In this document: positions 1 to 64,000 of the stretch, one piece after another | Position numbering within the stretch: the first letter of the stretch is position 1 | How the letters are laid out: each line of letters opens with the position of its first letter | Assembly: GCA_964621085.1 (NCBI GenBank) | Contig: CAZUKY010000002.1 | Span: 22,637 to 86,636 of the forward strand | Direction: 5' to 3' | Source of the DNA: an uncultured Gammaproteobacteria bacterium | GTDB taxonomy: Bacteria > Patescibacteriota > Patescibacteriia > JACQRZ01 | DNA length: 64,000 nucleotides | Program-made: the position numbers and the translations under genes | The notes under the pieces: generated by a model | What the model saw: the letters and a program-made list of their open reading frames with translations, nothing else | Told to the model about the DNA's origin: nothing | The model's database searches: none

Positions 1-872
1 TGACGCTGTTCCGCAATGCGCAGGTGATCGAGGATCCGAAGGACTGGGACGCGTTCCAGCGCGTGGTCAAGCAACTCACGCTCATCGACAACCAGCGCAA
101 CGACACGTCAGACATCATTCAGTCGGGAGCGGCATTCGGCGGCGCGGACAATGTGGAGCGGTCACCGGATATCATCGCGACGCTCATGATGCAAAGCGGC
201 GCAGTCATGACCGACGGCAATCAGGTGGCCTTCGATCGTCCGTCGCGCCAGTCGCAGAACCGGAGCGTGGTGCCTGCCGTCGAGGCGCTGCGCTTCTATA
301 CCGACTTTGCCTCGTACGCGCCGCGCAAGGAGCCGTATGCGTGGAACGTGGACCAGCCGAACAGCTTTCAGGCGTTTTTGCAAGGCAAGACGGCGATGTT
401 TTTCGGCTACTCGTACCACCAGACCGCTCTCCGCGCGCAGGCGCCGCAGCTGAACTTCGCGACCCGCCCGATTCCGCAGATCAATCCGCAGCGTCCCGTA
501 ACGTTCGCAAACTACTGGGTGGAAACCGTCTCGAAAAAGAGCGCAAACACGGATTACGCCTGGGACTTTCTCATGTTTGCCGCGGCAAACCAGGATCTGA
601 TGCGCGACTACACGAAAACATCCGGCCGTCCGACTGCCTTGCGGTCGCTTGTTGCCGAGCAGACGGCAACCGAGGATATGAACGCGTTTGCCTCGCAGCT
701 GATCATGGCGCGGAGCTGGTACCGCGGCAAAAAGCCGCTTGTGGCCGAGGAGGCGCTGCGTCGGATGATTGCCGATGCGCTGGACGCCAAGGGCGGTACC
801 GAGTCCGAGGAACGCAGCAAGCTGATGGCGATCGTTCGCAAGGCCCAGCAGGCGATTCAAGCAACCTATTGA
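1..872 (+). CDS. ABC transporter substrate-binding protein, 5'-truncated (C-terminal part only)
   Basis: Open frame runs from the window edge to the stop at 872. The translation (..ALRFYTDFASYAP..TAMFFGYSYHQ..WYRGKKPL..) resembles family-1 extracellular solute-binding proteins. No start codon lies inside the window. Confidence 0.45.
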   Translation, partial: TLFRNAQVIEDPKDWDAFQRVVKQLTLIDNQRNDTSDIIQSGAAFGGADNVERSPDIIATLMMQSGAVMTDGNQVAFDRPSRQSQNRSVVPAVEALRFYTDFASYAPRKEPYAWNVDQPNSFQAFLQGKTAMFFGYSYHQTALRAQAPQLNFATRPIPQINPQRPVTFANYWVETVSKKSANTDYAWDFLMFAAANQDLMRDYTKTSGRPTALRSLVAEQTATEDMNAFASQLIMARSWYRGKKPLVAEEALRRMIADALDAKGGTESEERSKLMAIVRKAQQAIQATY

Positions 873-876
873 GTAT

Positions 877-904
877 GACTCAGGAATCAGGACTCAGGAA
901 TCAG
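877..904. repeat. Short tandem repeat, 14-nt unit gactcaggaatcag x2 plus a partial copy
   Basis: Direct tandem copies read in the sequence between the SBP gene stop and pilin-like gene 1. Confidence 0.6.
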
Positions 905-943
905 GAATTGCGGCCATCATTCCCGCGCCGCGGCTGGCGGCGG

Positions 944-2311
944 ATGGGTATCATGGCAGCAGGTGTCTTTTGCATCTTTGCGGTTTTTATTTTGACCACC
1001 GCTCTTCCTGTTGCGGCGTACAAGTCGACAGGCATCATTCCGAGCGAGTGCTACGGCAGTGGCAACTACGGATGGGGCGGGATCATGCTTCTGATCGGCA
1101 ACATCATCAAGTTCGCACTCGGCTTGTCCGGCACGATCGCGCTTCTGATGTTTTTTGTGGGCGGCTACTTCTGGATCTTCGGTGGCGCCTCGGAGAGCAA
1201 TATCAAAAAAGGCAAAGAGTTCATGACGAATGCCGTCATTGGACTTTTGATCGTGTACGGCAGCTGGGTCGGCGTGAACTACTTCGTCGCAACACTTACG
1301 ACGCCGGAGGGTCAGCGCATTCAGGCTCAGGGCCTGCTCTTCGGTCAGCCGTGGAACCAGTTCGCCCGAGAAACCGAGGTCTGTATCGAGATCGCCAGAA
1401 GCTCAAGAGGCGGCGCATCGATACCGGAGATGAAGGCACCGAAGCCAGCGGCACCAGCGGCGATTCCTGGCAATACTATTAATCACCAGATCACAACCTG
1501 TAAAAAAGAAGATATAAAGCCTGACGCAAAGCCGGCAGGGTCGAACTGCCGATCAAGTGCGTGCAATTGTAAGTCGGGTAGGTGCGACGCAACAGGCGTA
1601 TGTATGCCTGAAGAGATGTCTGAGCAAGTTGCGGAGAATTCGAGGGGTAACTGTTGCTATTTTACGGAAAACTCAGACGGTTCATTTAAGCGAGAGAGTC
1701 CCCGAGTCCACAACGCACAGGGATGTCGAGATCTCATAGCTAGAAGTAGCGATGCTTCATATAAGCGAGATGTCTACTTTTGTGCGACAGAGGCAGGAGC
1801 CGATCCAAAAAATGAAGCAATATGCTTTCAGTATCCGGCTCTCGGGGCATCAAAAACTGATTTTAATTCCGCTTACTTCAAGCAAGGACAGTGTCCGAAA
1901 AGGATAAATATCCGGGCCGCCGGCCTGCAACAACTGCCACCACCGGAGGCGACCGGAGTATGTTGTTATAACTTGAAGAAACGAGAGACTTCAGGAGTTA
2001 GTACAATAACAACCTATTCAGCAGAAGGTGTTAAAAGGACCAGAAATAATTGTTCTAAAGCACGCGTCCAGTCAGCGTACCCATCTGCCACCACTGTAAT
2101 CAACGGCACAAAAACAGACTTGAAAGTAGAAGATACAAGATACTGCTATAAGCATACGAATCCGGAAAGTATTGCCACATCTGCGTGCGGTTCTCAGGTC
2201 GACGCAGGGACGGGTAGTTTTATAGAAGGAGCTCTTGAAGGGGAAGTGAGAGGTAAAAAATGGTATCCTATAGACCAAGAGGCACAAGGAATCACCTGTG
2301 AGCCCCGATAG
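944..2311 (+). CDS. VirB2/TrbC-like pilin-family protein, paralog 1, with ~310-aa Cys-rich C-terminal extension
   Basis: First in-frame ATG after the upstream stop gives a signal-peptide-like N-terminus (MGIMAAGVFCIFAVFILTTALPVAA). The conserved two-helix core is IIKFALGLSGTIALLMFFVGGYFWIFGG..KKGKEFMTNAVIGLLIVYGSW. About 30 Cys lie in the C-terminal region. The ORF track's earlier start at 341 overlaps the upstream gene and is rejected. Confidence 0.5.
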   Translation: MGIMAAGVFCIFAVFILTTALPVAAYKSTGIIPSECYGSGNYGWGGIMLLIGNIIKFALGLSGTIALLMFFVGGYFWIFGGASESNIKKGKEFMTNAVIGLLIVYGSWVGVNYFVATLTTPEGQRIQAQGLLFGQPWNQFARETEVCIEIARSSRGGASIPEMKAPKPAAPAAIPGNTINHQITTCKKEDIKPDAKPAGSNCRSSACNCKSGRCDATGVCMPEEMSEQVAENSRGNCCYFTENSDGSFKRESPRVHNAQGCRDLIARSSDASYKRDVYFCATEAGADPKNEAICFQYPALGASKTDFNSAYFKQGQCPKRINIRAAGLQQLPPPEATGVCCYNLKKRETSGVSTITTYSAEGVKRTRNNCSKARVQSAYPSATTVINGTKTDLKVEDTRYCYKHTNPESIATSACGSQVDAGTGSFIEGALEGEVRGKKWYPIDQEAQGITCEPR

Positions 2312-2318
2312 GTATTAT

Positions 2319-2669
2319 ATGAGCACATGGAAAGTTCTTATTGCAGTGATTTTTTTCTTGACACTTCTTTTCGCAAGTGTCGACCCAATCCTCGCTGCAA
2401 AGCTCGACGATCCGCTGAATATCGGCGAGAACAACAAGGGTATCCAGATCGTCGTCGGGCGGTTTCTCAAAGGACTGCTGGGGATATCGGGTGTTGTGGT
2501 GCTGCTGATGTTTGTCCTCGGGGGCTTTCAACTCCTTACCTCGGCTGGCGACAAGAAAAAATACCAGCAAGGAACAACGACGCTCTGGTGGGCCGCCGTC
2601 GGCATCCTGACGGTATTCGGCAGCTACGCGATCGTCGAGTTCCTCCTACGATCGTTTATTTCAGGGTGA
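2319..2669 (+). CDS. VirB2/TrbC-like pilin-family protein, paralog 2
   Basis: Signal-peptide-like N-terminus (MSTWKVLIAVIFFLTLLFASV). Core is LLGISGVVVLLMFVLGGFQLLTSAGDKKKYQQGTTTLWWAAVGILTVFGSYAIVEFL. The ATG at 2298 is an alternative start. Confidence 0.5.
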   Translation: MSTWKVLIAVIFFLTLLFASVDPILAAKLDDPLNIGENNKGIQIVVGRFLKGLLGISGVVVLLMFVLGGFQLLTSAGDKKKYQQGTTTLWWAAVGILTVFGSYAIVEFLLRSFISG

Positions 2670-2670
2670 T

Positions 2671-3381
2671 ATGAGCACGAGTCTGAAAAAAGTTTCATTG
2701 ATCATTGCGACAGCATGGCTGATCGGAGGCTTTTCGTTTGTGTCTGCAGAGGAAAGTCCGTCGGGTAGTGGCACATTTTTTTCATCGGACGGCAATTTGG
2801 AACCTTCCAACCCTTATGAAAACGATTACCAATCAGGAGTTCCTTCGACTTTGCAAAGCGCTCCGCTTTCCAATCCTTCACAGGTAGGACAGCTGAACTT
2901 TTGTCCTGGCGCCGGTACCACGCGGGCCGATATCACGACCGAGCAGGCATGCAACGCGTACTGCACGCATGAGAACAACTTTGAAAGGATGGAGGGCTTC
3001 GGTCTGAACAAATCGAAGTATGCCGACGTCGACTGCTGCTGCTGGAAGGGAAGCGTCACATCGCAACCCAAAAAAGTCACCTGCAGCGAGCTGCCGGATG
3101 GCACGTGCGAGCTTGGCAATACATTGAAAGGAGACGTCGCCAAGACGCCGCAGGAGTTTGCGGGGCGGATCATCAAGAACTTCTTGGGGATCGTCGGCGT
3201 GCTTGCACTCGTTATGTTTATGTGGGGCGGCGCGCAGATCATGATGTCTCGCTTCGGCGGCGACGATAAGACAAAATACCAGCAAGGCATCCAGACGCTT
3301 GTCGGCGCAGGCGCGGGCCTCGTTGTGATCTTTGGCAGCTACGCGCTCGTCGAGTTTCTCTTCTCCCGCCTCTTGTCGTAA
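2671..3381 (+). CDS. VirB2/TrbC-like pilin-family protein, paralog 3, with N-proximal Cys-rich insert
   Basis: Signal peptide MSTSLKKVSLIIATAWLIGGFSFVSA. Cys-rich segment (CPGAG..CNAYCTHEN..DCCCWKG..CSELPDGTCELG) precedes the core IVGVLALVMFMWGGAQIMMSRFGGDDKTKYQQGIQTLVGAGAGLVVIFGSYALVEFL. The ATG sits 1 nt after the upstream stop, consistent with translational coupling. Confidence 0.55.
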   Translation: MSTSLKKVSLIIATAWLIGGFSFVSAEESPSGSGTFFSSDGNLEPSNPYENDYQSGVPSTLQSAPLSNPSQVGQLNFCPGAGTTRADITTEQACNAYCTHENNFERMEGFGLNKSKYADVDCCCWKGSVTSQPKKVTCSELPDGTCELGNTLKGDVAKTPQEFAGRIIKNFLGIVGVLALVMFMWGGAQIMMSRFGGDDKTKYQQGIQTLVGAGAGLVVIFGSYALVEFLFSRLLS

Positions 3382-3384
3382 AAG

Positions 3385-3417
3385 TATCCCCATTCCGTCC
3401 GGAAAATGTGGTATACT
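3385..3417 (+). promoter_or_regulatory. Putative promoter: TATCCCCA, 16-nt spacer, extended -10 TGGTATACT
   Basis: Read directly: tatcccca(3385-3392), 16 nt, tggtatact(3409-3417), upstream of paralog 4. The same bipartite motif recurs at 5884 and 13113. Confidence 0.45.
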
Positions 3418-3468
3418 AACCATTACGTGAATAACTTTTTAAGCAGAGCCTTTGGCTCAATCGATCGT

Positions 3469-3855
3469 ATGGCACTTCGCAGGCTTTTCGCAGCCCTCTC
3501 TCTGGCCGGCATTCTCCTCGTTCCCGCAGGCGTGTTGGCGCAGGATCTCGACCCGTCGGATCCTGAAACGTTCCGGAAATACAATCCGCCCGTTTCTTCG
3601 AACGTCGAGACGGATATCGGCATGATCGCGAAAAACATCATCGGCGTCGTTATGGGTTTCCTTGGACTGTTCGCCGTGGTCATCATTATCATTGCGGGTT
3701 TCAAGTGGATGACGGCGGGCGGTGATGAGAAAAAGGTTGAAGAGGCGAAAAACCAACTCATCCAAGGCGCGATCGGTCTTGTCATCATCATCGCCTCCTG
3801 GAGCATCGCCTTTTTCGTCATCGAGCAGATCGCAAAGGTTGTCGGTGGGCAGTAG
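3469..3855 (+). CDS. VirB2/TrbC-like pilin-family protein, paralog 4
   Basis: Start chosen at MALRRLFAALSLAGILLVPAGVLAQD (signal peptide), downstream of the predicted promoter. Core is IIGVVMGFLGLFAVVIIIIAGFKWMTAGGDEKKVEEAKNQLIQGAIGLVIIIASWSIAFFVIEQI. Confidence 0.5.
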   Translation: MALRRLFAALSLAGILLVPAGVLAQDLDPSDPETFRKYNPPVSSNVETDIGMIAKNIIGVVMGFLGLFAVVIIIIAGFKWMTAGGDEKKVEEAKNQLIQGAIGLVIIIASWSIAFFVIEQIAKVVGGQ

Positions 3856-3874
3856 GGCATAAAACAACCTCCCC

Positions 3875-4324
3875 ATGCTTTTTCAAAAGACAGCATTCCT
3901 CTTTTTCGCGTGGAGCGCTGTCTTTTTGTTTTTCTTCGCCCCCATCAGCGGCACATTTTCGTTTGTTGATGCAGCCGAGTCTTCATCCGGGCCCGTGAAT
4001 TTGAATGTCTCCGGCACGGGCCTGGAAGACACCGGCAAGGCGGCTGGATTCAAAGAGGGGCAAAACCAATTGCCAGGGTATATCGGCACCGTCCTCAAGG
4101 CATTTTTTGGCGTGTTGGGTATTATCTTCCTCGCCTTGACGATCTATGGCGGCCTGCGGTGGATGCTCTCGCAGGGAAACGACACCGAAATCAAAGGCGC
4201 CCGCGATACGATTATTAGCGCGGTTATCGGCATTGCCATCGTTGCAGCATCCTATGCGATTACAGACTTTGTCATCGACCAGCTTGTAAAAAGCGGGGTA
4301 AAACAGGAGATTATCGGCGAGTGA
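3875..4324 (+). CDS. VirB2/TrbC-like pilin-family protein, paralog 5
   Basis: Hydrophobic N-terminus. Core is FFGVLGIIFLALTIYGGLRWMLSQGNDTEIKGARDTIISAVIGIAIVAASYAITDFVIDQL. Confidence 0.5.
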   Translation: MLFQKTAFLFFAWSAVFLFFFAPISGTFSFVDAAESSSGPVNLNVSGTGLEDTGKAAGFKEGQNQLPGYIGTVLKAFFGVLGIIFLALTIYGGLRWMLSQGNDTEIKGARDTIISAVIGIAIVAASYAITDFVIDQLVKSGVKQEIIGE

Positions 4325-4325
4325 T

Positions 4326-4724
4326 ATGCAAATCCTTTCTTCCATCATTTCTCGTGGAGCCGTGTTTGTGGGCGTATTCTTGCCGGCAACGGCAGTTTTT
4401 GCGGACAATCCTCCTGCAAACACAATAAAAGGAAATCTGAAAGAGAGTGCTAGTAGCGTATTTTCGCAAAGCGAGATTGCTGTTGTCATCGGCTCGATCG
4501 TCACTGCGCTTCTTGGAGTTCTGGGTGTCGTTTTTTTGGCGCTGTTGATCTATGGCGGCTTTCTGTACATGACTGACCTGGGCGATGAGAAGCAGGCGGC
4601 AACAGCAAAGAAACTGATCACGAATGCAACCATCGGGTTGGTTATCGTTGCAGTCTCGTTCGCGGTGACGAAGTTCGTGCTGGATAGCATCGGCGGGGCT
4701 GCCGGAGTAAGTGGTAGTTTTTAA
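4326..4724 (+). CDS. VirB2/TrbC-like pilin-family protein, paralog 6
   Basis: Signal peptide MQILSSIISRGAVFVGVFLPATAVFA. Core is LLGVLGVVFLALLIYGGFLYMTDLGDEKQAATAKKLITNATIGLVIVAVSFAVTKFVL. Start lies 2 nt after the upstream stop. Confidence 0.55.
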   Translation: MQILSSIISRGAVFVGVFLPATAVFADNPPANTIKGNLKESASSVFSQSEIAVVIGSIVTALLGVLGVVFLALLIYGGFLYMTDLGDEKQAATAKKLITNATIGLVIVAVSFAVTKFVLDSIGGAAGVSGSF

Positions 4725-4732
4725 GACCGTAT

Positions 4733-5317
4733 ATGGCAGAAATAAAGAAAAGAACAGTAACGCGTGCTCGTACGGGCCGCAGCGGTCAGGCAACACGAAA
4801 GCCGCGCGTCGCGGCTCGTCCTGTGCGTCGGAAGCGGCCCGCGATCTCGGCGGAGAATATTCCACAACTCGAAGCGGTCATCATAGAAGAGGGGAGAAGT
4901 GCAGAGCCTGGCCACATCATCTTTATGCAGCGCACAGGCGTCGTTCTCAACCGTGCGTTTAGCGTCACGACGGCGACAGTCCTTTCCCTTTCCCTTATGC
5001 TGGGTGGCATGACAACGTTCGCCGAAGGACTCAAATTTAGTGACGTGCAAAACAATGTCGGCGCCGAACTTGATCTGGCGACAGTCATCGCGAATATCAT
5101 CAACGTATTACTTGGTTTACTGGGTGTCGTTTTTGTGTTATTTGTTATCTATGGCGGGTTTCTCTGGATGACAGACAAGGGCGATGAGAAGCAGGCAGAG
5201 CACGCGAAAGCCGTCCTGAAAAACTCCACCATCGGCGTTGTCATCGTTGCGCTTGCCATGGCGATTTCCAACTTTGTGATCAGCACTCTGGCAACCAAGG
5301 TCTTTACAGGCGAGTAA
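4733..5317 (+). CDS. VirB2/TrbC-like pilin-family protein, paralog 7 (possible internal start at 4925)
   Basis: Core is LLGLLGVVFVLFVIYGGFLWMTDKGDEKQAEHAKAVLKNSTIGVVIVALAMAISNFVISTL. The first 64 codons are strongly basic and atypical. The Met at 4925 (MQRTGVVLNRAFSVTTATVLSLSLML) would give a signal-peptide-like start. Confidence 0.45.
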   Translation: MAEIKKRTVTRARTGRSGQATRKPRVAARPVRRKRPAISAENIPQLEAVIIEEGRSAEPGHIIFMQRTGVVLNRAFSVTTATVLSLSLMLGGMTTFAEGLKFSDVQNNVGAELDLATVIANIINVLLGLLGVVFVLFVIYGGFLWMTDKGDEKQAEHAKAVLKNSTIGVVIVALAMAISNFVISTLATKVFTGE

Positions 5318-5370
5318 GACTTTCGTACGCTTTTTTTCAAAATAGCTATAATCTCAATAATTTTGATCAT

Positions 5371-5811
5371 ATGAAAAAAGCTATTGCACTTTTCGGCGCA
5401 ACTGCTGCGATCTGCTCGCTTCTTGTGCCGGTTGCCGTTTTCGGTGCCGAAACGACTGTTTCTGGTTCGCTCGGCGGATCGACCGCCCCAACTGGAATAG
5501 GACAGGCGCTCCAGGGCGGCGCAACCGCTGAACTGGAGAAAGAGGACCTGTTTAAGACAAAGACCGACTTCATCACGATTGTTGCCAATATTATCAGTGT
5601 TATTTTGGGCTTCCTCGGACTGATCCTGGTCGCCTTCATCATCTATGCCGGCTTCCTCTGGATGACGGACAACGGCGACGAGAAACGCACCGAAACAGCA
5701 AAGAATATTCTCCGCAACTCGATTATCGGCCTCATCATCATCGTGGTAGCGTATGCGATTTCAAACTTTGTCGTGAGTACGCTGGCAACTGACGTCTTGA
5801 AGCAGCAGTAA
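5371..5811 (+). CDS. VirB2/TrbC-like pilin-family protein, paralog 8
   Basis: Signal peptide MKKAIALFGATAAICSLLVPVAVFGA. Core is ILGFLGLILVAFIIYAGFLWMTDNGDEKRTETAKNILRNSIIGLIIIVVAYAISNFVVSTL. A TATAAT -10 lies at 5347-5352 upstream and a terminator follows downstream. Confidence 0.55.
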   Translation: MKKAIALFGATAAICSLLVPVAVFGAETTVSGSLGGSTAPTGIGQALQGGATAELEKEDLFKTKTDFITIVANIISVILGFLGLILVAFIIYAGFLWMTDNGDEKRTETAKNILRNSIIGLIIIVVAYAISNFVVSTLATDVLKQQ

Positions 5812-5832
5812 GGAAGGCAAAAAGAAAGTAAA

Positions 5833-5861
5833 AGAGCGTCTGCGTACAGACGCTCTTTTTC
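5833..5861 (+). terminator. Rho-independent terminator closing the pilin-like array
   Basis: agagcgtctg / cgta / cagacgctct 10-bp stem followed by a T-run (ttttc). Confidence 0.7.
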
Positions 5862-5883
5862 AGTTGCGCCTTTTGCGCAAGGT

Positions 5884-5919
5884 TATCCCCATGAATAGAT
5901 ACCGAAAGATTGGTATACT
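5884..5919 (+). promoter_or_regulatory. Putative promoter: TATCCCCA, 19-nt spacer, TGGTATACT
   Basis: tatcccca(5884-5891), 19 nt, tggtatact(5911-5919). Lies about 35 nt upstream of the tail-fibre-like gene start. Confidence 0.45.
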
Positions 5920-5954
5920 TGAGCATATAGTGAGCGGCATTCGCCTGAACGGCG

Positions 5955-8900
5955 ATGCGGCATTTTCTCACATACCCCATGCCATCTCAATTTTCCAAAA
6001 GAGGATGGGCGCTCCTTACTGCAGTCGGAGCGATTTTTGCGTTGCTGACTGCAACCGCCTCGTCTACCTTCGCCCAACCCAAAAGCACCGAGGGTCCCAG
6101 CGCGACGCTCAATGAGCTGCTCGAGGATGAGACGCTCAAGAAGGTTATCAATCGCGGCGCGACCGATCAAAGCCGCAACGATGCGAGCGAGTACACGGGC
6201 CCGATCATCTTTGGGGGAAGCCTGGAGGTGCGCGGCGGGTTAAAGGGTGTACCAGACTCAGCCGATCCGAGTGATCCGAAGAAAAACAAGCTTTTGCTGC
6301 AAAAAGACGGCGGGAACGTCGGAATTGGAACGGCAACGCCGATAAACGCAGCGTTGGAAGTGGTTAAGGCGGGGGGCGTACAGGGACGGTTTGCGTACGA
6401 CGCCGATCGCTATATTGATATTATTGGGAATGTCGGCGTTAAGCTTCGCTCGGCAGACAGTCAGAACAACCCCCTTGAGATCGTAAAGGAGGGAAAGGGC
6501 GAGTTGGTTTTCAAGACCGGCCTCAATGGTGCAACAGCAGCCCGACTGATAATTCTTCAGGATGGCAACATTGGCATCGGGACGGCCGATCCGAAAAACA
6601 AACTGACGATTGGCTCAAGCAACAAGATTCAAGAGACGAAAGGGCTGGGCTTAGGCGCGGATCAGAATGTTGTCGAGTTGGTGCATTCAACGTACGGAAA
6701 CGGCTACGGATCAAAGCTCTACGGCCGCGATTTCGGTAATGGAGGGACGGGTCTTGCCATCGCTACGCGCGGAAATACGGGAACATGGACAGACGCCGTT
6801 ACGATCCGCGCAGATGACGCGACCGGCGGAAAGAACGGTAACGTCGGCATCGGCACGATTTCGCCGAATGCCGCACTTGCTATTTTTCGGAACGGCGTGA
6901 ATGCTGCGATCGACCTTGGATCGAAAGGCGAGAACGGCAACTATTGGTCGTTACGGCATGATGGCAGTGATGACAGACTCGCATTTTGGTTCAAAGATGG
7001 CGGCGATAAGTTGTCGCTTGGCAAAGACGGCGTGTTGTCTGGCAATGCATTCTCATCCCTTGCGAAGCAGTACGACTGGGTATCTTTGGGCGCGCGCACG
7101 ATGACGAGTCCCCAGCTTGCCGGCATTCCGCTCTGCGGCGCAAGCAACTTCAACAACCCTCTCGAACCGATTTGCTATACCGGCAGCGGCTCGAACTACG
7201 AGTTCAAGGAGCGCCAGGGCGTCGCCCATCCGAATACAAAACAGAAGGATGGCACGATCGCAACTCACGCACTTACTGCCGAGCGAAAGATCGCGATCGG
7301 TCTTCCTGGCTCGCAACAGAACGCTCTGTTGAACCCATCGTTGGAAATCAATCAGCCCTTCTACAGTCGCATCTTCCTGGGCGCGACGCAGTACCAACCA
7401 GAAGCCCAGCACGTGAAGATGGTCGTGGACGCCCGCGGCGACGGCCGCCTGGGCGGTGCGAACATGGGCCAGATCGGCACGATCTCGGGTCATCCCCTGA
7501 GCCTTTTGACAAATGACAGGGAACGCCTGCGCATCAGCGAATATGGCGGCGCAGAGATTTTTGCCTCGGAAAACAACACCAACGCTCTGGTCGTGAACGG
7601 CACGGTTCGCATCAAGAAGGTCGGTAACGAGCACGGCGGCTTGTATGTTGACGGCCCCGCTCAATTCCGCAACGGCATCACCTTCCCGCAGCTCGATGCA
7701 AATGGCAATCCAACCGCAACGAACCTCGCGTATATCAATCAGGCCGGCGACGCGATGTTTAGGAACCTACAGGTTAACGGCACCCTCACTGACAAGAGCG
7801 GCAATGAGTTTAAGCCCATCTGGTCTGGTGACGCAGCAAAGGCGTATCTTGCGAGCGGATTCGAAAACGCATCGGTCGGTATCGGTACGAATGATCCGAA
7901 GGCGAAGTTGCATGTGGAAGGTGATAATGGTCTTATGCTATCTCGAGCTGGCAACCAGACCTTGGGTGGAGGCCGTATAGGGCTTTTAGTCGGCTCCATC
8001 CTGAATGTTATTCAAAGCGCGGGTACTGGAAATTTGCATATATCCGGCGGCCTTGTCCCTGGTTCAGATGATCCTGTTCGCACTTCAGTAATTCTTCAGC
8101 CTACGGATGGTTATGTCGGTATAGGAACTATGCAACCGGGAGAAATACTCGCCTTGGGGGGCTCAAAGCCAGCGATTGATCTTGGCGCGGGTACTGAAAA
8201 CAGAGAGTTGAATGCAGGAAAAATCGCCTATCAGCGTTGGAGTGACGGTCTTGATATTGTTGGGGCGGGTGGCCCTAATGTAGCTGATCGAAAGATATAC
8301 TTTTATAATGAAGGAGGCGCTTTTTTTAACGGAGATGTGCAATTGAGCGCCACTAAAACATTACGGAGCTCAGGGCGAATGCATATCACGGGTGAAGAAA
8401 ACTTATATCTACTTAATAAGGGGGGAGTTGTAGTCAGTAATGCTTGGGGAGGAAACGGCAGTTTGACTGTAGATGGCAAAACCACTATCGGAAATGCAAG
8501 CACGAGAGGACAGGTGATGCTCGAGGTGCTTGGGAAAGCAGAGATTCATGGAGACGTGAACCTCAAACTCAGTAGCGCGAACAATCCGCTTGCGAAAAAG
8601 GGCTCGTATCTTGCCTACGATCCAAAGGTACAAGGTTTCGATATTGCAGAAAAATTTTCAACGGACTCCGATGTTGAGCCGGGGGATGTACTTGTTGCTG
8701 GTAAGAAGTCAAACACATTGACTCTATCCTCGAGACAATATCAAAAAGGCGCGATTGGCGTTGTTTCCACATCACCCGCTATCGTTTTTGAAGGAGGTGA
8801 GATAAAACTTGCCGCAGAAGCGCGGTTTTCGAAAGGGAAAAATCCCCCAGTAGCACTTTCAGGGCGTGTTCCAGTAAAGGTTACACTCGAAAATGGCCCG

Positions 8901-9131
8901 ATTCATCCTGGTGACTACCTCACGGCTTCATCAAGAAAGGGGTATGCGATGAAGGCAACCGAACCCGGCCCCATAATCGGCATCGCGCTTGAGTCCTATA
9001 CTTCGAGAACGTCAACAGAAAAGATCATGATGTTCGTGAATACTTCGGAAGGAAATACAGAACTGGTCACCCAGGAGTTATTGAAGCTTCGCAAGGAACT
9101 GGACGAGGTGAAGAAAAAGCTTCGAAAATAA
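5955..9131 (+). CDS. Phage tail-fibre-like secreted protein with C-terminal intramolecular-chaperone-like domain
   Basis: Signal peptide (..MPSQFSKRGWALLTAVGAIFALLTATASSTFAQP). The alternative start at 5979 is in frame. Five copies of the x-V-G-I-G-T-x-x-P-x-x-K/A-L motif (GNVGIGTATP, GNIGIGTADP, GNVGIGTISP, ASVGIGTNDP, GYVGIGTMQP) typical of tail-fibre-domain proteins. The C-terminus (PVALSGRVPVKV..GPIHPGDYLTASSRKGYAMKATEPGPIIGIALESY) resembles peptidase G2 / S74-type auto-processing chaperone domains. Terminal coiled coil is ELLKLRKELDEVKKKLRK. Confidence 0.55.
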   Translation: MRHFLTYPMPSQFSKRGWALLTAVGAIFALLTATASSTFAQPKSTEGPSATLNELLEDETLKKVINRGATDQSRNDASEYTGPIIFGGSLEVRGGLKGVPDSADPSDPKKNKLLLQKDGGNVGIGTATPINAALEVVKAGGVQGRFAYDADRYIDIIGNVGVKLRSADSQNNPLEIVKEGKGELVFKTGLNGATAARLIILQDGNIGIGTADPKNKLTIGSSNKIQETKGLGLGADQNVVELVHSTYGNGYGSKLYGRDFGNGGTGLAIATRGNTGTWTDAVTIRADDATGGKNGNVGIGTISPNAALAIFRNGVNAAIDLGSKGENGNYWSLRHDGSDDRLAFWFKDGGDKLSLGKDGVLSGNAFSSLAKQYDWVSLGARTMTSPQLAGIPLCGASNFNNPLEPICYTGSGSNYEFKERQGVAHPNTKQKDGTIATHALTAERKIAIGLPGSQQNALLNPSLEINQPFYSRIFLGATQYQPEAQHVKMVVDARGDGRLGGANMGQIGTISGHPLSLLTNDRERLRISEYGGAEIFASENNTNALVVNGTVRIKKVGNEHGGLYVDGPAQFRNGITFPQLDANGNPTATNLAYINQAGDAMFRNLQVNGTLTDKSGNEFKPIWSGDAAKAYLASGFENASVGIGTNDPKAKLHVEGDNGLMLSRAGNQTLGGGRIGLLVGSILNVIQSAGTGNLHISGGLVPGSDDPVRTSVILQPTDGYVGIGTMQPGEILALGGSKPAIDLGAGTENRELNAGKIAYQRWSDGLDIVGAGGPNVADRKIYFYNEGGAFFNGDVQLSATKTLRSSGRMHITGEENLYLLNKGGVVVSNAWGGNGSLTVDGKTTIGNASTRGQVMLEVLGKAEIHGDVNLKLSSANNPLAKKGSYLAYDPKVQGFDIAEKFSTDSDVEPGDVLVAGKKSNTLTLSSRQYQKGAIGVVSTSPAIVFEGGEIKLAAEARFSKGKNPPVALSGRVPVKVTLENGPIHPGDYLTASSRKGYAMKATEPGPIIGIALESYTSRTSTEKIMMFVNTSEGNTELVTQELLKLRKELDEVKKKLRK

Positions 9132-9232
9132 CAACCACTCATCTAATCCGCAGCATAAGGCGAAGCGATGACGTGATCCGTATATGAGCAAACGGAATCA
9201 GCGCTCTCGCTTCGCCTCTTCAGTAGAAAGGC

Positions 9233-12200
9233 ATGAAACCGTCAGCGCAAAATAATATATTCGCCAAGGGATTCCTCGGAATCCTTTTTGGCGTTTTAGC
9301 TACTGGTATTATCGGTTTCTTTCTCAACGTGGACCCAATTCAGGCCGCTTGGTGTATTACAAAAGGGGAAAAAACGGACTGCATCCCGAACTTCAATTAT
9401 ACAAGCGGCACGCCCGTCAATCAAACCTATCAAATCGAAGGAAAGACAGCTGATCCGAATAAGAAGTGGACGATAACGAACCAGCGTTCCGGCTATTGCA
9501 ATAATAATGTCTGTGTCAACGATCTTGGTCTGCCGAAATTTGAGATGGTTTCCCGAGGAGATGATAACGATACGGATGATAAGATCCAAATACGCCTGAG
9601 GGTCCAGGGCAACACCGGAAGCTATTGGTATGTACGAAAAAATAGTGGATACAGTAACGATGACGGGTACCCGAATACCGGAGATCCCCAAGAAGATCGA
9701 GGTCTTTCAAGGATCCAATACGATGGTATTCAAGGATTAAGAGGCGGGAATTACGCGCAAAATCTTTGTCCCGGGGATAATGGCAGTAGCTGGGACGACA
9801 AATTCGATGTCACTCAGGCAGGCGGATATTTTACTGCGGAAGCACCAGGACCGCGTACGTGCTATGACTCAAAGCTCGTCACTGTAACACATAAGGCGCC
9901 GCAGCAAGTTACAGACCCGAAACATCAGGACACATGGCGAGTGTATGTGTATAGCCCCCAGGATGGGATGATGCACTATACAGATCACACAGACGCTGGT
10001 ACTTATCCGAATGGGTGGAATGCCTATTGGAATAACTGCTGGAAGGGATGGCCATTAAATTGTGAAGGTCGCTGGGAGCAGCCACGCTATCCGGAGTGCG
10101 GCTGCGGCAAAAATGACCCCACTGAAAAGCTCTGTATAAGTTACGGCGTGGCCGGCTTACAATCAAACAATAACTGCTACGACTTCTTTAAAAAGCACAT
10201 CGGCTTTGGGACGAAAACAGAAAATTCTAAAACAGTGACAGAGATGAGGTACCGCGAGGTTACCACGGTGCCCCGATTTAGTCTCGCTACGCTCAACAAT
10301 AAAACTGCATATGCTCCCCATAGAGAAGGTGCGGTATGGCCTGACAATACCTACTTACTCTACTATGATACAAAGAATTTAAATCGAACGGACGGGGCAA
10401 AAAATAAGGTAAAGGCCGTTCAGAACGAGCAGCCGGTTTTTTCCGATCTTAACAAGTGCATTTTTGACCGTAAATTTCTTGAAGTAACACATCATGGTTC
10501 GTACACTGATTATGTTGTTCAAGCGGAAGGACTTCTCGGCAACAGGTTCATCGGATGGCTTTTGTTAAGCCGCGATGAACAAAATGCTATAAAACAAAAG
10601 ATTCTTACGCATGATAAAAGGTTCTACGACAGATCTATAAAAGACGCGCAAAATGAGGAACAAGTAGGGCTGGTACTCATGAGTTTTAAAGCCACCGATG
10701 CATTCAAAAATGACGTCATCAATTCCAAGTTACTAAAAGAGAAGGAGTTTAACGTCATATTCAAGGGAGTATCGCAAACCGTCCAGGCGGCTACCGAAGT
10801 CCCCAAAGAAAAAGATGAGGGCATTGCATGTCGCGCACAACTGCCCTCAGAGTTCGGCATGACCAGTACATATACGTACTTTACTGGTCCAGCTTCAATA
10901 CCGCCTGTTGAGATTCGTTCGTTTCGGGCGACAGCGGTCGGTCCGGATAGTGACTTTGTCGGCGAGACAACACAAGAGCTTACAAGTATTGGAAGCGGCG
11001 CTAATGTTCTCCCCGACCCAACTAATCGATTTTCGTCTGCGCGTGCTGACCTGAGTGCTGGCGCGGGCGAAGTATTGGATCTGCAGGCATACCAGGATAC
11101 CGTCAATCTCAGACTGGAGTGGCAAACTCCCTTTGCCGGCCGGGTACGGATTTTTCAAAAAGATGAGCGGCATGCGACGGCGACGGATCTCAGTCAGTTG
11201 GCGTGTTTGGGTAGATGGGGGGACATCATTGACAGTAATGACCCATGCCCGGCAAGGGGAGAAGTAACATCTGTACGGGAGCTTACGGTTGAGGGACTTC
11301 AGAGCAATAAGAACTATACGTTTTATATCGTCGTCGAAAATAAGCGCGGCGACAGCACCGCGCTACAGCCGACTCAGTGGGCTACAGCCGCCAGACTCGA
11401 CGTTACTGTCCGGCCGGCACCGATTGTCGTCACGAGCGCAACCGCGAAATACGTGAAAGGAAAGGAGAACTGCAAGAGTAATGCATTACCGGGCCAGACC
11501 AATACTCCGACCGAGTGCGCGGAAATTACCTGGAAAGTCGATGGTAGACCGACAGAGATAGTTCTTAAAGCGCCGAAAGGATGGAATAGGACAGTATGGA
11601 CAGACCATACATTCGCTTCGCACTCCTACACGTCAAACGGTGATTTTGACAGATATTTTCCTATTCATACAAGCGAAATCAATCGTTATCGCTCAAATTT
11701 TATCCTCATTGCAAAACGCGGCGATATTACATCGGCCGAGTTTCCTTTTGAGCTTCGAGGCGTGCCGCGCGATCCTATGACAATCGCGGCAGAAGGATGG
11801 AAGGATGGCAACAATGTTCGTGACAAGTCTCTTTTTGAGGCGATTCTCAATACCGACTGCGATGAGTGGTGGCCAGGTTTAGATTTGATATGCAGAGGAA
11901 CGACATTTAGCAGTATTTTTAATATCGCTCGTGAGTCAATATCGTCATCGCTCGCCGGTGCACTGGCAGTAGTGACTGGAGGTGCCGGCGCACTCCTTAA
12001 GCCGATTGTCGATTTTGTTCTAAGGGTTGTTGAGCCGATTGCCTTTGGATTGGTTGGTATGATAGGAAATTTAGTGCAGGCGAACAACGAGAATCTTATT
12101 GACTGGAAGAAGGACATTAATTGGCAGCCATTTCTCGGTTCCTTCGGACTGAGTTTCGCAGTCAATTCATTTACCGGCGTGCTTCAGGCGATCTTTGGAA

Positions 12201-13069
12201 AATGTGCGGCAGCGCCCCTCGTTGGTGCAATTCACCAGGTTATTGATCTTGTCGGCACGCTCCTCAGAATCGCTGGAATTAATTTAGGCTGTCCGGATGG
12301 TGAAGAAAATAGCTGCGAAATGGGAGCAGATATGGGGAAGACAATGGGAATAATTGCCGGTGAAACAGTTTATTATGCAGTAACCGGCGATAACTCTTGG
12401 AAGCCAGAGGTCTGCCCTGGTGAAAAACCTCCGGAAGAGGAAGAAGATCCGTGTACTCCGAAGCCAGGCGAACCGTTCGATTACGCGAGATCGCAAGAGT
12501 GTTTTGGAGAGAAGTATCTGCCCCAACGCTATGGATGCAACGAAGAAAATAAGTGCGTGCCCGCTGAAGCCGGTACCTTTGCTGATCCGTTATGCAGTAA
12601 CACATGCGATGTGTCAAAAATTGTCGAGAAGAAGGTAACGGAAATAGTAAAAGAAGACACAAAATCAATATTTGACTGCTCGGGTACTGTGGATGGAACC
12701 GAAGTCGGTCAAGGTTATGGCGGTGAGCGATATGCTAACGAATACCAGTATAGAACGCGCTCAAAGAAAGCGGTTGCCGATGCGCTTATGTCAGCATATT
12801 ATGTTGCGACGTGTGGTAAATTTTGCCTGAGAAAGGACGCGGCTCTTAGTTGTTCTGAGGATCTCTACAACAATAATAAAAACAATTTCGATTCAATATT
12901 TAATACCGCAGATTCGTATATTGATGACAAAAATAGACGGAATCTAAGTACCAAGGTGCATGATAATCTGTTCCGTGATACGTTTGATGGTCTCATGAAA
13001 GAGGCAGCTTCATGCGGCATTAAAGATGTTACTAGGTTTATTCCCGTCCCCTGCGCATTCGCACAATAA
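9233..13069 (+). CDS. Large Cys-rich membrane-anchored hypothetical protein (1278 aa)
   Basis: N-terminal TM helix (FAKGFLGILFGVLATGIIGFFLNV). Many Cys throughout. Internal Gly/Ala-rich hydrophobic segment (AGALAVVTGGAGALLKPIVDFV..FGLVGMIGNL). Visibly AT-richer than flanking genes. No family recognised. Confidence 0.5.
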   Translation: MKPSAQNNIFAKGFLGILFGVLATGIIGFFLNVDPIQAAWCITKGEKTDCIPNFNYTSGTPVNQTYQIEGKTADPNKKWTITNQRSGYCNNNVCVNDLGLPKFEMVSRGDDNDTDDKIQIRLRVQGNTGSYWYVRKNSGYSNDDGYPNTGDPQEDRGLSRIQYDGIQGLRGGNYAQNLCPGDNGSSWDDKFDVTQAGGYFTAEAPGPRTCYDSKLVTVTHKAPQQVTDPKHQDTWRVYVYSPQDGMMHYTDHTDAGTYPNGWNAYWNNCWKGWPLNCEGRWEQPRYPECGCGKNDPTEKLCISYGVAGLQSNNNCYDFFKKHIGFGTKTENSKTVTEMRYREVTTVPRFSLATLNNKTAYAPHREGAVWPDNTYLLYYDTKNLNRTDGAKNKVKAVQNEQPVFSDLNKCIFDRKFLEVTHHGSYTDYVVQAEGLLGNRFIGWLLLSRDEQNAIKQKILTHDKRFYDRSIKDAQNEEQVGLVLMSFKATDAFKNDVINSKLLKEKEFNVIFKGVSQTVQAATEVPKEKDEGIACRAQLPSEFGMTSTYTYFTGPASIPPVEIRSFRATAVGPDSDFVGETTQELTSIGSGANVLPDPTNRFSSARADLSAGAGEVLDLQAYQDTVNLRLEWQTPFAGRVRIFQKDERHATATDLSQLACLGRWGDIIDSNDPCPARGEVTSVRELTVEGLQSNKNYTFYIVVENKRGDSTALQPTQWATAARLDVTVRPAPIVVTSATAKYVKGKENCKSNALPGQTNTPTECAEITWKVDGRPTEIVLKAPKGWNRTVWTDHTFASHSYTSNGDFDRYFPIHTSEINRYRSNFILIAKRGDITSAEFPFELRGVPRDPMTIAAEGWKDGNNVRDKSLFEAILNTDCDEWWPGLDLICRGTTFSSIFNIARESISSSLAGALAVVTGGAGALLKPIVDFVLRVVEPIAFGLVGMIGNLVQANNENLIDWKKDINWQPFLGSFGLSFAVNSFTGVLQAIFGKCAAAPLVGAIHQVIDLVGTLLRIAGINLGCPDGEENSCEMGADMGKTMGIIAGETVYYAVTGDNSWKPEVCPGEKPPEEEEDPCTPKPGEPFDYARSQECFGEKYLPQRYGCNEENKCVPAEAGTFADPLCSNTCDVSKIVEKKVTEIVKEDTKSIFDCSGTVDGTEVGQGYGGERYANEYQYRTRSKKAVADALMSAYYVATCGKFCLRKDAALSCSEDLYNNNKNNFDSIFNTADSYIDDKNRRNLSTKVHDNLFRDTFDGLMKEAASCGIKDVTRFIPVPCAFAQ

Positions 13070-13112
13070 AAAGAGGAGCTCTAGGGCGGAGCGCTGATGC
13101 GGTGAATGAACC

Positions 13113-13148
13113 TATCCCCACAACAAACAGAACAGGGAGTGGTATGAT
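13113..13148 (+). promoter_or_regulatory. Putative promoter: TATCCCCA, 19-nt spacer, TGGTATGAT
   Basis: tatcccca(13113-13120), 19 nt, tggtatgat(13140-13148). Lies about 70 nt upstream of the giant protein gene. Confidence 0.45.
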
Positions 13149-13217
13149 AGAAGTGCCGTTCTTATTTGAACGGCAGGGCGTTTACCGCCATTTTAGGCAA
13201 CGTATATCAAGAGGCGC

Positions 13218-16200
13218 GTGCCCGTATTTTTGAGACATCATCGGCTGGTTTTCGCTGCCGGGGTTTTGGCCCTTGGCGGGTTTTTTGGCGTTCCCGTACT
13301 TGCGAATGCTCTTAGCGTCATGGTGGCAACGCCATTTCGAATCAGTACGCCTATCAACGGAACGGTGGTCACACTGCCGGAAGCGAAAGTGACGGTTCCA
13401 ATTACTGTTGTGTCGCCAGGCGACCAATATGCTGGCGTTACGGTTACCGCAGAGATCCGTTCGGCAAGCGGTGATGTGCGGACGCTTCCGATGAGTGTTT
13501 CATCGACCGGTGCAGCCGGAACGACATTTTCTGCGCAGTGGACTGCCACGACCGTCGGGAGCTACCTGATCACTGCGCGCGCAACGCAGTCCGGGTATAA
13601 TGACCGGGTCAGTGCGCCGGTTCGCGTGAATATCATCTCTCCGTCCGGAAACGCATCAGGGCGCATTTCCGGCGCTTTTACGCAGAGTGCCGCCAAGCAA
13701 GCCGGAAAATTCGACGTCATTCCTGGAACAGATGCAGGTGCAATTCCTGGTGACTACCGCCGGCCGCGCATTGGGCCCGTTCTGCCGCCGATCTTTGAGT
13801 TCAGTATTTCGGAACCGCTTGAACAGAAAGTGATGATGGATGTCAGTCTTTACGGCGCCGAAGCGCGAAAAGCCGCGGCAGAGAACTCGCGATTCCTGCT
13901 TGATTGGAGTGCAAATACTATTGCTCGCGAGCTGTCTGCCGGTGCACAGGAACGCATTCCGATCTATCGGAATGGCGCTGCTATTGTGCTCTCTGTTGGG
14001 CAAGTCAACCAAAATGCATACATCGATCTCTACTCCGCGCCGTACTATGACGGAGTTGCCGATGATATCGAGGATCCGATAAAATCAGTTCCCGGTTTTC
14101 AGAAACTGAAGGCCTGTCCGAATGCAGTCTCGTGCATTTTTTCTTTGGGGACAGCCAAGAACGGCCGGCATATCGTAGTCGCTCGTGTCAGTGCGAATGG
14201 CATCTCGCGCTTCTCATATCGTCTTGTCGAGGTGCGCGGGCAGAATGCGGCGCCGATTGTTGCAATGAGTCTTCTGAGCGATCAGAAACCATTTCTCCTG
14301 CCGCAAAAATTGAACATCCGAGTAGATGTGGCAGATGCTGACTCGGATCGCAATGCCGCTGGCAGCCCCATCGAGCGAGTGATTATTTTTGCGGGAGACA
14401 AAAAGATTGCCGAACTCGAAAAGCCAACACAAAATATTAATACGCGCACGGAAAAATTCAATTCTCTTTTTAAAGATCTCGATTTTTCGACGTACGCCAC
14501 ACTGCAGACGTATGCGGCCGAGTGGAAGGTTGAAAGCGGCCGCCATGACCTACGCGCGGTCGCAATCGACACCGAAGGCATGCCGTCAGATCCCTTTGTT
14601 ATTAAGGATTTCATTGCAACCGAGCGGCCGAAAGTTTCTGATCTTATCGTCGTCGGAAAGGAGCGTCCGTCGGATAGCGGTCCGTGGATCGTGCAAGAAG
14701 GAGAGGAGTTCACGTTGCAAGCAAAAGCGACAGACGACGGACGCATCGTGTCGATGGCATTTACGAGCGAACAAAAGGCGGCAGGCGGCGGATCCGCCTC
14801 GCCAGTTTCCGGTGAAGACAATCTGTATCGTCTCACCGTAAAGGATCGCGCCGCCGGCGCTGAATACGTATACGCCGGCATTGCACAGGATAACGAGGGG
14901 GTTACCAACGATCCTCTGCCGCGGATGACCGTCAAGATGAATAAGAAGCCGGATATCCGAGATCTGTCCCGTGATGCCGAGGAGTATCAGCCGAATACAA
15001 AAGTAACGCTTGCCGCACTTGCAAAGGACATCGATAGCGCGCTTTCATCCGTCGAGCTCGTTGATGCAAAGACAGGAGCCCGCATCGATTTCAAAGAAAA
15101 TATCGGCGCTTCAAAAAATACCGATTACGCCTACCGCTTCGAGTGGGTGCCGCCATGGAATGAAGATGCGAAAAATGTCGATCAGAGCGCGATGCACTCG
15201 CTTAAGCTCATCGTCCGGGATGCGGACGGCGGCGTTCGCGAGGCGACCTTCCCGACGGTGACCGTTCGCAACCGTGCGCCGTCCGTCACCAAATTTTCCG
15301 CCACAAAGGCGGTGTATCAGGATACCGAGCCCGTCGTCGTATCACTTGAGGCAATCGATAACGACAGTGGCATGAACGGCGTCACATTTGTCTTGAAAAA
15401 CACCGCCGGAACACTCAGTAAAAATTTCATTCTCAATGCCCCGACGCGGCCGGTGTCAGGCATTGATGTACGACGAGGCGGGGTGTATGAGGCCGAGATA
15501 AAAAATCTTGCGCCGGACTCCTACATCATAACGGCGATCGCTTCGGATATCGCTTCGCCCGCAAAAGCATCACCCGAACAGGTGGTGAGTGTCCGTGTCA
15601 ACGCGCCGCCGACGGCAGAAGGCCTGACGGTTTCCACTCCGCTCGTCCAACCGAACGTGCCCGCGACTTTTTCGATTATCGCGCGGGACAGCGACAGCGA
15701 CGTGAAAAGCGACAGTCGGATCGGGTCGGTGATGCTGCTGCGCGATGGTGTGGAAATCGCCGTCATGCGTCTGCGCGCTGGCAGTGGCGACACCTATGAA
15801 GCGAGCTGGACGCCGACCCTGTGGTCGCCAGACATTCCCGATCAGGCACAGCAGTATATCTCGAAAGGTTTTTCCGTACGGATCGAGGATACGGATAGGC
15901 GGCGCATCGAAAAAAAGACAGACATAACAGTAACCGTCAAGAATGATCCGCCTGCGCTTGTGCCGGATGGCAAGCAGCTGACCGAGCGGAGCGTCTATCA
16001 GAAGGGCGAGACCGTGACACTCTCGGCCGCTGTCAGTGATGCGGATAGCGGCGTTGCGCGCCTTCAGTTTTTCGCGAATGGGACGGCGATTCATACCATC
16101 GACAATCCTTCCCAAAAAGTTTCGTTCCAGTGGAAGCCGACTCCCGGAAGTTATGCCCTGACGGCAACGGCGACCGATCGCGCGAAACCGGTCAAGACGG

Positions 16201-19200
16201 CACAGTATCCGTCCGGAACCAATACGGTCGCAATCAAGGTCAACAATCCGCCGACGATCGATCGCATCGAGGTTGCGCCGAGTGCGCGCAAAACGGCGGA
16301 GTACCAGCCGAACGAACCGGTGAGCGTGACGGTCTACGCGACAGATGCGGACGGAAGCATTTCTCAGTCGGAGGTGCGCCTCATTGATGAGAAGGGAGCA
16401 AATCTCCCTATTGCGCTCAAGAAGGCAACACAAGCCGCAACAAAAGACGGCAAGGGAAACACGTATGCCTTCCAGATCGAGTGGCGTCCGACGTGGGCAG
16501 AGGATGGGGCGAATACAAACCAGTCGATGGTCTTTCCGTTCCGCGCGAGCGTGAAAGATAGCGACGGCGCGCAGCCCGAGGTTCTCGAGCAGTCGCGCGT
16601 AATAGTGAAGAACAGCGCACCGACAATTTCGGCTGCGGTAGCAAAGAGCGCGGCGAGCGACGGAAGATATTACGAGGGTGTCGACATTGCGCTTTCCGCG
16701 ACCGTGAAGGACGCCGAAGGAGAGGTTGGCGGCGTTACCTTCTATCGCGAGGAAGATAAAACGGCAATCGGCACTGGCGCGCGCGGCACGGCAGATACCT
16801 TCTCATACCTTTGGAAAAACGCGGCCGCAGGCACGCACCAGCTTTCCGTAAAAGCGATCGATAAAGCCCAACCGCCAAAGACCGCGCGGTATCCGGCAGC
16901 GGCAGGGCAGTTTATTCCGATTAAGGTGCTGGCAAAGCCGTCGATCGTATCCTTTACGGGTCCGACTCCCACCGTCGTTCATCTGAGCGGCGGAAACACA
17001 GGAACGGCGTCAATTCCGTTGGAATTGAAGGTGTCGGATCCGGACGGCATTGTGGCAAAGGCCGAGATCATCGGCAAGGGTGCGATGGCATCCGTGGGCA
17101 GCGGCACATATCGGTTGACGGTGTCGGAAACCGAACAAAAGATCCACTCCTATCGGGCGCGCCTCACCGACGCGATCGGCAGGACGTATGACTCGACGGT
17201 TGTCGCGGTGCGCGTCAACAAGCTTCCGACCGCAGCGATCGTGTCGCCGGCGGAAGCGGCAGTGTATTATCCAGGAACATCAGTCACGGTTACGATTGAC
17301 GCAGCCGATCCTGACGGTTCTGCTGACGGTGCGTCTGCAGGACCGGCAGAGAGCGCTAGATTGCGCGTAACGCATGGCGGCGCGACACAGGAATATCCTG
17401 CGCAGGCAGCGGGCGTGAACCGCTATACTGCAACCTTCAAAGTCGAGACAGAGGGATCTTATTCGCTTACGGCGATTTCCCGCGATAGAGATGACAAAGA
17501 CTCCCCTCTGTCTGCATCGCGGACGATCGTCGCGCAAAATGCAACGCCCGCAGTCAGCGATCTGAAGAGCGTGAAGAGCGTCTATCAGACCGGCGAGAAT
17601 GTAACGGTGTCACTCGATGCGCTGGATGCGGACAGCGGCATGGCGCGCGTCGAGTTCCTGTTGAACGGGAAGCAGACCGGCGGCGGCGCAATTTCTGAGC
17701 GAAAGGTGTCGGTAACAGCTGCCTCTGCTGGAAATGGATGTGCGGATAAGAATAAGAAGTGCACATATACCGCGAATTTCAGCGGCATTCCGGCTGGCGA
17801 GTACTCGGTGCGTGCGGTTGCATTTGACAAGGAGACTCCCGAAAAATTCGCAGCGACCGGAACAGCGGTATCCATGAAAGTTCACCGCACGCCGATCATC
17901 AGCGCATTCTCGGCAGGGAAGCCTCTCTATCAGAAAGGAGAGCGAGTGACTGTTTCGGCTACTGTGCAGGCGGACAACGGCATTGCGGGGAGCGGGTCGG
18001 CTAGTTTTGTGGAGTTCACCGCGAATGGCGCAAGAAAAGCAGTGCGGTATCCATCATCAGGCAACTGTTCGGCGGCATCATGCACGTTCAGCAGTGTCGA
18101 TCTCGGCGTTCTTTCGGACGGTGCGACCTATACGCTTAGCATTCGCGCCGTCGATACGGCAGGGAAGGCGAGCGCGACCGGCCAGTCTGGACAGGCAGCG
18201 ACCGCATCCGTCAAGGTGAATACGCCGCCGGCCGTTTCGGTAGCCGCAGCAGCACAGGGAAGAGATGCGGCAAATCAAGAGATCCGTTCGGATATTCCCG
18301 TAACAATTACGATTGCGCCCCGCGACAGTGACGGACAGATCGCTTCTGTGACACTGACGCAAGAGTACACGCCCTCGGGCTCATCAGCAGCGACGCGAAC
18401 CGTCGAGACGGCAACGCCGGGAAGTCGCCCTTCCGGTTGGGGGTATGACGCGCAGAGCGGAAACTTCACCCGAACGATCACGCCTGCCGCGGGATCGTAC
18501 AGCCTAACAGCTGTCACGCATGACACCGATGGCGCGCCGAGCGCGGTATCGAATACGATCGCGTTTATCGGAAGAAATGAAAAGCCCTCGATTGCGAGTA
18601 TGAATGCCAGCAAGGGCGTCTATCAGCAGGGTGAGTCGATCGGCGTTGAGGTGAAGGCGAAAGATGTTGATAGTGGCATGAAAGAAGTGGCATTTGTTCT
18701 CGGCGGTGATACGCGTGCCGTTCCAGCGACACAAGCGGCTGGCGGCGGTTGCGGTACGCGGGATAAGGAGTGCGTCTACGCGACAAGCTTTTCGAGTCGC
18801 AGTCCCGGCACCTATACGATTACGGCAACTGCTCGCGATACCGTGAATCCGCCTGGAGAGGCGGGCAGGACGGCAAGTTTCCGCGTGAATGCTGCTCCGT
18901 CCGGACGCATCTCTGCTCCCCAAACCGTCCAGATGAATGCAGGATTTACACTGATCCTGGATGCGACCGACAGCGACAGCAAATCGTCCGGTCCGGCAAG
19001 CGCATCAAATGGCATCAAGAGTGTTTCCTTCTCCGGTCCCGGCGTTGACAACGCGAGAATTGCGGTGAGCAACGTGACGGCAGGCGGCGCGCGCTACTCG
19101 TTGGCAGTTTCCGGGCAAGAGGCAGGCGGCCCCAAGTCGTATTCGGCAACAATCACAGACTGGGACGACAATAGCTTTACGACACCCGTCGCCGTTGTCG

Positions 19201-21761
19201 GCGTGCAGCGTCCGCCGATCCTTACGAATATGAAGACAGACAAGCGGATCTACCAAAGAGGAGATGATGTTGTCGTTTCGATTTCCGCCCAGGCCGACAA
19301 TGGGATGGATACGCTTGAGTTTTCAACCGACAGCGGCGCGATTGTAGCGGCGGCGGTAAGTAGTGCGTGCGTATCGCGCGAGTGCTCGTACTCGGCAACG
19401 TTTACGGGGCTTGCTGATGGGCGGTCGTACACGATCACGGCGACGGCAAAGGACCGAGCAGGTAAAATCGCAAGCACGACTGCGCAGATTACAATCAACC
19501 GTCCGCCGATCCTTACGATCCCGACGAGTTACTACGCGTTCCAGCAGGGTGATGATGCGAATGTTTCAGTTACTGTGCAGGCAGACAACGGCATGGATTT
19601 TGTCGAGTTCAAAGCTGCTGGTGCAACCGTGAGAACGAATGCGCCGAGTAACGACTCATGCGTCCGTTCCAGTTGCGAGTTTAGGGGGACATTTAAGGGA
19701 CTGTCAGCAGGACAAACTCATCGAGTCAGCATCACGGCACAGGATAAGGAAAAGAAGACGGCCGCAGGTACGCTTGATATCCGCGTGATAGCGCCGCCTC
19801 AGATTACGAATTTCAAACCCGGCAAGAGCGTGTATCAGGTGAACGAGTCGGTAAGCGCATCATTGGAAGTGCAGGCGGAAAATGGCATGGCGAATGCCGG
19901 CGACTCGCCAGCGATAAAAAACAGCAGCTATGTTGACTTCCAGGTAGACGGCGCAAGTAGGCGAGACTATCCCAGCCGCGGCGACTGCCGATCGGCACCA
20001 TGTTCCGTATCAACAGCGTTCGGTGCGCTCCCCGCAGGTAAAACCTATACACTATCCGCCACGGCGCGCGACAAGGCAGGGAAAGAGGCGGGTGCAACAA
20101 CAAGCGTAAAGGTGAATGCGCCGCCGAGCGGTGGGTTTGTCCGCACGCCCGAGGTTGTCGCAATTGGTAATGCACTCACACTGACGCTCGAGGTTGAGGA
20201 TGGCGACAGCGCGGACGTATCCGCAACATTGTCGGGCCCGTACAACCCGCGGCAGGTCAGCGTCAGCGGCTCAGGGAGGAAAAAAACCTACGTCTTCACG
20301 ACCGACGGCTTGCCGCTGAACACCGCAACGCCGACGACATATTCATATAGCGCGACGATTACAGACAATGAAGGGGGAAGTGCGGCGATCAGCCATGCCG
20401 TGCGCGTCAATCGCGTTCCCACACTCTCGCTCTCTTCATCTCCGACAGGCCCTCGCCTCAGGCAGGGTACGAGCGTCACACTCACAATGACTCCGAGTGA
20501 CCCTGATGGCACTATTTCGAGCGTCGATCTCTCGATCAATGGTGCGACTGAGACAATCACGCGTGCCGGTGATGGTTCATACAAGAAGACGTTTACGCCC
20601 AATCCTGGAGGATACTCGGTATCGGCTTCTGTAAAGGATACCGATGGCGCGCGTGCGACATCGGAGATCAGTTTTAATGTAAATGCAGCGCCGTCGGCGA
20701 AAATTGTAAACACGTCACGCAATGTGTGGAATGGCCAGTCGTTCACGGCACGGCCGACAGAACCGGCCGTCAATCCGGGCGAGTGGATCAGTGTGGACGT
20801 GGAGGCGACAGACTCCGACCGGGGCATTCGGGAGATTACGGCGATATTTCAAGGAGTGACACAGACGCTGTACACGACGGGATACTCGGATTGCGTCGCT
20901 GGTGCCGCCTGCGCAAGACGGTTTGATTTTCATGCTCCCTCCGGCGGGTGGCGGCCCGGAACGCACGAGCTGATCATCGAGACATACGACCGCGAGCCGC
21001 CGGACGCGCGCATGAGCGCACGGGTGAGTAAATCGATCCGCGTGAATGCGCCGCCTGTCGTCTCGTGGTATACGGTCAATATGCCAGGCCGCGGATACGT
21101 CTGGTGGTCATGGTGGGGAGGAGGCGCTCCGCCGGCACAGAGTATGAAGCTGGGTGAGGGCACAGCGTATCTTTACATGACAGCATACGATGATGGCGAG
21201 CTTGATAACAACACGGCATTCTTCGTAATCAATGGGAGTACTATCAAAGCTACGCATTACAGTACAAGTGGACAAACGCGCTATTATTACGCGACATATA
21301 CGCCATCACGGAGCGGACAATACACAATTACCGGACAAGTTGGCGATACGCAAGGCGGACTTACAGTACTTGGTAGAGATAAGGCTTTTGTGCTGACGGT
21401 CATAAATGATCCTCCGGTCGTATCAAATTTCACCCGCAAACTTGTTAGTAATTACCCGTACTGCGTACTCAATCTTTCTATGGAAGCCGCCGATGCTGCA
21501 CCGGGTGTCAGTTGGATGGGATTTTTATCGCTTTATAATTACTGGTCATGGCGATGGCCGGCATGGAGATGGGGTGGAGGGAAGTATGAAGCAAATGTAA
21601 CCTTCACAGAACCAGGAACACATTTGATTTCTGCGCGTGCGGCAGATCATGAAGGGGGATATACTGCGACGAGCGATGCCTACGTGTACATTGGTGACCG
21701 AGGATGGATCTGGGACTGGTGGAGTGGATGGCGTAGAGGCACCTATTGCGCGTATTACTAG
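13218..21761 (+). CDS. Giant secreted surface protein (2847 aa) of tandem bacterial Ig-like (Big-type) domains with Trp-rich C-terminal modules
   Basis: Signal peptide MPVFLRHHRLVFAAGVLALGGFFGVPVLANA. More than 20 repeats of ~100 aa with the pattern VN-x-PP..YQxGExVxVsxxAxDxDSGxxxVxF..NG...G.Y.LTA.A.D, joined by VNAPP / VKNSAP / VNRPP linkers. The last three modules carry W-x-W-x-W motifs (VWWSWWGGG, WSWRWPAWRWGGG, WIWDWWSGWRRG). Confidence 0.6.
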   Translation: MPVFLRHHRLVFAAGVLALGGFFGVPVLANALSVMVATPFRISTPINGTVVTLPEAKVTVPITVVSPGDQYAGVTVTAEIRSASGDVRTLPMSVSSTGAAGTTFSAQWTATTVGSYLITARATQSGYNDRVSAPVRVNIISPSGNASGRISGAFTQSAAKQAGKFDVIPGTDAGAIPGDYRRPRIGPVLPPIFEFSISEPLEQKVMMDVSLYGAEARKAAAENSRFLLDWSANTIARELSAGAQERIPIYRNGAAIVLSVGQVNQNAYIDLYSAPYYDGVADDIEDPIKSVPGFQKLKACPNAVSCIFSLGTAKNGRHIVVARVSANGISRFSYRLVEVRGQNAAPIVAMSLLSDQKPFLLPQKLNIRVDVADADSDRNAAGSPIERVIIFAGDKKIAELEKPTQNINTRTEKFNSLFKDLDFSTYATLQTYAAEWKVESGRHDLRAVAIDTEGMPSDPFVIKDFIATERPKVSDLIVVGKERPSDSGPWIVQEGEEFTLQAKATDDGRIVSMAFTSEQKAAGGGSASPVSGEDNLYRLTVKDRAAGAEYVYAGIAQDNEGVTNDPLPRMTVKMNKKPDIRDLSRDAEEYQPNTKVTLAALAKDIDSALSSVELVDAKTGARIDFKENIGASKNTDYAYRFEWVPPWNEDAKNVDQSAMHSLKLIVRDADGGVREATFPTVTVRNRAPSVTKFSATKAVYQDTEPVVVSLEAIDNDSGMNGVTFVLKNTAGTLSKNFILNAPTRPVSGIDVRRGGVYEAEIKNLAPDSYIITAIASDIASPAKASPEQVVSVRVNAPPTAEGLTVSTPLVQPNVPATFSIIARDSDSDVKSDSRIGSVMLLRDGVEIAVMRLRAGSGDTYEASWTPTLWSPDIPDQAQQYISKGFSVRIEDTDRRRIEKKTDITVTVKNDPPALVPDGKQLTERSVYQKGETVTLSAAVSDADSGVARLQFFANGTAIHTIDNPSQKVSFQWKPTPGSYALTATATDRAKPVKTAQYPSGTNTVAIKVNNPPTIDRIEVAPSARKTAEYQPNEPVSVTVYATDADGSISQSEVRLIDEKGANLPIALKKATQAATKDGKGNTYAFQIEWRPTWAEDGANTNQSMVFPFRASVKDSDGAQPEVLEQSRVIVKNSAPTISAAVAKSAASDGRYYEGVDIALSATVKDAEGEVGGVTFYREEDKTAIGTGARGTADTFSYLWKNAAAGTHQLSVKAIDKAQPPKTARYPAAAGQFIPIKVLAKPSIVSFTGPTPTVVHLSGGNTGTASIPLELKVSDPDGIVAKAEIIGKGAMASVGSGTYRLTVSETEQKIHSYRARLTDAIGRTYDSTVVAVRVNKLPTAAIVSPAEAAVYYPGTSVTVTIDAADPDGSADGASAGPAESARLRVTHGGATQEYPAQAAGVNRYTATFKVETEGSYSLTAISRDRDDKDSPLSASRTIVAQNATPAVSDLKSVKSVYQTGENVTVSLDALDADSGMARVEFLLNGKQTGGGAISERKVSVTAASAGNGCADKNKKCTYTANFSGIPAGEYSVRAVAFDKETPEKFAATGTAVSMKVHRTPIISAFSAGKPLYQKGERVTVSATVQADNGIAGSGSASFVEFTANGARKAVRYPSSGNCSAASCTFSSVDLGVLSDGATYTLSIRAVDTAGKASATGQSGQAATASVKVNTPPAVSVAAAAQGRDAANQEIRSDIPVTITIAPRDSDGQIASVTLTQEYTPSGSSAATRTVETATPGSRPSGWGYDAQSGNFTRTITPAAGSYSLTAVTHDTDGAPSAVSNTIAFIGRNEKPSIASMNASKGVYQQGESIGVEVKAKDVDSGMKEVAFVLGGDTRAVPATQAAGGGCGTRDKECVYATSFSSRSPGTYTITATARDTVNPPGEAGRTASFRVNAAPSGRISAPQTVQMNAGFTLILDATDSDSKSSGPASASNGIKSVSFSGPGVDNARIAVSNVTAGGARYSLAVSGQEAGGPKSYSATITDWDDNSFTTPVAVVGVQRPPILTNMKTDKRIYQRGDDVVVSISAQADNGMDTLEFSTDSGAIVAAAVSSACVSRECSYSATFTGLADGRSYTITATAKDRAGKIASTTAQITINRPPILTIPTSYYAFQQGDDANVSVTVQADNGMDFVEFKAAGATVRTNAPSNDSCVRSSCEFRGTFKGLSAGQTHRVSITAQDKEKKTAAGTLDIRVIAPPQITNFKPGKSVYQVNESVSASLEVQAENGMANAGDSPAIKNSSYVDFQVDGASRRDYPSRGDCRSAPCSVSTAFGALPAGKTYTLSATARDKAGKEAGATTSVKVNAPPSGGFVRTPEVVAIGNALTLTLEVEDGDSADVSATLSGPYNPRQVSVSGSGRKKTYVFTTDGLPLNTATPTTYSYSATITDNEGGSAAISHAVRVNRVPTLSLSSSPTGPRLRQGTSVTLTMTPSDPDGTISSVDLSINGATETITRAGDGSYKKTFTPNPGGYSVSASVKDTDGARATSEISFNVNAAPSAKIVNTSRNVWNGQSFTARPTEPAVNPGEWISVDVEATDSDRGIREITAIFQGVTQTLYTTGYSDCVAGAACARRFDFHAPSGGWRPGTHELIIETYDREPPDARMSARVSKSIRVNAPPVVSWYTVNMPGRGYVWWSWWGGGAPPAQSMKLGEGTAYLYMTAYDDGELDNNTAFFVINGSTIKATHYSTSGQTRYYYATYTPSRSGQYTITGQVGDTQGGLTVLGRDKAFVLTVINDPPVVSNFTRKLVSNYPYCVLNLSMEAADAAPGVSWMGFLSLYNYWSWRWPAWRWGGGKYEANVTFTEPGTHLISARAADHEGGYTATSDAYVYIGDRGWIWDWWSGWRRGTYCAYY

Positions 21762-21772
21762 GGAGTGAATAT

Positions 21773-24016
21773 ATGCAGAGCGGATTACAATGGATTCAAA
21801 AGAATAGCCGTGCTGCCTTTCTTGCACTTTTTGTCGTTGGTGTGCTTGGGGGTACATACCTACTTGTATCGTATCGCGGTACCGGTCCGGAGCAGGGCGG
21901 CCGGGACGGTTTTGTTTTTTTTGATGGTGCCTGGCACCCTGCCTTGAAAGAAGGGGATAGTGCATCTCTGAAACGTCTCTTACCGGTGCGTTTTTCATCA
22001 GCAGGCGGAGATGAGGTTGTCTCGCTATCGGCAGGCGAGGTTCTCAAGGGCAGCATATCCGTCGATTGGCTCTCGCCTGCTGCTCAGAGCATCACTGCCT
22101 CTGTTTTTGACCGGGAAACGTATGCAAAAATCGGTCAGGGAGTTTTTTCTCTCAAGCGAAATGAGATCTCTTCCGAGGGTTTTGTCCCATTTGAGGGGAC
22201 GGTCACGTACAGCGCCGCATCAAGCACGGACGGCTTTCTCCTTTTTGATGCAGGAGCTTCTCTTGCTGGAGAAACGCCAGATGCGCACGAAAAAGCTGAC
22301 GAAAGGGAAATAACAGCATACAGCATTTCGGTACTCCTCATTCCATCCGGGACTAATAAAAAACTTGTTGAGGGATTGAAGCAGTCGAAACAGTATGCAG
22401 CCCAAAATGCGTCAATTCGGATTATTGCATCGGGTGCGGAGGGAGTGGCGTTAGGTGAAGGGGGTGTTGGTGATGAAGCGGATGTCGTGAAGATAGAAAA
22501 AGTCATTGGAACTCAGACAGGAGCGGCAGGAGAACAAATGGTGATCAATTCTGGCGAAATGCTGAGGGGCTTGCTGCGCACTGATATTCTCGCCGCACAA
22601 TCAGTCACCACAGTCGCCGCTACTGTCGTTGACTCAAAAAAATTGAAGACGATCGGAAGTGGGACACTCTCCCTCAAGCGAGGCGAGACCTCTTCTGATG
22701 GCTTTGTCCCCTTTGAAGGCACGGTCACGTATAGCGGCGCATCAAGCACGGACGGATTTCTCCTGTTTGAGGCGGATGGGACTTCTGTCGGATCCAGTAT
22801 TCCGGTGATCCTCATTCCATCCGGCACAGATAGAAAGCTTGTCGAGGGGCTAAAAATGTCAAAGCAATACAACGCCTCTGAGGCGGTGATCCGCATCCTT
22901 CCGGGCAATGAGACGGAGCAGATGCCCGCCGGCCTGAAGCAGTCTTTTTCCGGTTCACTTCGCACTGATATTCTCGCCTCACAATCAGTCACCACAGTCG
23001 CCGCTACTGTCGTTGACTCAAAAAAATTGAAGACGATCGGAAGTGGGACACTCTCCCTCAAGCGAGGCGAGACCTCTTCTGATGGCTTTGTCCCCTTTGA
23101 AGGCACGGTCACGTATAGCGGCGCATCAAGCACGGACGGATTTCTCCTGTTTGAGGCAGGAAAGTTCCGAACACCGCAAGGATCGGAAGCAACTGCGGGG
23201 GGTGCAAGTGTTCCTTTTCCACTTGTCGCTCTTCCCGTGTTGGGTAATCAGCAAAAGCAAGAGCAGTCATCGATCCAGCCGAGTCGCTTTGACACGGCAG
23301 ATGCATCAATCCGCCTCTTCCCCTCAGGGGCAGGCACTGGTGATGGGTCGCAGACTTCTCTTCGGGGAGCTATTCATAAGGATGTGCTTGGTGCGCAACC
23401 CACCCCATCTATTTCTGCGCATATCATAGATCCAAAGACGACCTCCGTGATCGGCAGCGGCTCGTTTTCACTTAAACATGATGAAATCGGGAATGACGGG
23501 TTTGTCCCGTTCGATGGACAGATCACACAGAACGGCTCGCTCGGCTCGGAAGGAATCATGCTTTTCCAGATGGGTGCGGAAAAAGACGCGTTCTATGCCG
23601 CACTCGTTTCATTAGACTCTAAGGGACGAATAGCTGTTGTGCAGACTCGTCTTGAAGAGAAGCCGCCGGAAGCAGCGACTCCTCCGCCTTCCTCATCTTC
23701 ATCATCAGCGAACGCGGCATCTCAACAGGATGCAATAAAACTGGAACGAATTTCTGTCGTGCCGCGTGTCGGGCAAGGACCGCTTACACCGCCGCTTGCG
23801 AAGGATGGGGAGTGCCGTATTACCGGATGCAATAGGGAAGTTTGCGCTGATCGGGATTCACACTCTTCATGCGAACAGTACCTGCCCGAGTATGCATGCT
23901 ACGCAGGCGCCGTCTGCGAGCGCCAAAGCAACGGGGCGTGCGGATGGACACAGACAAAGGAACTCGCGCAATGCATTGAGGGTGTTCAGCGTGCAGGAAC
24001 CCAATCTTCACAGTAG
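21773..24016 (+). CDS. Membrane-anchored protein with four Gmad2-like Ig-fold repeats and a C-terminal Cys-rich module
   Basis: GGAG Shine-Dalgarno sits 8 nt upstream of the ATG at 21773. N-terminal TM (AAFLALFVVGVLGGTYLLV). Four repeats end in GFVPFEGTVTYS/GFVPFDGQITQN...GFLLFEA, a pattern reminiscent of GerM-associated Gmad2 domains. C-terminus is CRITGCNREVCADRD..CEQYLPEYACYAGAVCERQSNGACGW. Confidence 0.5.
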   Translation: MQSGLQWIQKNSRAAFLALFVVGVLGGTYLLVSYRGTGPEQGGRDGFVFFDGAWHPALKEGDSASLKRLLPVRFSSAGGDEVVSLSAGEVLKGSISVDWLSPAAQSITASVFDRETYAKIGQGVFSLKRNEISSEGFVPFEGTVTYSAASSTDGFLLFDAGASLAGETPDAHEKADEREITAYSISVLLIPSGTNKKLVEGLKQSKQYAAQNASIRIIASGAEGVALGEGGVGDEADVVKIEKVIGTQTGAAGEQMVINSGEMLRGLLRTDILAAQSVTTVAATVVDSKKLKTIGSGTLSLKRGETSSDGFVPFEGTVTYSGASSTDGFLLFEADGTSVGSSIPVILIPSGTDRKLVEGLKMSKQYNASEAVIRILPGNETEQMPAGLKQSFSGSLRTDILASQSVTTVAATVVDSKKLKTIGSGTLSLKRGETSSDGFVPFEGTVTYSGASSTDGFLLFEAGKFRTPQGSEATAGGASVPFPLVALPVLGNQQKQEQSSIQPSRFDTADASIRLFPSGAGTGDGSQTSLRGAIHKDVLGAQPTPSISAHIIDPKTTSVIGSGSFSLKHDEIGNDGFVPFDGQITQNGSLGSEGIMLFQMGAEKDAFYAALVSLDSKGRIAVVQTRLEEKPPEAATPPPSSSSSSANAASQQDAIKLERISVVPRVGQGPLTPPLAKDGECRITGCNREVCADRDSHSSCEQYLPEYACYAGAVCERQSNGACGWTQTKELAQCIEGVQRAGTQSSQ
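22571..22770 (+). repeat. Intragenic direct repeat, copy 1 (~200 bp)
   Basis: Matches 22961-23160 with a single mismatch across ~198 nt (gccgcacaa vs gcctcacaa). Confidence 0.85.
22961..23160 (+). repeat. Intragenic direct repeat, copy 2 (~200 bp)
   Basis: Near-identical to 22571-22770 and in the same reading frame. Both copies encode a Gmad2-like repeat. Confidence 0.85.
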
Positions 24017-24099
24017 GTATCATCGTCACAAGGGAGACAGGGTGCCGATCTTGTCATTTATGTGAATTTGGGTAGAGTGGGAGAATAAGCAGTTTTGCT

Positions 24100-27048
24100 A
24101 TGACGGCATCAGAACGGGAGAAAAAAATCCTTGAGTTTTGGGATCAAAACGCCATTTTTGAAAAATCGGTGCAGGAGCGGCCTGTAGAACGGCCGTATGT
24201 TTTTTATGACGGTCCGCCGTTTGCGACCGGGTTGCCGCACTATGGCCACATCGTCGCCTCACTCATGAAGGATATTGTTCCGCGCTATCGGACTATGAAG
24301 GGCGACCGTGTGGAGCGCGTGTGGGGATGGGACTGCCATGGCCTGCCGATCGAAAATATTATCGAGGAGAAGCTTTCTCTCTCGAGTAAAAAGGATATCG
24401 AAGACTACGGCGTTGCGCGGTTCAACGAGGCGTGCCGTGCGACGGTTTTGCAGTACGCTGAGGAGTGGAAGAAGACGATCCGGCGCATGGGCCGCTGGGT
24501 TGATATGGAGCACTCGTACATGACCATGGACCCCTCGTACATGGAGAGCGTGTGGTGGGTCTTCCGACAGTTGTGGGATCGCGGCTTGATCTATGAAGGG
24601 AAAAAAGCGATGCACATCTGTCCTCGCTGCGTAACGCCGCTTTCCAACTTCGAGGTTACGTTGAACTATAAGGACGCGAAAGACATCTCGGCAACGGTCG
24701 CGTTCCGCGTGACAAATGCCCACGCGATCGCCGAAACCGACCTCGCTATTCTCGCATGGACGACAACGCCCTGGACGCTGCCGGGAAATGTGCTGTTGGC
24801 CGTCGGAGAAGACATCGAGTACGCGGTCGCGACGGCGGGAGAGAATACTACGCAAAAAATCATTCTCGCCAAAGACCGCGTCGATGCGTACCGGGAAAAA
24901 ATGAAGGATACTCCGATTTCGATCGAACGGACGGTGAGGGGTATGGATCTGGTCGGTCTGACGTACGAACCGCTGTTTCCGTATTACGCCGATACGCCAA
25001 ACGCTTTCAGAGTCGTTGCCGCGGATTTCGTCACGACCGAAGACGGAACGGGCGTTGTTCATATCGCCCCGGCGTTCGGCGAAGACGACTATCGTCTCGG
25101 CGAAAAGGAGGGCGTCGGATTCGTCCAACACGTGACGATGGCAGGCACGTTTGCGAGCGAGGTGAGTGACTTTGCCGGACAGGAGGTTAAACCGAAAGAG
25201 GACCCGACACGCGCCGATATTGAGATCATCAAGTATTTGTCGCGCACCGATGCGCTGTTTTTCAAAGAAAAATACGAGCACACCTATCCTTTTTGCTGGC
25301 GCTGCGAAACCCCGCTCCTTAATTACGCAACAAGCAGCTGGTTTGTCCGCGTGACCGAGTTGAAAGAGCAGATGCGCGAGAATAATCAAAAAATTTCGTG
25401 GGTGCCAGAGCACATGAAAGAGGGGCGTTTCGGAAAATGGCTGGAGAATGCGCGCGACTGGGCGATATCGCGAAGCCGATTTTGGGGAACGCCGCTGCCG
25501 ATTTGGAAGAGCGAGTCGGGAGACACGATCTGCGTCGGAAGTATTGCAGAACTGAAGCAGCTTTCCGGCGCAGAGGTGTCTGATCTGCACAAGCACATCA
25601 TCGACGAGGTGCCGATCGTGAAGGATGGGGTAATCTATCGTCGGATTCCCGAGGTGCTGGACTGTTGGTTTGAGTCGGGTTCGATGCCGTACGCTCAGAT
25701 GCACTATCCGTTTGAGAACAAAGAGAAGTTCGAGGCGGGGTTTCCTGCCGAGTTTATTGCCGAGGGCCAAGACCAGACGCGCGGATGGTTCTATACGCTC
25801 CACGTGCTTGCAACCGCGCTGACGCGACCGCCCGCACCAGCGATTCCGGTTCGCCAAAGCGAGCCGGCATTCCGCAATGTGGTCGTCAATGGCATCGTCT
25901 TGGCCGAGGATGGGAAAAAGATGAGCAAGCGGCTGAAGAACTACCCGGATCCGTTGGACGTGATCGAGACCTATGGCGCCGACGCGTTGCGGCTCTACTT
26001 TGCGGCCTCGCCGGCAATGCATGCGGAAAACTTGAACTTTTCTGAAAGTGGCGTTCGCGAGGTGTACAACAAGGTGATCAATACGCTCTTTAATGTGGTT
26101 TCGTTTTACGAGTTGTTCGCTTCCGAGGCGAGGAGTGGAGAAGAAGGATCAGTTCAACGAACCGTTCTTGACCACTGGATCTTCTCGCGGGTTGGGGCGT
26201 TGCGCGAAGAGGTATCCCGGCACCTGCAGGCGTACCGCCTTGCAGAAGCCGCCCGTCCGTTTGTCGCGTTTTCGGCAGACCTGTCCCAGTGGTATGTGCG
26301 TCGGTCGCGCGACCGGTTCAAGAGTGACGATCTCCCTGAGCGCGCGGCAGCGATTTCGACGCTCGCACGCGTCTTGTTCGAGGTCTCGCGGCTGCTCGCG
26401 CCATTCGCTCCGTTTCTTGCGGAAGAAATTCATCAAACGCTGCGCCGTTGCGGCGGATTACCGCCCGATGCGGCCGAGTCCGTGCATCTTGAGGAGTGGC
26501 CGGCAGCCGACCTGGTGCGCGACGAAGCGCTGGAACAGGAGATGGAGGCAGCACGAAGTGTTGTGGAAATGGCCCATGGCCTGCGCGCGGAGGCGAAAAT
26601 TCGCGTGCGCCAGCCGCTTGGTATGCTGTTGTGTTCGCGGGCATTTTCTTCAGAGATAGCCCGAATTATTGCCGACGAGGTCAATGTGGAGCAGGTTGCG
26701 TATGGAGGCGACAGGGCGGCTGACGATCAGTGGCGCGTGCGCGAGGCCGGCGGAATCCGCGCCGCGCTTTCCATTGAAATAACACCCGAACTGCGCGATG
26801 CCGGAATTGTCCGCGAGATCGTCCGCCGTGTGAATGATTTGCGGAAAGAGGCCGGCCTGACGCCGAAAGATCGCATCGAGGTGGCGTATGAGACCGATGA
26901 TGAGAAGCTCGCCGCACTGCTCGCCGCGCGGGCAGAAGACATACAGCGCAGCATCGGTGCGGATGGGATTACTCGCAAGCGACTCGAGGCAATGGAGCGG
27001 ATTGAGGTTGATGCTTCGTCGCTTTCAATCGCAGTCATACGCACATGA
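24100..27048 (+). CDS. ileS: Isoleucine--tRNA ligase, type 2 (eukaryote/archaea-like)
   Basis: N-terminus FYDGPPFATGLPHYGHIVASLMKD (HYGH class-I motif). KMSKR motif at ..GKKMSKRLKNYPDP. Length 982 aa. The overall arrangement matches type-2 IleRS. Confidence 0.85.
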   Translation: MTASEREKKILEFWDQNAIFEKSVQERPVERPYVFYDGPPFATGLPHYGHIVASLMKDIVPRYRTMKGDRVERVWGWDCHGLPIENIIEEKLSLSSKKDIEDYGVARFNEACRATVLQYAEEWKKTIRRMGRWVDMEHSYMTMDPSYMESVWWVFRQLWDRGLIYEGKKAMHICPRCVTPLSNFEVTLNYKDAKDISATVAFRVTNAHAIAETDLAILAWTTTPWTLPGNVLLAVGEDIEYAVATAGENTTQKIILAKDRVDAYREKMKDTPISIERTVRGMDLVGLTYEPLFPYYADTPNAFRVVAADFVTTEDGTGVVHIAPAFGEDDYRLGEKEGVGFVQHVTMAGTFASEVSDFAGQEVKPKEDPTRADIEIIKYLSRTDALFFKEKYEHTYPFCWRCETPLLNYATSSWFVRVTELKEQMRENNQKISWVPEHMKEGRFGKWLENARDWAISRSRFWGTPLPIWKSESGDTICVGSIAELKQLSGAEVSDLHKHIIDEVPIVKDGVIYRRIPEVLDCWFESGSMPYAQMHYPFENKEKFEAGFPAEFIAEGQDQTRGWFYTLHVLATALTRPPAPAIPVRQSEPAFRNVVVNGIVLAEDGKKMSKRLKNYPDPLDVIETYGADALRLYFAASPAMHAENLNFSESGVREVYNKVINTLFNVVSFYELFASEARSGEEGSVQRTVLDHWIFSRVGALREEVSRHLQAYRLAEAARPFVAFSADLSQWYVRRSRDRFKSDDLPERAAAISTLARVLFEVSRLLAPFAPFLAEEIHQTLRRCGGLPPDAAESVHLEEWPAADLVRDEALEQEMEAARSVVEMAHGLRAEAKIRVRQPLGMLLCSRAFSSEIARIIADEVNVEQVAYGGDRAADDQWRVREAGGIRAALSIEITPELRDAGIVREIVRRVNDLRKEAGLTPKDRIEVAYETDDEKLAALLAARAEDIQRSIGADGITRKRLEAMERIEVDASSLSIAVIRT

Positions 27049-27094
27049 CATCTCGCCCTCCGGATTTTGATTCCTTATTCATACATTCTTCCCC

Positions 27095-27673
27095 ATGATC
27101 GGGTATTTGCGCGGAACCATTGCAGCAAAGCGGGAACAGACAGTTCTTCTTGATGTGTCGGGTGTCGGCTATGTCGTGCATCTGTCGGTAGCGGCCCTCC
27201 AGCGCTTTTCTGTCGGTGATACTGCCGCGTACTCCATTTATCACTATGTGCGCGAGGATGCGTCTGAGCTATTCGGTTTTGAGAAGGAAGACGAACTTCG
27301 TTTTTTTGAGCGCCTCCTTTCTGTTTCTGGTGTCGGCCCCAAGACCGCTCTTTCGATTATCGGAGTAGCATCACTTGAGCGCTTGATCGAGGCGATCGGT
27401 CGGGGAGATGCAGCGCTGTTCAAAACGGTCTCGGGCGTCGGGAGTAAGACAGCCGAGCGGATCGTTGTTGAGCTAAAAAATTCTTCCGCACTCTTCCATA
27501 TCCCGAGCGGCCACGCGGAGCGGAGCGCTCCCGGCGATGCGGACATTATTGAGGCACTCATCGGGCTCGGCTATTCTGCGTCCCAGGCGCGCGATGCCGT
27601 TCGCTCCATTCCGGCCGAGCTCGTATCTGCAGAGGATCGTTTGAAGTGCGCCTTGAAAATACTCGCGCGATAA
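27095..27673 (+). CDS. ruvA: Holliday junction branch-migration protein RuvA
   Basis: MIGYLRGTIAAK...VLLDVSGVGYVVHLS..FGF..ERLLSVSGVGPKTALSII is canonical RuvA domain I/II sequence. Confidence 0.85.
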   Translation: MIGYLRGTIAAKREQTVLLDVSGVGYVVHLSVAALQRFSVGDTAAYSIYHYVREDASELFGFEKEDELRFFERLLSVSGVGPKTALSIIGVASLERLIEAIGRGDAALFKTVSGVGSKTAERIVVELKNSSALFHIPSGHAERSAPGDADIIEALIGLGYSASQARDAVRSIPAELVSAEDRLKCALKILAR

Positions 27674-27682
27674 TCCATCGAA

Positions 27683-28669
27683 GTGATGACATCACAAGAG
27701 ATTCCAGCAAGGTGGGATCAGCGACTCATCGGTGATCCGTTTCCGCAATTTTTGCAATCTTCGGCGTGGGCGGCATTCCAGTCGTCGCTTTCCCGGGAGC
27801 TCTTTTTCATTCATGATGAAGAGTTTTCGTACCAGGGCATGGGTGTTCGCCTGCCGTTGGGTCGTGCAGGATCCTATCTCTTCTTTCCGCGGGGCCCGTA
27901 CGTGCGAGATGGGGAGGCATTCGCACGGTTTTGCGACGAGGCAACCGCACTTTGCCGGAAAAAAAATTTTCTTTTTTTCCGCTGTGAGCCGATCGGGACG
28001 TCGGATGTCCAGATCCCCAAAACCCTCAAAAAAACCACCGCCATCCATCCTGCCGATACGTTGTGTGTCGACCTCTCGAAAAGCGAAGAAGAGCTGTTTT
28101 ACTCACTACATCAAAAGACACGCTATAATATTCGGTTGGCGCAAAAAAAAGGCGTACGCGTGAGCGATGAATTGTCTGAAGGAAGGATCGAGGATTTTTT
28201 GCGGCTGCTGAGGAAAACATCCGAGCGCCAACCGTTCTCGACACATCCAGCAGAATACTATCGCGCGCTCATCCGTTTTTTCTCCACACCGGCACCCCAA
28301 AGGCCGATCGGTATCCGTTTGTATTCCGCTATCCATCATGATATATGTATAGCGAACATATGCGTTCTGGAATTCGGTCCGATCGCCGTGTATCTCCACG
28401 GGGCGAGCGATTATGCGGCGCGCGACCTCATGGCGCCGGCTCTTCTTCAGTGGGAGGCGATGCTGAGCGCTAAACGGCGCGGATGTCAGACTTATGACTT
28501 TTGGGGAATAACACCATCGGCTGATCCGCATCATCCCTGGGCAGGCATTACTCGATTTAAAAAAGGATTCGGCGGCACGGTTGTCTCGTATCCGGGCACT
28601 TTTGACTCCGCCTGCAGCCCCCTGTACCAAGTGTATGCATTCGCCCGGCGGGTACTGAAAGGGCGGTGA
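27683..28669 (+). CDS. FemAB-family peptidoglycan interpeptide-bridge aminoacyltransferase (FemX-like)
   Basis: C-terminal region ..MAPALLQWEAMLSAKRRGCQTYDFWGI..WAGITRFKKGFGG matches the FemAB family pattern. 328 aa. Confidence 0.6.
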   Translation: MMTSQEIPARWDQRLIGDPFPQFLQSSAWAAFQSSLSRELFFIHDEEFSYQGMGVRLPLGRAGSYLFFPRGPYVRDGEAFARFCDEATALCRKKNFLFFRCEPIGTSDVQIPKTLKKTTAIHPADTLCVDLSKSEEELFYSLHQKTRYNIRLAQKKGVRVSDELSEGRIEDFLRLLRKTSERQPFSTHPAEYYRALIRFFSTPAPQRPIGIRLYSAIHHDICIANICVLEFGPIAVYLHGASDYAARDLMAPALLQWEAMLSAKRRGCQTYDFWGITPSADPHHPWAGITRFKKGFGGTVVSYPGTFDSACSPLYQVYAFARRVLKGR

Positions 28670-28848
28670 GAGTTATGTCCTCCTCGGGAGCGTTCCTTCA
28701 GGCGCCGCCCGCAGCCGGCAAGCATGGCTTTTCGAGAGAAACGAGAAAATTGCCGGCGAGGACAGAGGCGGATTCTCGCAGGGAATCCGCCGTGCGGCTG
28801 AAGGAATGCCCCCGAGTGATGCAGTGCAAAGTTCGCACTCATTTCCCC

Positions 28849-28920
28849 GCTCTCGTATTTTAATGGATAAAATACCTCCCTCCGAAGGAGGTGATAGGGG
28901 TTCGATTCCCTTCGAGAGCA
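28849..28920 (+). tRNA. tRNA-Arg (anticodon CCG)
   Basis: Manual fold: acceptor GCTCTCG/CGAGAGC, anticodon stem CCTCC/GGAGG with loop CTCCGAA, T-arm AGGGG-TTCGATT-CCCTT, discriminator A. The D-arm is AU-rich with an AATGGATA loop, shared with the Arg-TCG tRNA at 49820. No encoded CCA. Confidence 0.6.
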
Positions 28921-28944
28921 GAGAAATGAGAGTGAAAGCTGACT

Positions 28945-29496
28945 ATGGAACTAACTTTCCTTCTGATACTTCTGGCCGTCCTCGGCACCTTTTCGTACGC
29001 GAGCGTAAGCGCTGCTCCATGGGTGCCGATTCGGTCGCGTGACGTGAGACGCGCTCTTGATTTGGCCCAGATACAGCCCGGCGAGCGGCTGTACGATCTC
29101 GGATGCGGCGATGGCCGCATCGTGTTCGGGGCAGGCGCGCGGGGCGCGAAAGGCGTTGGTTTTGAGATCTCTCTTTTGCCCTACAGTATCGGAAAGATCC
29201 GCCAACTCATTTCCGGATCGAAACGCGGCAGGATTCTCTATCGGGATCTGTGGCGGGTCTCATTGGCCGATGCGGATATTGTCTACGTGTTTCTCATGCC
29301 GAAAATGTACCCGCGGCTGCAGGAAAAATTCCTGCGCGAGCTCTCACCTCAAACACGCATCATCGCGCATGCATGGCCCTTCCCTGGATGGGTGCCGGAA
29401 AAGATCGATGACGAGGCCGGACGCCTGAAACTCTACCGATATCGCCTTAAAACCGCCTTGAACACAATAAGTGAACAGAAAAATTCATTTAAATAA
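28945..29496 (+). CDS. Class I SAM-dependent methyltransferase with N-terminal TM segment
   Basis: Motif I LYDLGCGDGRIVFGAGARGAKGVGFEIS. Hydrophobic N-terminus. Confidence 0.6.
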   Translation: MELTFLLILLAVLGTFSYASVSAAPWVPIRSRDVRRALDLAQIQPGERLYDLGCGDGRIVFGAGARGAKGVGFEISLLPYSIGKIRQLISGSKRGRILYRDLWRVSLADADIVYVFLMPKMYPRLQEKFLRELSPQTRIIAHAWPFPGWVPEKIDDEAGRLKLYRYRLKTALNTISEQKNSFK

Positions 29497-29772
29497 AAAG
29501 GAAAATAGGCACTCCAAGTCAAAAGGTCTAAAAACACTGAGTAGGGAAGTGACTCAAGAAAATATAACGAATGCATGCCGACAGATCGGGATATATTTGG
29601 GGAAAAGAGAAAATTTTATTATAAATTAAGGAATTTTTTGTGGATAAGTTGGGGATGAACCGGACGTTCCTGTTGATACCATTGGTTGTTCGCTTGAAAA
29701 TATAAGGGAAAATGGCATTTTCCGGATCATTATTTGCAAAATAAAAGCTATTTTAAATAGTCAAAATACATC

Positions 29773-29801
29773 TTGACATGTATGAAGGCACGCGGTATCA
29801 T
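29773..29801 (+). promoter_or_regulatory. Sigma70-type promoter for the rpoBC operon (TTGACA-17-TATCAT)
   Basis: ttgaca(29773-29778), 17 nt, tatcat(29796-29801). Lies at the end of an AT-rich tract, about 265 nt upstream of rpoB. Confidence 0.5.
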
Positions 29802-29936
29802 TCCACATACCCTGCTTTTATCAGATATTCACGGGTAAACATGTTTTTGGGCCACATGTTGAAGTGAGTCGTTCGACTTCACCGGCATTTAATTATTGCC
29901 TGGTGATCGTTTTTTTATCTCTACGACTTTCACAGC

Positions 29937-30045
29937 TGGCGCATTTCCTCGCGTGTTAGGTTGATTCGGGGGTTCCAGCTCCGGTGCTCGACGCTGTATT
30001 CTCAAATACAGCTTACTCCGCTCATCGCTGGCACCTTGAACTGCA
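29937..30045 (+). other. Conserved non-coding element, copy A, within the rpoB leader, enclosed by a 14-bp long-range stem
   Basis: Shares the blocks tggcgcatttcCtcg, ctccggtgctcgacgctgtat, atacagcttactccgctc and ccttgaactgca with 42569-42660. The internal hairpin gctgtat/atacagc has a variable loop. Flanking stem gactttcacagctg (29925-29938) pairs with cagctgtgaaagtc (30048-30061). Confidence 0.6.
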
Positions 30046-30065
30046 CTCAGCTGTGAAAGTCGTGT

Positions 30066-33000
30066 TTGGCAAAAAATTTCCTTCTTAAATTTTTTTCGTC
30101 ACCTATGGGAGCACCGCGCACGTTTTTTACCAAGGAGCATAACGTCATTCCTCTTCCTGATCTGATCGAGGTTCAGAAGAACTCGTACAAGTGGTTTCTG
30201 GACTCGGGACTTCGCCAGCTGCTTGACGAAGTTTCGCCGGTGAAGGATTTCACCGGTCGCGATCTTGAGTTGTCCTTCCTGGATTACTATCTCGACGAGC
30301 CGAAGTTCGACGAGAAGACGAGTTTGTCAAAAAACCTAACGTTTGAGAGCGCGCTGTGGATCCGGACGCGCCTCATGAATCGCCGCACGAACGAGACCAA
30401 GGACCAGGACATCTATCTCGGCGACTTTCCGCTCATGACCGATCGAGGCACGTTTATCATCAACGGTGTCGAACGCGTGGTCGTCTCGCAGCTGATCCGC
30501 TCGGCGGGCGTTTTTTTCACCTCTCAGGTTATGCGCGGATCTGACCGGCGCGCCTACGGTGCCAAGTTGATCCCGAACCGCGGGGCATGGCTCGAGTTCG
30601 AGACGGATGACAACGGCGTCATCTCGGTAAAGATCGATCGCAAGAGAAAGATCGCGGCAACCGCCCTGCTGCGCGCATTCGGATACTCGTCTGACGAGGA
30701 GATCCTCAAGCTTTTTGAAACCGTTGATGTCCATCCCGACATCCGGTACATAGAATCGACCCTTGCAAAAGACGCCTCGACCGATGAAACCACCGGTCTT
30801 GTTGAGGTGTACAAGCGCATTCGTCCCGGCGACTTGGCAACGCCCGATAACGCCCGCTCCCTTATCCATGACATGTTTTTCCGTTTTGATCGGTACGACC
30901 TCAGTCCGGTCGGACGCCATAAGATGAACCAGCGGTTTTCCCTCGGGTTCGACCCCAAAACGAAAGAGGGGCGCGTGCTTCATCGCGAAGACATCGTCTC
31001 GATCATCGCCGAGATTATCTCCTACAACATCTCGCAGCGCGAACCTGATGATATTGACCACCTCGGCAACCGCCGCATCCGCGCAGTTGGCGAGCTGATC
31101 CAGAACAAGTTCAGGGTCGGCTTGGTCCGCATGGAGCGCATCATCAAGGATCGCATGAGTACTCTGGACATCGATACCATCACGCCGACAAAGCTGATTA
31201 ACGCGCGTCCGGTCATCATTGCCGTGAAGGAGTTTTTCATGTCGTCCCAGCTCTCGCAGTTCATGGATCAGACCAATCCGCTGTCGGAGTTGGAGCACAA
31301 GCGGCGCATCTCGGCGCTCGGCCCCGGAGGCCTTTCCCGCGAACGCGCCGGATTCGAGGTGCGCGACGTGCATCCTACCCACTACGGACGCATCTGTCCG
31401 ATCGCCACGCCCGAAGGTCCGAACATCGGACTGGTCGGCCATCTGTCCTCGCACGCCCGCCTGAACGAGTTCGGGTTTATCGAGACGCCGTTCCGAAAGG
31501 TTGTGAAAGAGACCGGAGCGAACGGAGAGACGCGCGCACGGGTGACGAATGATGTCGAATACTTGGACGCCTTCATAGAAGAAAAGCATGTCACGACCGC
31601 CGCGACGACGCCCATCGACGACAAGGGATACTTCGCAACGGAGCGCGCCGAGGTTCGCAAATACGGACAGCCGGCACTAGACGCGTCGGATGCGGTTGAG
31701 TATATGGACGTCGCATCCAATCAGATCGTCTCCGTTTCCACCTCACTGATTCCATTTCTCGAGCATGACGACGCGGCGCGCGCATTGATGGGAACGAATA
31801 TGCAGCGCCAGGCGGTTCCGCTCGTGCGCCCGCAGCGTCCGATCGTCGGCACCGGCGTGGAACACCGCGCGGCCTACGACTCGGGGCGCATGCTGATCAA
31901 TGAAGAAGATGGCACGGTCATCGGGGTAGAGGCGGATCAGATCACCATCCAGTCAGATTCAGAGGAAATCAAGGCATACCCGCTTACGAAATTTTTGCGT
32001 TCAAACGCCTCTACCTGCATTAACCAAAAGCCGATCGTGGCAAAAGGGGATCGCGTAAAGGCGGGGGACGTGCTTGCCGACGGGCCGGCGACGAACGACG
32101 GCGAACTCGCACTCGGACAAAACGTGCTTGTCGGTTTCATGTCGTGGGAACTGGGAAACTACGAAGACGCCATTCTGATTTCCGAGCGCATGGTTCAGGG
32201 AGATCGGTTTACCTCCATTCACATCGAAAACTACATGCTCTCGGTTCGCGATACGAAACTCGGCCCCGAGGTCATCACGCGCGACATCCCCAACATCAGC
32301 GAGGAAAAGCTGAAGGATCTGGATGAGGATGGCATTGTCCGCATTGGCGCAGAGGTGTCATCCGGAGACATTCTTGTCGGCAAAATCACGCCGAAGGGCG
32401 AAACCGAACTCTCGCCCGAGGAAAAGCTGTTGCGCGCAATTTTTGGCGAGAAGGCAAAAGATATCCGCGACTCCTCGCTGTATCTTGAGCATGGCGAACA
32501 CGGCAAGGTGATCGACGTGAAGATCTTCTCGCGCAAAAACGGCGACAAGCTCCCGTCCGGTGTTATCAAGAACGTCCAGGTGACCGTCGCCCATCTTCGA
32601 AAAATCCAAGTCGGCGACAAGATGGCAGGACGCCACGGAAACAAGGGCGTCATCTCCCGCGTCGTGCCGGTCGAGGATATGCCGCTGCTTCCGGACGGCC
32701 GGCCGTTGGACATCGTGCTCTCTCCGTTGGGCGTCATCTCTCGTATGAACTTGGGGCAGATTCTTGAGACGCATCTTGGACTCGCGGCGCGCAAGCTGCA
32801 TATCACGGTCGCGACGCCCGCGCTGGACGGAATCACCGAAGAGACGATCAAAGACCTTCTCGTTCAGGCTGGCTACGAGCCGGACGGAAAGCGACAGCTC
32901 TACGATGGGCGCACAGGCGAGCCGTTCCAGGAAAAGACCGTCGTCGGCAAGATGTATATGATGAAACTGATCCACATGGTCGAGGACAAGATCCACCAGC

Positions 33001-33341
33001 GCTCGATCGGTCCGTACTCGCTTATCACGCAGCAGCCGCTCGGCGGTAAGGCGCAGTCCGGCGGCCAGCGCTTCGGTGAGATGGAAGTCTGGGCGCTTGA
33101 AGCCTATGGCGCCGCGCACACGCTTCAGGAAATTTTGACGATCAAATCCGATGACGTGACCGGCCGGTCGAAGGCATATGAGGCGATCATCAAGGGAGAG
33201 CCGATCCAAAAGGTGAACGTACCGGAGGCATTCAATGTTCTCGTACGCGAGTTGAAGGGACTGTGCCTTGATGTCGAACTAATAAAGGAGACGGGCGACG
33301 ATGATGCACTCGAGGATGAAGAAGAGCGTGCATCCGAGTAG
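30066..33341 (+). CDS. rpoB: DNA-directed RNA polymerase subunit beta
   Basis: Conserved RpoB blocks (..[11 protein letters not shown].., ..[10 protein letters not shown].., ..NMQRQAVPL.., ..[57 protein letters not shown]). 1091 aa. Confidence 0.95.
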
Positions 33342-33408
33342 GGGTACGTCGCATACTTTGTATCACCCAACCACTTAGGAAACACTAACAATCATTCGCC
33401 TGTAGCCT

Positions 33409-36400
33409 ATGCCGTACGACGACAAAAAGGACTCCATCTCCACATTCGATTTTGATGCTATCCGTCTCAAGCTGGCATCCCCGGCTGACATACACCGCTG
33501 GTCCTACGGCGAGGTGACGCGGCCCGAGACGATCAACTACCGCACACAGCGTCCCGAAAAAGACGGCCTGTTTTCCGAACGCATCTTCGGGCCAACGAAG
33601 GACTGGGAGTGTTACTGCGGCAAGTACAAAAAGATCCGGTATAAAGGGATCATCTGCGATAAGTGCGGAGTGGAGGTGACGCGCTCGATCGTCCGCCGCG
33701 AACGGATGGGACACATCGATCTGGCGTCGCCGGTTTCGCATATCTGGTTTTTGCGCGGCGTGCCGTCAAAGATCGGCCTTATTCTCGATATCTCGGTGCA
33801 GAATCTCGAGAAGGTTATTTATTTTGCAAGTTTTATCATTACCAAGGTCGATGAGCAGTTAAAGGCGGCAGAGCTCGAACGACTTTCTCAAGAGTACAAG
33901 CAGGCGAAAAAGCAGATCGAGAACGAGTGGAATCAAAAAGCGAACGAGGCGCGCAGCCGCGCAGAAAAAGAAGGTGGCAGCGAGAAACAACTTGGGGATG
34001 CCCTCGCGCACGTCGAGGAAGGAAAGCGCGCTGCACTCGAGGCGCTTGATGTTCGCGCCACAGCAGCAGAGGAGGAGTTGAAAGGACTGAAAGTTCTCAA
34101 GATCATCAGCGACAGCAGCTACCGAGAGCTTTCTGAAAAATACGGCCACATCTTCGAAGCGGGCATCGGCGCCGAGGCAATCCGCGCACTGCTCGAACGT
34201 TTGGATTTGAAAAAAGCGGAAAAAGAGCTTGAGGAAGAAATCGCGGATTCCCAAGGCTTGAAAAAGGAAAAGCTGATTCGGCGATCAAAACTGATCAAGA
34301 GCTTTTTGGCAAACGGGCTTCGCCCCGAGTGGATGATCCTGACGACCGTTCCCATTATCCCTCCTGACTTGCGACCCATGGTCGCGCTGGATGGCGGCCG
34401 TTTCGCAACGTCCGATCTGAACGATCTGTATCGCCGTGTCATCAATCGGAACAACCGTCTCAAGCAGCTTATCGAGCTTCGTGCGCCGGAAGTGATCTGC
34501 CGCAACGAGAAGCGCATGCTTCAGGAGGCTGTTGATGCGCTTATCGACAACTCGGCGCGGCATGGCAAGACGGTCATGGCATCGACGGGGCAGAAGCGTC
34601 AGCTCAAGTCCCTCGCCGACATGCTCAAGGGAAAGCGCGGCCGTTTCCGGCAGAACCTGCTCGGAAAACGCATCGACTATTCCGGCCGCAGCGTCATCGT
34701 GGTCGGTCCCTCGCTCAAGATTCATCAGTGCGGGCTTCCCAAGCGCATGGCGTTGGACCTCTTCAAGCCGTTCATCATGTCGCAGCTCATTAAGCGCGGA
34801 TATGTGTTTAATGTGCGCAGCGCATCACGGTTCATCGAGACGGGCCGTGACGAGGTCTGGGATATCCTCGAGGAGATCGTGCGCGACTCGTATGTGCTTC
34901 TTAACCGCGCTCCAACCCTCCACCGCCTCGGCATTCAGGCATTCAAACCGATTCTTATCGAGGGAAAGGCGATTCAGATCCATCCGCTCGTCTGTTCGGC
35001 GTTCAACGCCGACTTCGATGGCGACCAGATGGCAGTCCACGTTCCGCTCTCAGACGAAGCCCGTGCGGAAGCCGCACAGCTCATGCTCGCAAGTCGGAAC
35101 TTGCTCAAGCCGGCGACGGGCGACCCGATCGCAATGCCGAACCAGGACATCGTCTGGGGCGCGTTTTTTATGACCTTCATGTCCGAAGAAGAAGAGGCGC
35201 GAGACGAGAAGGAGGTGCGCCGGTTTGCCGACGAGTCCGACGCGCTCTGCGCCTACTCGCTCGGAACAATCGGTCTGCAGGAAAAAATCGCCGTCCGTCC
35301 GTCCCCCGAACTTGCCGCACGGCTGGGCGAAGAGAAGCCTGGAACCATTCTCACGACCGCGGGTCGCATTCTTTTGAACGGCCATCTGCCGCCCGAGCTT
35401 CCGTTTTACAACCAGCGGCTCAACAAAAAGGCGACACAGGCTGTTATTGCCTTGTGCCTCGAGCGTTGCGGGATGGACCGCACAGCGGTTTTACTCGACG
35501 AAATCAAGGAGCTCTGCGGCCGCTATCTGACCCGCTCCGGCCTTTCGTTTGGTATGGACGACATTCCGACGCTCGGCGCCAAAGAGGAACTCATCGCAGA
35601 GGCGGAGAAGAAAATCGACGAGGTGCAGTCCCAGTATGAGATGGGTCTTTTGACCTATAATGAACGCAAAAACAGAATCATCACCATTTGGACGGAGGCG
35701 CGGGAAAAGATCTCGAAATTGTCGAGCGGATCGATCAATAAGAACGGATCAGTGTTTTCGATCATCGAATCCGGTGCACGTGGCACCTGGGCGCAGCTGA
35801 ACCAGATTATCGGCATGAAGGGCCTTGTGTCTTCTCCGTCAGGCGAGACGATCGAGCTGGCGGTTAAGAGCAGTTTCAAGGAAGGACTGGGCGTTTTGGA
35901 GTACTTCATTTCAACGCACGGCGCGCGCAAAGGACTTGCCGATACGGCATTGCGCACTTCGAGCGCGGGATATCTGACGCGCCGCCTCGTCGATGTTGCG
36001 CAGGATGTCGTTATCAACGAGGCCGATTGCGGCGATACGGAAGGATTTTCCATCGACAAGAAAGAGTCCGAACGCAGAGACCTTGATTTTTACGAGCGCG
36101 TGCTTGGACGCATGAGCATTGCCGACGTTAAAGACGGCGCCAAAACCATCGTCAAGCGCAATGAGGTGTTTCGAAAGGATGCCGTCGATGCGCTTCGGGC
36201 AGCGGGAATCGAACGCGTTGCCGTCCGTTCTCTCTTGACATGCAAGAGCGTCAGGGGCGTCTGCCAGCTGTGTTACGGTGTTGACCTTGCTATCAACGAT
36301 ACGGTCCGTCTCGGCACGGCAGTCGGGATCATCGCCGCCCAGAGTCTTGGCGAGCCCGGTACCCAGCTGACGATGCGTACGTTCCATACCGGAGGTGTGG

Positions 36401-37419
36401 CTGGCATCGGCGACATCACGCAAGGTATCCCACGCGTTGAGGAGCTCTTCGAGGCGCGTCCTCCGAAAAACAAGGCGCTCATCGCAGAGGTTTCCGGTCG
36501 CGCAACAGTCTCGTCGAAGCAAAAGAGTGTTGTCAGTGAGAGCGGCAAAGAGATCGCCGCAAGCAGTCATGGACAGAAGGTGATCGGCATCACGTATCAG
36601 GATGCCGAAGAAGATCTGTACCGCTTTGCGCCAAAAAAGAAGAAAGAGGCAAGCGCAATCATTAACGGGGAGGAGGCGCAAAGAGCGAAGAAGGCAAAGA
36701 AAGGCGTTCTCGATGTGAAGGTATCCGACGGACAGGCGGTTGGCGAGAAAGAACTTCTCTTCATTACCGAGGACGGCGTCGAGGTGCGCGCAAAACGGGC
36801 GGGAACGGCAAAAGTTGAAAAGAGCGGTATTCGCGTATTCGTCCCGCTTGAGATGGTCAAGGAATATGTCATCCCAGCGAGCATGTACACGACCGTTGCC
36901 GACGGCGATCTGGTGTCTGCCGGCGATCCGCTGACCGAGGGAAATCTGGATCTTCAGACGGTTTTCCGGTACAAGGGTCGCGAGGCGGCACAGCGCTATA
37001 TCATTGATGAGATTCAGCACATCTACTCGTCGCAAGGCCAAAAGCTCAATGATAAGCACATCGAAGTCATTGTTCGCCAGATGTTCTCTCGGGTGTATAT
37101 TACGGATGCGGGAGAGACCGATCTTTTGTCGGGAGAGACCGTCGAGCGATCCGAATTTCTGGAGGCCAATATGGCAGCTGAGCACGAGGGGAAGCGCGCG
37201 GCGAGCGGTGAGGACCTCTTGATGGGCATCACCAAGGCCTCGCTCTCGACGCGCAGCTGGCTGTCAGCAGCATCATTCCAAGAGACGGCCCGCGTCCTTA
37301 TCAATGCGGCAATCAGCGGCAAGACCGATCGCCTGGAAGGCTTGAAAGAGAATGTTATTATTGGTCGGCTTATTCCGGTTGGAACAGGATATCGCGGAAA
37401 GGAAGAAGAAGAGGAATAA
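33409..37419 (+). CDS. rpoC: DNA-directed RNA polymerase subunit beta'
   Basis: Zn-finger CYCGKYKKIRYKGIICDKCGVEV, catalytic NADFDGDQMAVH, and trigger-loop region. 1336 aa. Confidence 0.95.
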   Translation: MPYDDKKDSISTFDFDAIRLKLASPADIHRWSYGEVTRPETINYRTQRPEKDGLFSERIFGPTKDWECYCGKYKKIRYKGIICDKCGVEVTRSIVRRERMGHIDLASPVSHIWFLRGVPSKIGLILDISVQNLEKVIYFASFIITKVDEQLKAAELERLSQEYKQAKKQIENEWNQKANEARSRAEKEGGSEKQLGDALAHVEEGKRAALEALDVRATAAEEELKGLKVLKIISDSSYRELSEKYGHIFEAGIGAEAIRALLERLDLKKAEKELEEEIADSQGLKKEKLIRRSKLIKSFLANGLRPEWMILTTVPIIPPDLRPMVALDGGRFATSDLNDLYRRVINRNNRLKQLIELRAPEVICRNEKRMLQEAVDALIDNSARHGKTVMASTGQKRQLKSLADMLKGKRGRFRQNLLGKRIDYSGRSVIVVGPSLKIHQCGLPKRMALDLFKPFIMSQLIKRGYVFNVRSASRFIETGRDEVWDILEEIVRDSYVLLNRAPTLHRLGIQAFKPILIEGKAIQIHPLVCSAFNADFDGDQMAVHVPLSDEARAEAAQLMLASRNLLKPATGDPIAMPNQDIVWGAFFMTFMSEEEEARDEKEVRRFADESDALCAYSLGTIGLQEKIAVRPSPELAARLGEEKPGTILTTAGRILLNGHLPPELPFYNQRLNKKATQAVIALCLERCGMDRTAVLLDEIKELCGRYLTRSGLSFGMDDIPTLGAKEELIAEAEKKIDEVQSQYEMGLLTYNERKNRIITIWTEAREKISKLSSGSINKNGSVFSIIESGARGTWAQLNQIIGMKGLVSSPSGETIELAVKSSFKEGLGVLEYFISTHGARKGLADTALRTSSAGYLTRRLVDVAQDVVINEADCGDTEGFSIDKKESERRDLDFYERVLGRMSIADVKDGAKTIVKRNEVFRKDAVDALRAAGIERVAVRSLLTCKSVRGVCQLCYGVDLAINDTVRLGTAVGIIAAQSLGEPGTQLTMRTFHTGGVAGIGDITQGIPRVEELFEARPPKNKALIAEVSGRATVSSKQKSVVSESGKEIAASSHGQKVIGITYQDAEEDLYRFAPKKKKEASAIINGEEAQRAKKAKKGVLDVKVSDGQAVGEKELLFITEDGVEVRAKRAGTAKVEKSGIRVFVPLEMVKEYVIPASMYTTVADGDLVSAGDPLTEGNLDLQTVFRYKGREAAQRYIIDEIQHIYSSQGQKLNDKHIEVIVRQMFSRVYITDAGETDLLSGETVERSEFLEANMAAEHEGKRAASGEDLLMGITKASLSTRSWLSAASFQETARVLINAAISGKTDRLEGLKENVIIGRLIPVGTGYRGKEEEEE

Positions 37420-37442
37420 ACGGAGTCAATTTTCCCGGAAAA

Positions 37443-37471
37443 ACGGACGCGCACTGTCGCGTCCGTTTTTC
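37443..37471 (+). terminator. Rho-independent terminator after rpoC
   Basis: acggacgcg / cactgt / cgcgtccgt stem-loop followed by ttttt. Confidence 0.7.
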
Positions 37472-37632
37472 ATCTCGGTATTATCCACGGATCTAAGTAC
37501 TCCATTAAACTCATTCTTCACCCGCCACCCTTCGTCGATGAATAGCACGTATTCACCTCCTTAGGCTTTATTGTTTTCGCTCGAAATTCCAGAGTCATAC
37601 GGGATGAAAATTAATGTAATGGAGTACTAGTA

Positions 37633-37660
37633 TTGAATAGTCCGTAAAAAAAACTATACT
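37633..37660 (+). promoter_or_regulatory. Putative promoter for ftsK (TTGAAT-16-TATACT)
   Basis: ttgaat(37633-38), 16 nt, tatact(37655-60), 16 nt upstream of the ATG. Confidence 0.4.
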
Positions 37661-37675
37661 GAAAGGGTATGGGAT

Positions 37676-39967
37676 ATGAAATCATCCCATTTCTTCATTA
37701 TGCGAAGGAAAGCTTACACGCGGACGCCCGATCCATTTACTGCAGCGGTCCGAAAGGTGGCGGAATCACTCCATGCAATTTCACCACAAACGCGGCACGC
37801 GATCGGCGTCGTTATTCTTTGGGTCGGCGGCATTCTTTTTTTGTTGAGTATTTTTGACCTGGGGGGTGGGTTTGGCGCATGGATTTCAGTCCAACTTGGC
37901 GTTCTCTTCGGAGAAGCCAAGATTTTCTTTCCACTCTTGGTGCTCTCACTCGCGTTTGCCTACACCCGTGACAGCACAATGCGGTTTCAAGCTGCACGCC
38001 TTATCGGCAGTGCCCTGTTCCTGCTTGCGTTTTTCGGTTTTTGGCATCTCCAGTTTGGACCCGATATCGCGCTTGATGCCGCACGTGCCGCGCGGGGCGG
38101 GGGCTTTGCGGGTTTTCTGCTTGCAGACCCGCTACAGCGGACCGTCGGATTTTGGGGATCGCTTGTCGTGCTCGCCGGGATTGCGTTAAGCTCGCTTTTG
38201 ATCGTATTCAATACGAGCATCTACGCATTTTTGGACTGGGTACGACGCATTCTCGGATCGGTATACTCGGTTTTTGCCGAATTTTTCGGAAAGCTTTTCG
38301 AGCGGCGACCGGCTGTCCGCAGCGTTTCTTCACAGGAAGAGGATGAGAGCGAGGACGAAGACGAGACGACAGCTCCTGGTTTTCAGCGCCGCGTCCGCGA
38401 AGAGGCGGCTGTCGATGAGCACGCGGTGTCTGAGCAGGGCAACTCCCTGCACGATACTCCCGATCCTGCGATGGCGCCCGCAACCCCTGCGGCAATGGAA
38501 GTGCTCCAACCTCCACGGCAGCGGCAAAAGGTGCGCCTCTCAACGAACCTCCTGAACAGCAAATCGTCTCAGCCGACAAGCGGCGATATAAAAACGAACA
38601 AAATCATTATTCAGAAGGCGTTTGAAAACTTTAATATTCCCGTTGAGATGGGGGATGTGAATGTCGGTCCGACGGTGACGCAGTATACCATCAAGCCTGC
38701 AGACGGCATCAAAGTGGCATCAATCACCGGCCTTCACAACGACCTTGCGCTCGCGCTGGCCGCGCATCCTATCCGAATTGAGGCGCCAATTCCCGGCAAG
38801 TCGCTTGTCGGTATCGAGGTCCCGAATCAGAAGGTCGCGCTTGTCACGCTTCGGGAGCTCCTTGAGTCAGACACCTTCAAAAAACGAAAGAGCAATCTCT
38901 GCGTTACGCTTGGAAAAGACGTGTCTGGCGCGGTGCGTCTTGCCGATATTGCCGCAATGCCGCACCTCCTCATTGCCGGATCGACCGGATCGGGAAAGAC
39001 CGTCTGCGTCAACACCTTGATCATGAGTCTTCTGTTCCAGAATACCCCCGAAGAACTGCGACTTATTCTCGTCGATCCGAAACGCGTAGAGCTGACGTGC
39101 TACAACGAGATTCCGCATCTTTTGACCCCGGTGATTACGGACGTGAAAAAGACGATCAACTCGCTCAAGTGGGCTGAGGGAGAGATGGAGCGCCGCTTTA
39201 CCGTGCTTTCGGGCGCGCTGAAGCGCGATATCGCATCGTATAATGCATCTCGGCAAGAGAAGATGCCATATATTATCATCATTATCGATGAACTTGCCGA
39301 TGTGATGATGACCGCCGGCCAGGAAGTCGAGACGCTGATCATCCGTCTTGCCCAAAAGGCGCGCGCTGTCGGCATTCATCTTATCTTGGCGACGCAGCGC
39401 CCTTCCACGGACGTCATTACCGGCCTGATCAAGGCGAATATCACAGCGCGCATCGCGTTTGCCGTTGCCTCGCAAATCGACTCACGCACAATTCTGGATA
39501 CGGGAGGCGCGGAGCGGCTTGTTGGGCGTGGCGACATGCTCTTCCTCTCCGCAGAACTTTCGAAGCCGGTCCGTATCCAGGGAGCATACGTCTCGGATGG
39601 AGAGATCGATCGCGTTACCGGTGCGCTCAAAGAGAGCGGCGCACCGGAGTACCAAGAGGGGATTACTGAGAAACAGTCGGGAAGCGGTAGTGCGGGCGGG
39701 TTTGCCGATGACGACGATGACGAGCTTTTATCGGACGCGCGCGACGTGATTTTGCAGGCGCAAAAGGCATCCGCATCGCTGCTCCAGCGCCGTCTCCGAA
39801 TCGGCTATGCGCGGGCGGCGCGATTGCTGGATCTCTTGGAAGCACAGGGCTTTATTGGACCCGGCGACGGGGCGCGTCCGCGGGAACTGCTGGTCCGTTC
39901 GCCAGAGGAAATGGACATGCTGCCCTCCGATGGATTCGAGTCGGAAGACGACGAACGAACCACTTGA
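37676..39967 (+). CDS. ftsK: DNA translocase FtsK/SpoIIIE
   Basis: N-terminal TM helices. Walker A LLIAGSTGSGKTVCVNTLIMSLL. C-terminal gamma-like winged helix (..LLQRRLRIGYARAARLLDLLEAQGFIGP). Confidence 0.9.
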   Translation: MKSSHFFIMRRKAYTRTPDPFTAAVRKVAESLHAISPQTRHAIGVVILWVGGILFLLSIFDLGGGFGAWISVQLGVLFGEAKIFFPLLVLSLAFAYTRDSTMRFQAARLIGSALFLLAFFGFWHLQFGPDIALDAARAARGGGFAGFLLADPLQRTVGFWGSLVVLAGIALSSLLIVFNTSIYAFLDWVRRILGSVYSVFAEFFGKLFERRPAVRSVSSQEEDESEDEDETTAPGFQRRVREEAAVDEHAVSEQGNSLHDTPDPAMAPATPAAMEVLQPPRQRQKVRLSTNLLNSKSSQPTSGDIKTNKIIIQKAFENFNIPVEMGDVNVGPTVTQYTIKPADGIKVASITGLHNDLALALAAHPIRIEAPIPGKSLVGIEVPNQKVALVTLRELLESDTFKKRKSNLCVTLGKDVSGAVRLADIAAMPHLLIAGSTGSGKTVCVNTLIMSLLFQNTPEELRLILVDPKRVELTCYNEIPHLLTPVITDVKKTINSLKWAEGEMERRFTVLSGALKRDIASYNASRQEKMPYIIIIIDELADVMMTAGQEVETLIIRLAQKARAVGIHLILATQRPSTDVITGLIKANITARIAFAVASQIDSRTILDTGGAERLVGRGDMLFLSAELSKPVRIQGAYVSDGEIDRVTGALKESGAPEYQEGITEKQSGSGSAGGFADDDDDELLSDARDVILQAQKASASLLQRRLRIGYARAARLLDLLEAQGFIGPGDGARPRELLVRSPEEMDMLPSDGFESEDDERTT

Positions 39968-40046
39968 AAGCACGGCCGTTTTTCGCTACGATAAGAGCAT
40001 TGAATTCCGTCTGAAAAGAAGCGGATTTTTGAGCTTTACCTGGATT

Positions 40047-40754
40047 ATGTCTCATACTGGCGTACACGAATCACAGACTGTCGGCGATATATTGCGCGCG
40101 CGGCGCGATGCGTGCGGACTCACGATCGATGACATCGCGGATGCGACGCTGATCAGAAAGGCCCACATCGAATCGCTCGAGCGTAATATGTGCGACGCGA
40201 CGCTTGAGTCGGTGTATCGGGAAAACTATCTTAAGAATTACAGTACATATCTCGGATTGCCGTGGGAGGATGTCAAGCGGCGCTACGATCGCGAGCAGGA
40301 GCGATTTTGCACGCAACTCCGCGAACACAATGAGCAGCAGCCGCGCCAGACGATTGAGCGCAAGAATTTTTGGGTGACGGCACGCATCCTTCGCAATGCT
40401 TTTTTCGGAACCTTGCTTGGCGGGGTGTTTGCGTATCTCGGTTTCTTGGGATTCGTAACGCTCCACCCCCCAGAGCTGATCGTCTACTCGCCGCCGGATA
40501 ATCTCTCAAGTACCACCGACAAAATTATCGTCTCCGGCAAGGCCAATTACGAATCCGGAGTGCTGATCAATGGGCGTACGATTTCAAAGCAAAAAGACGG
40601 CACATTTTACCAAGAGATCGCCCTGAAAGATGGTCTGAACGTCATTGAGGTTTCGGCGATGAAAAAGTACGGCCAAGAGGCGAAGGTTCGCCGCACCGTT
40701 ATCGTCAATCGCGGAGAGACTGTCCGCCTGGAACGACTGGAACCCCTTAATTGA
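40047..40754 (+). CDS. RodZ-like helix-turn-helix membrane protein
   Basis: N-terminal XRE-type HTH (TVGDILRARRDACGLTIDDIADATLIRKAHIESLE), single TM (AFFGTLLGGVFAYLGFLGFV), and a C-terminal beta-rich domain. The ORF-track start at 39807 overlaps ftsK and is rejected. Confidence 0.55.
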   Translation: MSHTGVHESQTVGDILRARRDACGLTIDDIADATLIRKAHIESLERNMCDATLESVYRENYLKNYSTYLGLPWEDVKRRYDREQERFCTQLREHNEQQPRQTIERKNFWVTARILRNAFFGTLLGGVFAYLGFLGFVTLHPPELIVYSPPDNLSSTTDKIIVSGKANYESGVLINGRTISKQKDGTFYQEIALKDGLNVIEVSAMKKYGQEAKVRRTVIVNRGETVRLERLEPLN

Positions 40755-40801
40755 GCAAGAGTACTCCGTCAGTACATGAGTAATTTTGAGATGAATCTAA
40801 T

Positions 40802-41911
40802 GTGACAAGACATATGGCAAAGGACCAGGACACGTCTGTAATGAGCGACAAGGATCGGTTGCGCGTCATGAAGGAGGCGATTGACCAGATCAAGGATCGT
40901 TTCGGAGACGGATCGATCATGCGCCTTGGGGAGGCGAAAAAACTGAACGTCGAGGCGGTGACGACGGGATCCTTGAGTCTGGATATTGCTCTGGGCGTTG
41001 GTGGTATGCCGCGCGGGCGCATCATCGAAGTATACGGTCCCGAGTCGTCGGGAAAGACGACACTCGCGCAGCATGTGATTGCCGAAGTGCAAAAACAGGG
41101 CGGTGTCGCTGCCTTTATCGACGCCGAGCACGCGCTTGATCCGGAATACGCAAAAAAAATCGGCATCAATATCAACGAGATGTTCATCTCTCAGCCGGAC
41201 AATGGCGAGCAGGCGCTTGAGATTGTGGAGACGCTTGTCCGGTCAAACGCATTCGATGTCATCGTGATCGACTCGGTTGCCGCGTTGACGCCCAAAGCAG
41301 AGGTTGAGGGAGATATGGGCGACAGTCACATGGGCTTGCAGGCGCGCCTCATGAGTCAGGCCTTGCGCAAACTGACGGCGATTGCGAGCAAGTCAAAGAC
41401 AATCATTATTTTCATCAACCAGATCCGTCTCAAGATCGGCGTCTTTTTCGGCAACCCCGAGACGACGCCCGGCGGCACCGCGCTGAAATTTTACAGCTCG
41501 GTCCGTATTGAGGTTCGCAAGACGGCGCAAATCAAACAGGGGGACCGCATCGTCGGCAACCGGGTCAAGGTAAAAATCGTGAAAAACAAAGTTGCGCCCC
41601 CCTTCACGACCTGCGAATTCGACATCATGTACAATGAAGGAATTTCTCTGGCAGGAGATGTGCTGGATACCGGCCTTGAGTACAAGGTCATCCAAAAAGC
41701 CGGGAACTCATACTCCTACCGCGACACGAAACTGGGTGTCGGACGGGAGAATGCCCGCGTCTTCCTCGGTCAAAACAAGGAGCTTATGAGTGCGATTCGC
41801 CAAGAGGTGATGGCAGCACTCGCGCCGCGGGAGCAGGCCGGACCAGAGGTTACAGACATTCCGCCGGTCGGCGCTGACGAAGAGTATCCTGCTGAGGAGG
41901 AAACCTATTAA
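40802..41911 (+). CDS. recA: Recombinase RecA
   Basis: [18 protein letters not shown] Walker A and the rest of the canonical RecA core. The ATG at 40814 (MAKDQD) is an alternative start. Confidence 0.95.
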
Positions 41912-41934
41912 ATAGAAAATTTCGGTATACGAAA

Positions 41935-41960
41935 AGAGCCCGAATCATCGGGCTCTTTTG
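41935..41960. terminator. Bidirectional rho-independent terminator between recA (+) and efp (-)
   Basis: agagcccga / atca / tcgggctct stem with an A-run before and a T-run after. Confidence 0.7.
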
Positions 41961-41977
41961 TATCGAGAGAGAGGAGA

Positions 41978-42544
41978 CTACACGCGCTCCACGTACTCCA
42001 TCGTGTCGGTGTTGATGCGGATGGTGTCGCCTTCTTTAATGAAGAGCGGCGCGGAAACGACGAGGCCGGTTTCCAGTGTCACTGCCTGCGTGACGCCGCC
42101 GGACGAGTCACCCTTGATGCCGGGCGGTGCAGAGACGACTTTTAAGTCAACCTTTGGCGGGAGGCCGACCGTGATGGGACTGCCGTTGAAGGTGAGAATG
42201 TCGGCTGACATGCCCTCCGTAAGAAGCTTCTGTTTTTCGCCGAGCACCTCTTGCTCGATCGCGATCTGCTCGAACGACTCGGTATCCATGAAGTGTATGC
42301 CGGATGCATCGGAGTAGAGATAGTCGGCCTTGCGTCGCTCAAGTTCCGCCTCCTCCACTTTTTCGCCGGCCTTAAAGCTGTACTCAAGGACCTTGCCATT
42401 GATGAGGTTGCGGAGTTTGGTTTGCATGACCGGCTTTCGCTGCTGCATGCGGACGAAGTTTGCCGTGAGAACCTGGTAGGGCTCGCCGTCAAAGAGGATG
42501 GTGAGGCCTACCTTGATGGAGTTAAGAGAGGGAAGAACAGCCAT
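41978..42544 (-). CDS. efp: Elongation factor P
   Basis: MAVLPSLNSIKVGLTILFDGEPYQVL..KPVMQTKLRNL.. is typical EF-P. 188 aa. Confidence 0.9.
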   Translation of the reverse strand: MAVLPSLNSIKVGLTILFDGEPYQVLTANFVRMQQRKPVMQTKLRNLINGKVLEYSFKAGEKVEEAELERRKADYLYSDASGIHFMDTESFEQIAIEQEVLGEKQKLLTEGMSADILTFNGSPITVGLPPKVDLKVVSAPPGIKGDSSGGVTQAVTLETGLVVSAPLFIKEGDTIRINTDTMEYVERV

Positions 42545-42568
42545 AGTTACTTTTTCGGCTTTTCATAT

Positions 42569-42660
42569 TGGCGCATTTCTTCGTTGACGTCTCCGGTGCT
42601 CGACGCTGTATGAGGAATACAGCTTACTCCGCTCCTCCTCGTCGTCGCCTTGAACTGCAT
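42569..42660 (+). other. Conserved non-coding element, copy B (rpsR-efp intergenic)
   Basis: Same four conserved blocks as 29937-30045 and the same gctgtat/atacagc hairpin with a different loop (gagga vs ttctca). Plus-strand orientation matches copy A although the flanking genes are on the minus strand. Confidence 0.6.
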
Positions 42661-42675
42661 CCAATCTGAGAAGCC

Positions 42676-42900
42676 TTATTGAATTACAAATGGGAGGAGC
42701 GCCATGGTACGCGCGCGGCGGATGGCAAGCGATAGTTTTCGCTGATGCTGCGCGCAGCAGCCGTTTCGGCGCCGTGGCGCGATTTTTCCGTACGAGGAGA
42801 TGAAGCGACGAAGGAGAGTTGCGTCCTTGTAGTCTATTTCGACAGAGGTATGCGTGCAGAAGTAGCACTCTTTCGGCACGATTTTCTTAGGTTTTTGCAT
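42676..42900 (-). CDS. rpsR: 30S ribosomal protein S18
   Basis: ..[60 protein letters not shown]. Confidence 0.9.
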
Positions 42901-42912
42901 ATATGATATGAA

Positions 42913-43359
42913 CTAGAAAGGGATAGTCTCGAGTGTGCGCTCGTCATCATCCGGCGCGGCGTCTGGCGCGACACTGCTTCCTGTCGCCGCACCTGCGGCG
43001 CCATATTCAGCGGATCGCCCGCCACCGCCTTGCGCCGAGTCAAGGATAATCATATTCTCGGCGATGACTTCTGTTGTGTAGCGACGCGTGCCGTCCTGGG
43101 CGACCCAGTCGCGCGTCTGCATCCGTCCTTCAATATAGGCGCGGCGACCTTTCGCCAGATACTGGTTGCAGATCTCTGCCAATTTCCCCCAGGCGACGAT
43201 CGTATGAAACTCGCTTCGTTCTTGCTTCGCACCCGCGCCATCCGTGAAGTAGCGGTTTGTCGCAAGACTGAAGGTCGTGACGCTTTGCCCATTTGGGGTT
43301 GTTCTGAGCTCCGGATTTTTGGTCAGGCGCCCGATGAGCATCACTTTATTGAGGTCCAT
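42913..43359 (-). CDS. ssb: Single-stranded DNA-binding protein
   Basis: MDLNKVMLIGRLTKNPELRTTPNGQSVTTFSLATNR..EFHTIVAWGKLAE OB-fold region. Acidic C-terminal tail ..DDDERTLETIPF. Confidence 0.9.
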   Translation of the reverse strand: MDLNKVMLIGRLTKNPELRTTPNGQSVTTFSLATNRYFTDGAGAKQERSEFHTIVAWGKLAEICNQYLAKGRRAYIEGRMQTRDWVAQDGTRRYTTEVIAENMIILDSAQGGGGRSAEYGAAGAATGSSVAPDAAPDDDERTLETIPF

Positions 43360-43363
43360 ATTT

Positions 43364-43400
43364 TTGGCTTATTAGCTTATTAGCTTCTTGGCTTATTAGC
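43364..43400. repeat. Short tandem repeat (ttattagc / ggcttattagc units)
   Basis: Read in the 44-nt spacer between ssb and rpsF. Confidence 0.5.
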
Positions 43401-43403
43401 TTT

Positions 43404-44186
43404 TTACAATATATCATCTTTCAGGATCTCATCGAGCTTTTTGTCCAGGTCTTCGTAACTGACCCGTTCATCTTTTTTCTTTTTTGGGGCCGTGTCGGTC
43501 GCTGACTCGTCTGACGCCTCTGCTTCTTTGGTCGCAACGGCCACTCCTGACTCTTCCGGCGCTGCCACTGCGGCAGCAGGTGTTTGCGCCTCTGCCGTTT
43601 CAAGTCGCTCTTCGTCAACAGTAGTCGATGGTGCAGCTGCAGTAATGGGCTGATCCGTCGATGCATCATCGTGCGTCGGCGCTGCCGGGACGCTCATCGC
43701 GGGTGCCGCGTCGCTTTCTTCAGTTGCAACTGGAGACGTCTCCTCGCGTGTCACTGCGGCAGCGTCTGATGCCTGCTCGGCGGTCGCTGGGGTTGCCGCA
43801 TCGGGTTCGCTCGCGAACACGTCGCGAAGCTCAGCCGGAATCTCGGACTTCGTGCGCGCTTCGGCCTCGGGTCGTGCGTGGAACTGCTTCGGCGCGCCAA
43901 CCTCGTCCCGCTTGGTGATCAGGTGTCGCAGCAGATCTGCCGAGAGGCCAAGCTCGCGATCGATTTTTTTGACGATCTCCGGACTTCCGTCGAACTCATG
44001 CACGACATAATAACCGTAATGCAGGTGCTTGATCGGATAGGCGAGCTTCCGTCGCCCCATGTGCTGCGTGTAATGGATAGCGCAGCCGTTTTTTTTCAAG
44101 AGGTCATCGATTTTTCCCGTGACGCTCTCGAGCTCGCCCTCAGCGAATTTGCCGCTGACAATCGTGAGAAGTTCGTAGTGGTTCAT
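43404..44186 (-). CDS. rpsF: 30S ribosomal protein S6 with long acidic, low-complexity C-terminal extension
   Basis: MNHYELLTIVSGKF..RRKLAYPIKHLHYGYYVVHEFDG.. S6 core (~100 aa) followed by ~160 aa of Ala/Glu/Thr/Pro-rich extension. Confidence 0.85.
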   Translation of the reverse strand: MNHYELLTIVSGKFAEGELESVTGKIDDLLKKNGCAIHYTQHMGRRKLAYPIKHLHYGYYVVHEFDGSPEIVKKIDRELGLSADLLRHLITKRDEVGAPKQFHARPEAEARTKSEIPAELRDVFASEPDAATPATAEQASDAAAVTREETSPVATEESDAAPAMSVPAAPTHDDASTDQPITAAAPSTTVDEERLETAEAQTPAAAVAAPEESGVAVATKEAEASDESATDTAPKKKKDERVSYEDLDKKLDEILKDDIL

Positions 44187-44403
44187 AGATGCTCGATCTT
44201 TAAGAATGAAAAAATCACGCCTCGGCTTCGAGTTTTAAGACTGAGGGATCTTCGTCGGGCGAAGATCCGGGCCACCGAAAGGCAACCCGCGGACAAAGCC
44301 AAAAAATGCGTGATTTTTGAGCTTTGATCAATTGTGCGTACATTATATCAAAAATGAAAAAAAGTGCAAGAGGAGAGGGGGCAAATGATAGGTCGTGCAG
44401 CGC

Positions 44404-46257
44404 TTAGCACGCACTCGTTTGTTGCAGATATGCTTCGCTCAGGCAGTGTGAGAGCCGGTCATTTCCGAGCACATACAGTTCGTCCATGGCACGGGTGAGG
44501 GCGATATAGAGAAGATCTGCACGGATGCGTCGCTGCTCGGCGCAAAAGCGAGGCGGGAGTGTGGAATCGACTGGAGCGGTAAATCGATGTGCGCCGACAA
44601 GGCAGACGATATCAAACTCGACGCCTTGCGCCTCACGGACGGTTTTGATGAAGACATGCGCGTTCCCAGAAAAACGGCGCTTATATATATCCAGAAGCGA
44701 CTCCTCGAGTGCGAGCACGCCGATGACAGTATTTAGATTGTTGCAGACGAGGTTCTCCACGAACGCGACTTCTTCTTTTTCGCTTGCGCATGCGATCTCG
44801 TGTACGTCTTTTCCTTCGCGCATTCCATCCGGAATCGTAACGGGATATCCCAGCGCGGCGATGTAGGAAAGAATTTTTTTCGTGTTCCGGTAGACTTTTG
44901 CAAGTACAATGCTTCGCTCATCTTTCATCTCTTCTCCGACATCCGAGAAGGATCGAATTGAGCCGAAACGCACCTGTTGCGAGAAGTCCCCGACAAGCAA
45001 GAGTCCGGTATCTGCCCGTTTTCGGCAGGACATGAGGACCTTCAGCTGCTCGGGAAGATAGTTTTGAAACTCGTCGATCATGATAAGCGAATAAGTCACC
45101 GGCAAGCGCCCTTCTCGTTTGACGAGGCGGCCGTTTTTCTGCTGAACAAAGTACTCGTCATGACGCATGATCGCGCCATGGCGAGCCAACTGCGCAGCGA
45201 GCAACAGCGTGAGGTCGATCGTGTCCAGGATGCGCTCTTTCTTTTGGCGTGCAAAGAGCCGTGCACTGTGCGGCGAAAGGCCGGCGTACGCGCGAGTCAG
45301 GAGTGCGAACGACGTCGCGGTTTGTGCGGCGGCAGGATCGAAGGCGTGCAACGCAGCGACTTTCTCGTACTCATAAAAATCACGATCATCTTCGGTTGGT
45401 CCATAGCGGTGCGTTGTCTCGATATCGTGCAGGCGCAAGACCGAAAGCGCCCATTCCGAAAATGTGGTAATGGCAACGTCGCGGATGCCCAGGTCCGGGA
45501 GTAATTGCGAAAAATACGCCTTGCTGCCGGCATCTTGGACGAATACGATCATATGCGAACTTGGAAAGAGCGGGGCCGTGTCGGGAGAGAGGGAGAGGTA
45601 GGCGATACGGTGGAGGGCGAGTGTCGTTTTTCCGGAGCCCGCCGGACCCGAGATGGCGAAAGATCCGCGATGATCAGCGCGGATAACCTGATCTTGCGCT
45701 TTCTCCATCTGTTCGACAATTTCGGGCAACACAAAGCCGTGTTTACGAGTCGTGAAGTCCTTTTGGTAAACCAGTGCGCGCGGTTGCCCGAGCGACTCCG
45801 TCGAGAGGAAGGTAACGTCGCAGTCGACGACCATCAGACTGTCTTTACGCAGGAGCGTTCCGGTTAGAGGTGTCCCGTGCGGCACACGAATCTCGATCGG
45901 ACCGCAGGCCTCAAAACGCAAGCGCGCCGCTGGGGCAACCCACGAGTAGATCGATTCTTCTGCGAACTGGTGCTTGGAGAAGTAATACGTGCATTCACCC
46001 TTCTCGCGCGTTTCGAGATCGCAGCGCGCGAAGTACGGTGATAAGCGCATCTGCAGCCATTCATCGGTTTGCCGACTGAGGTTTTTCATAACCCCCTCGG
46101 CGGAAATCTGGTCGCCGCGACTCAAGGAGCGCGATTCGGCGGACAAGCGCGCGATTGACCGCGTCGTTCTTTCGATCGCCGCGCCGATTCTTTCGATGAC
46201 CTGCGTCACATGCGCCCGCGTCCTGGCCAAAAGGCGGTCTTTTTCTTGCTGGGTCAT
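44404..46257 (-). CDS. UvrD/REP-family ATP-dependent DNA helicase (HelD-like)
   Basis: Walker A FAISGPAGSGKTTLALHRIAYL. Helicase motifs (..IMIDEFQNY.., ..VYRNT.., ..VGAHRFTAPVD..ADLLYIALTRAMDELYVLG). Confidence 0.7.
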   Translation of the reverse strand: MTQQEKDRLLARTRAHVTQVIERIGAAIERTTRSIARLSAESRSLSRGDQISAEGVMKNLSRQTDEWLQMRLSPYFARCDLETREKGECTYYFSKHQFAEESIYSWVAPAARLRFEACGPIEIRVPHGTPLTGTLLRKDSLMVVDCDVTFLSTESLGQPRALVYQKDFTTRKHGFVLPEIVEQMEKAQDQVIRADHRGSFAISGPAGSGKTTLALHRIAYLSLSPDTAPLFPSSHMIVFVQDAGSKAYFSQLLPDLGIRDVAITTFSEWALSVLRLHDIETTHRYGPTEDDRDFYEYEKVAALHAFDPAAAQTATSFALLTRAYAGLSPHSARLFARQKKERILDTIDLTLLLAAQLARHGAIMRHDEYFVQQKNGRLVKREGRLPVTYSLIMIDEFQNYLPEQLKVLMSCRKRADTGLLLVGDFSQQVRFGSIRSFSDVGEEMKDERSIVLAKVYRNTKKILSYIAALGYPVTIPDGMREGKDVHEIACASEKEEVAFVENLVCNNLNTVIGVLALEESLLDIYKRRFSGNAHVFIKTVREAQGVEFDIVCLVGAHRFTAPVDSTLPPRFCAEQRRIRADLLYIALTRAMDELYVLGNDRLSHCLSEAYLQQTSAC

Positions 46258-46273
46258 ATGTGTAGGAAAAATA

Positions 46274-46303
46274 GAAAAATGAAAAAACTGCCCTTCAGGC
46301 AGT
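46274..46303 (-). terminator. Rho-independent terminator (minus strand) after the hypothetical membrane protein gene
   Basis: aactgcc / cttca / ggcagtt stem. The minus-strand reading is followed by a T-run (plus strand aaaaatgaaaaa upstream). Confidence 0.55.
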
Positions 46304-46416
46304 TTCCTGGCGATTGTATCGTTTGATTATTGGTATATACCGTATCCTCATGTGTAAACGGTAGCACGCACGCAAGGACATGTCAACCGTCGTGTTGGGA
46401 TAAATCTGTATTGTAA

Positions 46417-46953
46417 TCAGTAATCAAATAACATTGGAGAGAAAATACTCTTCTCTTCGATGGCTAGGGGGAATTCTTTTCCTAGGAAAGAGGATATCTC
46501 TGAAATATGTTTTTGAATATGTTTTTCACGCGTATCAATATCCAAAAGCATTTTTTTCTCCCCACGGTTTTTTAAAAGAAGTATAAGCGTCGGCAGATAA
46601 GAGGGGCCAGGCTCAAAACTTGGATTGCGACGCCTCTCTATAATAAAACCCTCGATATCATTAAACGACACATGGACACTTCTTTTTTTGAAGCCGAGAA
46701 GTGTTTTTTCAAGAACGCACTCTTGTGTTGTTGCATCGAACGTAATATTTTTTCTATCCTGTGAGAGGAGACCAACAGCAAGTGTAAGGATTACGAACAA
46801 TGATACTCCAACTCCGCGGATGAAAAATCCTGATCCATATATTCCCATGACCACTCCAATAGTAAGAAGGCATACCGCTAAAATAAGACTAAGGAATCTT
46901 TTGTTGTGCTCGAGCGTAAGAACAAGCTGATTATTGCGTAGCACTGTTTTCAT
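46417..46953 (-). CDS. Hypothetical membrane protein (178 aa), low-GC
   Basis: Two predicted N-terminal TM helices (FLSLILAVCLLTIGVVMGIYGSGFFIRGVGVSLFVILTLAVGLL). No recognisable family. Markedly AT-richer than neighbours. Confidence 0.5.
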   Translation of the reverse strand: MKTVLRNNQLVLTLEHNKRFLSLILAVCLLTIGVVMGIYGSGFFIRGVGVSLFVILTLAVGLLSQDRKNITFDATTQECVLEKTLLGFKKRSVHVSFNDIEGFIIERRRNPSFEPGPSYLPTLILLLKNRGEKKMLLDIDTREKHIQKHISEISSFLGKEFPLAIEEKSIFSPMLFDY

Positions 46954-46969
46954 AGGGATTCAGTCAACC

Positions 46970-47854
46970 TCATTCAAGAACACAGCAAGCCTTTACTGAA
47001 AGAACAAACATTCCGATTGTGTAGAGCGCCATGATAAGAATGAGCGCTAACAACGAAAAAAGAGCAATGTTCCGATACCGGGAGCGATGATCTTTTTTCT
47101 TTGTGTACATCACGGCAGACCAAATTAGAAGAACTGTTGCGATTACCCCAAGTATAAGACAGATGGTCCTGAGAAGATTAATAATAACATCCTCTAAAGT
47201 TCCCACTGCACTTGGTTCGAGGGGGACAACCGGAAGCGTTTCCTCGGATTTTAATGGCGGCGTATACACATATTCATACCCTGGCGCAATCGGGTCTGCC
47301 ATTCCTTCTTTCATTGTTGCATACGCATGTTCTTGAACGCTTCCGTCATTTTTTTCAATAATGCGTTTAGCAAGCCGAAGTGAAAAATGCTGATCATCGA
47401 GCACGTCAATCGTGAACACGTCTTCTATTTTCTTCCGCGGATCTTCGAGATCATACACCTTGATTGGCGAAACGGGCACCTCCACTTCGGAATGAAGAAC
47501 ATCTTTGCTGGTATTGAAATAATCGATTTCTTTCCATAATTCGGTGGGATCCAGTGCCCGGATACCGGATTGCAGAAACTGCTTGCTTTGTACGGCAACT
47601 ATTTCATCGCGGTTGCTCCGCGCAAAGCACTCATTCGCGATGAGGGGAACAAACGGATCCCGAAAATCATCTTTATCTGCTGTTGGGTATCGGGCAATGA
47701 GTCGGTATTTCAGATGATAGTCTTCAAGGTTCTCAATGCGATAGCAATACTCAATTTCCTTGAGCGGCGGCTCGATTGCGCCATGAACCGGAAATACAGG
47801 AAACAATAAAATAAACATCAGAACTGCACCACACCGCTGATTATTTACTGACAT
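46970..47854 (-). CDS. Hypothetical secreted / C-terminally anchored protein (294 aa), low-GC
   Basis: Signal peptide (..GAVLMFILLFPVFPVHGA). Two C-terminal TM helices (..ICLILGVIATVLLIWSAVMY.. and ..IALFSLLALILIMALYTIGMFVL). AT-rich. Confidence 0.5.
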   Translation of the reverse strand: MSVNNQRCGAVLMFILLFPVFPVHGAIEPPLKEIEYCYRIENLEDYHLKYRLIARYPTADKDDFRDPFVPLIANECFARSNRDEIVAVQSKQFLQSGIRALDPTELWKEIDYFNTSKDVLHSEVEVPVSPIKVYDLEDPRKKIEDVFTIDVLDDQHFSLRLAKRIIEKNDGSVQEHAYATMKEGMADPIAPGYEYVYTPPLKSEETLPVVPLEPSAVGTLEDVIINLLRTICLILGVIATVLLIWSAVMYTKKKDHRSRYRNIALFSLLALILIMALYTIGMFVLSVKACCVLE

Positions 47855-47931
47855 GTATTTTCTCTGCTAGTGCTGATTAATTGCTCTCATTCAAAAAGTA
47901 TACCGAGTTTATCGAGCTGGCGCGAGCTGTG

Positions 47932-49368
47932 CTATTGGGTCGAGGCTTTTTTGTCGGTGAGAATACTTCCGATCAGGTCTTTCGGCAGGCCGCCCGCGCA
48001 CCAGAGAGACGCGCCATAGATAAGGATGGAAAGGGAAATGAGAACAAAGAGCGGCAAGGACTGCCCGGCAAGCAGAAAGAAGGACATGACTCCCGTTGCC
48101 GCGAGCGCGCGCACAATAATTGTTGCAGACGGCCAGATGCGCGTTTTTCGGAAAAAGACATATGCGCCTACAGCCAGGACGGTCAGTTCGGAAATGACGG
48201 TTCCCCAGGCAGCGCCCCATGAGGAGTAGGGAGGAATAAGTGCAAGATACGCAGCAATGCCTGCGAGAGCGCCAAAGAGATACCCAGCTATCATGCGCCG
48301 CTGTTCGCCAATCACATTGATAAGGTATCCGAAAAAAGAGCTGAAGTATACGATGCCGACACCGAGCGCGAGTATAGCTAGTATCTCGCCCGCCGCGGCA
48401 AACTCCTCGCCCGCGACAAGTCGCATGATCGGACTGCCAAGGAAATAGGCGCCGGCGACGAGCGGCAGGGCAAGAATCGTGAAAACCTCGAACGACCGCT
48501 GAGTGTAACGGCGGAATGACGCCATGTCGTCTCCTGACCACGCGCGCGCAAAGCTCGCCAACATCAGCCCCATAAACATGGGCGGGAAGGTGACCAGAAC
48601 GTCCACAACGCGATATGCAGCGCCGTACAGGCCGACGTCCGCCTCGCCTTTCAGCAGCGAGAGGATGATGACGTCGCCCCGCAGATAGACAAGGTTGAGG
48701 ATAATGGAAAGGGCGATCGGCCAGCTGCGCGAAAGTGTCTCACGCACGATCGCGCGGTTCCATGCCAGACGGATAGAAAAAAACCGCGCGCGGGCATACG
48801 CAAAGAGGATTCCGGCAGGAATGATATTGTTGAGCGTAATCGCGAAAAGAATGGCGTATAATCCGAGTTCCCATGCGTGAATGCCGATCAGGAGGCCGAT
48901 AAGCGCAACGCGCCCAGCCACATCGGCAGCGAAGGGGATATGCATGGAATAGCGGATTTGGAAAAGTGCGCGGAGGAGCTGGATAGCTGAGTTCAGGAAT
49001 ACAGAGAAGAGGAAGAGAACAATACCGATTTTTATTGGCAGGGAGTAGGGGAGGAGAAAGGCGATCGGAACGGCTGCCGCAAGGACGATGGCAAGCGTCA
49101 CGATGCGAAGCGTAAGGATGGTGTTGTAGTTTTCCCGCTCATCGCGCCCGACCTCAGACATCATCTGGATGGAAACAAGGTAGAGGCCGAAGTCCGCAAT
49201 CACGCCAAAAAATCCGGCGAACGAACTGATCACGGTAAACTGCCCATACCCCTCCTGGCCGAGATAGCGCGTCATCATGCCAAGCGCTATCATCGCAAGC
49301 CCGGTATCGACGATCTTGGCGATAACTTGGATTATCGTATTGTGTGCAATTTGCCTCGTCAGGGACAT
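47932..49368 (-). CDS. MOP-superfamily polysaccharide / lipid-II flippase (Wzx/MurJ-like)
   Basis: 478 aa with about 12-14 TM segments. The N-terminal region (..IAKIVDTGLAMIALGMMTRYLGQEGYGQFTVISSFAGFFGVIADFGL..) matches the Polysacc_synt family. Confidence 0.65.
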   Translation of the reverse strand: MSLTRQIAHNTIIQVIAKIVDTGLAMIALGMMTRYLGQEGYGQFTVISSFAGFFGVIADFGLYLVSIQMMSEVGRDERENYNTILTLRIVTLAIVLAAAVPIAFLLPYSLPIKIGIVLFLFSVFLNSAIQLLRALFQIRYSMHIPFAADVAGRVALIGLLIGIHAWELGLYAILFAITLNNIIPAGILFAYARARFFSIRLAWNRAIVRETLSRSWPIALSIILNLVYLRGDVIILSLLKGEADVGLYGAAYRVVDVLVTFPPMFMGLMLASFARAWSGDDMASFRRYTQRSFEVFTILALPLVAGAYFLGSPIMRLVAGEEFAAAGEILAILALGVGIVYFSSFFGYLINVIGEQRRMIAGYLFGALAGIAAYLALIPPYSSWGAAWGTVISELTVLAVGAYVFFRKTRIWPSATIIVRALAATGVMSFFLLAGQSLPLFVLISLSILIYGASLWCAGGLPKDLIGSILTDKKASTQ

Positions 49369-49436
49369 GGAAGTGCTTTAATCAGGGGGAAAATACGCTA
49401 TTGAGTCAAATCTTTATTCATTATAAAGACGTCACC

Positions 49437-49465
49437 TTGACTCATGAGTAAAAAAGTGGTATACT
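49437..49465 (+). promoter_or_regulatory. Promoter (TTGACT-17-TATACT with TGG extension)
   Basis: ttgact(49437-42), 17 nt, tggtatact(49457-65), upstream of the small ORF at 49499. Confidence 0.5.
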
Positions 49466-49498
49466 AAATTATGTTAAAAACAAAAATAAAAAAATTGT

Positions 49499-49738
49499 AT
49501 GTATTCGGTTGAATCAAAAATGAGTTCACGTCAGGTAAAAGATTTTGCGATACTGCTTGCGTTTTCATTCGCGATTGTTGCCGCAACAGCGTTTTCCTTC
49601 CGCACTTTGGACGAACATATCACAAAAGAAAATCAGCTGCGCCATGCAGCTGCATTGAGCGAATCACTGACTCATGCCAGTGAAACTATAGCAGACGTGA
49701 GGGGCGGACGCAACGCCGCTTCACCGGATGCTCGGTAA
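49499..49738 (+). CDS. Small hypothetical membrane protein (79 aa)
   Basis: One TM helix (FAILLAFSFAIVAATAFSF). Framed by a strong promoter and an intrinsic terminator. Confidence 0.45.
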   Translation: MYSVESKMSSRQVKDFAILLAFSFAIVAATAFSFRTLDEHITKENQLRHAAALSESLTHASETIADVRGGRNAASPDAR

Positions 49739-49766
49739 CCTCAAAGAAGAGTTTTAGAAAAATTAC

Positions 49767-49790
49767 ACCGCCTTCGGGCGGTTGATTTTT
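49767..49790 (+). terminator. Rho-independent terminator
   Basis: acaccgcc / ttcg / ggcggt stem followed by tgattttta. Confidence 0.6.
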
Positions 49791-49819
49791 ATTCAAGACT
49801 CTCGTATACTCTCCCACAT

Positions 49820-49891
49820 GCGCCCGTCGTTTAATGGATAGGACACGTGGCTTCGAACCACGCAATGGGAGTTCGATTCTCTCCGGGCGCA
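49820..49891 (+). tRNA. tRNA-Arg (anticodon TCG)
   Basis: Acceptor GCGCCCG/CGGGCGC, anticodon stem CGTGG/CCACG with loop CTTCGAA, T-arm GGGAG-TTCGATT-CTCTC, discriminator A. No encoded CCA. Confidence 0.75.
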
Positions 49892-49904
49892 AGGGCAAGT
49901 TAGT

Positions 49905-49950
49905 AAACGAACAACCGCCTCTCTCCTGAGAGGCGGTTGTTCGTTTTGGG
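49905..49950. terminator. Bidirectional terminator between tRNA-Arg (+) and the MgtE-like gene (-)
   Basis: 19-bp stem aaacgaacaaccgcctctc / gagaggcggttgttcgttt with a TCCT loop and a T-run. Confidence 0.7.
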
Positions 49951-49969
49951 ATACGCTCGCCGATTTTTA

Positions 49970-50611
49970 TCAGAGCATGATGGTACTCGCGATCAGGCCA
50001 TATATCAGCACGCTCGCGGTATCCTGGATGACCGTAGCGATGGGGCCTGCGCCGACGGCAGGATCCTTGTGCTCCAACTGAAGGGCTTCCGTGACGGCCA
50101 ATGCGATCAGTGGCGCTGATGCGATGGCGCCGAACAGCGAGAGCGAGACGGTCGCTGCTAACTCCCAGTCTTTAAACCAGATGAGAATGATTGGTATGAC
50201 CAGTACGGCAAATAAGAATCCAAAGAAGAGCCCTAATGCGCTTTCTTTGAGAAGATATTTTTTGAAATCCGCCTTTCCACTCTTCAGGTCGCGAGCGTAT
50301 ATGCTTTGTGTTTGCGTGCCGACTGCCGCAGCGAGATACACGACCAGAGGAATAAAAAATGCAACAGCGATATTTTTTGAAAGCACCTCCTCAAATCGAG
50401 CGACGACCGATGAAAGGACGATGCCAAGGATAAGTCCCATGAGCAGCGACGGGATCCTGAGTCGAAAAAGAGAGCCTATGGATCCGGTGTCATCATCCGC
50501 CAGTATGATTTTTTCTTTTCGCATATCGTATGTGACCTCTTTAGCATACCAGAAAAACATCCACGCGTGAGGTCGTATGCTCCATTCCGTATTCTTGAAC
50601 GAACGCAACAT
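49970..50611 (-). CDS. MgtE/SLC41-type divalent-cation transporter, membrane domain only
   Basis: Five TM helices. ..PLIALAVTEALQLEHKDPAVGAGPIATVIQDTASVLIYGLIAS.. matches the MgtE C-terminal pore domain. No CBS or N-domain is encoded. Confidence 0.6.
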   Translation of the reverse strand: MLRSFKNTEWSIRPHAWMFFWYAKEVTYDMRKEKIILADDDTGSIGSLFRLRIPSLLMGLILGIVLSSVVARFEEVLSKNIAVAFFIPLVVYLAAAVGTQTQSIYARDLKSGKADFKKYLLKESALGLFFGFLFAVLVIPIILIWFKDWELAATVSLSLFGAIASAPLIALAVTEALQLEHKDPAVGAGPIATVIQDTASVLIYGLIASTIML

Positions 50612-50718
50612 CTTGATTCGCTAGATGCCGACTTTAGTCTCGGCTTTGAAGTTGTCTTTGCCCCCTTCATAAAATTCGGTAAAATAAGTGCACCGTTTGC
50701 TGAATTATTGGAAACGGA

Positions 50719-51135
50719 TTGAACGATGGTGAGCGTATGCTTCTCGTAAAAACGAAGATCGGTCAGAGTGCTATTCATGGCATCGGCTTGTTTGCAGATC
50801 AGTTCATTCCTGAAGGGACGCCGATATGGAAATTTCAGCTCGGCTTTGACCTCAAGGTTGATACAGATGAACTTTCTCGATTGTCTGAGCCGGCAAGGGA
50901 GCAGTTTCTCAAATATGCGTATTTGAATCCGCAAACCAACACATACGTTTTGTGTTTTGATGACGCGCGGTATTTCAACCATTCCGATGACCCGAACTGT
51001 GCGGATGTCGAGTCGCCCGATGGGGAAGAAGAGGGAATCACCGTTGCGATCAAAGATGTTCCTGCGGGCGAAGAGCTGACATGGAACTATCGGGAATCCG
51101 ATGCCGATTTTGAGTCGAAAATGAAAGCGCGATAA
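50719..51135 (+). CDS. SET-domain protein (putative protein-lysine methyltransferase)
   Basis: GIGLFADQFIPEGTPIW.. and the NHS-x-x-PN motif (YFNHSDDPNCA) with E..L.WNY at the C-terminus. 138 aa. Confidence 0.65.
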   Translation: MNDGERMLLVKTKIGQSAIHGIGLFADQFIPEGTPIWKFQLGFDLKVDTDELSRLSEPAREQFLKYAYLNPQTNTYVLCFDDARYFNHSDDPNCADVESPDGEEEGITVAIKDVPAGEELTWNYRESDADFESKMKAR

Positions 51136-51139
51136 GGGT

Positions 51140-51967
51140 ATGCCAGTAGCACGAATTCTCCACTCCGCATTTCTTGATGAGAAATCGCGAGTGTATCACA
51201 TTTTTCACGACGTTCTTTCTGTCATTATTCTTGTTTCGATTGTTGCTGTCATTCTTGAGTCGGTCGACTCCCTGGCCGTGCGCTATGCGCAGTTATTCTT
51301 TTGGGCTGAGGTGGTATTTATCAGTATTTTTCTCTGCGAATATATCATTCGTCTTTGCGTGACGCCCAAACCCCTTGCGTATGCCGTGAGCCCGATGGGC
51401 ATTATTGATCTCATCGCGATTGTGCCCGGCCTTATCGTATTGGGGTATCCGTTAGCGCAAGAATACCTTTCGCTTCGAGTGCTGCGTATCTTGCGTATTC
51501 TTCGCTTGTTGCGTCTTTTTCGGGTGCTCAAGCTTATTAGCTACGCGCAGCGGCGTTGGAATGGGAATACGATGTGGGACAACCTTCAGTGGCAAAATAT
51601 TCAAATCTACGTTTTTTCCGTATTTTCTCTCGTCGTTATTTCCGGTACTCTTATCTATCTTGCCGAGTTGCGGGCCGTCGATCCTGTATTTAAAAATATC
51701 CCCGAGGCGCTGTGGTGGTCGGTGGTAACGGTGAGTACCGTCGGATACGGCGATTTTGTTCCTGCAACACCGTTGGGCAAGGTGATCGCTGCGCTAACGA
51801 TGCTCTCGGGACTTGCGCTTTTTGCAATGCTTGTGAGTGTCATGGGAAAGAGCTTGCAGAGGACTATTTTCGGGTCCACTCTTGAGGAGACCGAGTTGCT
51901 CGGGGGCGGGGTGCAAAGCGCGCCAAAGCGAAAGGTGCGATCGTATCAGCGGTCTGCAAGCAAATAG
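51140..51967 (+). CDS. Voltage-gated-type potassium channel (6TM, Kv-like)
   Basis: S4-like segment with regularly spaced Arg (LRVLRILRILRLLRLFRVLKL). Pore helix and selectivity filter WWSVVTVSTVGYGDF. Start lies 4 nt after the SET gene stop. Confidence 0.75.
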   Translation: MPVARILHSAFLDEKSRVYHIFHDVLSVIILVSIVAVILESVDSLAVRYAQLFFWAEVVFISIFLCEYIIRLCVTPKPLAYAVSPMGIIDLIAIVPGLIVLGYPLAQEYLSLRVLRILRILRLLRLFRVLKLISYAQRRWNGNTMWDNLQWQNIQIYVFSVFSLVVISGTLIYLAELRAVDPVFKNIPEALWWSVVTVSTVGYGDFVPATPLGKVIAALTMLSGLALFAMLVSVMGKSLQRTIFGSTLEETELLGGGVQSAPKRKVRSYQRSASK

Positions 51968-52002
51968 CACCTCGCGTGCGCGCGTTCGGAGCTAGTGCCA
52001 CA

Positions 52003-52692
52003 TCACGCCTGTTCCCATGCCGAGCGGGGATCGGGCATTTCATTGTACTGCTTTCTGAATGTCGCATACTGTTCGGCGCTTAAGTGCCGCGTGTTGAGGC
52101 CGTCAGGGCCGAGATACGTATAGTTCCCATCAGGTTGGAGTTCTGCTGTTTCGATGATCCGTTTCAGCGGCTCGCGTCGTTCCCGATATCCCGATGCATA
52201 ATGGGCCTTATCATCCAACTGATACCCATGGTAGTCCAGCGAGCGATCGGCACTCAATGCTTGATACCGTTGATCTTGCTGGAGCGCCGAGTACAGCAGC
52301 TTCGCATCCGCAACACTTGCGAAATTCGCCACGAACCGAGTTTCTCTTCCGTCCATATGCGACGGGAAGCTTTTTGTCGTATCGATGAATTTGAATGCGA
52401 GCGGTATTTTGAGTTGATGTGCTTTTTCCAAAAGAAGCTCCTTGAGCGCATCAAGTGAAGATATCGGCACATCGAAATACATGCGCTCTTTGCCCCACTC
52501 AGCCGTGCCGGCTGCCTTGCGCTCATTCCATTCATTGTTTGAGTATGAGTGCCAGAACATTCCCTGGTCGGTTTCCCCGTGGGCGTACGTGAAGTTTTCA
52601 AAACGGTCTTTTTCGTTGTGTTCTGGGCTCTGTGTCGAGATATTAAGTTGCTCCCGTATTTTATTGATTCTTTGGTTGGCCTGTGTGCCCAC
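52003..52692 (-). CDS. Hypothetical protein (229 aa)
   Basis: ORF only. No recognisable motif. Overlaps the upstream hypothetical gene by 32 nt. Confidence 0.35.
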   Translation of the reverse strand: MGTQANQRINKIREQLNISTQSPEHNEKDRFENFTYAHGETDQGMFWHSYSNNEWNERKAAGTAEWGKERMYFDVPISSLDALKELLLEKAHQLKIPLAFKFIDTTKSFPSHMDGRETRFVANFASVADAKLLYSALQQDQRYQALSADRSLDYHGYQLDDKAHYASGYRERREPLKRIIETAELQPDGNYTYLGPDGLNTRHLSAEQYATFRKQYNEMPDPRSAWEQA

Positions 52693-53221
52693 TCTGAAAG
52701 ACCATTGCCAGCGCGATTTTTTTCAAAAGCGCGCCATATGCATACGAATCGGCCGATCGTGAAAATTGAAAGGATATGGGTGAGTGCGGATCCCGCTCTT
52801 TTGCTAAACGGTAGTGCGTACGCATTTTATCGAGAAGATGCTTCTCATGCGGTGCAAGAGAAATCGGCAGTGCCTCTTCGCCGCGAAAGAAGGCTCCGAT
52901 ACGAGATGGCGCGTTGTTCAACTCCTCTTCAAATATGATTCGATCGTGTGATGAAAGTTTTGCGGCTACCGCATCCTGGTTATGATAATTGGTCAGAGCG
53001 CGCTGTTCTTCAAAAGAGCGTAATGCACAAATCGCGTTTTCCCGCCGCTGCTGTTCGGCGGTCGTCTTATCGGGATCGACGAATATCTGCTGCTGCCACA
53101 ACTCCTCGACAATGTCGCTTGGCAGATTCCGGTACTGCGCCGGAACGCTATCCAGTGCGGAGGAAGCCGCATCCTGATGCTTGGATTGGGGGGACGCTTC
53201 AATGGGTTCTTGATCTGTCAT
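52661..53221 (-). CDS. Hypothetical protein (186 aa)
   Basis: ORF only. Acidic N-terminus. No recognisable motif. Confidence 0.35.
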   Translation of the reverse strand: MTDQEPIEASPQSKHQDAASSALDSVPAQYRNLPSDIVEELWQQQIFVDPDKTTAEQQRRENAICALRSFEEQRALTNYHNQDAVAAKLSSHDRIIFEEELNNAPSRIGAFFRGEEALPISLAPHEKHLLDKMRTHYRLAKERDPHSPISFQFSRSADSYAYGALLKKIALAMVFQSGHTGQPKNQ

Positions 53222-53328
53222 AGTTCATTCAAACTAGCATGTTCTTTCACAACATCAACTCTCCTGTGTTGTGGGGAGAGGCCTCTTGATTTTTCCAGAA
53301 GGAATCGTATACTATAAAAACTGCACAT

Positions 53329-53404
53329 GCGCTCATAGCTCAGTCGGTAGAGCAGCTCGCTCTTAACGAGATGGTCGGGGGTTCGAATCCCTCTGGGCGC
53401 ACCA
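53329..53404 (+). tRNA. tRNA-Lys (anticodon CTT), CCA encoded
   Basis: GCGCTCA-TA-GCTC-AGTCGGTA-GAGC.., anticodon loop CTCTTAA, T-arm GGGGG-TTCGAAT-CCCTC, acceptor TGGGCGC, then ACCA. Confidence 0.8.
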
Positions 53405-53431
53405 AAAAACCGGTCGAAAGACCGGTTTTTT
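53405..53431. terminator. Bidirectional terminator between tRNA-Lys (+) and hup (-)
   Basis: aaaaaaccggtc / gaaa / gaccggtttttt. Confidence 0.75.
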
Positions 53432-53450
53432 GTTTTTGGTGAGAAATCGC

Positions 53451-53741
53451 TTAGTTCAGGGCGTCCTTGAGCGCCTTGCCTGCCTTGAAGCGGGGGACGG
53501 TGCTTGCCGGGATCTGAACTTTTTCGGATGGGTTCTTTGGGTTGATACCGACGCGGCCCTTGCGCTGTTTTGCAAGGAAGGTGCCAAAGCCGGTGAGCGT
53601 CAGTTCGTCGCCTTTCTTCAGAAGACCAGTGATGTAGCTAAGCATCGCTTCGACCGTATCTTCTGCCTGCTTTTTGCTGAGGCCGGCAGCGTTTGCCAGG
53701 TGCTCGACGAGGTCCGACTTTTTGTACTTTGTCATACGCAC
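53451..53741 (-). CDS. hup: DNA-binding protein HU
   Basis: ..LSKKQAEDTVEAM..GFGTF..RKGRVGINPKNPSEKVQIPASTVPRFKAGKALKDAL. 96 aa. Confidence 0.85.
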   Translation of the reverse strand: MRMTKYKKSDLVEHLANAAGLSKKQAEDTVEAMLSYITGLLKKGDELTLTGFGTFLAKQRKGRVGINPKNPSEKVQIPASTVPRFKAGKALKDALN

Positions 53742-53864
53742 AAAAGGGAAATTTCCCTATAATTATAATTCTTTTTAACGATCGCGCGGGTTTTGAGGTG
53801 TGGCGGACGCGTAGGTTTGCGCCAAATCATCCACAATCTCTGCCTCAAGTATAGCAAAAGTGTT

Positions 53865-54659
53865 TTAAATATCAATATCTTTTTGAATTCGGCTGATGGA
53901 AGCGCACCGTCGTGTCTCCGGATCGATCTCGATGAGTACTGAGTTGAAGACAACTGTGCCGTTCTCGGCGATGTCTTTTCGTGCCGGCGCGCCGGTCAGA
54001 AAGGTATTGATGACGCTCTCAAAATTGATGCCGATGGACGAGTGCTTGAGTCCGACCATGCCAATGTCTGTGATATAGCCCGTACCGCCCGGAAGGATGC
54101 GCTCGTCGGCAGTCGGGACGTGGGTGTGGGTGCCGACAACTGCGGATACGCGTCCGTCCGCGTAATAGCCGAACGTATTTTTTTCCGATGTCGTCTCGGC
54201 ATGAAAGTCGACGATGATGCCGGCGTATTCGTGCGCATTGTGTGTCGAGAGAATGCTGTCCAGCGCGAGAAACGGATTGTCGACGGCATCATACATGAAG
54301 ACCGTGCCGATGAGGTTGATGATGAGAAGTTTCGCATCTCCGACCGAAACCGAAGCGATGCCGATTCCTGAGTTGTTTTCTGGGTAGTTGGCGGGGCGCA
54401 AAACGCGCGGCGGCGTCTCGTTCAGAATATCCGCGCCTTGGGGTTTGGACCAGATGTGGTTTCCCGAGGTGCAGAAGTCGACGCCGGCATTTGTAATGTC
54501 TGCAAGGGTGTCTGGCGTGATGCCTTTGCCGTGCGCAAGATTCTCGGCATTTCCGATAACGAAATCAACGCCGTGTTCTGCGCGAATGGCGGGCAGAAGT
54601 CGCTGCACCGCCTTGCGCCCGGGTTTTCCGACAATATCTCCGATGAAGAGGATTTTCAT
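53865..54659 (-). CDS. ymdB: YmdB-like TIGR00282-family metallophosphoesterase (2',3'-cyclic-nucleotide phosphodiesterase)
   Basis: MKILFIGDIVGKPGRKAV..DFVIGNAENLAHGKGIT.. Conserved immediately downstream of rny. Confidence 0.75.
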   Translation of the reverse strand: MKILFIGDIVGKPGRKAVQRLLPAIRAEHGVDFVIGNAENLAHGKGITPDTLADITNAGVDFCTSGNHIWSKPQGADILNETPPRVLRPANYPENNSGIGIASVSVGDAKLLIINLIGTVFMYDAVDNPFLALDSILSTHNAHEYAGIIVDFHAETTSEKNTFGYYADGRVSAVVGTHTHVPTADERILPGGTGYITDIGMVGLKHSSIGINFESVINTFLTGAPARKDIAENGTVVFNSVLIEIDPETRRCASISRIQKDIDI

Positions 54660-54671
54660 GGAGTTGGTGAT

Positions 54672-56195
54672 TTACCGCGCGAACTCGATAATTCGCTTTT
54701 CGCGGATGAGCGTTACTTTCAACTCGCCCGGATACTGAAGCTCGTCCTCGATGCGTTTGGCGATGGTTTTGGCAAGCTTGTGCGCGCCGACGTCGTCGAC
54801 GTTTTCCGGCGTGACAAAGACGCGGATCTCGCGGCCGGCCTGGATGGCATACGCCTTCTCGACGCCGTCAAACGAGGTTGCCAGGCCCTCAAGTTCAGTA
54901 ATGCGTTGGAGATACTTTTCTGCCGTGTCGCGGCGGGCGCCCGGACGGCTCGCAGAAAGCGCGTCGGCCACCTTGACGATGACGCCCTCGAGCGTGCGCG
55001 GGCTGTCTTCGTGGTGCGCGATTGCCATGTAGGCGATCTCCTCGGGAAGGTTGAACTTCTTCATGATCTCATATCCGATCTGCGGGTGGCCGCCCTGCAC
55101 CTCGTGGTCGACTGCTTTACCGATATCGTGCAAGAGCCCGCCCTTTTTGCAGACGGCGACGTTTGCGCCCAATTCTTCGGCAAGGAAGGTTGCAAGATAT
55201 CCGACCTCCAGCGAGTGCAAGAGCGCGTTCTGGCCATAGCTAGTGCGATACTTGAGCCGTCCCAAAATCTGGACGAGCCGCGGATCCAGTCCCGTGATGC
55301 CGAGCTGGAAGACCGACTCGTCACCGGCTTTTTTGATGTCTTGCGCCAACTCCTGTTTTGCCGCTTCGACGTATTCTTCGATGCGCCCTGGATGGATACG
55401 TCCGTCTTTGAGGAGTTTTTCGATAGCGATTTTTGCAACGTGGCGGCGGATCAGGCTGAAGCTGGAGAGCGTGATCGCCTGCGGCGTGTCGTCGATGATG
55501 ATCTCGACGCCGGTAAGGTTTTCAATCGCGCGAATGTTGCGGCCCTCTTTGCCGATGATGCGGCCCTTCATCTCGTCTGACGGCAAGTTCACCGATGTGG
55601 TTGTCGTCTCGGATACGACCGACATGGCGTAGCGCTGCATGGCGTCTGCGATGATTGAGCGGGACTTCATCTGCAGCTCGTCAACCCCTTCCTGCTCGAT
55701 CTTCTTGATGCGCGCGACAACATCCTCGCGCGCCTCGCGCTCGACGTGGTCAAGAAGGATCTGTTTCGCTTCTTCGCGACTCAGGGCGGCGACGCGTTCC
55801 AGTTTGGCAAGCTGTTCTTCCTTGATTTTTGCGATCTCGCCCTTGATCTGGTCGATCTGCGCTGCTTTTTCGTGGATTTTTTGCTGCTTCTCCTGCAGTT
55901 CGAGGAGTTTTTGGTCAAACAGCGCTTCGCGGCGCTCAAGACGCTGTTGGATATGCGCGGTCTCTTTGCGGCGCTGTTCCGTTTCTTTTTTCGCCTCGTC
56001 GATAATTGCCAGCGCCTTGTCCTTTGCGCGGAGCAGGATGTCGCTTTCTTTTGTCTTTGCCTCGGTCAAAATCTTCTCGGCCTTGTTTTCCGCCGAGTTG
56101 ATCTGGTTTGCGCCGAGCTGTTTGCGGATAAGATATCCCAGCGCGCCGCCCAAGAGCAACGAAACGATCGTTACAATAAAAATAATCGCTTCCAT
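54672..56195 (-). CDS. rny: Ribonuclease Y
   Basis: N-terminal TM (IIFIVTIVSLLLGGALGYLI), coiled-coil, KH domain (..IGKEGRNIRAIENLTGVEIIID..), HD domain (..HSLEVGYLATFLAEELGA..LLHDIGKA..). Confidence 0.9.
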   Translation of the reverse strand: MEAIIFIVTIVSLLLGGALGYLIRKQLGANQINSAENKAEKILTEAKTKESDILLRAKDKALAIIDEAKKETEQRRKETAHIQQRLERREALFDQKLLELQEKQQKIHEKAAQIDQIKGEIAKIKEEQLAKLERVAALSREEAKQILLDHVEREAREDVVARIKKIEQEGVDELQMKSRSIIADAMQRYAMSVVSETTTTSVNLPSDEMKGRIIGKEGRNIRAIENLTGVEIIIDDTPQAITLSSFSLIRRHVAKIAIEKLLKDGRIHPGRIEEYVEAAKQELAQDIKKAGDESVFQLGITGLDPRLVQILGRLKYRTSYGQNALLHSLEVGYLATFLAEELGANVAVCKKGGLLHDIGKAVDHEVQGGHPQIGYEIMKKFNLPEEIAYMAIAHHEDSPRTLEGVIVKVADALSASRPGARRDTAEKYLQRITELEGLATSFDGVEKAYAIQAGREIRVFVTPENVDDVGAHKLAKTIAKRIEDELQYPGELKVTLIREKRIIEFAR

Positions 56196-56472
56196 ACAGA
56201 TGGGTCAAAACCAAAAGGAAGCGAGCGCTTCTTGTTTACGCCATGAATTCTCGTCCGGATACGGAATCCGGCGAGTGAGATGAAAAAACTCCGAAATGAA
56301 AGCTTTTTTTCTGTGCGAGAGTCATGGGAGTGGTGTCTATCGCGACTGATATGTGCCGCAGTCCGCGAAAGAAGAAATACGCTCGTTTTTTGGTTTATTT
56401 TAAGAGTATATGGGTATCATACCATCGATTCGGCGAGACTGCAACCCTCCAGTTTTTCGTCACAATACAAGA

Positions 56473-56499
56473 AAAGCGCCCTGGGGATGGGCGCTTTTT
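56473..56499. terminator. Terminator (minus strand) after the S8 protease gene
   Basis: gcgccc / tggggat / gggcgc stem flanked by an A-run before and a T-run after. Confidence 0.55.
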
Positions 56500-56519
56500 G
56501 CCATGTCTCAAGAGCTGAA

Positions 56520-58070
56520 TTAGAGCTTTCCTGCTTGCAATACGGGCTCCTGATGGCGTCCGGTCGGGTCGGTATGGCCGCTGTTCAGAAGCTCGCCTGA
56601 GCGGATAAGCGCATTGCGGACCTCCTCGAGTTTTGCGTTGGGGTGCGACTTCAGGTAGAGGGCCGCAGCGCCCGCGACGTGCGGAGCTGCCATACTGGTG
56701 CCGTTCATTGCGCGGGTGCCGCCGCCTTTAACGGTGGATACCACATCAACGCCCGGCGCAGCGATATCGACAATGGATCCGTAGTTGCTGAAGAGCGCAA
56801 AGGTGTCATCTGCGCCTTGCCGCGACGAGGGACCGCGGCCGCCAGGAGCGCCATCGGTGTCGGTAAGTGCGGACACGGTGATAACGGCATCTTTGTAGTT
56901 TGCGGGCGATTCGGAGTCGGCGTTCTTGCTGCTGTTGCCGGCGGCAACCACGAAGGTGATGCCCTTGTCGCGCGCGCGGCAGATCGCCTGGTGAAGCGCG
57001 TCGTTGTTGGAGTATCCGCAGTTGTTGTCAGATCCCATGCCGGATCCGCCCAAACTCATGTTCGCGACTTTGATATTGTATTTCGCAGCATTTTCGGTCA
57101 TCCACTCGATGCCGCAGAGGATCGATGACCAGTCGCCCGAGCCGTCGGATTTGAGGACCTTGATTGGGATGATTTTTGCTTCCGGTGCGACGCCGACGAC
57201 CCCGGTGCTGTTGTTCAGCGCAGCGATCGTTCCGGCGACATGCGTGCCGTGGCCGTTGTCATCGGAGGGCGCGCCGCTGCCGACGCAGTTCTTGCCCGGA
57301 CCGAGGATATTGCCGGCAAGGTCGGGATGGGACATGTCAACGCCGCTATCTAAGACGGCAACACCGATAGTCGTACCTTTATTGGCGATTCCATTTGCGC
57401 CGACGCGCTTGATTCCGTATGGAATTTGCTGCCCACCGGGCTGGCTTGGCGGTTGGGGGGTGGGAAGTGGCGCTGGCGTCGGTGCGGGAGCAGGCGGCGT
57501 CGGGCGCGGTGTCGGCTGCGGTGCGGGAGTCGGCTGAGGCTTGGGAGCGGGTGCTGGGGTTGGCGTCGGCCGCGTTGGTGTGCCCGGCCACGGATAGTAC
57601 GGGTATCCAGGATAGTACGGATATCTCGGATATCCGGGGTAGAGATAGTACGGGGGTTGCCACCACCACCAGGACGCGCGGACGGACTCCTCGCGGACTG
57701 CAGGTGTTGCCGGGGATGGGAGGTTGTTTTCCGTCAGGTCGTACGCCTGCACCGTGTAATCGCGCGTCAGGAAGGCCACGTTCGGATCGTGGCGAAGAGA
57801 CGTGATATCCGAGACGTTCGTGAGGTCGGCCGCAAAGCCCTTGAAGGCAGAACGGTACGACTCGTACGGCGTAATGCCGCGGCGTTTTTCAGTCAGTTCT
57901 TTTGTATAGGTGTCCGGCGAGGAGACAGAGTCCTTGTAGACGACAATATAACGGCCGGTCTGCAGATCTTCGGGCAGTGTCAATGCTGAAGAGGGGAGAG
58001 GAAGGAGTGAGGAAAGGAAAATTCCCAGCACAAAAGCAACCAATGGCCGCAAGATTCGGTCATGATCCAT
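56520..58070 (-). CDS. Secreted subtilisin-like (S8) serine protease with I9 propeptide and Pro-rich linker
   Basis: Signal peptide. Pro/Thr-rich linker (PTPAPAPKPQPTPAPQPTPRPTPPAPAPTP). Catalytic motifs ..VAVLDSGVD.., ..GHGTHVAGTIAAL.., ..GTSMAAPHVAGAAAL... Confidence 0.85.
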   Translation of the reverse strand: MDHDRILRPLVAFVLGIFLSSLLPLPSSALTLPEDLQTGRYIVVYKDSVSSPDTYTKELTEKRRGITPYESYRSAFKGFAADLTNVSDITSLRHDPNVAFLTRDYTVQAYDLTENNLPSPATPAVREESVRASWWWWQPPYYLYPGYPRYPYYPGYPYYPWPGTPTRPTPTPAPAPKPQPTPAPQPTPRPTPPAPAPTPAPLPTPQPPSQPGGQQIPYGIKRVGANGIANKGTTIGVAVLDSGVDMSHPDLAGNILGPGKNCVGSGAPSDDNGHGTHVAGTIAALNNSTGVVGVAPEAKIIPIKVLKSDGSGDWSSILCGIEWMTENAAKYNIKVANMSLGGSGMGSDNNCGYSNNDALHQAICRARDKGITFVVAAGNSSKNADSESPANYKDAVITVSALTDTDGAPGGRGPSSRQGADDTFALFSNYGSIVDIAAPGVDVVSTVKGGGTRAMNGTSMAAPHVAGAAALYLKSHPNAKLEEVRNALIRSGELLNSGHTDPTGRHQEPVLQAGKL

Positions 58071-58450
58071 ATGAGATTTTATGGTTTAGTCGCGCGCATT
58101 TCCTGTTGGGAAAGGCGCTGCGGTCGGGCCAGTTTTGCGCGAAAGCTTTGGGATCGGGCCGCGTGAGAATGGATAATGAATAGAGAAACAAAATGCAGGC
58201 GTATTTCCTCTGAGACGTCCGAGGGCGAGGAAGGTGCGAGGGACAAAGCGACAAGCTCTTTATTTCCCTGTTCCTTATTCATTTTTTTGCGCATGCTCGG
58301 TCGGGATCCTATGCTTTTTGGGCAAGAGTTTTTCAACTCTCAGCCGTATCAGGCACAACCGCACGTCTGTATATACGCACTCAAGCCGTCGGCAAGTTTC
58401 TAGCGACGAGCTATTTCTTTCATGCCTTAAGGCGGGGAATGCGAGAAACC

Positions 58451-58479
58451 TTGACAATTTCGAGAAAATCGAGTATGAT
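58451..58479 (+). promoter_or_regulatory. Sigma70-type promoter (TTGACA-17-TATGAT)
   Basis: ttgaca(58451-56), 17 nt, tatgat(58474-79). An AAGGAGG RBS follows, then the ATG at 58500. Confidence 0.55.
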
Positions 58480-58499
58480 TTATGCTTGAAAAGGAGGTC

Positions 58500-58961
58500 A
58501 TGGTGGACGTGATTCTGCTGAGAGTGGACGACCTCGGAAGAGGACGCGGAAAGCCCTACCTGCATATTGCCGATCCCTGTGCGGTTCCCAGCGCCGAAGT
58601 GGTATGGGAGACTGCCGAACGCCACAATGCGATCGGCATGAAGGCCGATTCGCGCGTTGCGCTCGGCTTCGTGCTTGTGTGCCGTGTCCGTTTCGGCCAC
58701 TCGGGCGATGTACTGAGGCGCGTGGAGGAGTTGACGAGTGACGAACTCGCCGTCCGTCTCTCCGAGGAGCGGACAAGGGCTGTGCAAGCGGCCGAAGAAG
58801 CTCGTCGCGTGCGCGAACAAGAGGCCCAGAAAAGGGAAGCCGCCCACCAGGAAGCGCGCGAAATCGATGCGACGCTCCAGCAGTGGGAAGCGGGCGGCGC
58901 AGTGCGGGTCGTCCGACGGAACTCCAAATCCCCCAATAGTGGCGACCTTAAAAGGGGCTGA
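58500..58961 (+). CDS. Hypothetical protein with C-terminal coiled-coil (about 153 aa)
   Basis: Start chosen at the ATG preceded by AAGGAGG. The 58482 ATG overlaps the -10 element. C-terminus ..RAVQAAEEARRVREQEAQKREAAHQEAREIDATLQQWEAGG. Confidence 0.45.
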   Translation: MVDVILLRVDDLGRGRGKPYLHIADPCAVPSAEVVWETAERHNAIGMKADSRVALGFVLVCRVRFGHSGDVLRRVEELTSDELAVRLSEERTRAVQAAEEARRVREQEAQKREAAHQEAREIDATLQQWEAGGAVRVVRRNSKSPNSGDLKRG

Positions 58962-58990
58962 GACGTTCGTTCTCAGCCCCTTTCTCTATT
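58953..58990. terminator. Bidirectional terminator between the hypothetical gene (+) and clpP (-)
   Basis: 10-bp stem ggggctgaga / tctcagcccc with a 7-nt loop, followed by tttctctattttt. Confidence 0.7.
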
Positions 58991-59011
58991 TTTGTCGATT
59001 GTGTGCGAGAG

Positions 59012-59659
59012 TTATTCTGGTGCCACTGTCGGCGTGATGACTTTGTCAACGATGCCGTATTTGATCGCCTCGTCGGCGCCCATGAAGTAGTCGCGATCCG
59101 TATCCTTATGAATCCGTTCGATGTCCTGGCCGGTATGAAATGAGAGGATCTTGTCGAGCCGCTCCTTAGTCTTCCAGATGTGCTCAGTTCGGATCTTGAT
59201 GTCTGCGGCTTGCCCTTCGACGCCGCTCATGACTTGGTGAATCATCACCTCGGCATTCGGCAGGACGTATCGCTTGCCCTTTGCGCCGCTTGCCAAGAGG
59301 ATAGCGGCCATGGATGCGCAGATGCCGATGCCGATCGTCGCGACATCCGGCTTGATGTATTGCATGGTGTCATACATGGCAAGGCCCGCCGTCACCGAGC
59401 CGCCCGGAGAGTTGATGTAGAGCTTGATGTCGCGATCCTTGTCCTCGTTTTCCAGAAAAAGAAGCTGGGCAATGACGGTGTTTGCGACATTATCGTCGAT
59501 AGCGTCGCCCAAAAAAATGATTCGTTCCTTCAGGAGGCGGGAGTAGATGTCGTACGCGCGCTCGCCGCCCGCCGCTTTTTCGATGACTGTCGGAATCAGT
59601 TGATAGTTTTTCATATATGAATGCTCGAAATGTTTCTTTGATCGTGTATTTTCCATCAT
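59012..59659 (-). CDS. clpP: ATP-dependent Clp protease proteolytic subunit
   Basis: ..[68 protein letters not shown]. Confidence 0.9.
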
Positions 59660-60009
59660 CCTCCTGCGCCCCGTTCCTTGTCAAGTTCTTGGAAAATGTC
59701 ATCGATCTCATCCCGTTCGTCCGGATTGGGATCGATCGCAAAGGCAAGACGCGGAACATGTTGCATCGCGAGCGTGCGATTGAGAACGCGTTGGAGATGG
59801 CCGGCTTTTTTTCGAATAAGGCGGAGAACTTCGCCGGTTTTGTTCGTTGGCTGAACGACAAGAAGGATGTCGGTAGTGCGTCCGTCCGGTTGGGTACGGA
59901 CCTTTGTAATTGTGGCGATGCTGCCGATAGGAAACTCGAGTTCGCGGGAAAAAATCCCCCCGAGCTCCTGCCTGATCAGCTCGTTGATCTGTTCGACGCG
60001 CTTGCTCAT
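59656..60009 (-). CDS. rbfA: Ribosome-binding factor A
   Basis: [49 protein letters not shown].. 117 aa. Confidence 0.8.
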
Positions 60010-60032
60010 AGGTGGAGAGGACTCGGAATCAG

Positions 60033-62021
60033 CTAGCTTTCAAGTGTCCGCTTGATCTTCTCTTCCTTGAACGTCTCCATGACATCTCCGACGGCCAAGG
60101 GTACTTTTCCCTCAAAACTCATGCCGAACTCCTGGCCTGACTTGACCGACGGAATCTCCTGCTTGCCGGATTGAAGCTTGATGATCTTGCCCTCCCCGAC
60201 CGACTGGCCATTGCGGAGAATGCGGGCGCGCATGCCGGGCTCTAATACCCCCTCAAGCGCGGAGCCGCCAACGATCATCGTAGATCCGTCGCTCCGGAAA
60301 AGAGCGAGGATTTTTGCGGAGCCGACGGTCGTGCGGGAGATCTCGGGCGAGAGAAGCGATTCCATTCGTTCTTTAACATCGTCAAGGAGCTCGTAAATGA
60401 TGCGGTAGGATTTTATTTCGACGCTTTTTTCGCCAGCCAGCTGTTCGGCTGACGGCGAGACATCGACATGGAAGCCGGCGATATACGAGCCGGTCGCCTC
60501 GGCCTTGAGAACATCCGCTGTCGTTACGGCGCCGAGATCTTTTGCGACGATTGTTACCTTGACCTCTTTTTGCTCAAGTTTGAGCAGCGCGTTTGCGATC
60601 GCTTCCAGCGATCCGAGGGTATCCGTTTTGAGGAGGAGATTCACCGATTTTGCCCCGTTTTTTTCGTGTTTCGGCGTGACAACGACCGACTGGGACGCCG
60701 TCCGTTTCGCTTTTTCGATGTCGCGGTCAAGGGTTTTTTCTGCCCGTACGATATACCCGACGACGGGCGCAGACTTGAATCCGATGATTTTGACGGGTTG
60801 GCTGGGCAGCGCGTGTTTTACCAGCTGCCCCCGGTAGTCGCGCATGGCGCGCACGCGGCCGTAATAGGTGTTGTCGATGATCAGATAGTCATTTTGTGCG
60901 AGCGTTCCGTTCTGGACGAGCACGGTCGCGAGCGGCCCTTCGTTTTTGTCTATGTGCGACTCAATGACCGTTGCCACCGTCGCACCATTGGGATTTGCAA
61001 CAATCTTATCCTGCTCCATTTCAGCAACAATCAAAATCACCTCTAAGAGATCGTCGAGCCCCGTTTTCGCCTTTGCCGATATGGGGACACATGTTGTTTT
61101 TCCACCCCAATCTTCCGGTATGAGGCCGTGGTCGGAGAGTTCACGCTTGACGCGGTCGATATTCGCATCAGGTTTGTCCATTTTGTTGATGGCGACGACC
61201 ATCGGCGTGCCGGCCGCCTGGATGATCTTGATTGCTTCGATGGTTTGCGGCTTGACGCCGTCGTCGGCGGCAACAACAAGAATGGCGATATCTGCAACCC
61301 GCGCTCCTCGGCTGCGCATTGTGGTGAACGCCTCGTGCCCCGGGGTGTCGAGAAAGGTGATGAGGTGCTGTTCGCCGGTTTTTTTCATGGTCGCACTGAC
61401 TTGGTATGCGCCGATATGCTGCGTAATGCCGCCAGACTCGCCCGCAACGACATTGGTCTGCCGCAGGGCATCCAGAAGCGTCGTCTTGCCGTGATCCACG
61501 TGCCCCATAACCACGATAATGGGCGGTCGGGGTGCGAGCGCTTCGCGGTCTTCATGTTCGATGATCTCGCGGATCGGGTCGGTGACGGCCGGTGTGGGAA
61601 GAGACTGGTCATCCGCGGATTTTTTTTGCGGCACAAAGCCCAAGTCCTCGGCAATGATGGCAGCGGTGTCGTAATCGATCTTTTCATTCAGTGCCGCGAG
61701 AATACCGTTATTCATGAGGGTTTGAATGAGCTTGGTGACCGGAATATTGAGAGCAACGGCAAAATCCCGCACCGTGATGACGGCGGGGAGGGTGACGACG
61801 GTCTTTTCTTTTGGAGCGACCTCTACCGCCTCTTCTGCGGAAGTTTCCGCCTTCGACGCGAGGAGATGCTGGTACCGCGGCCACTCGCGCAGCACCTTGA
61901 ACGCCGTCCGGTCATCGATCTTGATCGCCCGACGGCCGATATCGATGCCAATCTGCGGCAATACCTCGTGCAGCTGGTCTGTGGTGATCTTTAATTTTCG
62001 TGCAAGTTCTGAAACATTCAT
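60033..62021 (-). CDS. infB: Translation initiation factor IF-2 (short form)
   Basis: G-domain GHVDHGKTTLLDALR, ..FLDTPGHEAF.., ..NKMDK... Beta-barrel domains follow. 662 aa. Confidence 0.9.
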   Translation of the reverse strand: MNVSELARKLKITTDQLHEVLPQIGIDIGRRAIKIDDRTAFKVLREWPRYQHLLASKAETSAEEAVEVAPKEKTVVTLPAVITVRDFAVALNIPVTKLIQTLMNNGILAALNEKIDYDTAAIIAEDLGFVPQKKSADDQSLPTPAVTDPIREIIEHEDREALAPRPPIIVVMGHVDHGKTTLLDALRQTNVVAGESGGITQHIGAYQVSATMKKTGEQHLITFLDTPGHEAFTTMRSRGARVADIAILVVAADDGVKPQTIEAIKIIQAAGTPMVVAINKMDKPDANIDRVKRELSDHGLIPEDWGGKTTCVPISAKAKTGLDDLLEVILIVAEMEQDKIVANPNGATVATVIESHIDKNEGPLATVLVQNGTLAQNDYLIIDNTYYGRVRAMRDYRGQLVKHALPSQPVKIIGFKSAPVVGYIVRAEKTLDRDIEKAKRTASQSVVVTPKHEKNGAKSVNLLLKTDTLGSLEAIANALLKLEQKEVKVTIVAKDLGAVTTADVLKAEATGSYIAGFHVDVSPSAEQLAGEKSVEIKSYRIIYELLDDVKERMESLLSPEISRTTVGSAKILALFRSDGSTMIVGGSALEGVLEPGMRARILRNGQSVGEGKIIKLQSGKQEIPSVKSGQEFGMSFEGKVPLAVGDVMETFKEEKIKRTLES

Positions 62022-62121
62022 ACGGCGTAGTATTTATGAAAAATTCGAAAATGTCAATTATTTAAAGAAAAACTGTCGGTTGCCGTCGGGGCGCTTGCCT
62101 CATTTTGACAAAAACGGTAGC

Positions 62122-62466
62122 ATGAACGGTATTACAGATACGTACACTATGACTGACCAGGAAATTCTTGATTTGGATATCATTGCCGCGTTGGGGCTGG
62201 AGTACCTGACCGACCAGGAAAAAAAGGAAATCAAAGAGCGACTCGGATCCCTTGTTGAAAAAACGGTCGAGCTGCGGCTCTTGAACATGCTTTCCTCAGA
62301 TGCCATCTCTCAGGCACGAGAGATTATTGCGGAGAAGGGCGGGGAGTCGGAGGACTTGCTCCGATTTCTCCAATCTGTTATTCCGAATGCGGGGGACATC
62401 TACCAACAGGAGCTGATCTCAACAAAGCGAAATTTATTAGTCACCGTAATGCCGCAGGCGGCGTAG
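62122..62466 (+). CDS. Small acidic hypothetical protein
   Basis: ORF only (MNGITDTYTMTDQEILDLDIIAALGLEYLTDQEKKEIKERLGSL..). Alternative start at 62149. Confidence 0.35.
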   Translation: MNGITDTYTMTDQEILDLDIIAALGLEYLTDQEKKEIKERLGSLVEKTVELRLLNMLSSDAISQAREIIAEKGGESEDLLRFLQSVIPNAGDIYQQELISTKRNLLVTVMPQAA

Positions 62467-62470
62467 ATAT

Positions 62471-62653
62471 ATGGCTGTGGAGTCCAGAGAAATTCATCCG
62501 GTAAGCGTCGAGGATCTGCTCGATGTCTTCACGAGCAGGGAAGCAGAGCTCGAGCAAGGGTTGGAGAATTGGATGAAGAATGCCCAGGTGTCTGGCAGTG
62601 AGCGAGATGCGATGCGGGGCAGTCTGCGACGGCTGTGCGCCATGGAAAAATAG
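62471..62653 (+). CDS. Small hypothetical protein (60 aa)
   Basis: ORF lies 5 nt after the previous stop and is followed by a terminator. No motif recognised. Confidence 0.3.
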   Translation: MAVESREIHPVSVEDLLDVFTSREAELEQGLENWMKNAQVSGSERDAMRGSLRRLCAMEK

Positions 62654-62706
62654 TCCGCCCGCATCAAGGCACAGCACACGAACTGCCATTTTAGCTCAAA
62701 TATTGA

Positions 62707-62733
62707 AAAAACCTCCGAAATCGGAGGTTTTTT
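62707..62733. terminator. Bidirectional terminator between the small ORFs (+) and rplT (-)
   Basis: aaaacctccg / aaat / cggaggtttttt. Confidence 0.75.
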
Positions 62734-62745
62734 CGTCTTTGACTT

Positions 62746-63093
62746 TTATGCCTTCACTTTTTCGACGATCTTTGCGAACGCTGCGGGCTGTTCGCGGGCG
62801 ATTTCGGCAAGAATCTTGCGGTCAACGCCAACGTTCGCCTTTTTGAGTTTATCGATAAACGTGCTGTAGGTCATGCCCAGCTCCCGGACGGCAGCATTGA
62901 TCTGCATCTGCCAGAGAGAGCGGAAGGAGCGCTTTTTCGTCCGCCGGTCGCGATAGGCGTACACCCCTGCCTTGAGCATTGCCGGGCGGGCAAGTTTGAT
63001 CTTGTTTTTGCGGCCCCACTTGTAGCCTTTGACGGCGGCCATCAGTTTGCGGCGCTTCTTCAGGTGAATGACGCCCCTCTTTACGCGTGGCAT
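62746..63093 (-). CDS. rplT: 50S ribosomal protein L20
   Basis: MPRVKRGVIHLKKRRKLMAAVKGYKWGRKNK..AGVYAYRDRR..KR.FRSLWQMQINAAVR. Confidence 0.9.
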   Translation of the reverse strand: MPRVKRGVIHLKKRRKLMAAVKGYKWGRKNKIKLARPAMLKAGVYAYRDRRTKKRSFRSLWQMQINAAVRELGMTYSTFIDKLKKANVGVDRKILAEIAREQPAAFAKIVEKVKA

Positions 63094-63118
63094 ACGGTAG
63101 TATCAGTTTTTATTTAAA

Positions 63119-63316
63119 TTACAGAGTATTCGTCAAAACTTTCACGGTTTTTTGCAGCGACTTGGAAAGCGTCACATCGCGGCGCTTTTTGCGGGTGATC
63201 TTGCCGGAGCTGCGGGCGTTGAAGTGGTCTTGGCCGCAGTAGCGTTTTAGGACCTTTTTCGCCTTGGTTACCTTGAAGCGCTTTGCGCTCGCCTTGTGAG
63301 TCTTGTTTTTTGGCAT
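63119..63316 (-). CDS. rpmI: 50S ribosomal protein L35
   Basis: MPKNKTHKASAKRFKVTKAKKVLKR... 65 aa. Confidence 0.85.
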   Translation of the reverse strand: MPKNKTHKASAKRFKVTKAKKVLKRYCGQDHFNARSSGKITRKKRRDVTLSKSLQKTVKVLTNTL

Positions 63317-63335
63317 ATCAGATACATTAATGGAC

Positions 63336-63890
63336 CTATTTTTTCGTTCCGATGATGGTGCTCAACCGCCCTCCCTGGACGCTGATCGGCCCTTCCATGG
63401 CGGCCGGGACGTTCCGTTCGGCGAGCGTGGCGACGAAGTTTCCGATAATTTCCTTTGCAAGTTCCGTATGTTGGCGTTCGCGTCCGCGAAGAATCATCTC
63501 AAGCTTCACCTTGTCGTCTTCCTCCAAAAAGCGTTGCGCCTGCTTGAGGCGAACCTCCAAGTCATGCTGGCCGATCCGCAGTGAAAGGCGGATGCCTTTG
63601 ACCTCGGTCTTTTTCTGTCGCGCTTTTTGCTTGCGAAGCTCCTTTTCGAGGTTATATTTGAGCCGGCCGTAGTCCATGATCTTGCAGACCGGGGGTTGTG
63701 CCGTGGGCTCGATCTCGATCAGGTCGCACTCGAGCTCTTGAGCCCGGGCGAGCGCTTCTTCAAGCGGAACGACGCCGATATGGCCTTCTGTCTCGTCAAT
63801 AAGCCGGACCTCGGGAGCGGTAATGGCCCCATTGGTCCGATACTGCTTTTTCTGCTCGGTTGGTTTTGCTTTTCGGTAGTTTTTTCGCAT
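63336..63890 (-). CDS. infC: Translation initiation factor IF-3
   Basis: ..INGAITAPEVRLIDETEGHIGVVPLEEALARAQELECDLIEI..PPVCKIMDYGRLKY.. and the C-domain. True start is uncertain because infC often uses a non-ATG start. Coordinates begin at the MRKNYRK Met, and the ORF extends to 63947. Confidence 0.8.
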   Translation of the reverse strand: MRKNYRKAKPTEQKKQYRTNGAITAPEVRLIDETEGHIGVVPLEEALARAQELECDLIEIEPTAQPPVCKIMDYGRLKYNLEKELRKQKARQKKTEVKGIRLSLRIGQHDLEVRLKQAQRFLEEDDKVKLEMILRGRERQHTELAKEIIGNFVATLAERNVPAAMEGPISVQGGRLSTIIGTKK

Positions 63891-64000
63891 TGGATAGGTA
63901 AGGGTCAGAGGGTAAAGGGCGAAAGGGTCACAGGATTGCTGTTTCAAACCCTTTAACCCTTTGCCCCTTTACCGCTTTAATTTTGGTGGAGATGGCGGGA

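Follow-up and report, generated by a model that had tools for sequence, protein, structure and literature searches.

Do twelve consecutive genes for exported proteins, standing between a transporter-type gene and ileS in a patescibacterial genome, encode a single self-contained surface machine? The genes follow one another on the plus strand at positions 875–24016 of the 64,000-nucleotide stretch of DNA analysed here (the window), all as ORFs at the coordinates in Table 1, and each product carries a hydrophobic export or anchor segment at its N-terminus, putative only in pilin 7. The first-pass annotation had described twelve secreted or anchored proteins flanked by a transporter gene and ileS, and in this it was correct; Pfam identifies the flanking genes as a solute-binding protein (SBP) gene of the SBP_bac_1 family and ileS. 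Its gene-level calls were borne out throughout, Gmad2 excepted. The full-length SBP gene encodes 482 aa, has an SPP gene (PF06550) upstream (L082) and ends 2 nt before pilin 1. The closest relatives of ileS, at 56–63% identity, are from Uhrbacteria and Magasanikbacteria MAGs, which supports the CPR/Patescibacteria setting suggested earlier. We consider it fairly likely that this is a composite, co-regulated surface locus of Uhrbacteria/Magasanikbacteria-like Patescibacteria that serves host contact, and no self-contained new machine.

Table 1. Coordinates of genes, domains, promoter motif copies and RNA hairpins in the window
Feature	Position	Strand	Description
Solute-binding protein gene, 3' part	24..872	+	Pfam SBP_bac_1, 2.9e-9; upstream boundary, orphan
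Pilin 1	875..2311	+	VirB2-like hairpin, then Cys-rich extension (about 330 aa, 21 Cys) at the C-terminus
Pilin 2	2319..2669	+	116 aa as called, ORF opens at 2298; PF18895 31.0 bits, NF045849 28.4 bits
Pilin 3	2671..3381	+	PF18895 36.2 bits; 8 Cys; hydrophobic segments
Promoter motif copy 1	3385..3417	+	TATCCCCA-N16-TGGTATACT, before pilin 4
Pilin 4	3469..3855	+	PF18895 46.2 bits; NF045849 46.1 bits (cut-off 40)
Pilin 5	3875..4324	+	PF18895 32.4 bits; NF045849 36.5 bits
Pilin 6	4326..4724	+	PF18895 36.9 bits; NF045849 39.4 bits
Pilin 7	4733..5317	+	PF18895 41.9 bits
Pilin 8	5371..5811	+	PF18895 37.7 bits; NF045849 46.2 bits (cut-off 40)
Terminator-like intrinsic hairpin	5830..5859	+	13-bp stem, then UUUUU; MFE -26.7 kcal/mol, z -3.5
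Promoter motif copy 2	5884..5919	+	TATCCCCA-N19-TGGTATACT, before fibre
Fibre-like secreted protein, 1058 aa	5955..9131	+	Leader, GN[VI]GIGT body, gp12-type C-terminal domain, terminal helix
Fibre auto-chaperone/self-cleavage domain	8640..9038	+	Residues 896–1028; phi29 gp12 type
Stable RNA hairpin	9158..9217	+	Between fibre and 1278-aa genes; MFE -31.3 kcal/mol, z -2.8; no U-run
1278-aa Cys- and Trp-rich protein	9233..13069	+	N-terminal membrane segment; 36 Cys, 24 Trp
Promoter motif copy 3	13113..13148	+	TATCCCCA-N19-TGGTATGAT, before giant protein
Giant protein, 2847 aa	13218..21761	+	N-terminal anchor/leader; Big_7 142 bits in 5 stretches
Anchored protein, 747/756 aa	21773..24016	+	Four ~110-aa repeats, Pro/Ser linker, C-terminal 8-Cys domain; orphan
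ileS	24100..27048	+	tRNA-synt_1, 5e-144; downstream boundary, syntenic anchor

Eight of the products are VirB2-like pilins, as had been proposed. Seven score 31–46 bits with the Pfam family T4SS_pilin (PF18895), above its gathering score of 26.6 bits; pilin 1 falls slightly short at 25.0 bits and reaches 98.9 bits with a pilin-core HMM built here. All eight match the 80-residue NCBIfam model NF045849, that of the Mycoplasma ICE proteins Mbov_0395 / MMCAP2_0565, and pilins 4 and 8 exceed its cut-off. An N-terminal hydrophobic leader followed by two hydrophobic helices is found in seven of the eight; in pilin 7 the two helices alone were detected at the threshold used, and a long basic N-terminal stretch suggests that the real start, from which a leader would follow, is internal. 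Pilin 1 may begin at 875, as the gene caller has it, instead of 944, and the true start of pilin 4 is probably 3469 (MALRRLF...) rather than 3406, because the ATG at 3406 sits under a -10 box. Core identity among the paralogues is low, at 18–51%, compared with a survey mean of 25% and maximum of 54% (PMC12102498); for the cores of pilins 7 and 8 it is 59%. In our preferred reading, pilins 4–8 would be recently diversified paralogues. Pilin 1, with its Cys-rich C-terminal domain, and pilin 3, in which a Cys-containing insert of about 130 aa separates the leader from the hairpin, are candidate minor or tip subunits.

VirB2-like pilin arrays of 2–11 genes have been described for the T4SS of Patescibacteria, with 441 arrays in 383 assemblies (PMC12102498), and in Southlakia they are known to be essential (PMC12102498, PMC10633639, PMC12857230). 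The closest known examples, SEML1_0006-0019 of Southlakia epibionticum ML1 and the 'Sec secreted array' of Nanosynbacter lyticus TM7x, are likewise chromosomal tandems of small PF18895 proteins with a leader and two hydrophobic helices. The present array differs from them in its fixed position between the SBP gene and ileS, in the Cys-rich domain of pilin 1 and in a promoter element common to pilin, fibre and adhesin genes. Moreover, the Southlakia pilins lie inside the T4SS cluster, whereas here there is no T4SS gene in the roughly 83 kb around the array. A Pfam scan of window ORFs of at least 150 aa found no gene for VirB4, VirB6, VirB11, VirD4, a type IV pilus ATPase, a capsid, a terminase or an integrase, and the genes called in the 10 kb on either side included none of these; T4SS ATPase and channel genes are absent from about 9 kb upstream and 8 kb downstream of the window. 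The earlier statement that no T4SS ATPase or phage genes are nearby holds across window and flanks.

The twelve genes could on this basis be read as one undescribed, self-sufficient appendage assembled without a T4SS ATPase: T4SS, T4P and phage assembly genes are absent from the 83 kb, every product is exported by way of its N-terminal hydrophobic segment, and three of the units are linked by a common promoter motif (see below). We regard this as quite improbable. To our knowledge, VirB2-type pilins polymerise only through a T4SS. Of 3,035 Patescibacteria assemblies, 2,417 have VirB4, and about 40% of the genomes with both kinds of gene keep the pilin genes apart from virB4 (PMC12102498). Because arrays are so often distant from virB4, the lack of ATPases in 83 kb is no argument for a T4SS-independent appendage, and the first-pass view that no conjugation system accounts for the pilins is not supported. 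We assume, from a prevalence of roughly 80% across the phylum, that a T4SS is encoded elsewhere in the genome.

Comparison with relatives also speaks against a self-sufficient appendage. The order SPP–SBP–pilin array–ileS–ruvA is kept in L003 and L012, two Uhrbacteria-like relatives (the SPP–SBP pair precedes the array in L003, SBP in L012), and pilin arrays stand directly upstream of ileS in both of these and in L004. Pilin 1 and the extended pilin that opens the L003 and L012 arrays are orthologues, with 44–47% core identity. Given this conserved site, the array looks inherited between SBP and ileS. In contrast, the four large genes were absent at all 80 ileS loci compared, and the 18-kb block that holds them is lineage-specific and the locus as a whole composite.

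The first of these large genes encodes the fibre-like protein, previously described as resembling a tail fibre with an auto-chaperone-like C-terminus. This description is supported by weak matches to PHROG tail-fibre families (6.8e-9 and 2.3e-8) and by a C-terminal domain of the type found in the pre-neck appendage (tailspike) gp12 of the Bacillus phage phi29, an auto-chaperone (MEROPS/Pfam Peptidase_G2; PDB 3gqh, 3suc, 6qz9) that also constitutes domain D4 of the marine podovirus tailspike Dpo31 (PMC13317679). Identity to gp12 is about 20%, no match to Pfam Peptidase_G2 was obtained at E <= 1, and only roughly the C-terminal 150 aa are well kept in other proteins. The predicted cleavage site lies between F895 and D896 of a DIAE motif. 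The GN[VI]GIGT body sets the fibre apart from gp12, whose beta-helix is not recognisable in it, as do its chromosomal location, its Sec-type leader (hydrophobic segment at residues 17–38), the lack of phage genes around it and its pairing with a conserved membrane protein. Its homologues, like the fibre itself, have N-terminal hydrophobic leaders and housekeeping genes for neighbours.

The membrane protein in question is the 1278-aa product of the next gene, whose earlier description as Cys-rich and anchored was confirmed. It has a predicted beta-rich ectodomain, followed by a conserved, Gly-rich hydrophobic helical region at about residues 890–1050 and a Cys-rich tail; the predicted structure is poor (pLDDT 44). 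It belongs to no Pfam family and yielded no homologue by word-index search, and full HMMER found five distant relatives, three of them complete-length. In all four genomes (the window and those of the complete-length relatives) the 1278-family gene has a fibre gene upstream of it on the same strand; the gp12-type fibre gene adjoins it in L087 and L088 and is three genes off in L089. In L089 there is no pilin gene within 10 kb on either side of the pair, and pilins and fibre are therefore not an obligate pair. Taken with the relatives that retain the array without the large genes, this means that the parts separate in evolution. The idea of one unitary system, put forward in the first-pass annotation, is accordingly not sustained.

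A decayed prophage or integrative conjugative element, with the fibre as the remnant of a virion and the pilins as remnants of a transfer system, would account for the phage-type body and C-terminal domain of the fibre, for the resemblance of the pilins to Mycoplasma ICE proteins and for the fall in GC3 along the C-terminal domain of the fibre and the 1278-aa gene (0.47 in the latter versus 0.62–0.72 in most housekeeping genes). Such an origin is nevertheless extremely unlikely. Integrase, terminase, capsid, relaxase, VirB4 and VirD4 were not found in the window and flanks, the tRNAs detected with Rfam in the window are all far downstream of the locus, which consists of long, intact ORFs, and the array occupies the same chromosomal site in relatives at about 60% ileS identity. 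Virion fibres are assembled in the cytoplasm, where an export leader like that of the present fibre is not expected. The Mycoplasma proteins, moreover, are encoded by single genes in mobile ICEs beside VirB4/VirD4, whereas here there are eight paralogues at a fixed site; what the hosts of these ICEs share with Patescibacteria is a wall-poor or monoderm cell and a T4SS of the MPF-FATA type.

The 2847-aa protein had been called an Ig-repeat protein with a Trp-rich terminal part, and the Big_7 matches and the Trp-rich loops near its C-terminus agree with this. A repeat map gives about 20 divergent Ig-like repeats over about residues 530–2500, further Ig-like Pfam families match below threshold, and the C-terminal region contains three Trp-rich stretches. 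It resembles the very large, membrane-anchored proteins rich in Ig/PKD/fn3-type repeats of CPR epibionts such as Vampirococcus lugosii, for which a fibrous host-binding surface has been proposed (PMC8080830). It differs from these giants in its unusual Trp-rich terminal loops and in having the same promoter element as the pilins, and no close homologue was found among the proteins examined. The last gene is called from 21773 (747 aa), and its ORF opens at 21746, overlapping the stop of the giant gene. The repeats reported earlier for its 756-aa product are present; their assignment to Gmad2 is not supported, the match being insignificant (E 0.05; 14.3 bits, cut-off 25.7). TIGR04292 Cys-rich scores only 20.8 bits (cut-off 200).

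The promoter motif bears on whether these parts work together. The composite TATCCCCA-N16/19-TGGTAT occurs three times in 64 kb, each time within this locus, against 0.00 expected, so that the earlier claim of a motif common to three transcription units is upheld, and it is strengthened by copies in other genomes. The same motif precedes a pilin gene within the arrays of L003, L004 and L012, the homologous fibre gene of L089 has TATCCCCT-N19-TGGTATACT upstream, and of five matches in 1.5 Mb of other loci, a length in which we estimate about one by chance, four lie before pilin or fibre genes. Pilins 1–3 have no copy, and their transcription may run on from the SBP gene. The hairpin at 5830..5859 is, as predicted from its stem and U-run, the close of the pilin transcription unit, separating it from the fibre unit.

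The neighbourhood might instead be fortuitous, a pilin array lying uncoupled beside a variable adhesin or S-layer-like island, with the motif a strong general promoter. The 18-kb block is lineage-specific and includes two orphan genes, many giant surface proteins are usual in CPR genomes (PMC8080830), and the -10 part, TGGTATRMT, occurs at six further window sites outside the locus. We give this a small though real chance. Plus-orientation TATCCCCA is limited to the sites upstream of the pilin 4, fibre and giant units and precedes none of the rpoBC, ileS, recA and infB operons in the same 64 kb, and the motif is kept before pilin and fibre genes of other genomes.

In the composite, co-regulated locus that we favour, the pilins would be exported by Sec, lose their leaders and insert into the membrane as two-helix hairpins, from which a VirB4-driven T4SS encoded elsewhere would extract and polymerise them into a pilus. 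The phage-derived fibre would likewise leave by Sec and trimerise with the aid of its gp12-type auto-chaperone, which, judging from its homologues, would then cut itself off before D896. As a guess from gene adjacency, the 1278-aa protein would anchor or cooperate with the mature fibre, otherwise left without an anchor. The giant protein, with its Trp-rich distal end, and the anchored repeat protein are probably long-reach adhesins. Since each of the pilin 4–8, fibre and giant units starts behind a lineage-conserved TATCCCCA followed by an extended -10 box, a single regulator or sigma factor probably activates all three together. New here are the consistent pairing of a gp12-type fibre gene with a 1278-family gene and the motif before pilin 4, fibre and giant genes, with further copies ahead of pilin or fibre genes in four other genomes. 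Joint activation of the three units would most plausibly serve contact with a host cell, which these surface proteins probably grip.

Twelve plus-strand genes follow one another between a solute-binding protein (SBP) gene and ileS. ORF, Pfam and hydropathy checks confirmed both the extent of this run and the first-pass annotation that all twelve products are exported or membrane-anchored. The eight pilin genes are followed by those of four large proteins of 1058, 1278, 2847 and 756 residues, each with one N-terminal hydrophobic segment in a hydropathy scan. The remaining genes of the window are housekeeping genes (ruvA, femAB, rpoB, rpoC, ftsK, recA, efp, S6, RNase Y, infB and others), as are those in the 10 kb upstream (HIT, GluDH, TPP enzyme, AldDH, NDH2, PGI, SPP and SBP) and in the 10 kb past infB, which extend ~8 kb beyond the end of the window (L20, L35, IF3, SmpB, an ECF sigma factor and others). 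The Rfam search returned three tRNAs only, none of them inside the locus.

Coordinates of the locus, its flanks and related features (window positions unless another source is named)
Feature	Source	Coordinates	Strand
SBP gene	window	24-872	
Twelve-gene locus	window	875-24016	plus
Two of the eight pilin genes matching NF045849	window	3406-3855; 5371-5811	plus
Promoter motif ahead of pilin 4	window	3385-3417	plus
Promoter motif ahead of fibre gene	window	5884-5919	plus
Promoter motif ahead of giant gene	window	13113-13148	plus
Lineage-specific segment	window	5955-24016	plus
Fibre gene (1058 aa)	window	5955-9131	plus
Low-GC3 segment	window	8532-13069	
Hairpin between fibre and partner genes	window	9158-9217	
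Partner gene (1278 aa)	window	9233-13069	plus
Giant gene (2847 aa)	window	13218-21761	plus
Trp-rich end of giant (residues ~2500-2847)	window	20700-21761	plus
Last gene (756 aa)	window	21773-24016	plus
ileS	window	24100-27048	
FtsK gene	window	37676-39967	
RodZ-like gene	window	39807-40754	
SPP and SBP genes	L082 (source DNA just upstream)	7747-9998	
SPP and SBP genes	L003 (relative)	2344-4655	
Sigma factor region	L086 (source DNA beyond infB)	1-6930	opposite orientation
Pilin-SLT fusion	L083 (another Patescibacteria genome)	285-1535	minus
Metzincin-like and PA14-like proteins after the 1278-family gene	L087 (another genome)	7503-9105	
Metzincin-like and PA14-like proteins after the 1278-family gene	L089 (another genome)	13942-15093; 17598-20300	

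The earlier statement that no T4SS or phage genes lie nearby held across the ~83 kb round the locus covered by the T4SS gene search: VirB4/VirB6-type assembly genes were found neither in the scanned ORFs of the window nor among the called genes of its flanks, ~9 kb on the upstream and ~8 kb on the downstream side. No capsid, terminase, portal, tail or integrase gene was found in the neighbourhood, which consists of pilin, surface-protein and housekeeping genes. PHROG matches are confined to the fibre and, with no phage genes as neighbours, a prophage or phage tail module was rejected. FtsK was considered as a coupling protein and likewise rejected, its 4TM, alpha and gamma domains being those of a chromosomal FtsK.

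The eight small proteins had been described as VirB2/TrbC-like pilins. A pilin assignment stands, in that seven of the eight exceed the 26.6-bit cut-off of PF18895 (T4SS_pilin) with 31–46 bits, pilin 1 scoring 25.0 bits; every match to PF04956 (TrbC) falls under its 27.9-bit cut-off (top score 23.5). Seven pilins have a leader followed by two hydrophobic helices, as judged from a hydropathy scan and the core alignment, and the helices are joined by a short charged loop with a conserved G(G/D)(D/E)xK. Pilin 7 has the two helices and no leader at the threshold used; we infer one from an internal start. Core identity between the tandem pilins is 18–51%. Pilin 1 has a 330-residue C-terminal extension with 21 cysteines, and pilin 3 an insert containing Cys. 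That these might be type IV pilus (T4P) pilins was rejected, since no class III leader, G|F(T/S)LxE, is visible on direct reading of the eight sequences and a T2SSE ATPase is absent from the window. All eight also match NCBIfam NF045849, which describes a pilin-like conjugal transfer protein from Mycoplasma ICEs; two of them, pilins 4 and 8, exceed the cut-off. This match may bear on the origin of Patescibacteria pilins.

Eight divergent tandem genes on a Patescibacteria chromosome, with comparable arrays in three Uhrbacteria-like relatives (L003, L004 and L012), make this array a member of the VirB2-like kind already described in the phylum, where a survey counted 441 arrays of 2–11 pilin genes each with a mean identity of 25% (PMC12102498). 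In that survey VirB4 was present in 2,417 of 3,035 assemblies (80%), and VirB2-like pilins in 1,948 VirB4-positive assemblies, near virB4 in 1,135 of these and apart from it in ~40% (Quinonero-Coronel et al., PMC12102498). Because arrays apart from virB4 are common in the phylum, the ATPase gap in ~83 kb is not proof against a T4SS, and the assertion that the pilins are not explained by a conjugation system cannot be sustained: the gap does not show them to be T4SS-independent. The same survey regards VirB2-like pilins as missing from the MPF-FATA class (PMC12102498). In Southlakia epibionticum a T4SS cluster that includes pilins is essential to epibiotic growth (PMC10633639; review PMC12857230). 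Elsewhere in the Patescibacteria, the L083 locus encodes a protein in which a T4SS_pilin domain is fused to a lytic transglycosylase (SLT) domain; a fibre homologue lies 8.5 kb away, and the gene of a type IV pilus ATPase is close by.

In the species-representative genome set no protein exceeds 63% identity to the ileS product, whose nearest relatives are in Candidatus Uhrbacteria and Magasanikbacteria MAGs. An HMM made from the eight pilin cores was run on 80 ileS loci; in L003, L004 and L012, the closest relatives having upstream sequence, six or seven pilin-like ORFs lie directly upstream of ileS. The order in L003 and L012 is SBP, pilins, an unknown minus-strand gene of ~500 residues, ileS and ruvA, and L003 also has SPP before SBP. 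Judged by this conserved SBP–pilins–ileS–ruvA order, the array is old and vertically inherited at this chromosomal site. None of the 80 ileS loci encodes a homologue of any of the four large proteins, and by the same comparison the 18 kb that hold their genes are lineage-specific at this position. Pilin 1 is the orthologue of the relatives' first, extended pilin (44–47% core identity) and pilins 4–8 are nearer each other (50–59%) than to the pilins of relatives, which points to one conserved, specialised pilin together with recent diversification. Immediately before the array, here and in L003, are an SPP gene (PF06550, presenilin-type signal-peptide peptidase) and an orphan sugar-type SBP gene; the latter reaches from the upstream source DNA into the window and has no ABC permease or ATPase gene beside it. 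SPP or SBP could have a role in pilin processing or sensing, or their position could be plain conserved synteny.

Among 5.8 billion clusters, the sole full-length relative of the 1058-residue fibre is the fibre itself; its GN[VI]GIGT repeats also occur in other proteins, as does a C-terminal domain of ~150 residues. Across an alignment of this domain in 16 proteins, D896, A898 and E899 do not vary, and the DxAE motif they form aligns with DFAE, the opening residues of the solved gp12 fragment 3gqh, so that the fibre has the gp12-type acidic D-x-x-E motif where the released fragment starts. A PDB sequence search with the entire fibre gave no match, but the profile of the C-terminal domain matches phi29 gp12 by sequence (E 1.9e-4) and a fold search recovered the fold of the gp12 C-terminal fragment. 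Peptidase_G2 (PF11962, an autoproteolytic cleavage domain) is matched by seven of the 16 aligned homologues, the best at 1.3e-6, while the window fibre alone has no match at E ≤ 1. Together the PHROG matches, the gp12 profile match and the fold search bear out the annotation of a phage-tail-fibre-like protein with an auto-chaperone-like C-terminus. As Xiang et al. 2009 are represented in PMC13317679, the gp12 domain is an auto-chaperone that aids tailspike trimerisation and is missing from the mature protein. The window fibre is predicted from homology to trimerise and to be cleaved before D896. Pseudomonas jumbo phage virion proteins carry the gp12-type C-terminal domain too. The fibre and its homologues, unlike a virion protein, open with an N-terminal hydrophobic, Sec-like leader, and the homologues in other Patescibacteria have housekeeping surroundings. 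From the leader, these surroundings and the gp12-type domain we conclude that the protein is a domesticated phage-type fibre, exported by the cell.

The 1278-residue protein encoded next has no Pfam family, and a word-index homologue search gave self-matches only; a full HMMER search with residues 80–1278 found five distant relatives. In all three loci that encode a complete-length relative (L087, L088 and L089) a fibre gene lies upstream on the same strand; in L087 and L088 it adjoins the family gene directly, and in L089 it is three genes off. These fibres are 44–52% identical to the window fibre over the C-terminal 190–212 residues. The genomes sharing this gene order span 40–56% G+C, and its retention over that range argues for the fibre and 1278-family genes being a functional pair. 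Numerous Cys, Trp and Gly positions are invariant in the family, among them those of a Gly-rich hydrophobic region at ~890–1050, which an AF2 model of residues 500–1278 from a four-sequence alignment (pLDDT 44, not used as evidence) draws as long helices. The partner would hold the mature fibre at the membrane; we propose it as the anchor because the fibre, minus leader and C-terminal domain, would have none. GC3 is 0.46–0.47 in the partner gene and in the C-terminal domain of the fibre, as against 0.59 in the fibre body, with most housekeeping genes at 0.62–0.72. The drop suggests that chaperone domain and partner gene arrived by recombination as a cassette, and is consistent with a lower-GC relative as its source. 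The two genes are separated by a stable hairpin, its stem 10 bp without interruption (MFE −31.3 kcal/mol, z −2.8), which lacks a U-run and may act in processing, stabilisation or attenuation.

In L087 and L089 the 1278-family gene is followed by one for a protein of ~350–380 residues with an HExxHxxGxxH (metzincin-like) motif, for which NCBIfam has no family. Proteins nearby in both loci have related PA14-like regions, the Pfam PA14 match being to the L089 protein. The window has no counterpart; the giant and 756-residue genes are there instead.

The description of the 2847-residue product as a giant Ig-repeat protein with a Trp-rich end proved sound: Big_7 (PF17957) matches five stretches with 142 bits, and there are about 20 divergent Ig-like repeats. 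The combination of multiple repeats above threshold and an N-terminal hydrophobic segment is that of bacterial Ig-like repeat adhesins. Three Trp-rich stretches, YVWWSWWGGG, YNYWSWRWPAWRWGGG and the terminal GWIWDWWSGWRRGTYCAYY, lie in the C-terminal region, the end farthest from the N-terminal anchor, and their composition suggests membrane-interface or glycan binding. The 756-residue protein is an orphan, a word-index homologue search returning only itself. It has four internal repeats, which are real, and an 8-Cys terminal domain; the proposal that the repeats are Gmad2 is not supported, PF10648 giving E 0.05 and 14.3 bits where 25.7 are required. In the DNA of the large genes Tandem Repeats Finder detected no repeats, those of the proteins being too divergent. 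Giant and repeat proteins of this sort are widely proposed to be host-binding surface fibres in CPR bacteria (PMC8080830). A gene farther along the window encodes a protein combining an HTH_25 (RodZ-like) domain with a Glucodextran_B-type Ig-like domain, a family that weakly matches the giant protein.

Three units of the locus share a promoter motif, TATCCCCA-N16/19-TGGTAT[AG], with exactly three copies in the window against 0.00 expected, all intergenic. The −10 part alone has nine window copies, six of them outside the locus, so the specific part is TATCCCCA, whose only further window copy is on the minus strand within a gene. The composite motif also stands ahead of a pilin gene within the arrays of L003, L004 and L012, and ahead of the L089 fibre gene; in 1.5 Mb of other Patescibacteria loci four of five matches precede pilin or fibre genes, where about one would be expected by chance on our estimate. 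This recurrence supports the co-regulation first put forward from the window copies, and suggests that the motif is a lineage-wide regulatory signal of these surface genes. A terminator hairpin follows pilin 8. A consensus sigma-70 scan did no better than on shuffled sequence (13 found, 11.2 expected). The stretch about 3–10 kb beyond infB, and ~1–8 kb past the window end, encodes an ECF-type sigma factor that has DUF5667 as its neighbour, a 1236-residue protein without family, a TPR protein and an S8 peptidase carrying FG-GAP repeats. The sigma factor is a candidate for reading a special promoter, but nothing ties it to the TATCCCCA motif.

Overall, the locus is real and holds together as a probably co-regulated group of exported surface proteins whose most plausible role is host contact. 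It is not the single appendage system first envisaged: it is a composite, not one machine, and its largest recognisable component, the pilin array, has been described already. The novelty lies in the gp12-type fibre exported through Sec, in the membrane protein conserved as its partner and in the promoter element that the units share. A joint reading, which we put forward tentatively and consider rather unlikely as a whole, would make the fibre and 1278-family pair an undescribed phage-derived surface device of Patescibacteria, a self-cleaved trimeric fibre docked on a dedicated Cys-rich membrane protein, as part of a host-contact regulon, particular to the lineage, in which the TATCCCCA element and a regulator would govern the T4SS pilins as well. 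In such a device the Gly-rich helical region of the partner might even engage the host membrane.

Patescibacteria account for a large share of bacterial diversity, and the cultured ones live attached to host cells. To our knowledge, their host-contact molecules are known only for a few Saccharibacteria, in which T4SS genes and pilin arrays are essential. The locus offers three leads in a class other than Saccharibacteria: a promoter element linking pilin arrays with other surface genes, by which a host-contact regulon could be defined computationally; a phage fibre domesticated as a cellular surface protein, its chaperone domain predicted to cleave itself; and a conserved membrane protein partnered with that fibre. 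Current ideas are not overturned by these leads, but they sharpen the choice of places in which to seek host-recognition determinants.

Follow-up and report, generated by a model that had tools for sequence, protein, structure and literature searches.

Patescibacteria carry tandem arrays of VirB2-like genes, of which 441 have been catalogued, with 2-11 divergent genes each and a mean identity of ~25% (Quinonero-Coronel 2025, PMC12102498). The six-gene array of Southlakia epibionticum ML1 lies inside the T4SS cluster SEML1_0006-0019 and is essential (Wang 2023, PMC10633639; PMC12857230), and Nanosynbacter lyticus TM7x possesses a Sec-secreted VirB2-like array. The published arrays have been read as pilins, with variation serving host range among the proposals (PMC12102498; PMC10633639; PMC12857230), while according to reviews no pilus built from PF18895-type proteins has been observed so far (PMC12857230). 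Outside this phylum, antigenic or receptor variation has been proposed for the divergent, likewise adjacent VirB2 genes of Bartonella and Anaplasma phagocytophilum (cited in PMC12102498), which are part of diderm MPF_T systems and are located in or adjoining virB operons.

The array described here lies in a 64-kb stretch of DNA (the window) and is a well-preserved further example of the published Patescibacterial type rather than a new kind of system; the T4SS-pilin family is very common in these ultra-small bacteria. It shares with the published arrays the PF18895/PF04956 family, the tandem arrangement on one strand, a copy number (eight) within the range of 2-11, a within-array identity of ~25%, the phylum, and a neighbourhood lacking relaxase and coupling protein. 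It differs in having no T4SS cluster for at least 79 kb, in having an orphan SBP_bac_1 lipoprotein gene at its head, and in the Cys-rich modules of its early genes, one of which is C-terminal to the hairpin. Moreover, the published arrays are most abundant in Microgenomatia and Saccharimonadia, whereas the relatives found here are of ABY1 type.

Gene organization of the array

The eight consecutive open reading frames, all on the plus strand, are real genes, and public gene calls for the same contig agree. They encode paralogue 1 (875 or 944 to 2311; 478 aa, or 455 aa from 944), paralogue 2 (2319-2669, with an alternative GTG start at 2298; 116 aa), paralogue 3 (2671-3381; 236 aa), paralogue 4 (3406 or 3469 to 3855; 149 aa, or 128 aa from 3469), paralogue 5 (3875-4324; 149 aa), paralogue 6 (4326-4724; 132 aa), paralogue 7 (4733 or 4925 to 5317; 194 aa as called) and paralogue 8 (5371-5811; 146 aa). 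The more likely start of paralogue 4 is the ATG at 3469 (MALRRLF...); the region 3406-3468 has an atypical codon-position GC. For paralogue 7, codon-position GC does not discriminate between the called start and the ATG at 4925 (MQRTGVV...), and the first 64 aa as called, which are very basic, may be a long leader.

The gaps preceding paralogues 1 to 8 are 2, 7, 1, 24, 19, 1, 8 and 53 nt, and the eight pilin genes are therefore packed as in an operon. Start codons 1-2 nt past the preceding stop had been noted before; gaps of this size lie ahead of paralogues 3 and 6 (1 nt, the latter starting 1 nt past the stop of paralogue 5) and of paralogue 1 (2 nt). The earlier note had, however, begun the unit at 944. 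It is preceded by an SBP_bac_1 lipoprotein gene on the same strand (3′ part at 24-872; Pfam SBP_bac_1, E 2.9e-9), whose stop codon lies 2 nt ahead of the ATG at 875. At the other end, 19 nt past the stop of paralogue 8, a pattern scan, the sequence and RNA folding identified an intrinsic-terminator-like hairpin on the plus strand (5830-5860) with a perfect 13-bp stem, a 4-nt loop and a following U5; the fold of 5812-5880 has -26.7 kcal/mol (z = -3.5). The operon comprises the SBP_bac_1 gene first and then the eight pilin genes, and is closed by this hairpin.

Family assignment

PF18895 (T4SS_pilin, 'Type IV secretion system pilin') was the best Pfam match of all eight paralogues (E 3.5e-5 to 4.9e-12), scoring 24.2, 31.0, 36.2, 46.2, 32.4, 36.9, 41.9 and 37.7 bits for paralogues 1 to 8. 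Seven exceed the gathering score; paralogue 1 falls slightly short of the 26.6 cut-off and is also matched by a family HMM built here. These matches are far beyond chance. PF04956 (TrbC/VirB2), with scores all under its gathering score, was second best for paralogues 2, 3 and 4 (E 6.5e-5 to 1.6e-3; 2.6e-4 for paralogue 2 and 6.5e-5 for paralogue 4), and ranked third, not significantly, for paralogue 1 (E 0.18). NCBIfam NF045849 (Mycoplasma ICE pilin-like conjugal transfer protein) matches seven of the eight over 69-76 of 80 profile positions, as the sole NCBIfam match for six and the best of two for paralogue 4. At a cut-off of 40 bits, paralogues 4 and 8 reach 46.1 and 46.2, and paralogues 5 and 6 reach 36.5 and 39.4. 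Because PF18895 matches all eight and NF045849 seven, membership in a VirB2/TrbC-like pilin family is supported.

The link to canonical VirB2 itself is weak at the sequence level. An hhalign profile-profile comparison with VirB2, which approximates the HHpred check proposed earlier, gave E 0.002 at a probability of only 14% and reproduced the register of L-G-x-x-G ... W-M that had been suggested; a PDB profile search gave E 4.6. Fold comparison carries no information on this link, because a helical hairpin matches thousands of structures. Like Agrobacterium VirB2 and RP4 TrbC (PF04956), the paralogues combine a long signal peptide with two hydrophobic helices and a polar loop that is short. 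They differ from them in the monoderm host, the lack of an adjacent virB operon, the sub-gathering PF04956 scores and a longer, acidic/basic loop (GDEK...AK). The virB2 gene of the plasmids examined is flanked by virB1 on one side and virB3-virB4 on the other. We found no evidence of head-to-tail cyclisation or a TraF-type peptidase for the array. NF045849 represents the Mbov_0395/MMCAP2_0565 family of Mycoplasma integrative conjugative elements, whose host is monoderm too. It is typed as an 'equivalog' for an ICE-encoded protein, whereas here no ICE, relaxase or VirB4 lies nearby, and the array has eight copies with added ectodomains.

Shared core and predicted topology

All eight proteins contain a common core of ~70 aa, formed by a helix, a short polar GDEK-like loop and a second helix, with four invariant glycines. 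Contrary to the earlier description, not all of them end in it: paralogue 1 carries its core N-terminally, followed by ~340 Cys-rich residues. As read from the translations, each protein begins with a hydrophobic stretch ending in a small-x-small site, with candidate cleavage sites VAA|Y, ILA|A, VSA|E, VLA|Q, VDA|A, VFA|D, TFA|E and VFG|A in paralogues 1 to 8 (family consensus P-x-x-A-x-A), and each mature protein has two hydrophobic segments. An AlphaFold model of paralogue 4 is a confident helical hairpin (pLDDT above 90). The proposed architecture of signal peptide and two helices is supported by these sites, the core alignment and the modelled hairpin; together with the PF18895, NF045849 and second-ranking TrbC matches, they uphold the description of the array as Sec-exported two-helix pilins in tandem.

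Sequence and model suggest that each paralogue would be exported by Sec, cut at the A-x-A-type site and inserted into the membrane as a helical hairpin, with the GDEK-like loop cytoplasmic and both termini outside. The Cys-rich modules carried by paralogues 1 and 3 would then be extracellular, as would the variable segments of 20-125 aa at the N-termini. This placement of the variable parts is proposed because mature N-terminal segments share only about 31% identity in comparisons between genomes whose cores agree at 75-90%, and because the early genes of related arrays commonly bear a Cys-rich extension at the N- or C-terminus. The two Cys-rich paralogues had been recognized correctly. Paralogue 1 (21 Cys in total) runs from signal peptide through pilin hairpin (aa 62-147 counted from 875; core aa 49-114 counted from 944) to a C-terminal extension of about 330-340 aa, for which a search of 5.8 billion proteins returned no homologue but itself. 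In paralogue 3, a module of ~125 aa with 8 Cys separates the signal peptide from the C-terminal hairpin; the identical protein is recorded from a Logan contig.

Relatives, genomic context and proposed function

We found 321 confirmed relatives. The relatives are all Patescibacterial, most of them from ABY1-class groups such as Uhrbacteria. The best 80 loci belong mostly to Uhr-, Falkow-, Magasanik-, Veblen- or Komeilibacteria or to 'Patescibacteria group' MAGs, with a few records bearing other automatic MAG labels. The RecA shares 68% identity with its counterpart on a contig bearing the same array type. Most likely, the operon is chromosomal and belongs to an Uhrbacteria-like Patescibacterium (CPR) of the ABY1 class.

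Secretion machinery had been reported missing nearby, and this holds over a wider region: no gene for VirB4, VirB6 or a coupling protein was found in the window, in 7.3 kb upstream or in ~8 kb downstream (about 79 kb), and none recurs within 10 kb of 39 related arrays. The lack of neighbouring T4SS machinery is typical of related loci too. Of 3,035 Patescibacterial assemblies, 2,417 encode VirB4, and about 80% of genomes in the phylum have the VirB4-based monoderm-type T4SS.

With moderate confidence, we read the locus as a Patescibacterial operon of an orphan solute-binding lipoprotein and eight PF18895 pilin paralogues, the counterpart of VirB2/TrbC, that provide subunits of a T4SS filament. 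The hairpins would probably be extracted and polymerised by a VirB4-based monoderm-type T4SS encoded elsewhere. Homology and the essential Southlakia array point to a surface filament or stub for host-cell contact as the product, and pilus assembly from these eight proteins is what we infer. The absence of VirB4, VirB6 and coupling-protein genes nearby and the weak sequence link to VirB2 count against this reading. A simple homopolymeric filament is also awkward because the same hairpin domain heads paired giant proteins of 650-3,470 aa (at aa 40-130; 39 related loci) and because single proteins with 2-17 concatenated copies of it exist.

The giant proteins, the concatenated copies and the absence of T4SS genes near this array and 39 related ones lend some weight to an alternative that we regard as unlikely on balance, namely that the hairpin is an anchor that stays in the cytoplasmic membrane and displays variable, often disulfide-rich ectodomains on the cell surface, in an adhesin or receptor family co-expressed with the solute-binding lipoprotein. 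Paralogue 1 is a small-scale version of the giant-protein architecture, and the fold search ranks generic membrane hairpins, the ATP synthase c-subunit among them, highest. However, most family members have only 20-50 extracellular residues and so very little to display, and the core, with its four invariant glycines and GDEK-like loop, is conserved far beyond what a plain anchor needs. The kinship of the family with TrbC/VirB2 and the Mycoplasma ICE conjugal-transfer protein also counts against a plain anchor, as does the Saccharibacteria array, which lies inside a T4SS cluster and is essential (PMC10633639).

The c-subunit of the F-type ATP synthase shares a glycine-rich helix-packing motif with the core, and in some lineages several copies of it are concatenated. 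It has no signal peptide, different neighbours and no sequence relation to the array; as the best Foldseek match (1a91; TM-score 0.63 on target, E 1.3, not significant) it is a fold look-alike only.

Divergence and order of the subtypes

The core identities among paralogues (20-62%) indicate old duplications. Paralogues 6 to 8, earlier taken for close recent duplicates, are not: their protein identities are 62% (7 and 8), 51% (6 and 7) and 39% (6 and 8), and DNA identity reaches at most 79%, over short stretches only. No near-identical DNA repeats were found in the array, the best being 113 nt at 73% and 24 nt at 79%. Paralogue 1 matches the first gene of other arrays, paralogue 4 is the counterpart of a subtype kept at the third or fourth position of Uhrbacteria arrays, and paralogue 8 corresponds to the last and best-conserved gene of related arrays, which provided its best matches in 21 of 38 loci. 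Paralogue 2 is of an 'early' subtype with a K-Y-Q-Q-G loop; its identity to paralogue 3 is 47%. Between genomes of different candidate phyla, both the subtypes and the order in which they stand are kept in part. In the papers on such arrays consulted here we found no earlier description of this partial collinearity, of Cys-rich modules on early genes or of the hairpin domain heading paired giant proteins.

Because paralogues 1, 4 and 8 match set positions elsewhere and near-identical repeats are lacking, the eight genes would be old, ordered subtypes rather than interchangeable recent copies. Bulk subunits may come from the plain 'late' genes (4-8), and minor, tip or adhesive ones from the decorated 'early' genes (1-3). 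It is improbable that they form a repertoire of eight interchangeable, recently diversified and possibly recombination-shuffled alternatives of one major subunit. The exposed N-terminal segments cannot be aligned between the paralogues and, from genome to genome, change far more quickly than the core, as such a repertoire would have it, and published discussion favours this view (PMC12102498). Yet no long or near-identical repeats are present to drive conversion, each of the eight genes is complete with its own signal peptide in one tight unit with a single terminator, and the old duplications and partly kept order set these subtypes apart from the Bartonella and Anaplasma paralogues. The antigenic variation suggested in the earlier note is weakened by the lack of near-identical repeats and by the partly conserved subtype order.

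The upstream solute-binding protein gene

An SBP gene lies upstream in 24 of the 26 related arrays with enough upstream sequence, on the same strand and directly adjoining the pilin genes, at 45 nt or less in 18 of them; we found no earlier description of this conserved SBP-then-pilin operon in the papers on Patescibacterial pilin arrays consulted here. As neither an ABC permease nor an ATPase recurs next to the related arrays, the SBP is an orphan. That the hairpin proteins serve as its membrane partners in an unconventional uptake device unrelated to type IV secretion would suit this conserved pairing but is very improbable, since two-helix proteins are unlike the known SBP-dependent permeases (ABC, TRAP, TTT; DctQ alone matched, at an insignificant E of 0.02), arrays of other Patescibacterial classes adjoin virB4 instead (PMC12102498; PMC10633639), and family homology favours T4SS pilins. 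The complete gene (public contig L001, 6754-8202) encodes a sugar-type extracellular solute-binding lipoprotein of 482 aa, with a lipoprotein-like signal, MNKFWKKKALICVTLFSVVAMTTGFSC, at its N-terminus.

An operon-like array of eight pilin-like genes

Eight consecutive open reading frames, paralogues 1 to 8 (P1-P8), occupy positions 875-5811 of the + strand and are separated by gaps of 1-53 nt. An ORF scan found them, and the same genes are called on a publicly available copy of this contig (Logan SRR5011273, hereafter L001), where the first begins at 875 and encodes 478 aa and the second begins at 2319 and encodes 116 aa; the tandem array described in an earlier note is thereby confirmed. An intrinsic-terminator-like hairpin on the + strand (5830-5860; a 13-bp perfect stem followed by U5) lies 19 nt past the last stop codon. 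At the other end, the stop codon of an SBP_bac_1 gene, which encodes a solute-binding protein with a lipoprotein-type signal, lies 2 nt before the ATG at 875; this gene is cut by the window, which contains its 24-872 part, and is complete on L001 (6754-8202). The transcription unit therefore very probably starts one gene before the array, at the SBP_bac_1 gene.

All eight products contain a core of ~70 residues in which a hydrophobic helix, a short polar GDEK-like loop and a second hydrophobic helix follow one another, with four glycines invariant in the alignment. Their hydropathy segments fit a signal peptide followed by such a two-helix hairpin, and an AlphaFold model of P4 shows a confident hairpin (helices 50-81 and 87-125, pLDDT 90-95). 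In every paralogue the N-terminal hydrophobic stretch ends at a small-x-small site of the A-x-A type, the next residue being mostly acidic, and at this site 69 aligned family members share the consensus P-x-x-A-x-A. The core had been described as ending all eight proteins; it does align in all of them, but in P1 it is not C-terminal, the hairpin lying near the N-terminus and being followed by ~340 residues with 19 cysteines. Nor are P6-P8 the recent duplicates they had been taken for, since their proteins are 62% (P7-P8), 51% (P6-P7) and 39% (P6-P8) identical and the best DNA repeat is 113 nt at 73% identity. Recent duplication or gene conversion was ruled out for the array, where the best direct repeats are that 113-nt match and one of 97 nt at 72%.

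Assignment to a VirB2-like pilin family

The top Pfam match of all eight paralogues was PF18895 (T4SS_pilin; gathering score 26.6 bits). Seven exceeded the gathering score (P2-P8, in order: 31.0, 36.2, 46.2, 32.4, 36.9, 41.9 and 37.7 bits), and P1 fell just under it (24.2 bits, E 3.5e-5) with an alignment spanning profile positions 7-71; P1 was recovered by the family HMM. By sequence and model, the paralogues have the PF18895 architecture, in which an N-terminal signal peptide precedes two hydrophobic helices with a short polar loop between them; cleavage of the signal peptide is predicted. The NCBIfam model NF045849 ('Mbov_0395 family pilin-like conjugal transfer protein' of Mycoplasma ICEs; cut-off 40 bits) was the best NCBIfam match for seven of the eight and the sole match for six. 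P4 (46.1 bits) and P8 (46.2) were above its cut-off, and P6 (39.4), P7 (37.2), P5 (36.5), P2 (28.6) and P3 (18.7) were below it. These two results bear out the earlier call of a VirB2/TrbC-like pilin family.

Scores against PF04956 (TrbC/VirB2; gathering score 27.9 bits) were all below threshold, the best being 23.5 bits (P4, E 6.5e-5), followed by 21.6, 19.1 and 12.4. This family was the sub-threshold second match for three paralogues (E 6.5e-5 to 1.6e-3) and a third, non-significant match for P1 (E 0.18), and the scores suggest a relationship with TrbC/VirB2. Similarity to canonical VirB2 in direct comparison is weak: when 69 family members were aligned with two VirB2 proteins in hhalign (E 0.002, probability 14%), the register proposed earlier was reproduced. 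The VirB2 fragment quoted for that comparison is genuine. In the PDB, the eight-core profile had no significant match (VirB2 8exh, E 4.6), and neither fold search was informative, since thousands of structures resemble a helical hairpin. The family is very large, with 96,950 cluster representatives at E <= 1e-3 in a library of 1.84 billion. A type IV pilus pilin was considered and rejected, the prepilin-peptidase motif G|F/M-T-L-I-E of a class III signal peptide being missing from the first 80 residues of P1-P8.

Genomic surroundings and host lineage

The window is ordinary chromosome, encoding IleRS, RuvA, FemAB, RpoB/C, FtsK, RecA, EF-P, SSB, S6, IF2, IF3, ClpP, RNase Y and three tRNAs. No VirB4, VirB6 or coupling protein was found in the 64-kb window, the 7.3 kb upstream of it or the ~8 kb downstream (about 79 kb in all), and the earlier remark that the array has no secretion machinery nearby holds over that distance. 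A virB operon context (virB3, virB4, virB6 and related genes) is likewise absent around the array in the window and its flanks, unlike the situation on Rhizobium and Komagataeibacter plasmids, where virB2 sits between virB1 and virB3-virB4. The ICE context implied by NF045849 does not apply either, because the neighbours of the array are housekeeping genes.

By the sequence evidence of its relatives' labels, the synteny of SBP_bac_1 and array, and RecA (68% identical to the RecA of a metagenome contig bearing the same type of array), the host genome is Patescibacterial; its class, we infer, is ABY1.

Straight after the array terminator, four + strand genes (5955-24016) encode very large secreted proteins of 1058 aa (no Pfam match), 1278 aa (36 Cys), 2847 aa (Big_7, Cadherin-like and other Ig-type repeats) and 756 aa (Cys-rich C-terminus). 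None was matched by the family HMM, so they lack the pilin domain. Array and giant genes together make a 23-kb block of surface-protein genes.

Related loci share a partly ordered layout and reuse the hairpin

Scanning one genome per species with sequence patterns gave 321 confirmed core relatives, and the best 80 loci were compared. Search patterns were drawn from a four-sequence alignment, the eight-core alignment being too divergent to yield any, and six-frame ORFs of the related loci were scanned with an HMM of the eight core sequences. The best 80 of the 321 come mostly from Patescibacteria MAGs (Uhr-, Falkow-, Magasanik-, Veblen-, Komeilibacteria and others), with a maximum identity of 60%; a minority bear other automatic MAG labels, such as 'uncultured Gammaproteobacteria'.

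Of these 80 loci, 39 are arrays resembling the one here, each with 4-14 small genes. Among the 26 arrays whose upstream flank spans 1.5 kb or more, 24 are preceded by a same-strand SBP_bac_1 gene, which in 18 is no more than 45 nt away. Three further metagenome contigs, with independent Pfam-annotated gene calls, have NTP_transferase and SBP_bac_1 followed by 6-13 T4SS_pilin genes. Neither an ABC permease, an ATPase nor a VirB4-type family recurs beside the related arrays, and no T4SS machinery occurs among the first 25 of the 63 families listed for their large neighbours. SBP_bac_1 is thus an orphan, without ABC permease or ATPase; among solved structures it comes closest to maltose/sugar-binding proteins, with weak E values of 1e-6 to 1e-4.

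The order of the genes is partly collinear with that of Uhrbacteria arrays, in which P1 corresponds to the first (large) gene, P4 to the third or fourth and P8 to the last, with P2 and P3 forming a separate 'early' subtype. In related arrays it is typically the first two or three genes that carry a Cys-rich extension, on either the N- or the C-terminal side of the hairpin. Where cores from different genomes are 75-90% identical, the mature N-terminal segments are only ~31% identical, and the exposed part therefore evolves fast.

The other 39 loci contain a conserved pair of giant genes encoding proteins of about 650-900 aa and 1,500-3,470 aa (for example L004 9698-17502, L025 6109-17960, L048 7154-15562 and L052 7932-19829). 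Each protein opens with a signal peptide and a PF18895-like hairpin (aa 40-130) and continues into a very large extracellular portion that contains cysteines. An array (L016) and a giant pair (L052) occur together in one MAG, Uhrbacteria Kiruna3_bin-2585. Recurrent neighbours of the giant pair are HisRS, signal peptidase S26, RelA/SpoT, S21 and RuvB.

The library search also returned single predicted proteins with 2-17 tandem hairpin copies (P0029-P0041, e.g. P0030, P0033 and P0038). P0030 (552 aa, 6 copies) and P0033 (386 aa, 4 copies) read as a single signal peptide and then a chain of hairpins with ~20-30 aa linkers between them. Such proteins may be genuine polytopic 'poly-pilins', or else the result of gene calls that read through stop codons recoded in their lineages.

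Relation to published Patescibacterial arrays

A large part of the diversity of uncultured bacteria is Patescibacterial, and these bacteria live attached to host cells. To our knowledge, their T4SS with VirB2-like pilins is the sole T4SS known to be essential to its owner.

A search of 3,035 Patescibacterial genomes with PF04956 and PF18895 found 441 tandem VirB2-like arrays of 2-11 genes in 383 assemblies, with a mean identity within arrays of about 25% (Quinonero-Coronel et al, 2025; PMC12102498). VirB4 was present in 2,417 of the 3,035 assemblies (about 80%), and a pilin gene lay near virB4 in just 1,135 of the 1,948 assemblies having both (PMC12102498). An array was defined there as at least two PF04956/PF18895 genes in tandem or one non-pilin gene apart (PMC12102498); here there are eight consecutive genes in a Patescibacterial host, and we are highly confident that the locus is a Patescibacterial VirB2-like pilin array. 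Since such arrays are already published, it is a further member of a described kind, and the interpretation in the earlier note, its idea of variation included, agrees with the published one. Transposon sequencing has shown that a series of pilin genes within the T4SS cluster of Southlakia epibionticum is essential (Wang et al, 2023; PMC10633639), and a 2025 review regards Patescibacterial systems as unique among monoderms in their potential for a conjugative-type pilus, which remains a possibility (PMC12857230).

T4SSs of the monoderm MPF_FATA type are described as having no VirB2 homologues (PMC12102498), yet P4 and P8 pass the cut-off of the Mycoplasma ICE model. Patescibacterial pilins may therefore have arrived together with monoderm T4SS machinery and were not necessarily co-opted from diderm systems.

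The locus establishes no new principle; it is a clean, complete example outside the cultured Saccharibacteria lineage. Our literature search found no description of the SBP-led operon, the partly collinear order, the Cys-rich early genes or the hairpin-headed giant pair.

A tentative model and its alternatives

According to the model suggested by these sequences, the paralogues would be exported by Sec, cleaved at the A-x-A site and inserted in the membrane with the loop inside and both termini outside; the variable segments and disulfide-rich modules would hence be extracellular. By homology and by analogy with Southlakia genetics, a VirB4-based T4SS encoded elsewhere would then extract and polymerise the subunits into a host-contact filament, with the plain late genes supplying bulk subunits and the decorated early genes minor or adhesive ones. 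We put the filament step forward tentatively, as a possibility falling somewhat short of an even chance.

The main rival is that the hairpin is a mere membrane anchor displaying ectodomains. The giant hairpin fusions speak for this reading, as do the proteins with several concatenated hairpins and the absence of T4SS genes linked to the arrays, but we consider it unlikely. A broader proposal is that, in the ABY1 class, the VirB2-like hairpin may have become the basic unit of a specialised surface organelle with no genetic coupling to the T4SS cluster. Its operon would have a fixed layout of an orphan sugar-type SBP lipoprotein, Cys-rich 'decorated' hairpin subunits and plain subunits, with the same hairpin serving as the base of the paired giant surface proteins. 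If filament, SBP and giants jointly captured or channelled host molecules, the structure would represent a novel kind of appendage for scavenging nutrients, as opposed to a pilus for secretion; we think this improbable.

A recombining antigenic-variation repertoire is more doubtful still. Near-identical repeats or silent partial copies for gene conversion are absent from the array, where every copy is full-length with its own signal peptide, and the conserved gene order also fits such a repertoire poorly. Three testable regularities emerge from the related loci, namely that the SBP lipoprotein gene comes first, that subunit types are ordered with Cys-rich ones early, and that giant proteins reuse the hairpin at their head; they favour a heteromeric structure that faces the host over a set of interchangeable antigenic variants. 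An SBP-dependent uptake device, for which the synteny is the one argument, is very improbable. The regularities suggest which partners deserve first experimental attention, the SBP-led ordered operon and the hairpin-headed giants being most worth pursuit.

Features of individual genes

A homologue search of 5.8 billion proteins with the Cys-rich C-terminal extension of P1 returned only P1 itself. At aa about 250-450 of P1, the extension apparently contains two copies of a module, each opening with C-C-Y (NCCYF...C...YFC...C and VCCYN...C...YCY...C), and P3 has a related C-C-C-W motif. Codon-position GC in P1 is 0.50/0.51/0.53, compared with about 0.6/0.4/0.7 in other genes of the window; in P4 it hints at a start at 3469. 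P7 as called has a very basic (Arg/Lys/Pro-rich) N-terminal region of 64 residues before its signal-peptide-like stretch (4733-4924). Either the leader is unusually long, like those of F TraA and RP4 TrbC, or the start was mis-called and the real one is 4925; codon-position GC does not favour one over the other.

Directly upstream of the SBP_bac_1 gene, at L001 5951-6757, lies a gene for a presenilin-type signal peptide peptidase (PF06550). It does not recur near the related loci, where an NTP_transferase gene holds its place. A possible role of the peptidase is the clearance or processing of the numerous signal peptides released by cleavage.

Follow-up and report, generated by a model that had tools for sequence, protein, structure and literature searches.

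A VirB2-like pilin gene with a cysteine-rich extension opens a pilin array in a Patescibacteria genome

What could a pilin do with a cysteine-rich C-terminal extension of about 270–310 amino acids? This question is raised by the first of eight tandem pilin genes on a 64-kb stretch of Patescibacteria DNA (64,000 nucleotides, analyzed as a whole and called the window here). The protein encoded by this gene, P0001, is 478 aa long and the third pilin of the array (paralog 3) 236 aa, whereas precursors of about 100–150 aa are usual for PF18895/VirB2-TrbC pilins. Patescibacteria are known to carry VirB2-like pilin arrays, which are essential to them, and no adhesins were detected there (PMC12102498, PMC10633639, PMC12857230). 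Such arrays comprise 2–11 genes with a mean identity of about 25% (Quinonero-Coronel et al. 2025, PMC12102498; Wang et al. 2023, PMC10633639). In the one Patescibacterium that is genetically tractable, epibiotic growth requires them (PMC10633639), and a survey of 3,035 genomes found no adhesins (PMC12102498).

The P0001 gene is a single unbroken reading frame (875–2311), and public gene calls give the identical 478-aa product from ATG 875 in the NCBI and Logan assemblies. Between nt 1379 and 2308 the P0001 frame has no stop in 310 codons, compared to 12 and 25 stops in the other two frames. The mechanically listed ORF 341–2311 has a spurious 5′ part, which overlaps the upstream gene for a solute-binding protein (SBP). 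The full SBP gene encodes 482 aa (in L001), and its stop is located only 2 nt upstream of the pilin start; it is therefore probably part of the same operon as P0001. Of 14 metagenome loci, at least 10 show the same order of SBP gene and pilin array. A palindromic hairpin downstream of the last pilin gene is the probable terminator of this SBP-pilin operon (Table 1).

Table 1. Positions of the SBP gene, the eight pilin genes and the parts of P0001 in the window.
Feature	Position (nt)	Strand	Basis or remark
SBP_bac_1 solute-binding protein gene, 3′ part	24..872	+	Pfam PF01547, E 2.9e-9
Gene for 478-aa modular VirB2-like pilin (P0001)	875..2311	+	first of eight tandem pilin genes
Predicted Sec signal peptide, aa 1–48	875..1018	+	sequence and Kyte-Doolittle
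Two-helix pilin hairpin, aa 66–141	1070..1297	+	AlphaFold, hydropathy, alignment with seven paralogs
Post-core segment and Pro/Ala-rich linker (KAPKPAAPAAIPG)	1298..1498	+	BLASTP match to L090 spans the segment
Cys-rich module A, aa 209–343, 12 Cys	1499..1903	+	conserved in P0004 and the L090 390-aa protein
Cys-containing region B, aa 344–478, 6 Cys	1904..2308	+	unique to source genome
Paralog 2, short Cys-free pilin, 116 aa	2319..2669	+	PF18895 E 2.7e-7; gene call in L001
Paralog 3, 236 aa; signal peptide aa 1–26, insert aa 27–157, core aa 158–236	2671..3381	+	
Paralogs 4–8	3406..3855, 3875..4324, 4326..4724, 4733..5317, 5371..5811	+	PF18895 E 1e-7 to 5e-12
Palindromic hairpin, 13-bp stem, flanked by A and T runs	5830..5859	.	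terminator scan

The predicted signal peptide of P0001 consists of an Arg-rich n-region, a hydrophobic h-region (aa 24–46) and a V-A-A|Y cleavage motif; the cleavage site was inferred from the sequence without a dedicated prediction tool. Kyte-Doolittle windows above 1.6 start at aa 21–33, and the hydropathy peaks are found at aa 21–46, 70–100 and 116–140. AlphaFold models two helices at aa 66–102 and 107–141 with a pLDDT of 60–78. P0001 has the layout of the VirB2/TrbC superfamily, in which a signal peptide precedes two hydrophobic helices with a short charged loop between them. The core ends at about aa 141 (nt ~1297), in agreement with the sequence-only reading, an earlier description of this DNA made from its letters, which had placed the end near nt 1300. 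The interhelix loop GGASESNIKKGKEF is predicted to be cytoplasmic. Since two membrane helices follow the signal peptide, the C-terminus is placed outside, and the paralog 3 insert likewise, because the signal peptide precedes it and the first helix follows it; assuming a simple topology, both the P0001 extension and the insert are predicted to be extracytoplasmic.

Comparison with Pfam matched aa 72–137 of P0001 to PF18895 with an E-value of 3.8e-5 and 24.1 bits, slightly below the 26.6-bit cut-off, whereas paralogs 2–8 score 31–46 bits and all lie above it. The P0001 core matches pilins that pass the cut-off by BLASTP, for instance one in L063 (E 5.5e-19), and its best matches are pilins that stand first in other arrays rather than its own neighbors. 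No N_methyl or T4P pilin family was found in the Pfam scan of any of the eight paralogs. The core is best read as a VirB2/TrbC-type pilin of type IV secretion systems (T4SS; PF18895) and not as a type IV pilus pilin. T4SS machinery genes (virB4, virB6, virB3) were absent from the ORFs of the window and the 10 kb upstream (L001); about 40% of CPR pilin genes are reported in the literature not to be near virB4.

The eight paralogs show 21–39% identity to paralog 4 (alignment A1). Paralogs 4–8 are short pilins of 132–194 aa with 0–1 Cys each. The cores of paralogs 2 and 3 are sisters sharing a 97-nt DNA repeat with 72% identity (2549–2645 and 3264–3360). In paralog 3, the core (PF18895 E 6.3e-9 on aa 158–227) is preceded by a Cys-rich insert, and the 8 Cys at aa 78–146 (nt 2902–3108) do lie between signal peptide and core, as had been proposed. 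A comparison of this insert with the P0001 extension showed no similarity.

The Cys-rich stretches of paralogs 1 and 3 are genuine parts of pilin-family proteins. For P0001 the sequence-only reading had described an extension of about 310 aa with roughly 30 Cys. The extension is real and all quoted peptide strings are present, but the extension contains 19 Cys (6.1%; nt 1379–2308); 29 is the total of the mechanical ORF 341–2311, and 8 of these fall into its spurious upstream part. The CxC (230/232) and CC (260/261 and 363/364) spacings are present, together with CxxxxC and CxxxxxC, and the CxxxC spacing that had also been listed does not occur in the extension. Cys makes up 0.2–1.1% of the housekeeping proteins of the window and, as a median, 0.6% of the ORFs of ≥300 aa in related loci. 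The enrichment in the P0001 extension is far above chance.

Twelve of these residues belong to module A, a provisional family defined here by its Cys framework C-terminal to a PF18895 core, with three members. Its motif, C-x4-C-x-C-x4-C-x5-C, is knot-like and is followed by G-x-CC-[YF] ... C ... [YF][FW]C ... C. Module A matches P0004 with a phmmer E-value of 4.6e-4 (library-wide; pairwise BLASTP 1e-14) and the L090 390-aa protein with a BLASTP E-value of 3e-27. In the three-way alignment A6 (P0001, P0004, L090) the residues C232, C237, C243, C260, C261, C303 and C317 are invariant. P0004 (in L002, an ENA contig) and the L090 protein (a JGI contig) are encoded on two unrelated metagenome contigs, from samples that differ from that of P0001, and both have the same order of core, linker and module; the gene upstream of P0004 is unrelated to SBP (synteny check). 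An exhaustive search of 1.84 billion proteins with module A returned P0004 alone, and the module A profile found no match in a 5.8-billion protein database or in JGI contigs. Queries with extension and core against the same 5.8-billion database yielded only P0001 itself and one 132-aa pilin, and no further member was present in 94 loci. Module A, compact with its roughly 135 aa and 12 Cys, is a conserved, nearly orphan domain with three known members only, and in both other organisms it is also found only fused to such a pilin core.

Homologues of region B were not found in any database or loci search, nor was a homologue of the paralog 3 insert in the related loci searched. The sole feature that region B has in common with module A is a G-V-CC-Y motif; the idea that it is a repeat of module A was not supported, since 170 of 500 shuffles reach the Smith-Waterman score and the HMM domain E-value is 11. 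The P0001 extension has no significant match in Pfam, NCBIfam or PDB and shows no homology to a known adhesin, lectin or Cys-rich domain. Structure prediction was usable for the hairpin alone: with a 2-sequence alignment, full-length P0001 gave a pLDDT of 38.8, the extension remained below 50, and module A modeled separately reached 56.

In 82 related loci, 330 pilin-core ORFs were surveyed for C-terminal extensions of at least 100 aa. Extensions of this size are present in 95 of the 330 ORFs, with a median of 4.2% Cys compared to the 0.6% background. Ten extended examples were re-checked with Pfam; the giants among them carry TIG, Big_5 and fn3 domains. Extensions on the same core reach up to ~3,300 aa. 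The number of Cys is even in 84/96 extensions and 69/80 mature proteins, the first gene is Cys-rich in 23 of the 28 arrays with Cys-rich pilins, and the first half of the array holds 50 of 57 Cys-rich pilin genes; the significance of these parity and position statistics is overstated, because orthologues are not independent. The modules are diverse (87 modules form 54 BLAST clusters), and one cluster contains the same module at the N-terminus of some proteins and at the C-terminus of others. Tandem paralogs in L002 have a near-identical core and different tails. The combination of a pilin core with a Cys-rich module is a common design in related genomes, and apparently an undescribed one.

The composition of the gene bears on the age of the fusion. 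The extension is AT-richer than the core, as the sequence-only reading had seen (overall GC 0.47–0.49 vs. 0.56), and the contrast is sharper in GC3, which is 0.45/0.385 in the extension (0.385 in region B) and 0.71 in the core. The switch is located at about aa 170–190 (nt ~1400–1450), sliding GC3 falling from 0.74 to 0.50 between aa 121 and 181. The drop of 0.29 from core to extension is the largest among 97 comparable genes. As simple proof of horizontal transfer the break is weakened, because the GC3 of the core slightly exceeds that of the extension in 69/97 genes. Flanking repeats as marks of a cassette insertion were searched for and not found. The first gene after SBP in related contigs encodes 129–178 aa without Cys, or proteins of 185, 262 and 390 aa; with P0001 included, products of this position range from 129 to 478 aa. 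This length variation and the exceptional GC3 drop lend indirect support to a recent fusion.

The explanation we prefer, with a probability of about one half, is that P0001 is a modular VirB2-like pilin presenting a disulfide-rich, lineage-variable binding module. The hairpin would anchor P0001 in the membrane and allow its incorporation into a VirB2-type filament, as a subunit of low abundance and probably at the end. Filament entry needs the assumption of low stoichiometry, since a helical homopolymer would not accommodate a 340-aa tail on every subunit. In VirB2-family pilins the termini point to the outside of the filament, and the module would therefore be displayed outward, where it may bind a ligand on a host or partner cell. 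The 20 Cys of mature P0001 could form about 10 disulfides and stabilize a compact surface module; the even counts of paralog 1 (20) and paralog 3 (8) are as expected for disulfides, and mature P0004 has 12. CPR genomes are reported to encode MdbA-like oxidoreductases and VKOR (10.1101/335083). Modules may be swapped or replaced between lineages and paralogs, and specificity would lie with the Cys-rich genes at the start of each array, the bulk subunits coming from the short Cys-free genes. The sequence-only reading had suggested tip-adhesin or receptor-binding variants of the filament subunit, which is partly supported by the relatives that carry adhesin-type domains (TIG, Big_5, fn3) on the same core. 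Against the preferred explanation stand the lack of a nearby T4SS gene, the PF18895 score below cut-off and the lack of homology to known adhesins; furthermore, the papers cited here on Patescibacteria pilin arrays report no visualization of a pilus made of PF18895 proteins.

Alternatively, the hairpin may never polymerize and may be a membrane anchor only, tethering a disulfide-rich surface protein (an adhesin, receptor or enzyme) to the cytoplasmic membrane of a monoderm cell. The predicted topology fits such an anchor equally well, no T4SS genes are found near the array, and the explanation would extend to the giant 1,500–3,460-aa fusions, whose extensions are hard to place in a filament. 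However, the core is still pilin-like and is encoded in an operon with seven ordinary short pilins, and the fixed 5′ position of the Cys-rich members across genomes suggests a role in a multi-subunit assembly, not that of a generic anchor. We regard the anchor as possible but somewhat unlikely.

A pro-protein, from which cleavage would release the extension as a secreted factor rich in Cys (a toxin, signal or bacteriocin-like protein) and leave an ordinary short pilin, appears improbable. C-terminal tails are removed from RP4 TrbC and Agrobacterium VirB2 during maturation, so that propilin processing is established for the family, but these tails comprise a few to ~30 residues and not 340. In favor of a pro-protein are the flexible Pro/Ala linker between core and module, a subtilase (56520–58070) encoded in the window and an SPP-family intramembrane protease upstream; yet P0001, P0004 and L090 share no conserved cleavage motif (alignment A6), and neither N-terminal inserts as in paralog 3 nor the giant Ig-domain fusions fit a pro-peptide.

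That the Cys clusters bind a metal (Zn, Fe-S) or perform redox chemistry instead of forming structural disulfides is very improbable given the predicted extracytoplasmic location, the strong bias to even Cys numbers across the class and the absence of a conserved His/Cys metal-site motif. The dense C-x4-C-x-C-x4-C spacing would suit such a role, but the very weak SufA-like match (E 0.011, aa 403–442) is noise, because it reaches 15.9 bits against a 136-bit cut-off. Least credible of all is an artefact in which a frameshift, considered already in the sequence-only reading, or a chimeric assembly joined a short pilin gene to an unrelated gene downstream of it: the GC3 break within the ORF is sharp and both assemblies may come from the same reads (SRR5011273), but native-like sequence borders the low-GC3 stretch at either end, no stop interrupts the frame, a second gene would lack a signal peptide of its own, and the frameshift is refuted because two independent homologues from other samples, P0004 and L090, have the same continuous core-linker-module architecture.

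If P0001 is a modular pilin with a binding module, such pilin-fused Cys-rich modules may supply the missing host-binding parts of CPR secretion-system pili. Candidate host-range determinants could then be named concretely and compiled with ease across CPR, and the 'modular pilin' principle, so far one of type IV pili, would also hold for VirB2 pilins, an unrelated family. A wider proposal can be made only tentatively and may well prove too broad: Patescibacteria of the Uhrbacteria/Falkowbacteria type might build VirB2-type pili from a combinatorial set of subunits, in which a conserved two-helix polymerization core carries N- or C-terminal hypervariable disulfide-rich or Ig-like modules, the leading genes being the host-recognition adhesins of the essential CPR T4SS and module swaps setting host range; filament subunits of this modular VirB2 kind, giants of more than 3,000 aa among them, would then form a class of their own that is new.

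Several known systems resemble the proposed arrangement in part. In the pIII protein of filamentous phages, disulfide-containing receptor-binding domains and flexible linkers are joined to a membrane-inserted segment that caps a filament of a small helical major subunit; pIII has no homology to P0001 and its domain order is reversed, with the binding domains N-terminal. VirB5-type tip adhesins, PrgB and TraN have a similar proposed role, target-cell recognition for a T4SS-associated structure, but they are separate proteins and not pilin fusions, and no sequence similarity to P0001 was detected. Modular type IV pilins (S. sanguinis PilB/PilC; Raynaud et al. 2021, PMC8179133) follow the same logic of a small polymerization module, a short linker and a bulky functional module; a tip location has been proposed for them, and many architectures are known, including CPR examples (PMC8179133). 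They belong to an unrelated superfamily with a class III signal peptide, one N-terminal helix and PilB/PilC assembly, whereas P0001 has a two-helix hairpin, and the resemblance is functional only. The VirB2/TrbC-like arrays of Patescibacteria (PF18895; PMC12102498, PMC10633639), like the array described here, consist of tandem divergent two-helix pilins of the same Pfam family in the same phylum. The present array is not adjacent to virB4, and whereas the published ones consist of small pilins, with fused Cys-rich or Ig-like modules unmentioned, here genes 1 and 3 carry modules.

The gene of paralog 1, first of eight tandem pilin genes, was called mechanically as an open reading frame at 341-2311 (+), the 5' part of which is spurious and overlaps the upstream gene of an SBP_bac_1 solute-binding protein (SBP; end at 872). 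Its true start is the ATG at 875, which gives a product of 478 aa (P0001). Exactly this product was found in a public protein collection (NCBI contig, 103 kb) and is also encoded in an independent Logan assembly of run SRR5011273. Across the extension behind the pilin core (nt 1379-2308) the coding frame is free of stops over 310 codons, the other frames having 12 and 25. The extension (310 aa) holds 19 cysteines (6.1%) and not about 30, as counted in the sequence-only reading; 29 is the total of the mechanical frame including its spurious part. The spacings CxC and CC (twice) are present as described; CxxxC is absent, the remaining ones being CxxxxC and CxxxxxC. With this corrected count P0001 is real, one instance of a VirB2-like pilin with a grafted, disulfide-rich extracellular module. 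Directly after the start codon, at 877-904, lie two exact tandem copies of a 14-nt sequence (GACTCAGGAATCAG); since 14 is not divisible by three, gain or loss of a copy would disrupt the frame or displace the effective start. At 944 the gene has an alternative ATG.

Genes of the pilin array (window positions) and parts of the P0001 protein (residues)
Feature	Coordinates	Strand	Remark
Paralog 1 (P0001)	875-2311	+	PF18895 match
Paralog 2	2319-2669		PF18895 match
Paralog 3	2671-3381		PF18895 match
Paralog 4	3406-3855		PF18895 match
Paralog 5	3875-4324		PF18895 match
Paralog 6	4326-4724		PF18895 match
Paralog 7	4733-5317		PF18895 match
Paralog 8	5371-5811		PF18895 match
P0001 signal peptide	aa 1-48		Arg-rich, hydrophobic; V-A-A|Y
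P0001 hydrophobic helices	aa 66-102 and 107-141		modelled, pLDDT 60-78
P0001 post-hairpin part			337 further residues

Pfam searches returned PF18895 (T4SS_pilin) and weaker TrbC/VirB2 matches for eight consecutive window genes, which are therefore pilins of the VirB2/TrbC secretion-system type. An identity as type IV pilus pilins was ruled out, since Pfam gives VirB2/TrbC-type families instead. P0001 itself scores 24.1 bits against PF18895 (E 3.8e-5), just below the curated cut-off of 26.6 bits. Its core can be aligned with those of its window paralogs, matches above-cut-off pilins of other genomes (BLASTP E 5.5e-19 for the related locus L063) and is closest to first-position pilins of other arrays rather than to its own neighbours. 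At 5830-5859, 19 nt past the last pilin gene, a perfect palindromic hairpin with a 13-bp stem is flanked by A and T runs and is likely a bidirectional terminator ending the SBP-pilin operon. A separate unit after the array (5955-24016) encodes four proteins of very large size that are predicted to be secreted (1058, 1278, 2847 and 756 aa), none of which has a pilin core. In the 1278-aa protein cysteine accounts for 2.8% and GC3 is 0.47; the 2847-aa protein contains repeats of the Big_7, cadherin and filamin-like types, and the 756-aa protein weakly matches the CGP-CTERM Cys-rich family TIGR04292. At 43404-44186 (-), a ribosomal protein S6 frame of 260 aa has its S6 domain confined to aa 3-92, with about 170 aa extending beyond it at the C-terminus.

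When 1.84 billion representative proteins were searched exhaustively with the extension (HMMER), a single relative was returned, P0004 (327 aa, ENA contig L002, E 4.6e-4). In pairwise comparison, the match with P0001 spans pilin core and linker and runs into the Cys-rich part (BLASTP 1e-14), and both proteins have the same order of signal peptide, PF18895 core, linker and module. When metagenome contigs were scanned with the upstream SBP protein, a third member was found on JGI contig L090: a 390-aa protein, encoded 0.8 kb downstream of an SBP homologue, which matches P0001 (E 3e-27) over core, post-core segment, Pro/Ala linker and Cys framework. Seven cysteines are invariant in the three-way alignment (C232, C237, C243, C260, C261, C303 and C317). 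Homologous modules thus exist elsewhere, and module A (aa 209-343, 12 Cys) is, judged by alignment, a small conserved family of three members known solely as a pilin fusion. The sequence-only reading had named a frameshift merging two genes as the case against the fusion; since the continuous fusion is encoded in three independent samples, such a merge is ruled out as the source of the architecture and an artefact is very unlikely. No search returned a relative of region B (aa 344-478, 6 Cys), and comparison of the two parts did not demonstrate that B is a repeat of A.

One genome per GTDB species was scanned with paralogs 6-8; 494 loci were returned and 80 kept, mostly from Uhrbacteria, Falkowbacteria and unclassified Patescibacteria. 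A profile of the window paralogs, run against open reading frames called in the kept loci, gave 330 pilin-core frames in 82 sources. C-terminal extensions reach at least 100 aa in 95 of these, at least 300 aa in 79 and at least 1,000 aa in 38; such counts describe a biased sample and not the phylum, the loci having been selected for their resemblance to paralogs 6-8 and orthologues being non-independent. Median cysteine content is 4.2% in extensions versus 0.6% in other long frames of the related loci.

Two layouts occur. In the first, which is that of the window, arrays of 6-8 genes are led by long, Cys-rich genes (200-660 aa, 8-44 Cys), and short pilins with no or nearly no cysteine follow. 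After trimming of upstream and signal-peptide residues, Cys-rich pilins were present in 28 of 39 arrays, with the first gene Cys-rich in 23 of the 28 and 50 of the 57 Cys-rich genes in the first half of their array. The second layout is a giant fusion pair of 650-1,160 aa plus 1,500-3,460 aa with up to 177 cysteines, seen at L003 7164-15694 and about 35 other related loci (L004, L005, L009, L011, L030, L034, L065 and others). Here the PF18895 core is N-terminal and appears to act as N-terminal module of huge surface proteins, which carry TIG, Big_5 and fn3 domains. In ten examples of extended pilins PF18895 was verified with Pfam. Modules are attached on either side of the core; the 87 modules form 54 BLAST clusters, one of which has the same module in both positions. 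As a design, the fusion of VirB2-like pilins at the head of arrays to disulfide-rich extracellular modules is widespread and apparently undescribed. At locus L048 (6393-7391), one 332-aa frame has two tandem pilin cores followed by a 14-Cys tail. The C-terminal motif ..C-[PSN]-G-x(4-6)-CC-x(1-4)-COOH closes several otherwise different Cys-rich tails (first-position pilins of L071, L028, L053, L092 and L093); it may mark a sub-domain that these tails have in common, or a signal for processing.

SBP gene and pilin array form a conserved pair: as in the window (24-872), the SBP gene lies right before the array in at least 10 of the 14 metagenome loci (loci L083-L093; SBP identity 42-47%, contig GC 31-53%). 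As no other neighbour is conserved in these 14 loci, this suggests that the SBP is functionally linked to the pilins rather than to an ABC transporter. The first pilin after the SBP varies: 129-178 aa with 0-1 Cys in L083, L084, L087 and L091, 185 aa with 6 Cys in L093, 262 aa with 20 Cys and a different module in L092, 390 aa with 21 Cys and module A in L090, and 478 aa with 21 Cys in the window. On L002 (1757-3488), P0004 and the next gene have near-identical signal peptides and cores and unrelated tails (12 Cys versus Cys-free), clearly a case in which tandem paralogs have exchanged tails. The extension is indeed AT-richer than the core, most strongly at third codon positions: GC3 is 0.71 in the core, 0.45 and 0.385 in the first and second half of the extension, 0.53-0.79 in neighbouring pilin genes and 0.67-0.72 in rpoB, rpoC and IleRS, with the switch at aa ~170-190. 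This drop (0.29) is the greatest among 97 comparable genes, and the GC3 of the whole extension (0.43) is close to that of the module's relatives (0.36-0.42, contigs of 47-48% GC). Since core GC3 exceeds tail GC3 in 69 of the 97 genes, a mild general offset, composition alone is no proof of a recent fusion. Taken together, the variable first pilin, the L002 tails and the GC3 drop favour a tail that was gained or replaced through recombination, perhaps with a lineage of lower GC as donor. Two genes upstream of the array, in an assembly reaching further upstream (L001 7747-8553), lies a gene for an SPP-family (PF06550, presenilin-like) intramembrane protease, conceivably the enzyme processing pilin signal peptides; it does not adjoin arrays in the other loci.

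The Cys-rich N-proximal insert reported for paralog 3 (236 aa) was recovered, with 8 Cys at aa 78-146 between signal peptide and core. Cores of paralogs 2 and 3 are sisters (97-nt DNA repeat, 72% identity), which suggests that paralog 3 arose by duplication and acquired its insert. From a signal peptide, cleaved or not, followed by two membrane helices, the C-terminus of P0001 is predicted to lie outside the cytoplasm, and so is the insert of paralog 3, which precedes helix 1. Mature P0001 has 20 cysteines, of which 19 belong to the extension; the remaining one, C59, has an aligned counterpart in the L090 protein. Mature P0004 has 12 and mature paralog 3 has 8. Even numbers prevail across the class in the related loci (84 of 96 C-terminal extensions, 69 of 80 mature proteins), the expected signature of paired disulfides; from parity and location we infer disulfide stabilisation. 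CPR genomes are reportedly enriched in MdbA-like thiol-disulfide oxidoreductases adjoining VKOR (10.1101/335083); neither was found among the window frames.

Architecture of P0001, outside location and conservation as a fusion are thus established. Solved structures of VirB2-family pili show the loop between the helices lining the lumen and the termini pointing outward, and short C-terminal peptides fused to F-pilin are displayed; on this basis, the hairpin could hold the module on the filament exterior. As a tail of 340 aa is impossible on every subunit, the modular pilin would likely be a low-copy or terminal subunit, with the short Cys-free paralogs as putative bulk subunits. A putative recognition or adhesion role agrees with the fixed position of Cys-rich genes at the 5' end, with the adhesin-type domains that relatives carry and with the extreme diversity of modules. 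We give this display and adhesion model, in which function is inferred, a probability of about 0.5. Its main rival, for which the giant fusions and the lack of T4SS genes nearby speak, is that the pilin hairpin serves as an anchor only, without polymerisation. Alternatively, the tail could be cleaved as in TrbC/VirB2 maturation, freeing a secreted factor, or the cysteines could bind metal.

VirB2-like arrays of 2-11 genes are known from 383 Patescibacteria assemblies and are essential in Southlakia epibionticum (PMC12102498, PMC10633639, PMC12857230); PMC12102498 reports having detected no adhesins. Pilins with fused Cys-rich or Ig-like modules are not mentioned in PMC12102498 and PMC10633639, and a full-text search found no description of them, which is not conclusive because it covered open-access literature only; domain-architecture databases may already list such fusions. 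The modular design of P0001 has a parallel in the modular pilins of type IV pili (PMC8179133), although these belong to an unrelated family whose defining N-terminal motif is absent from P0001.
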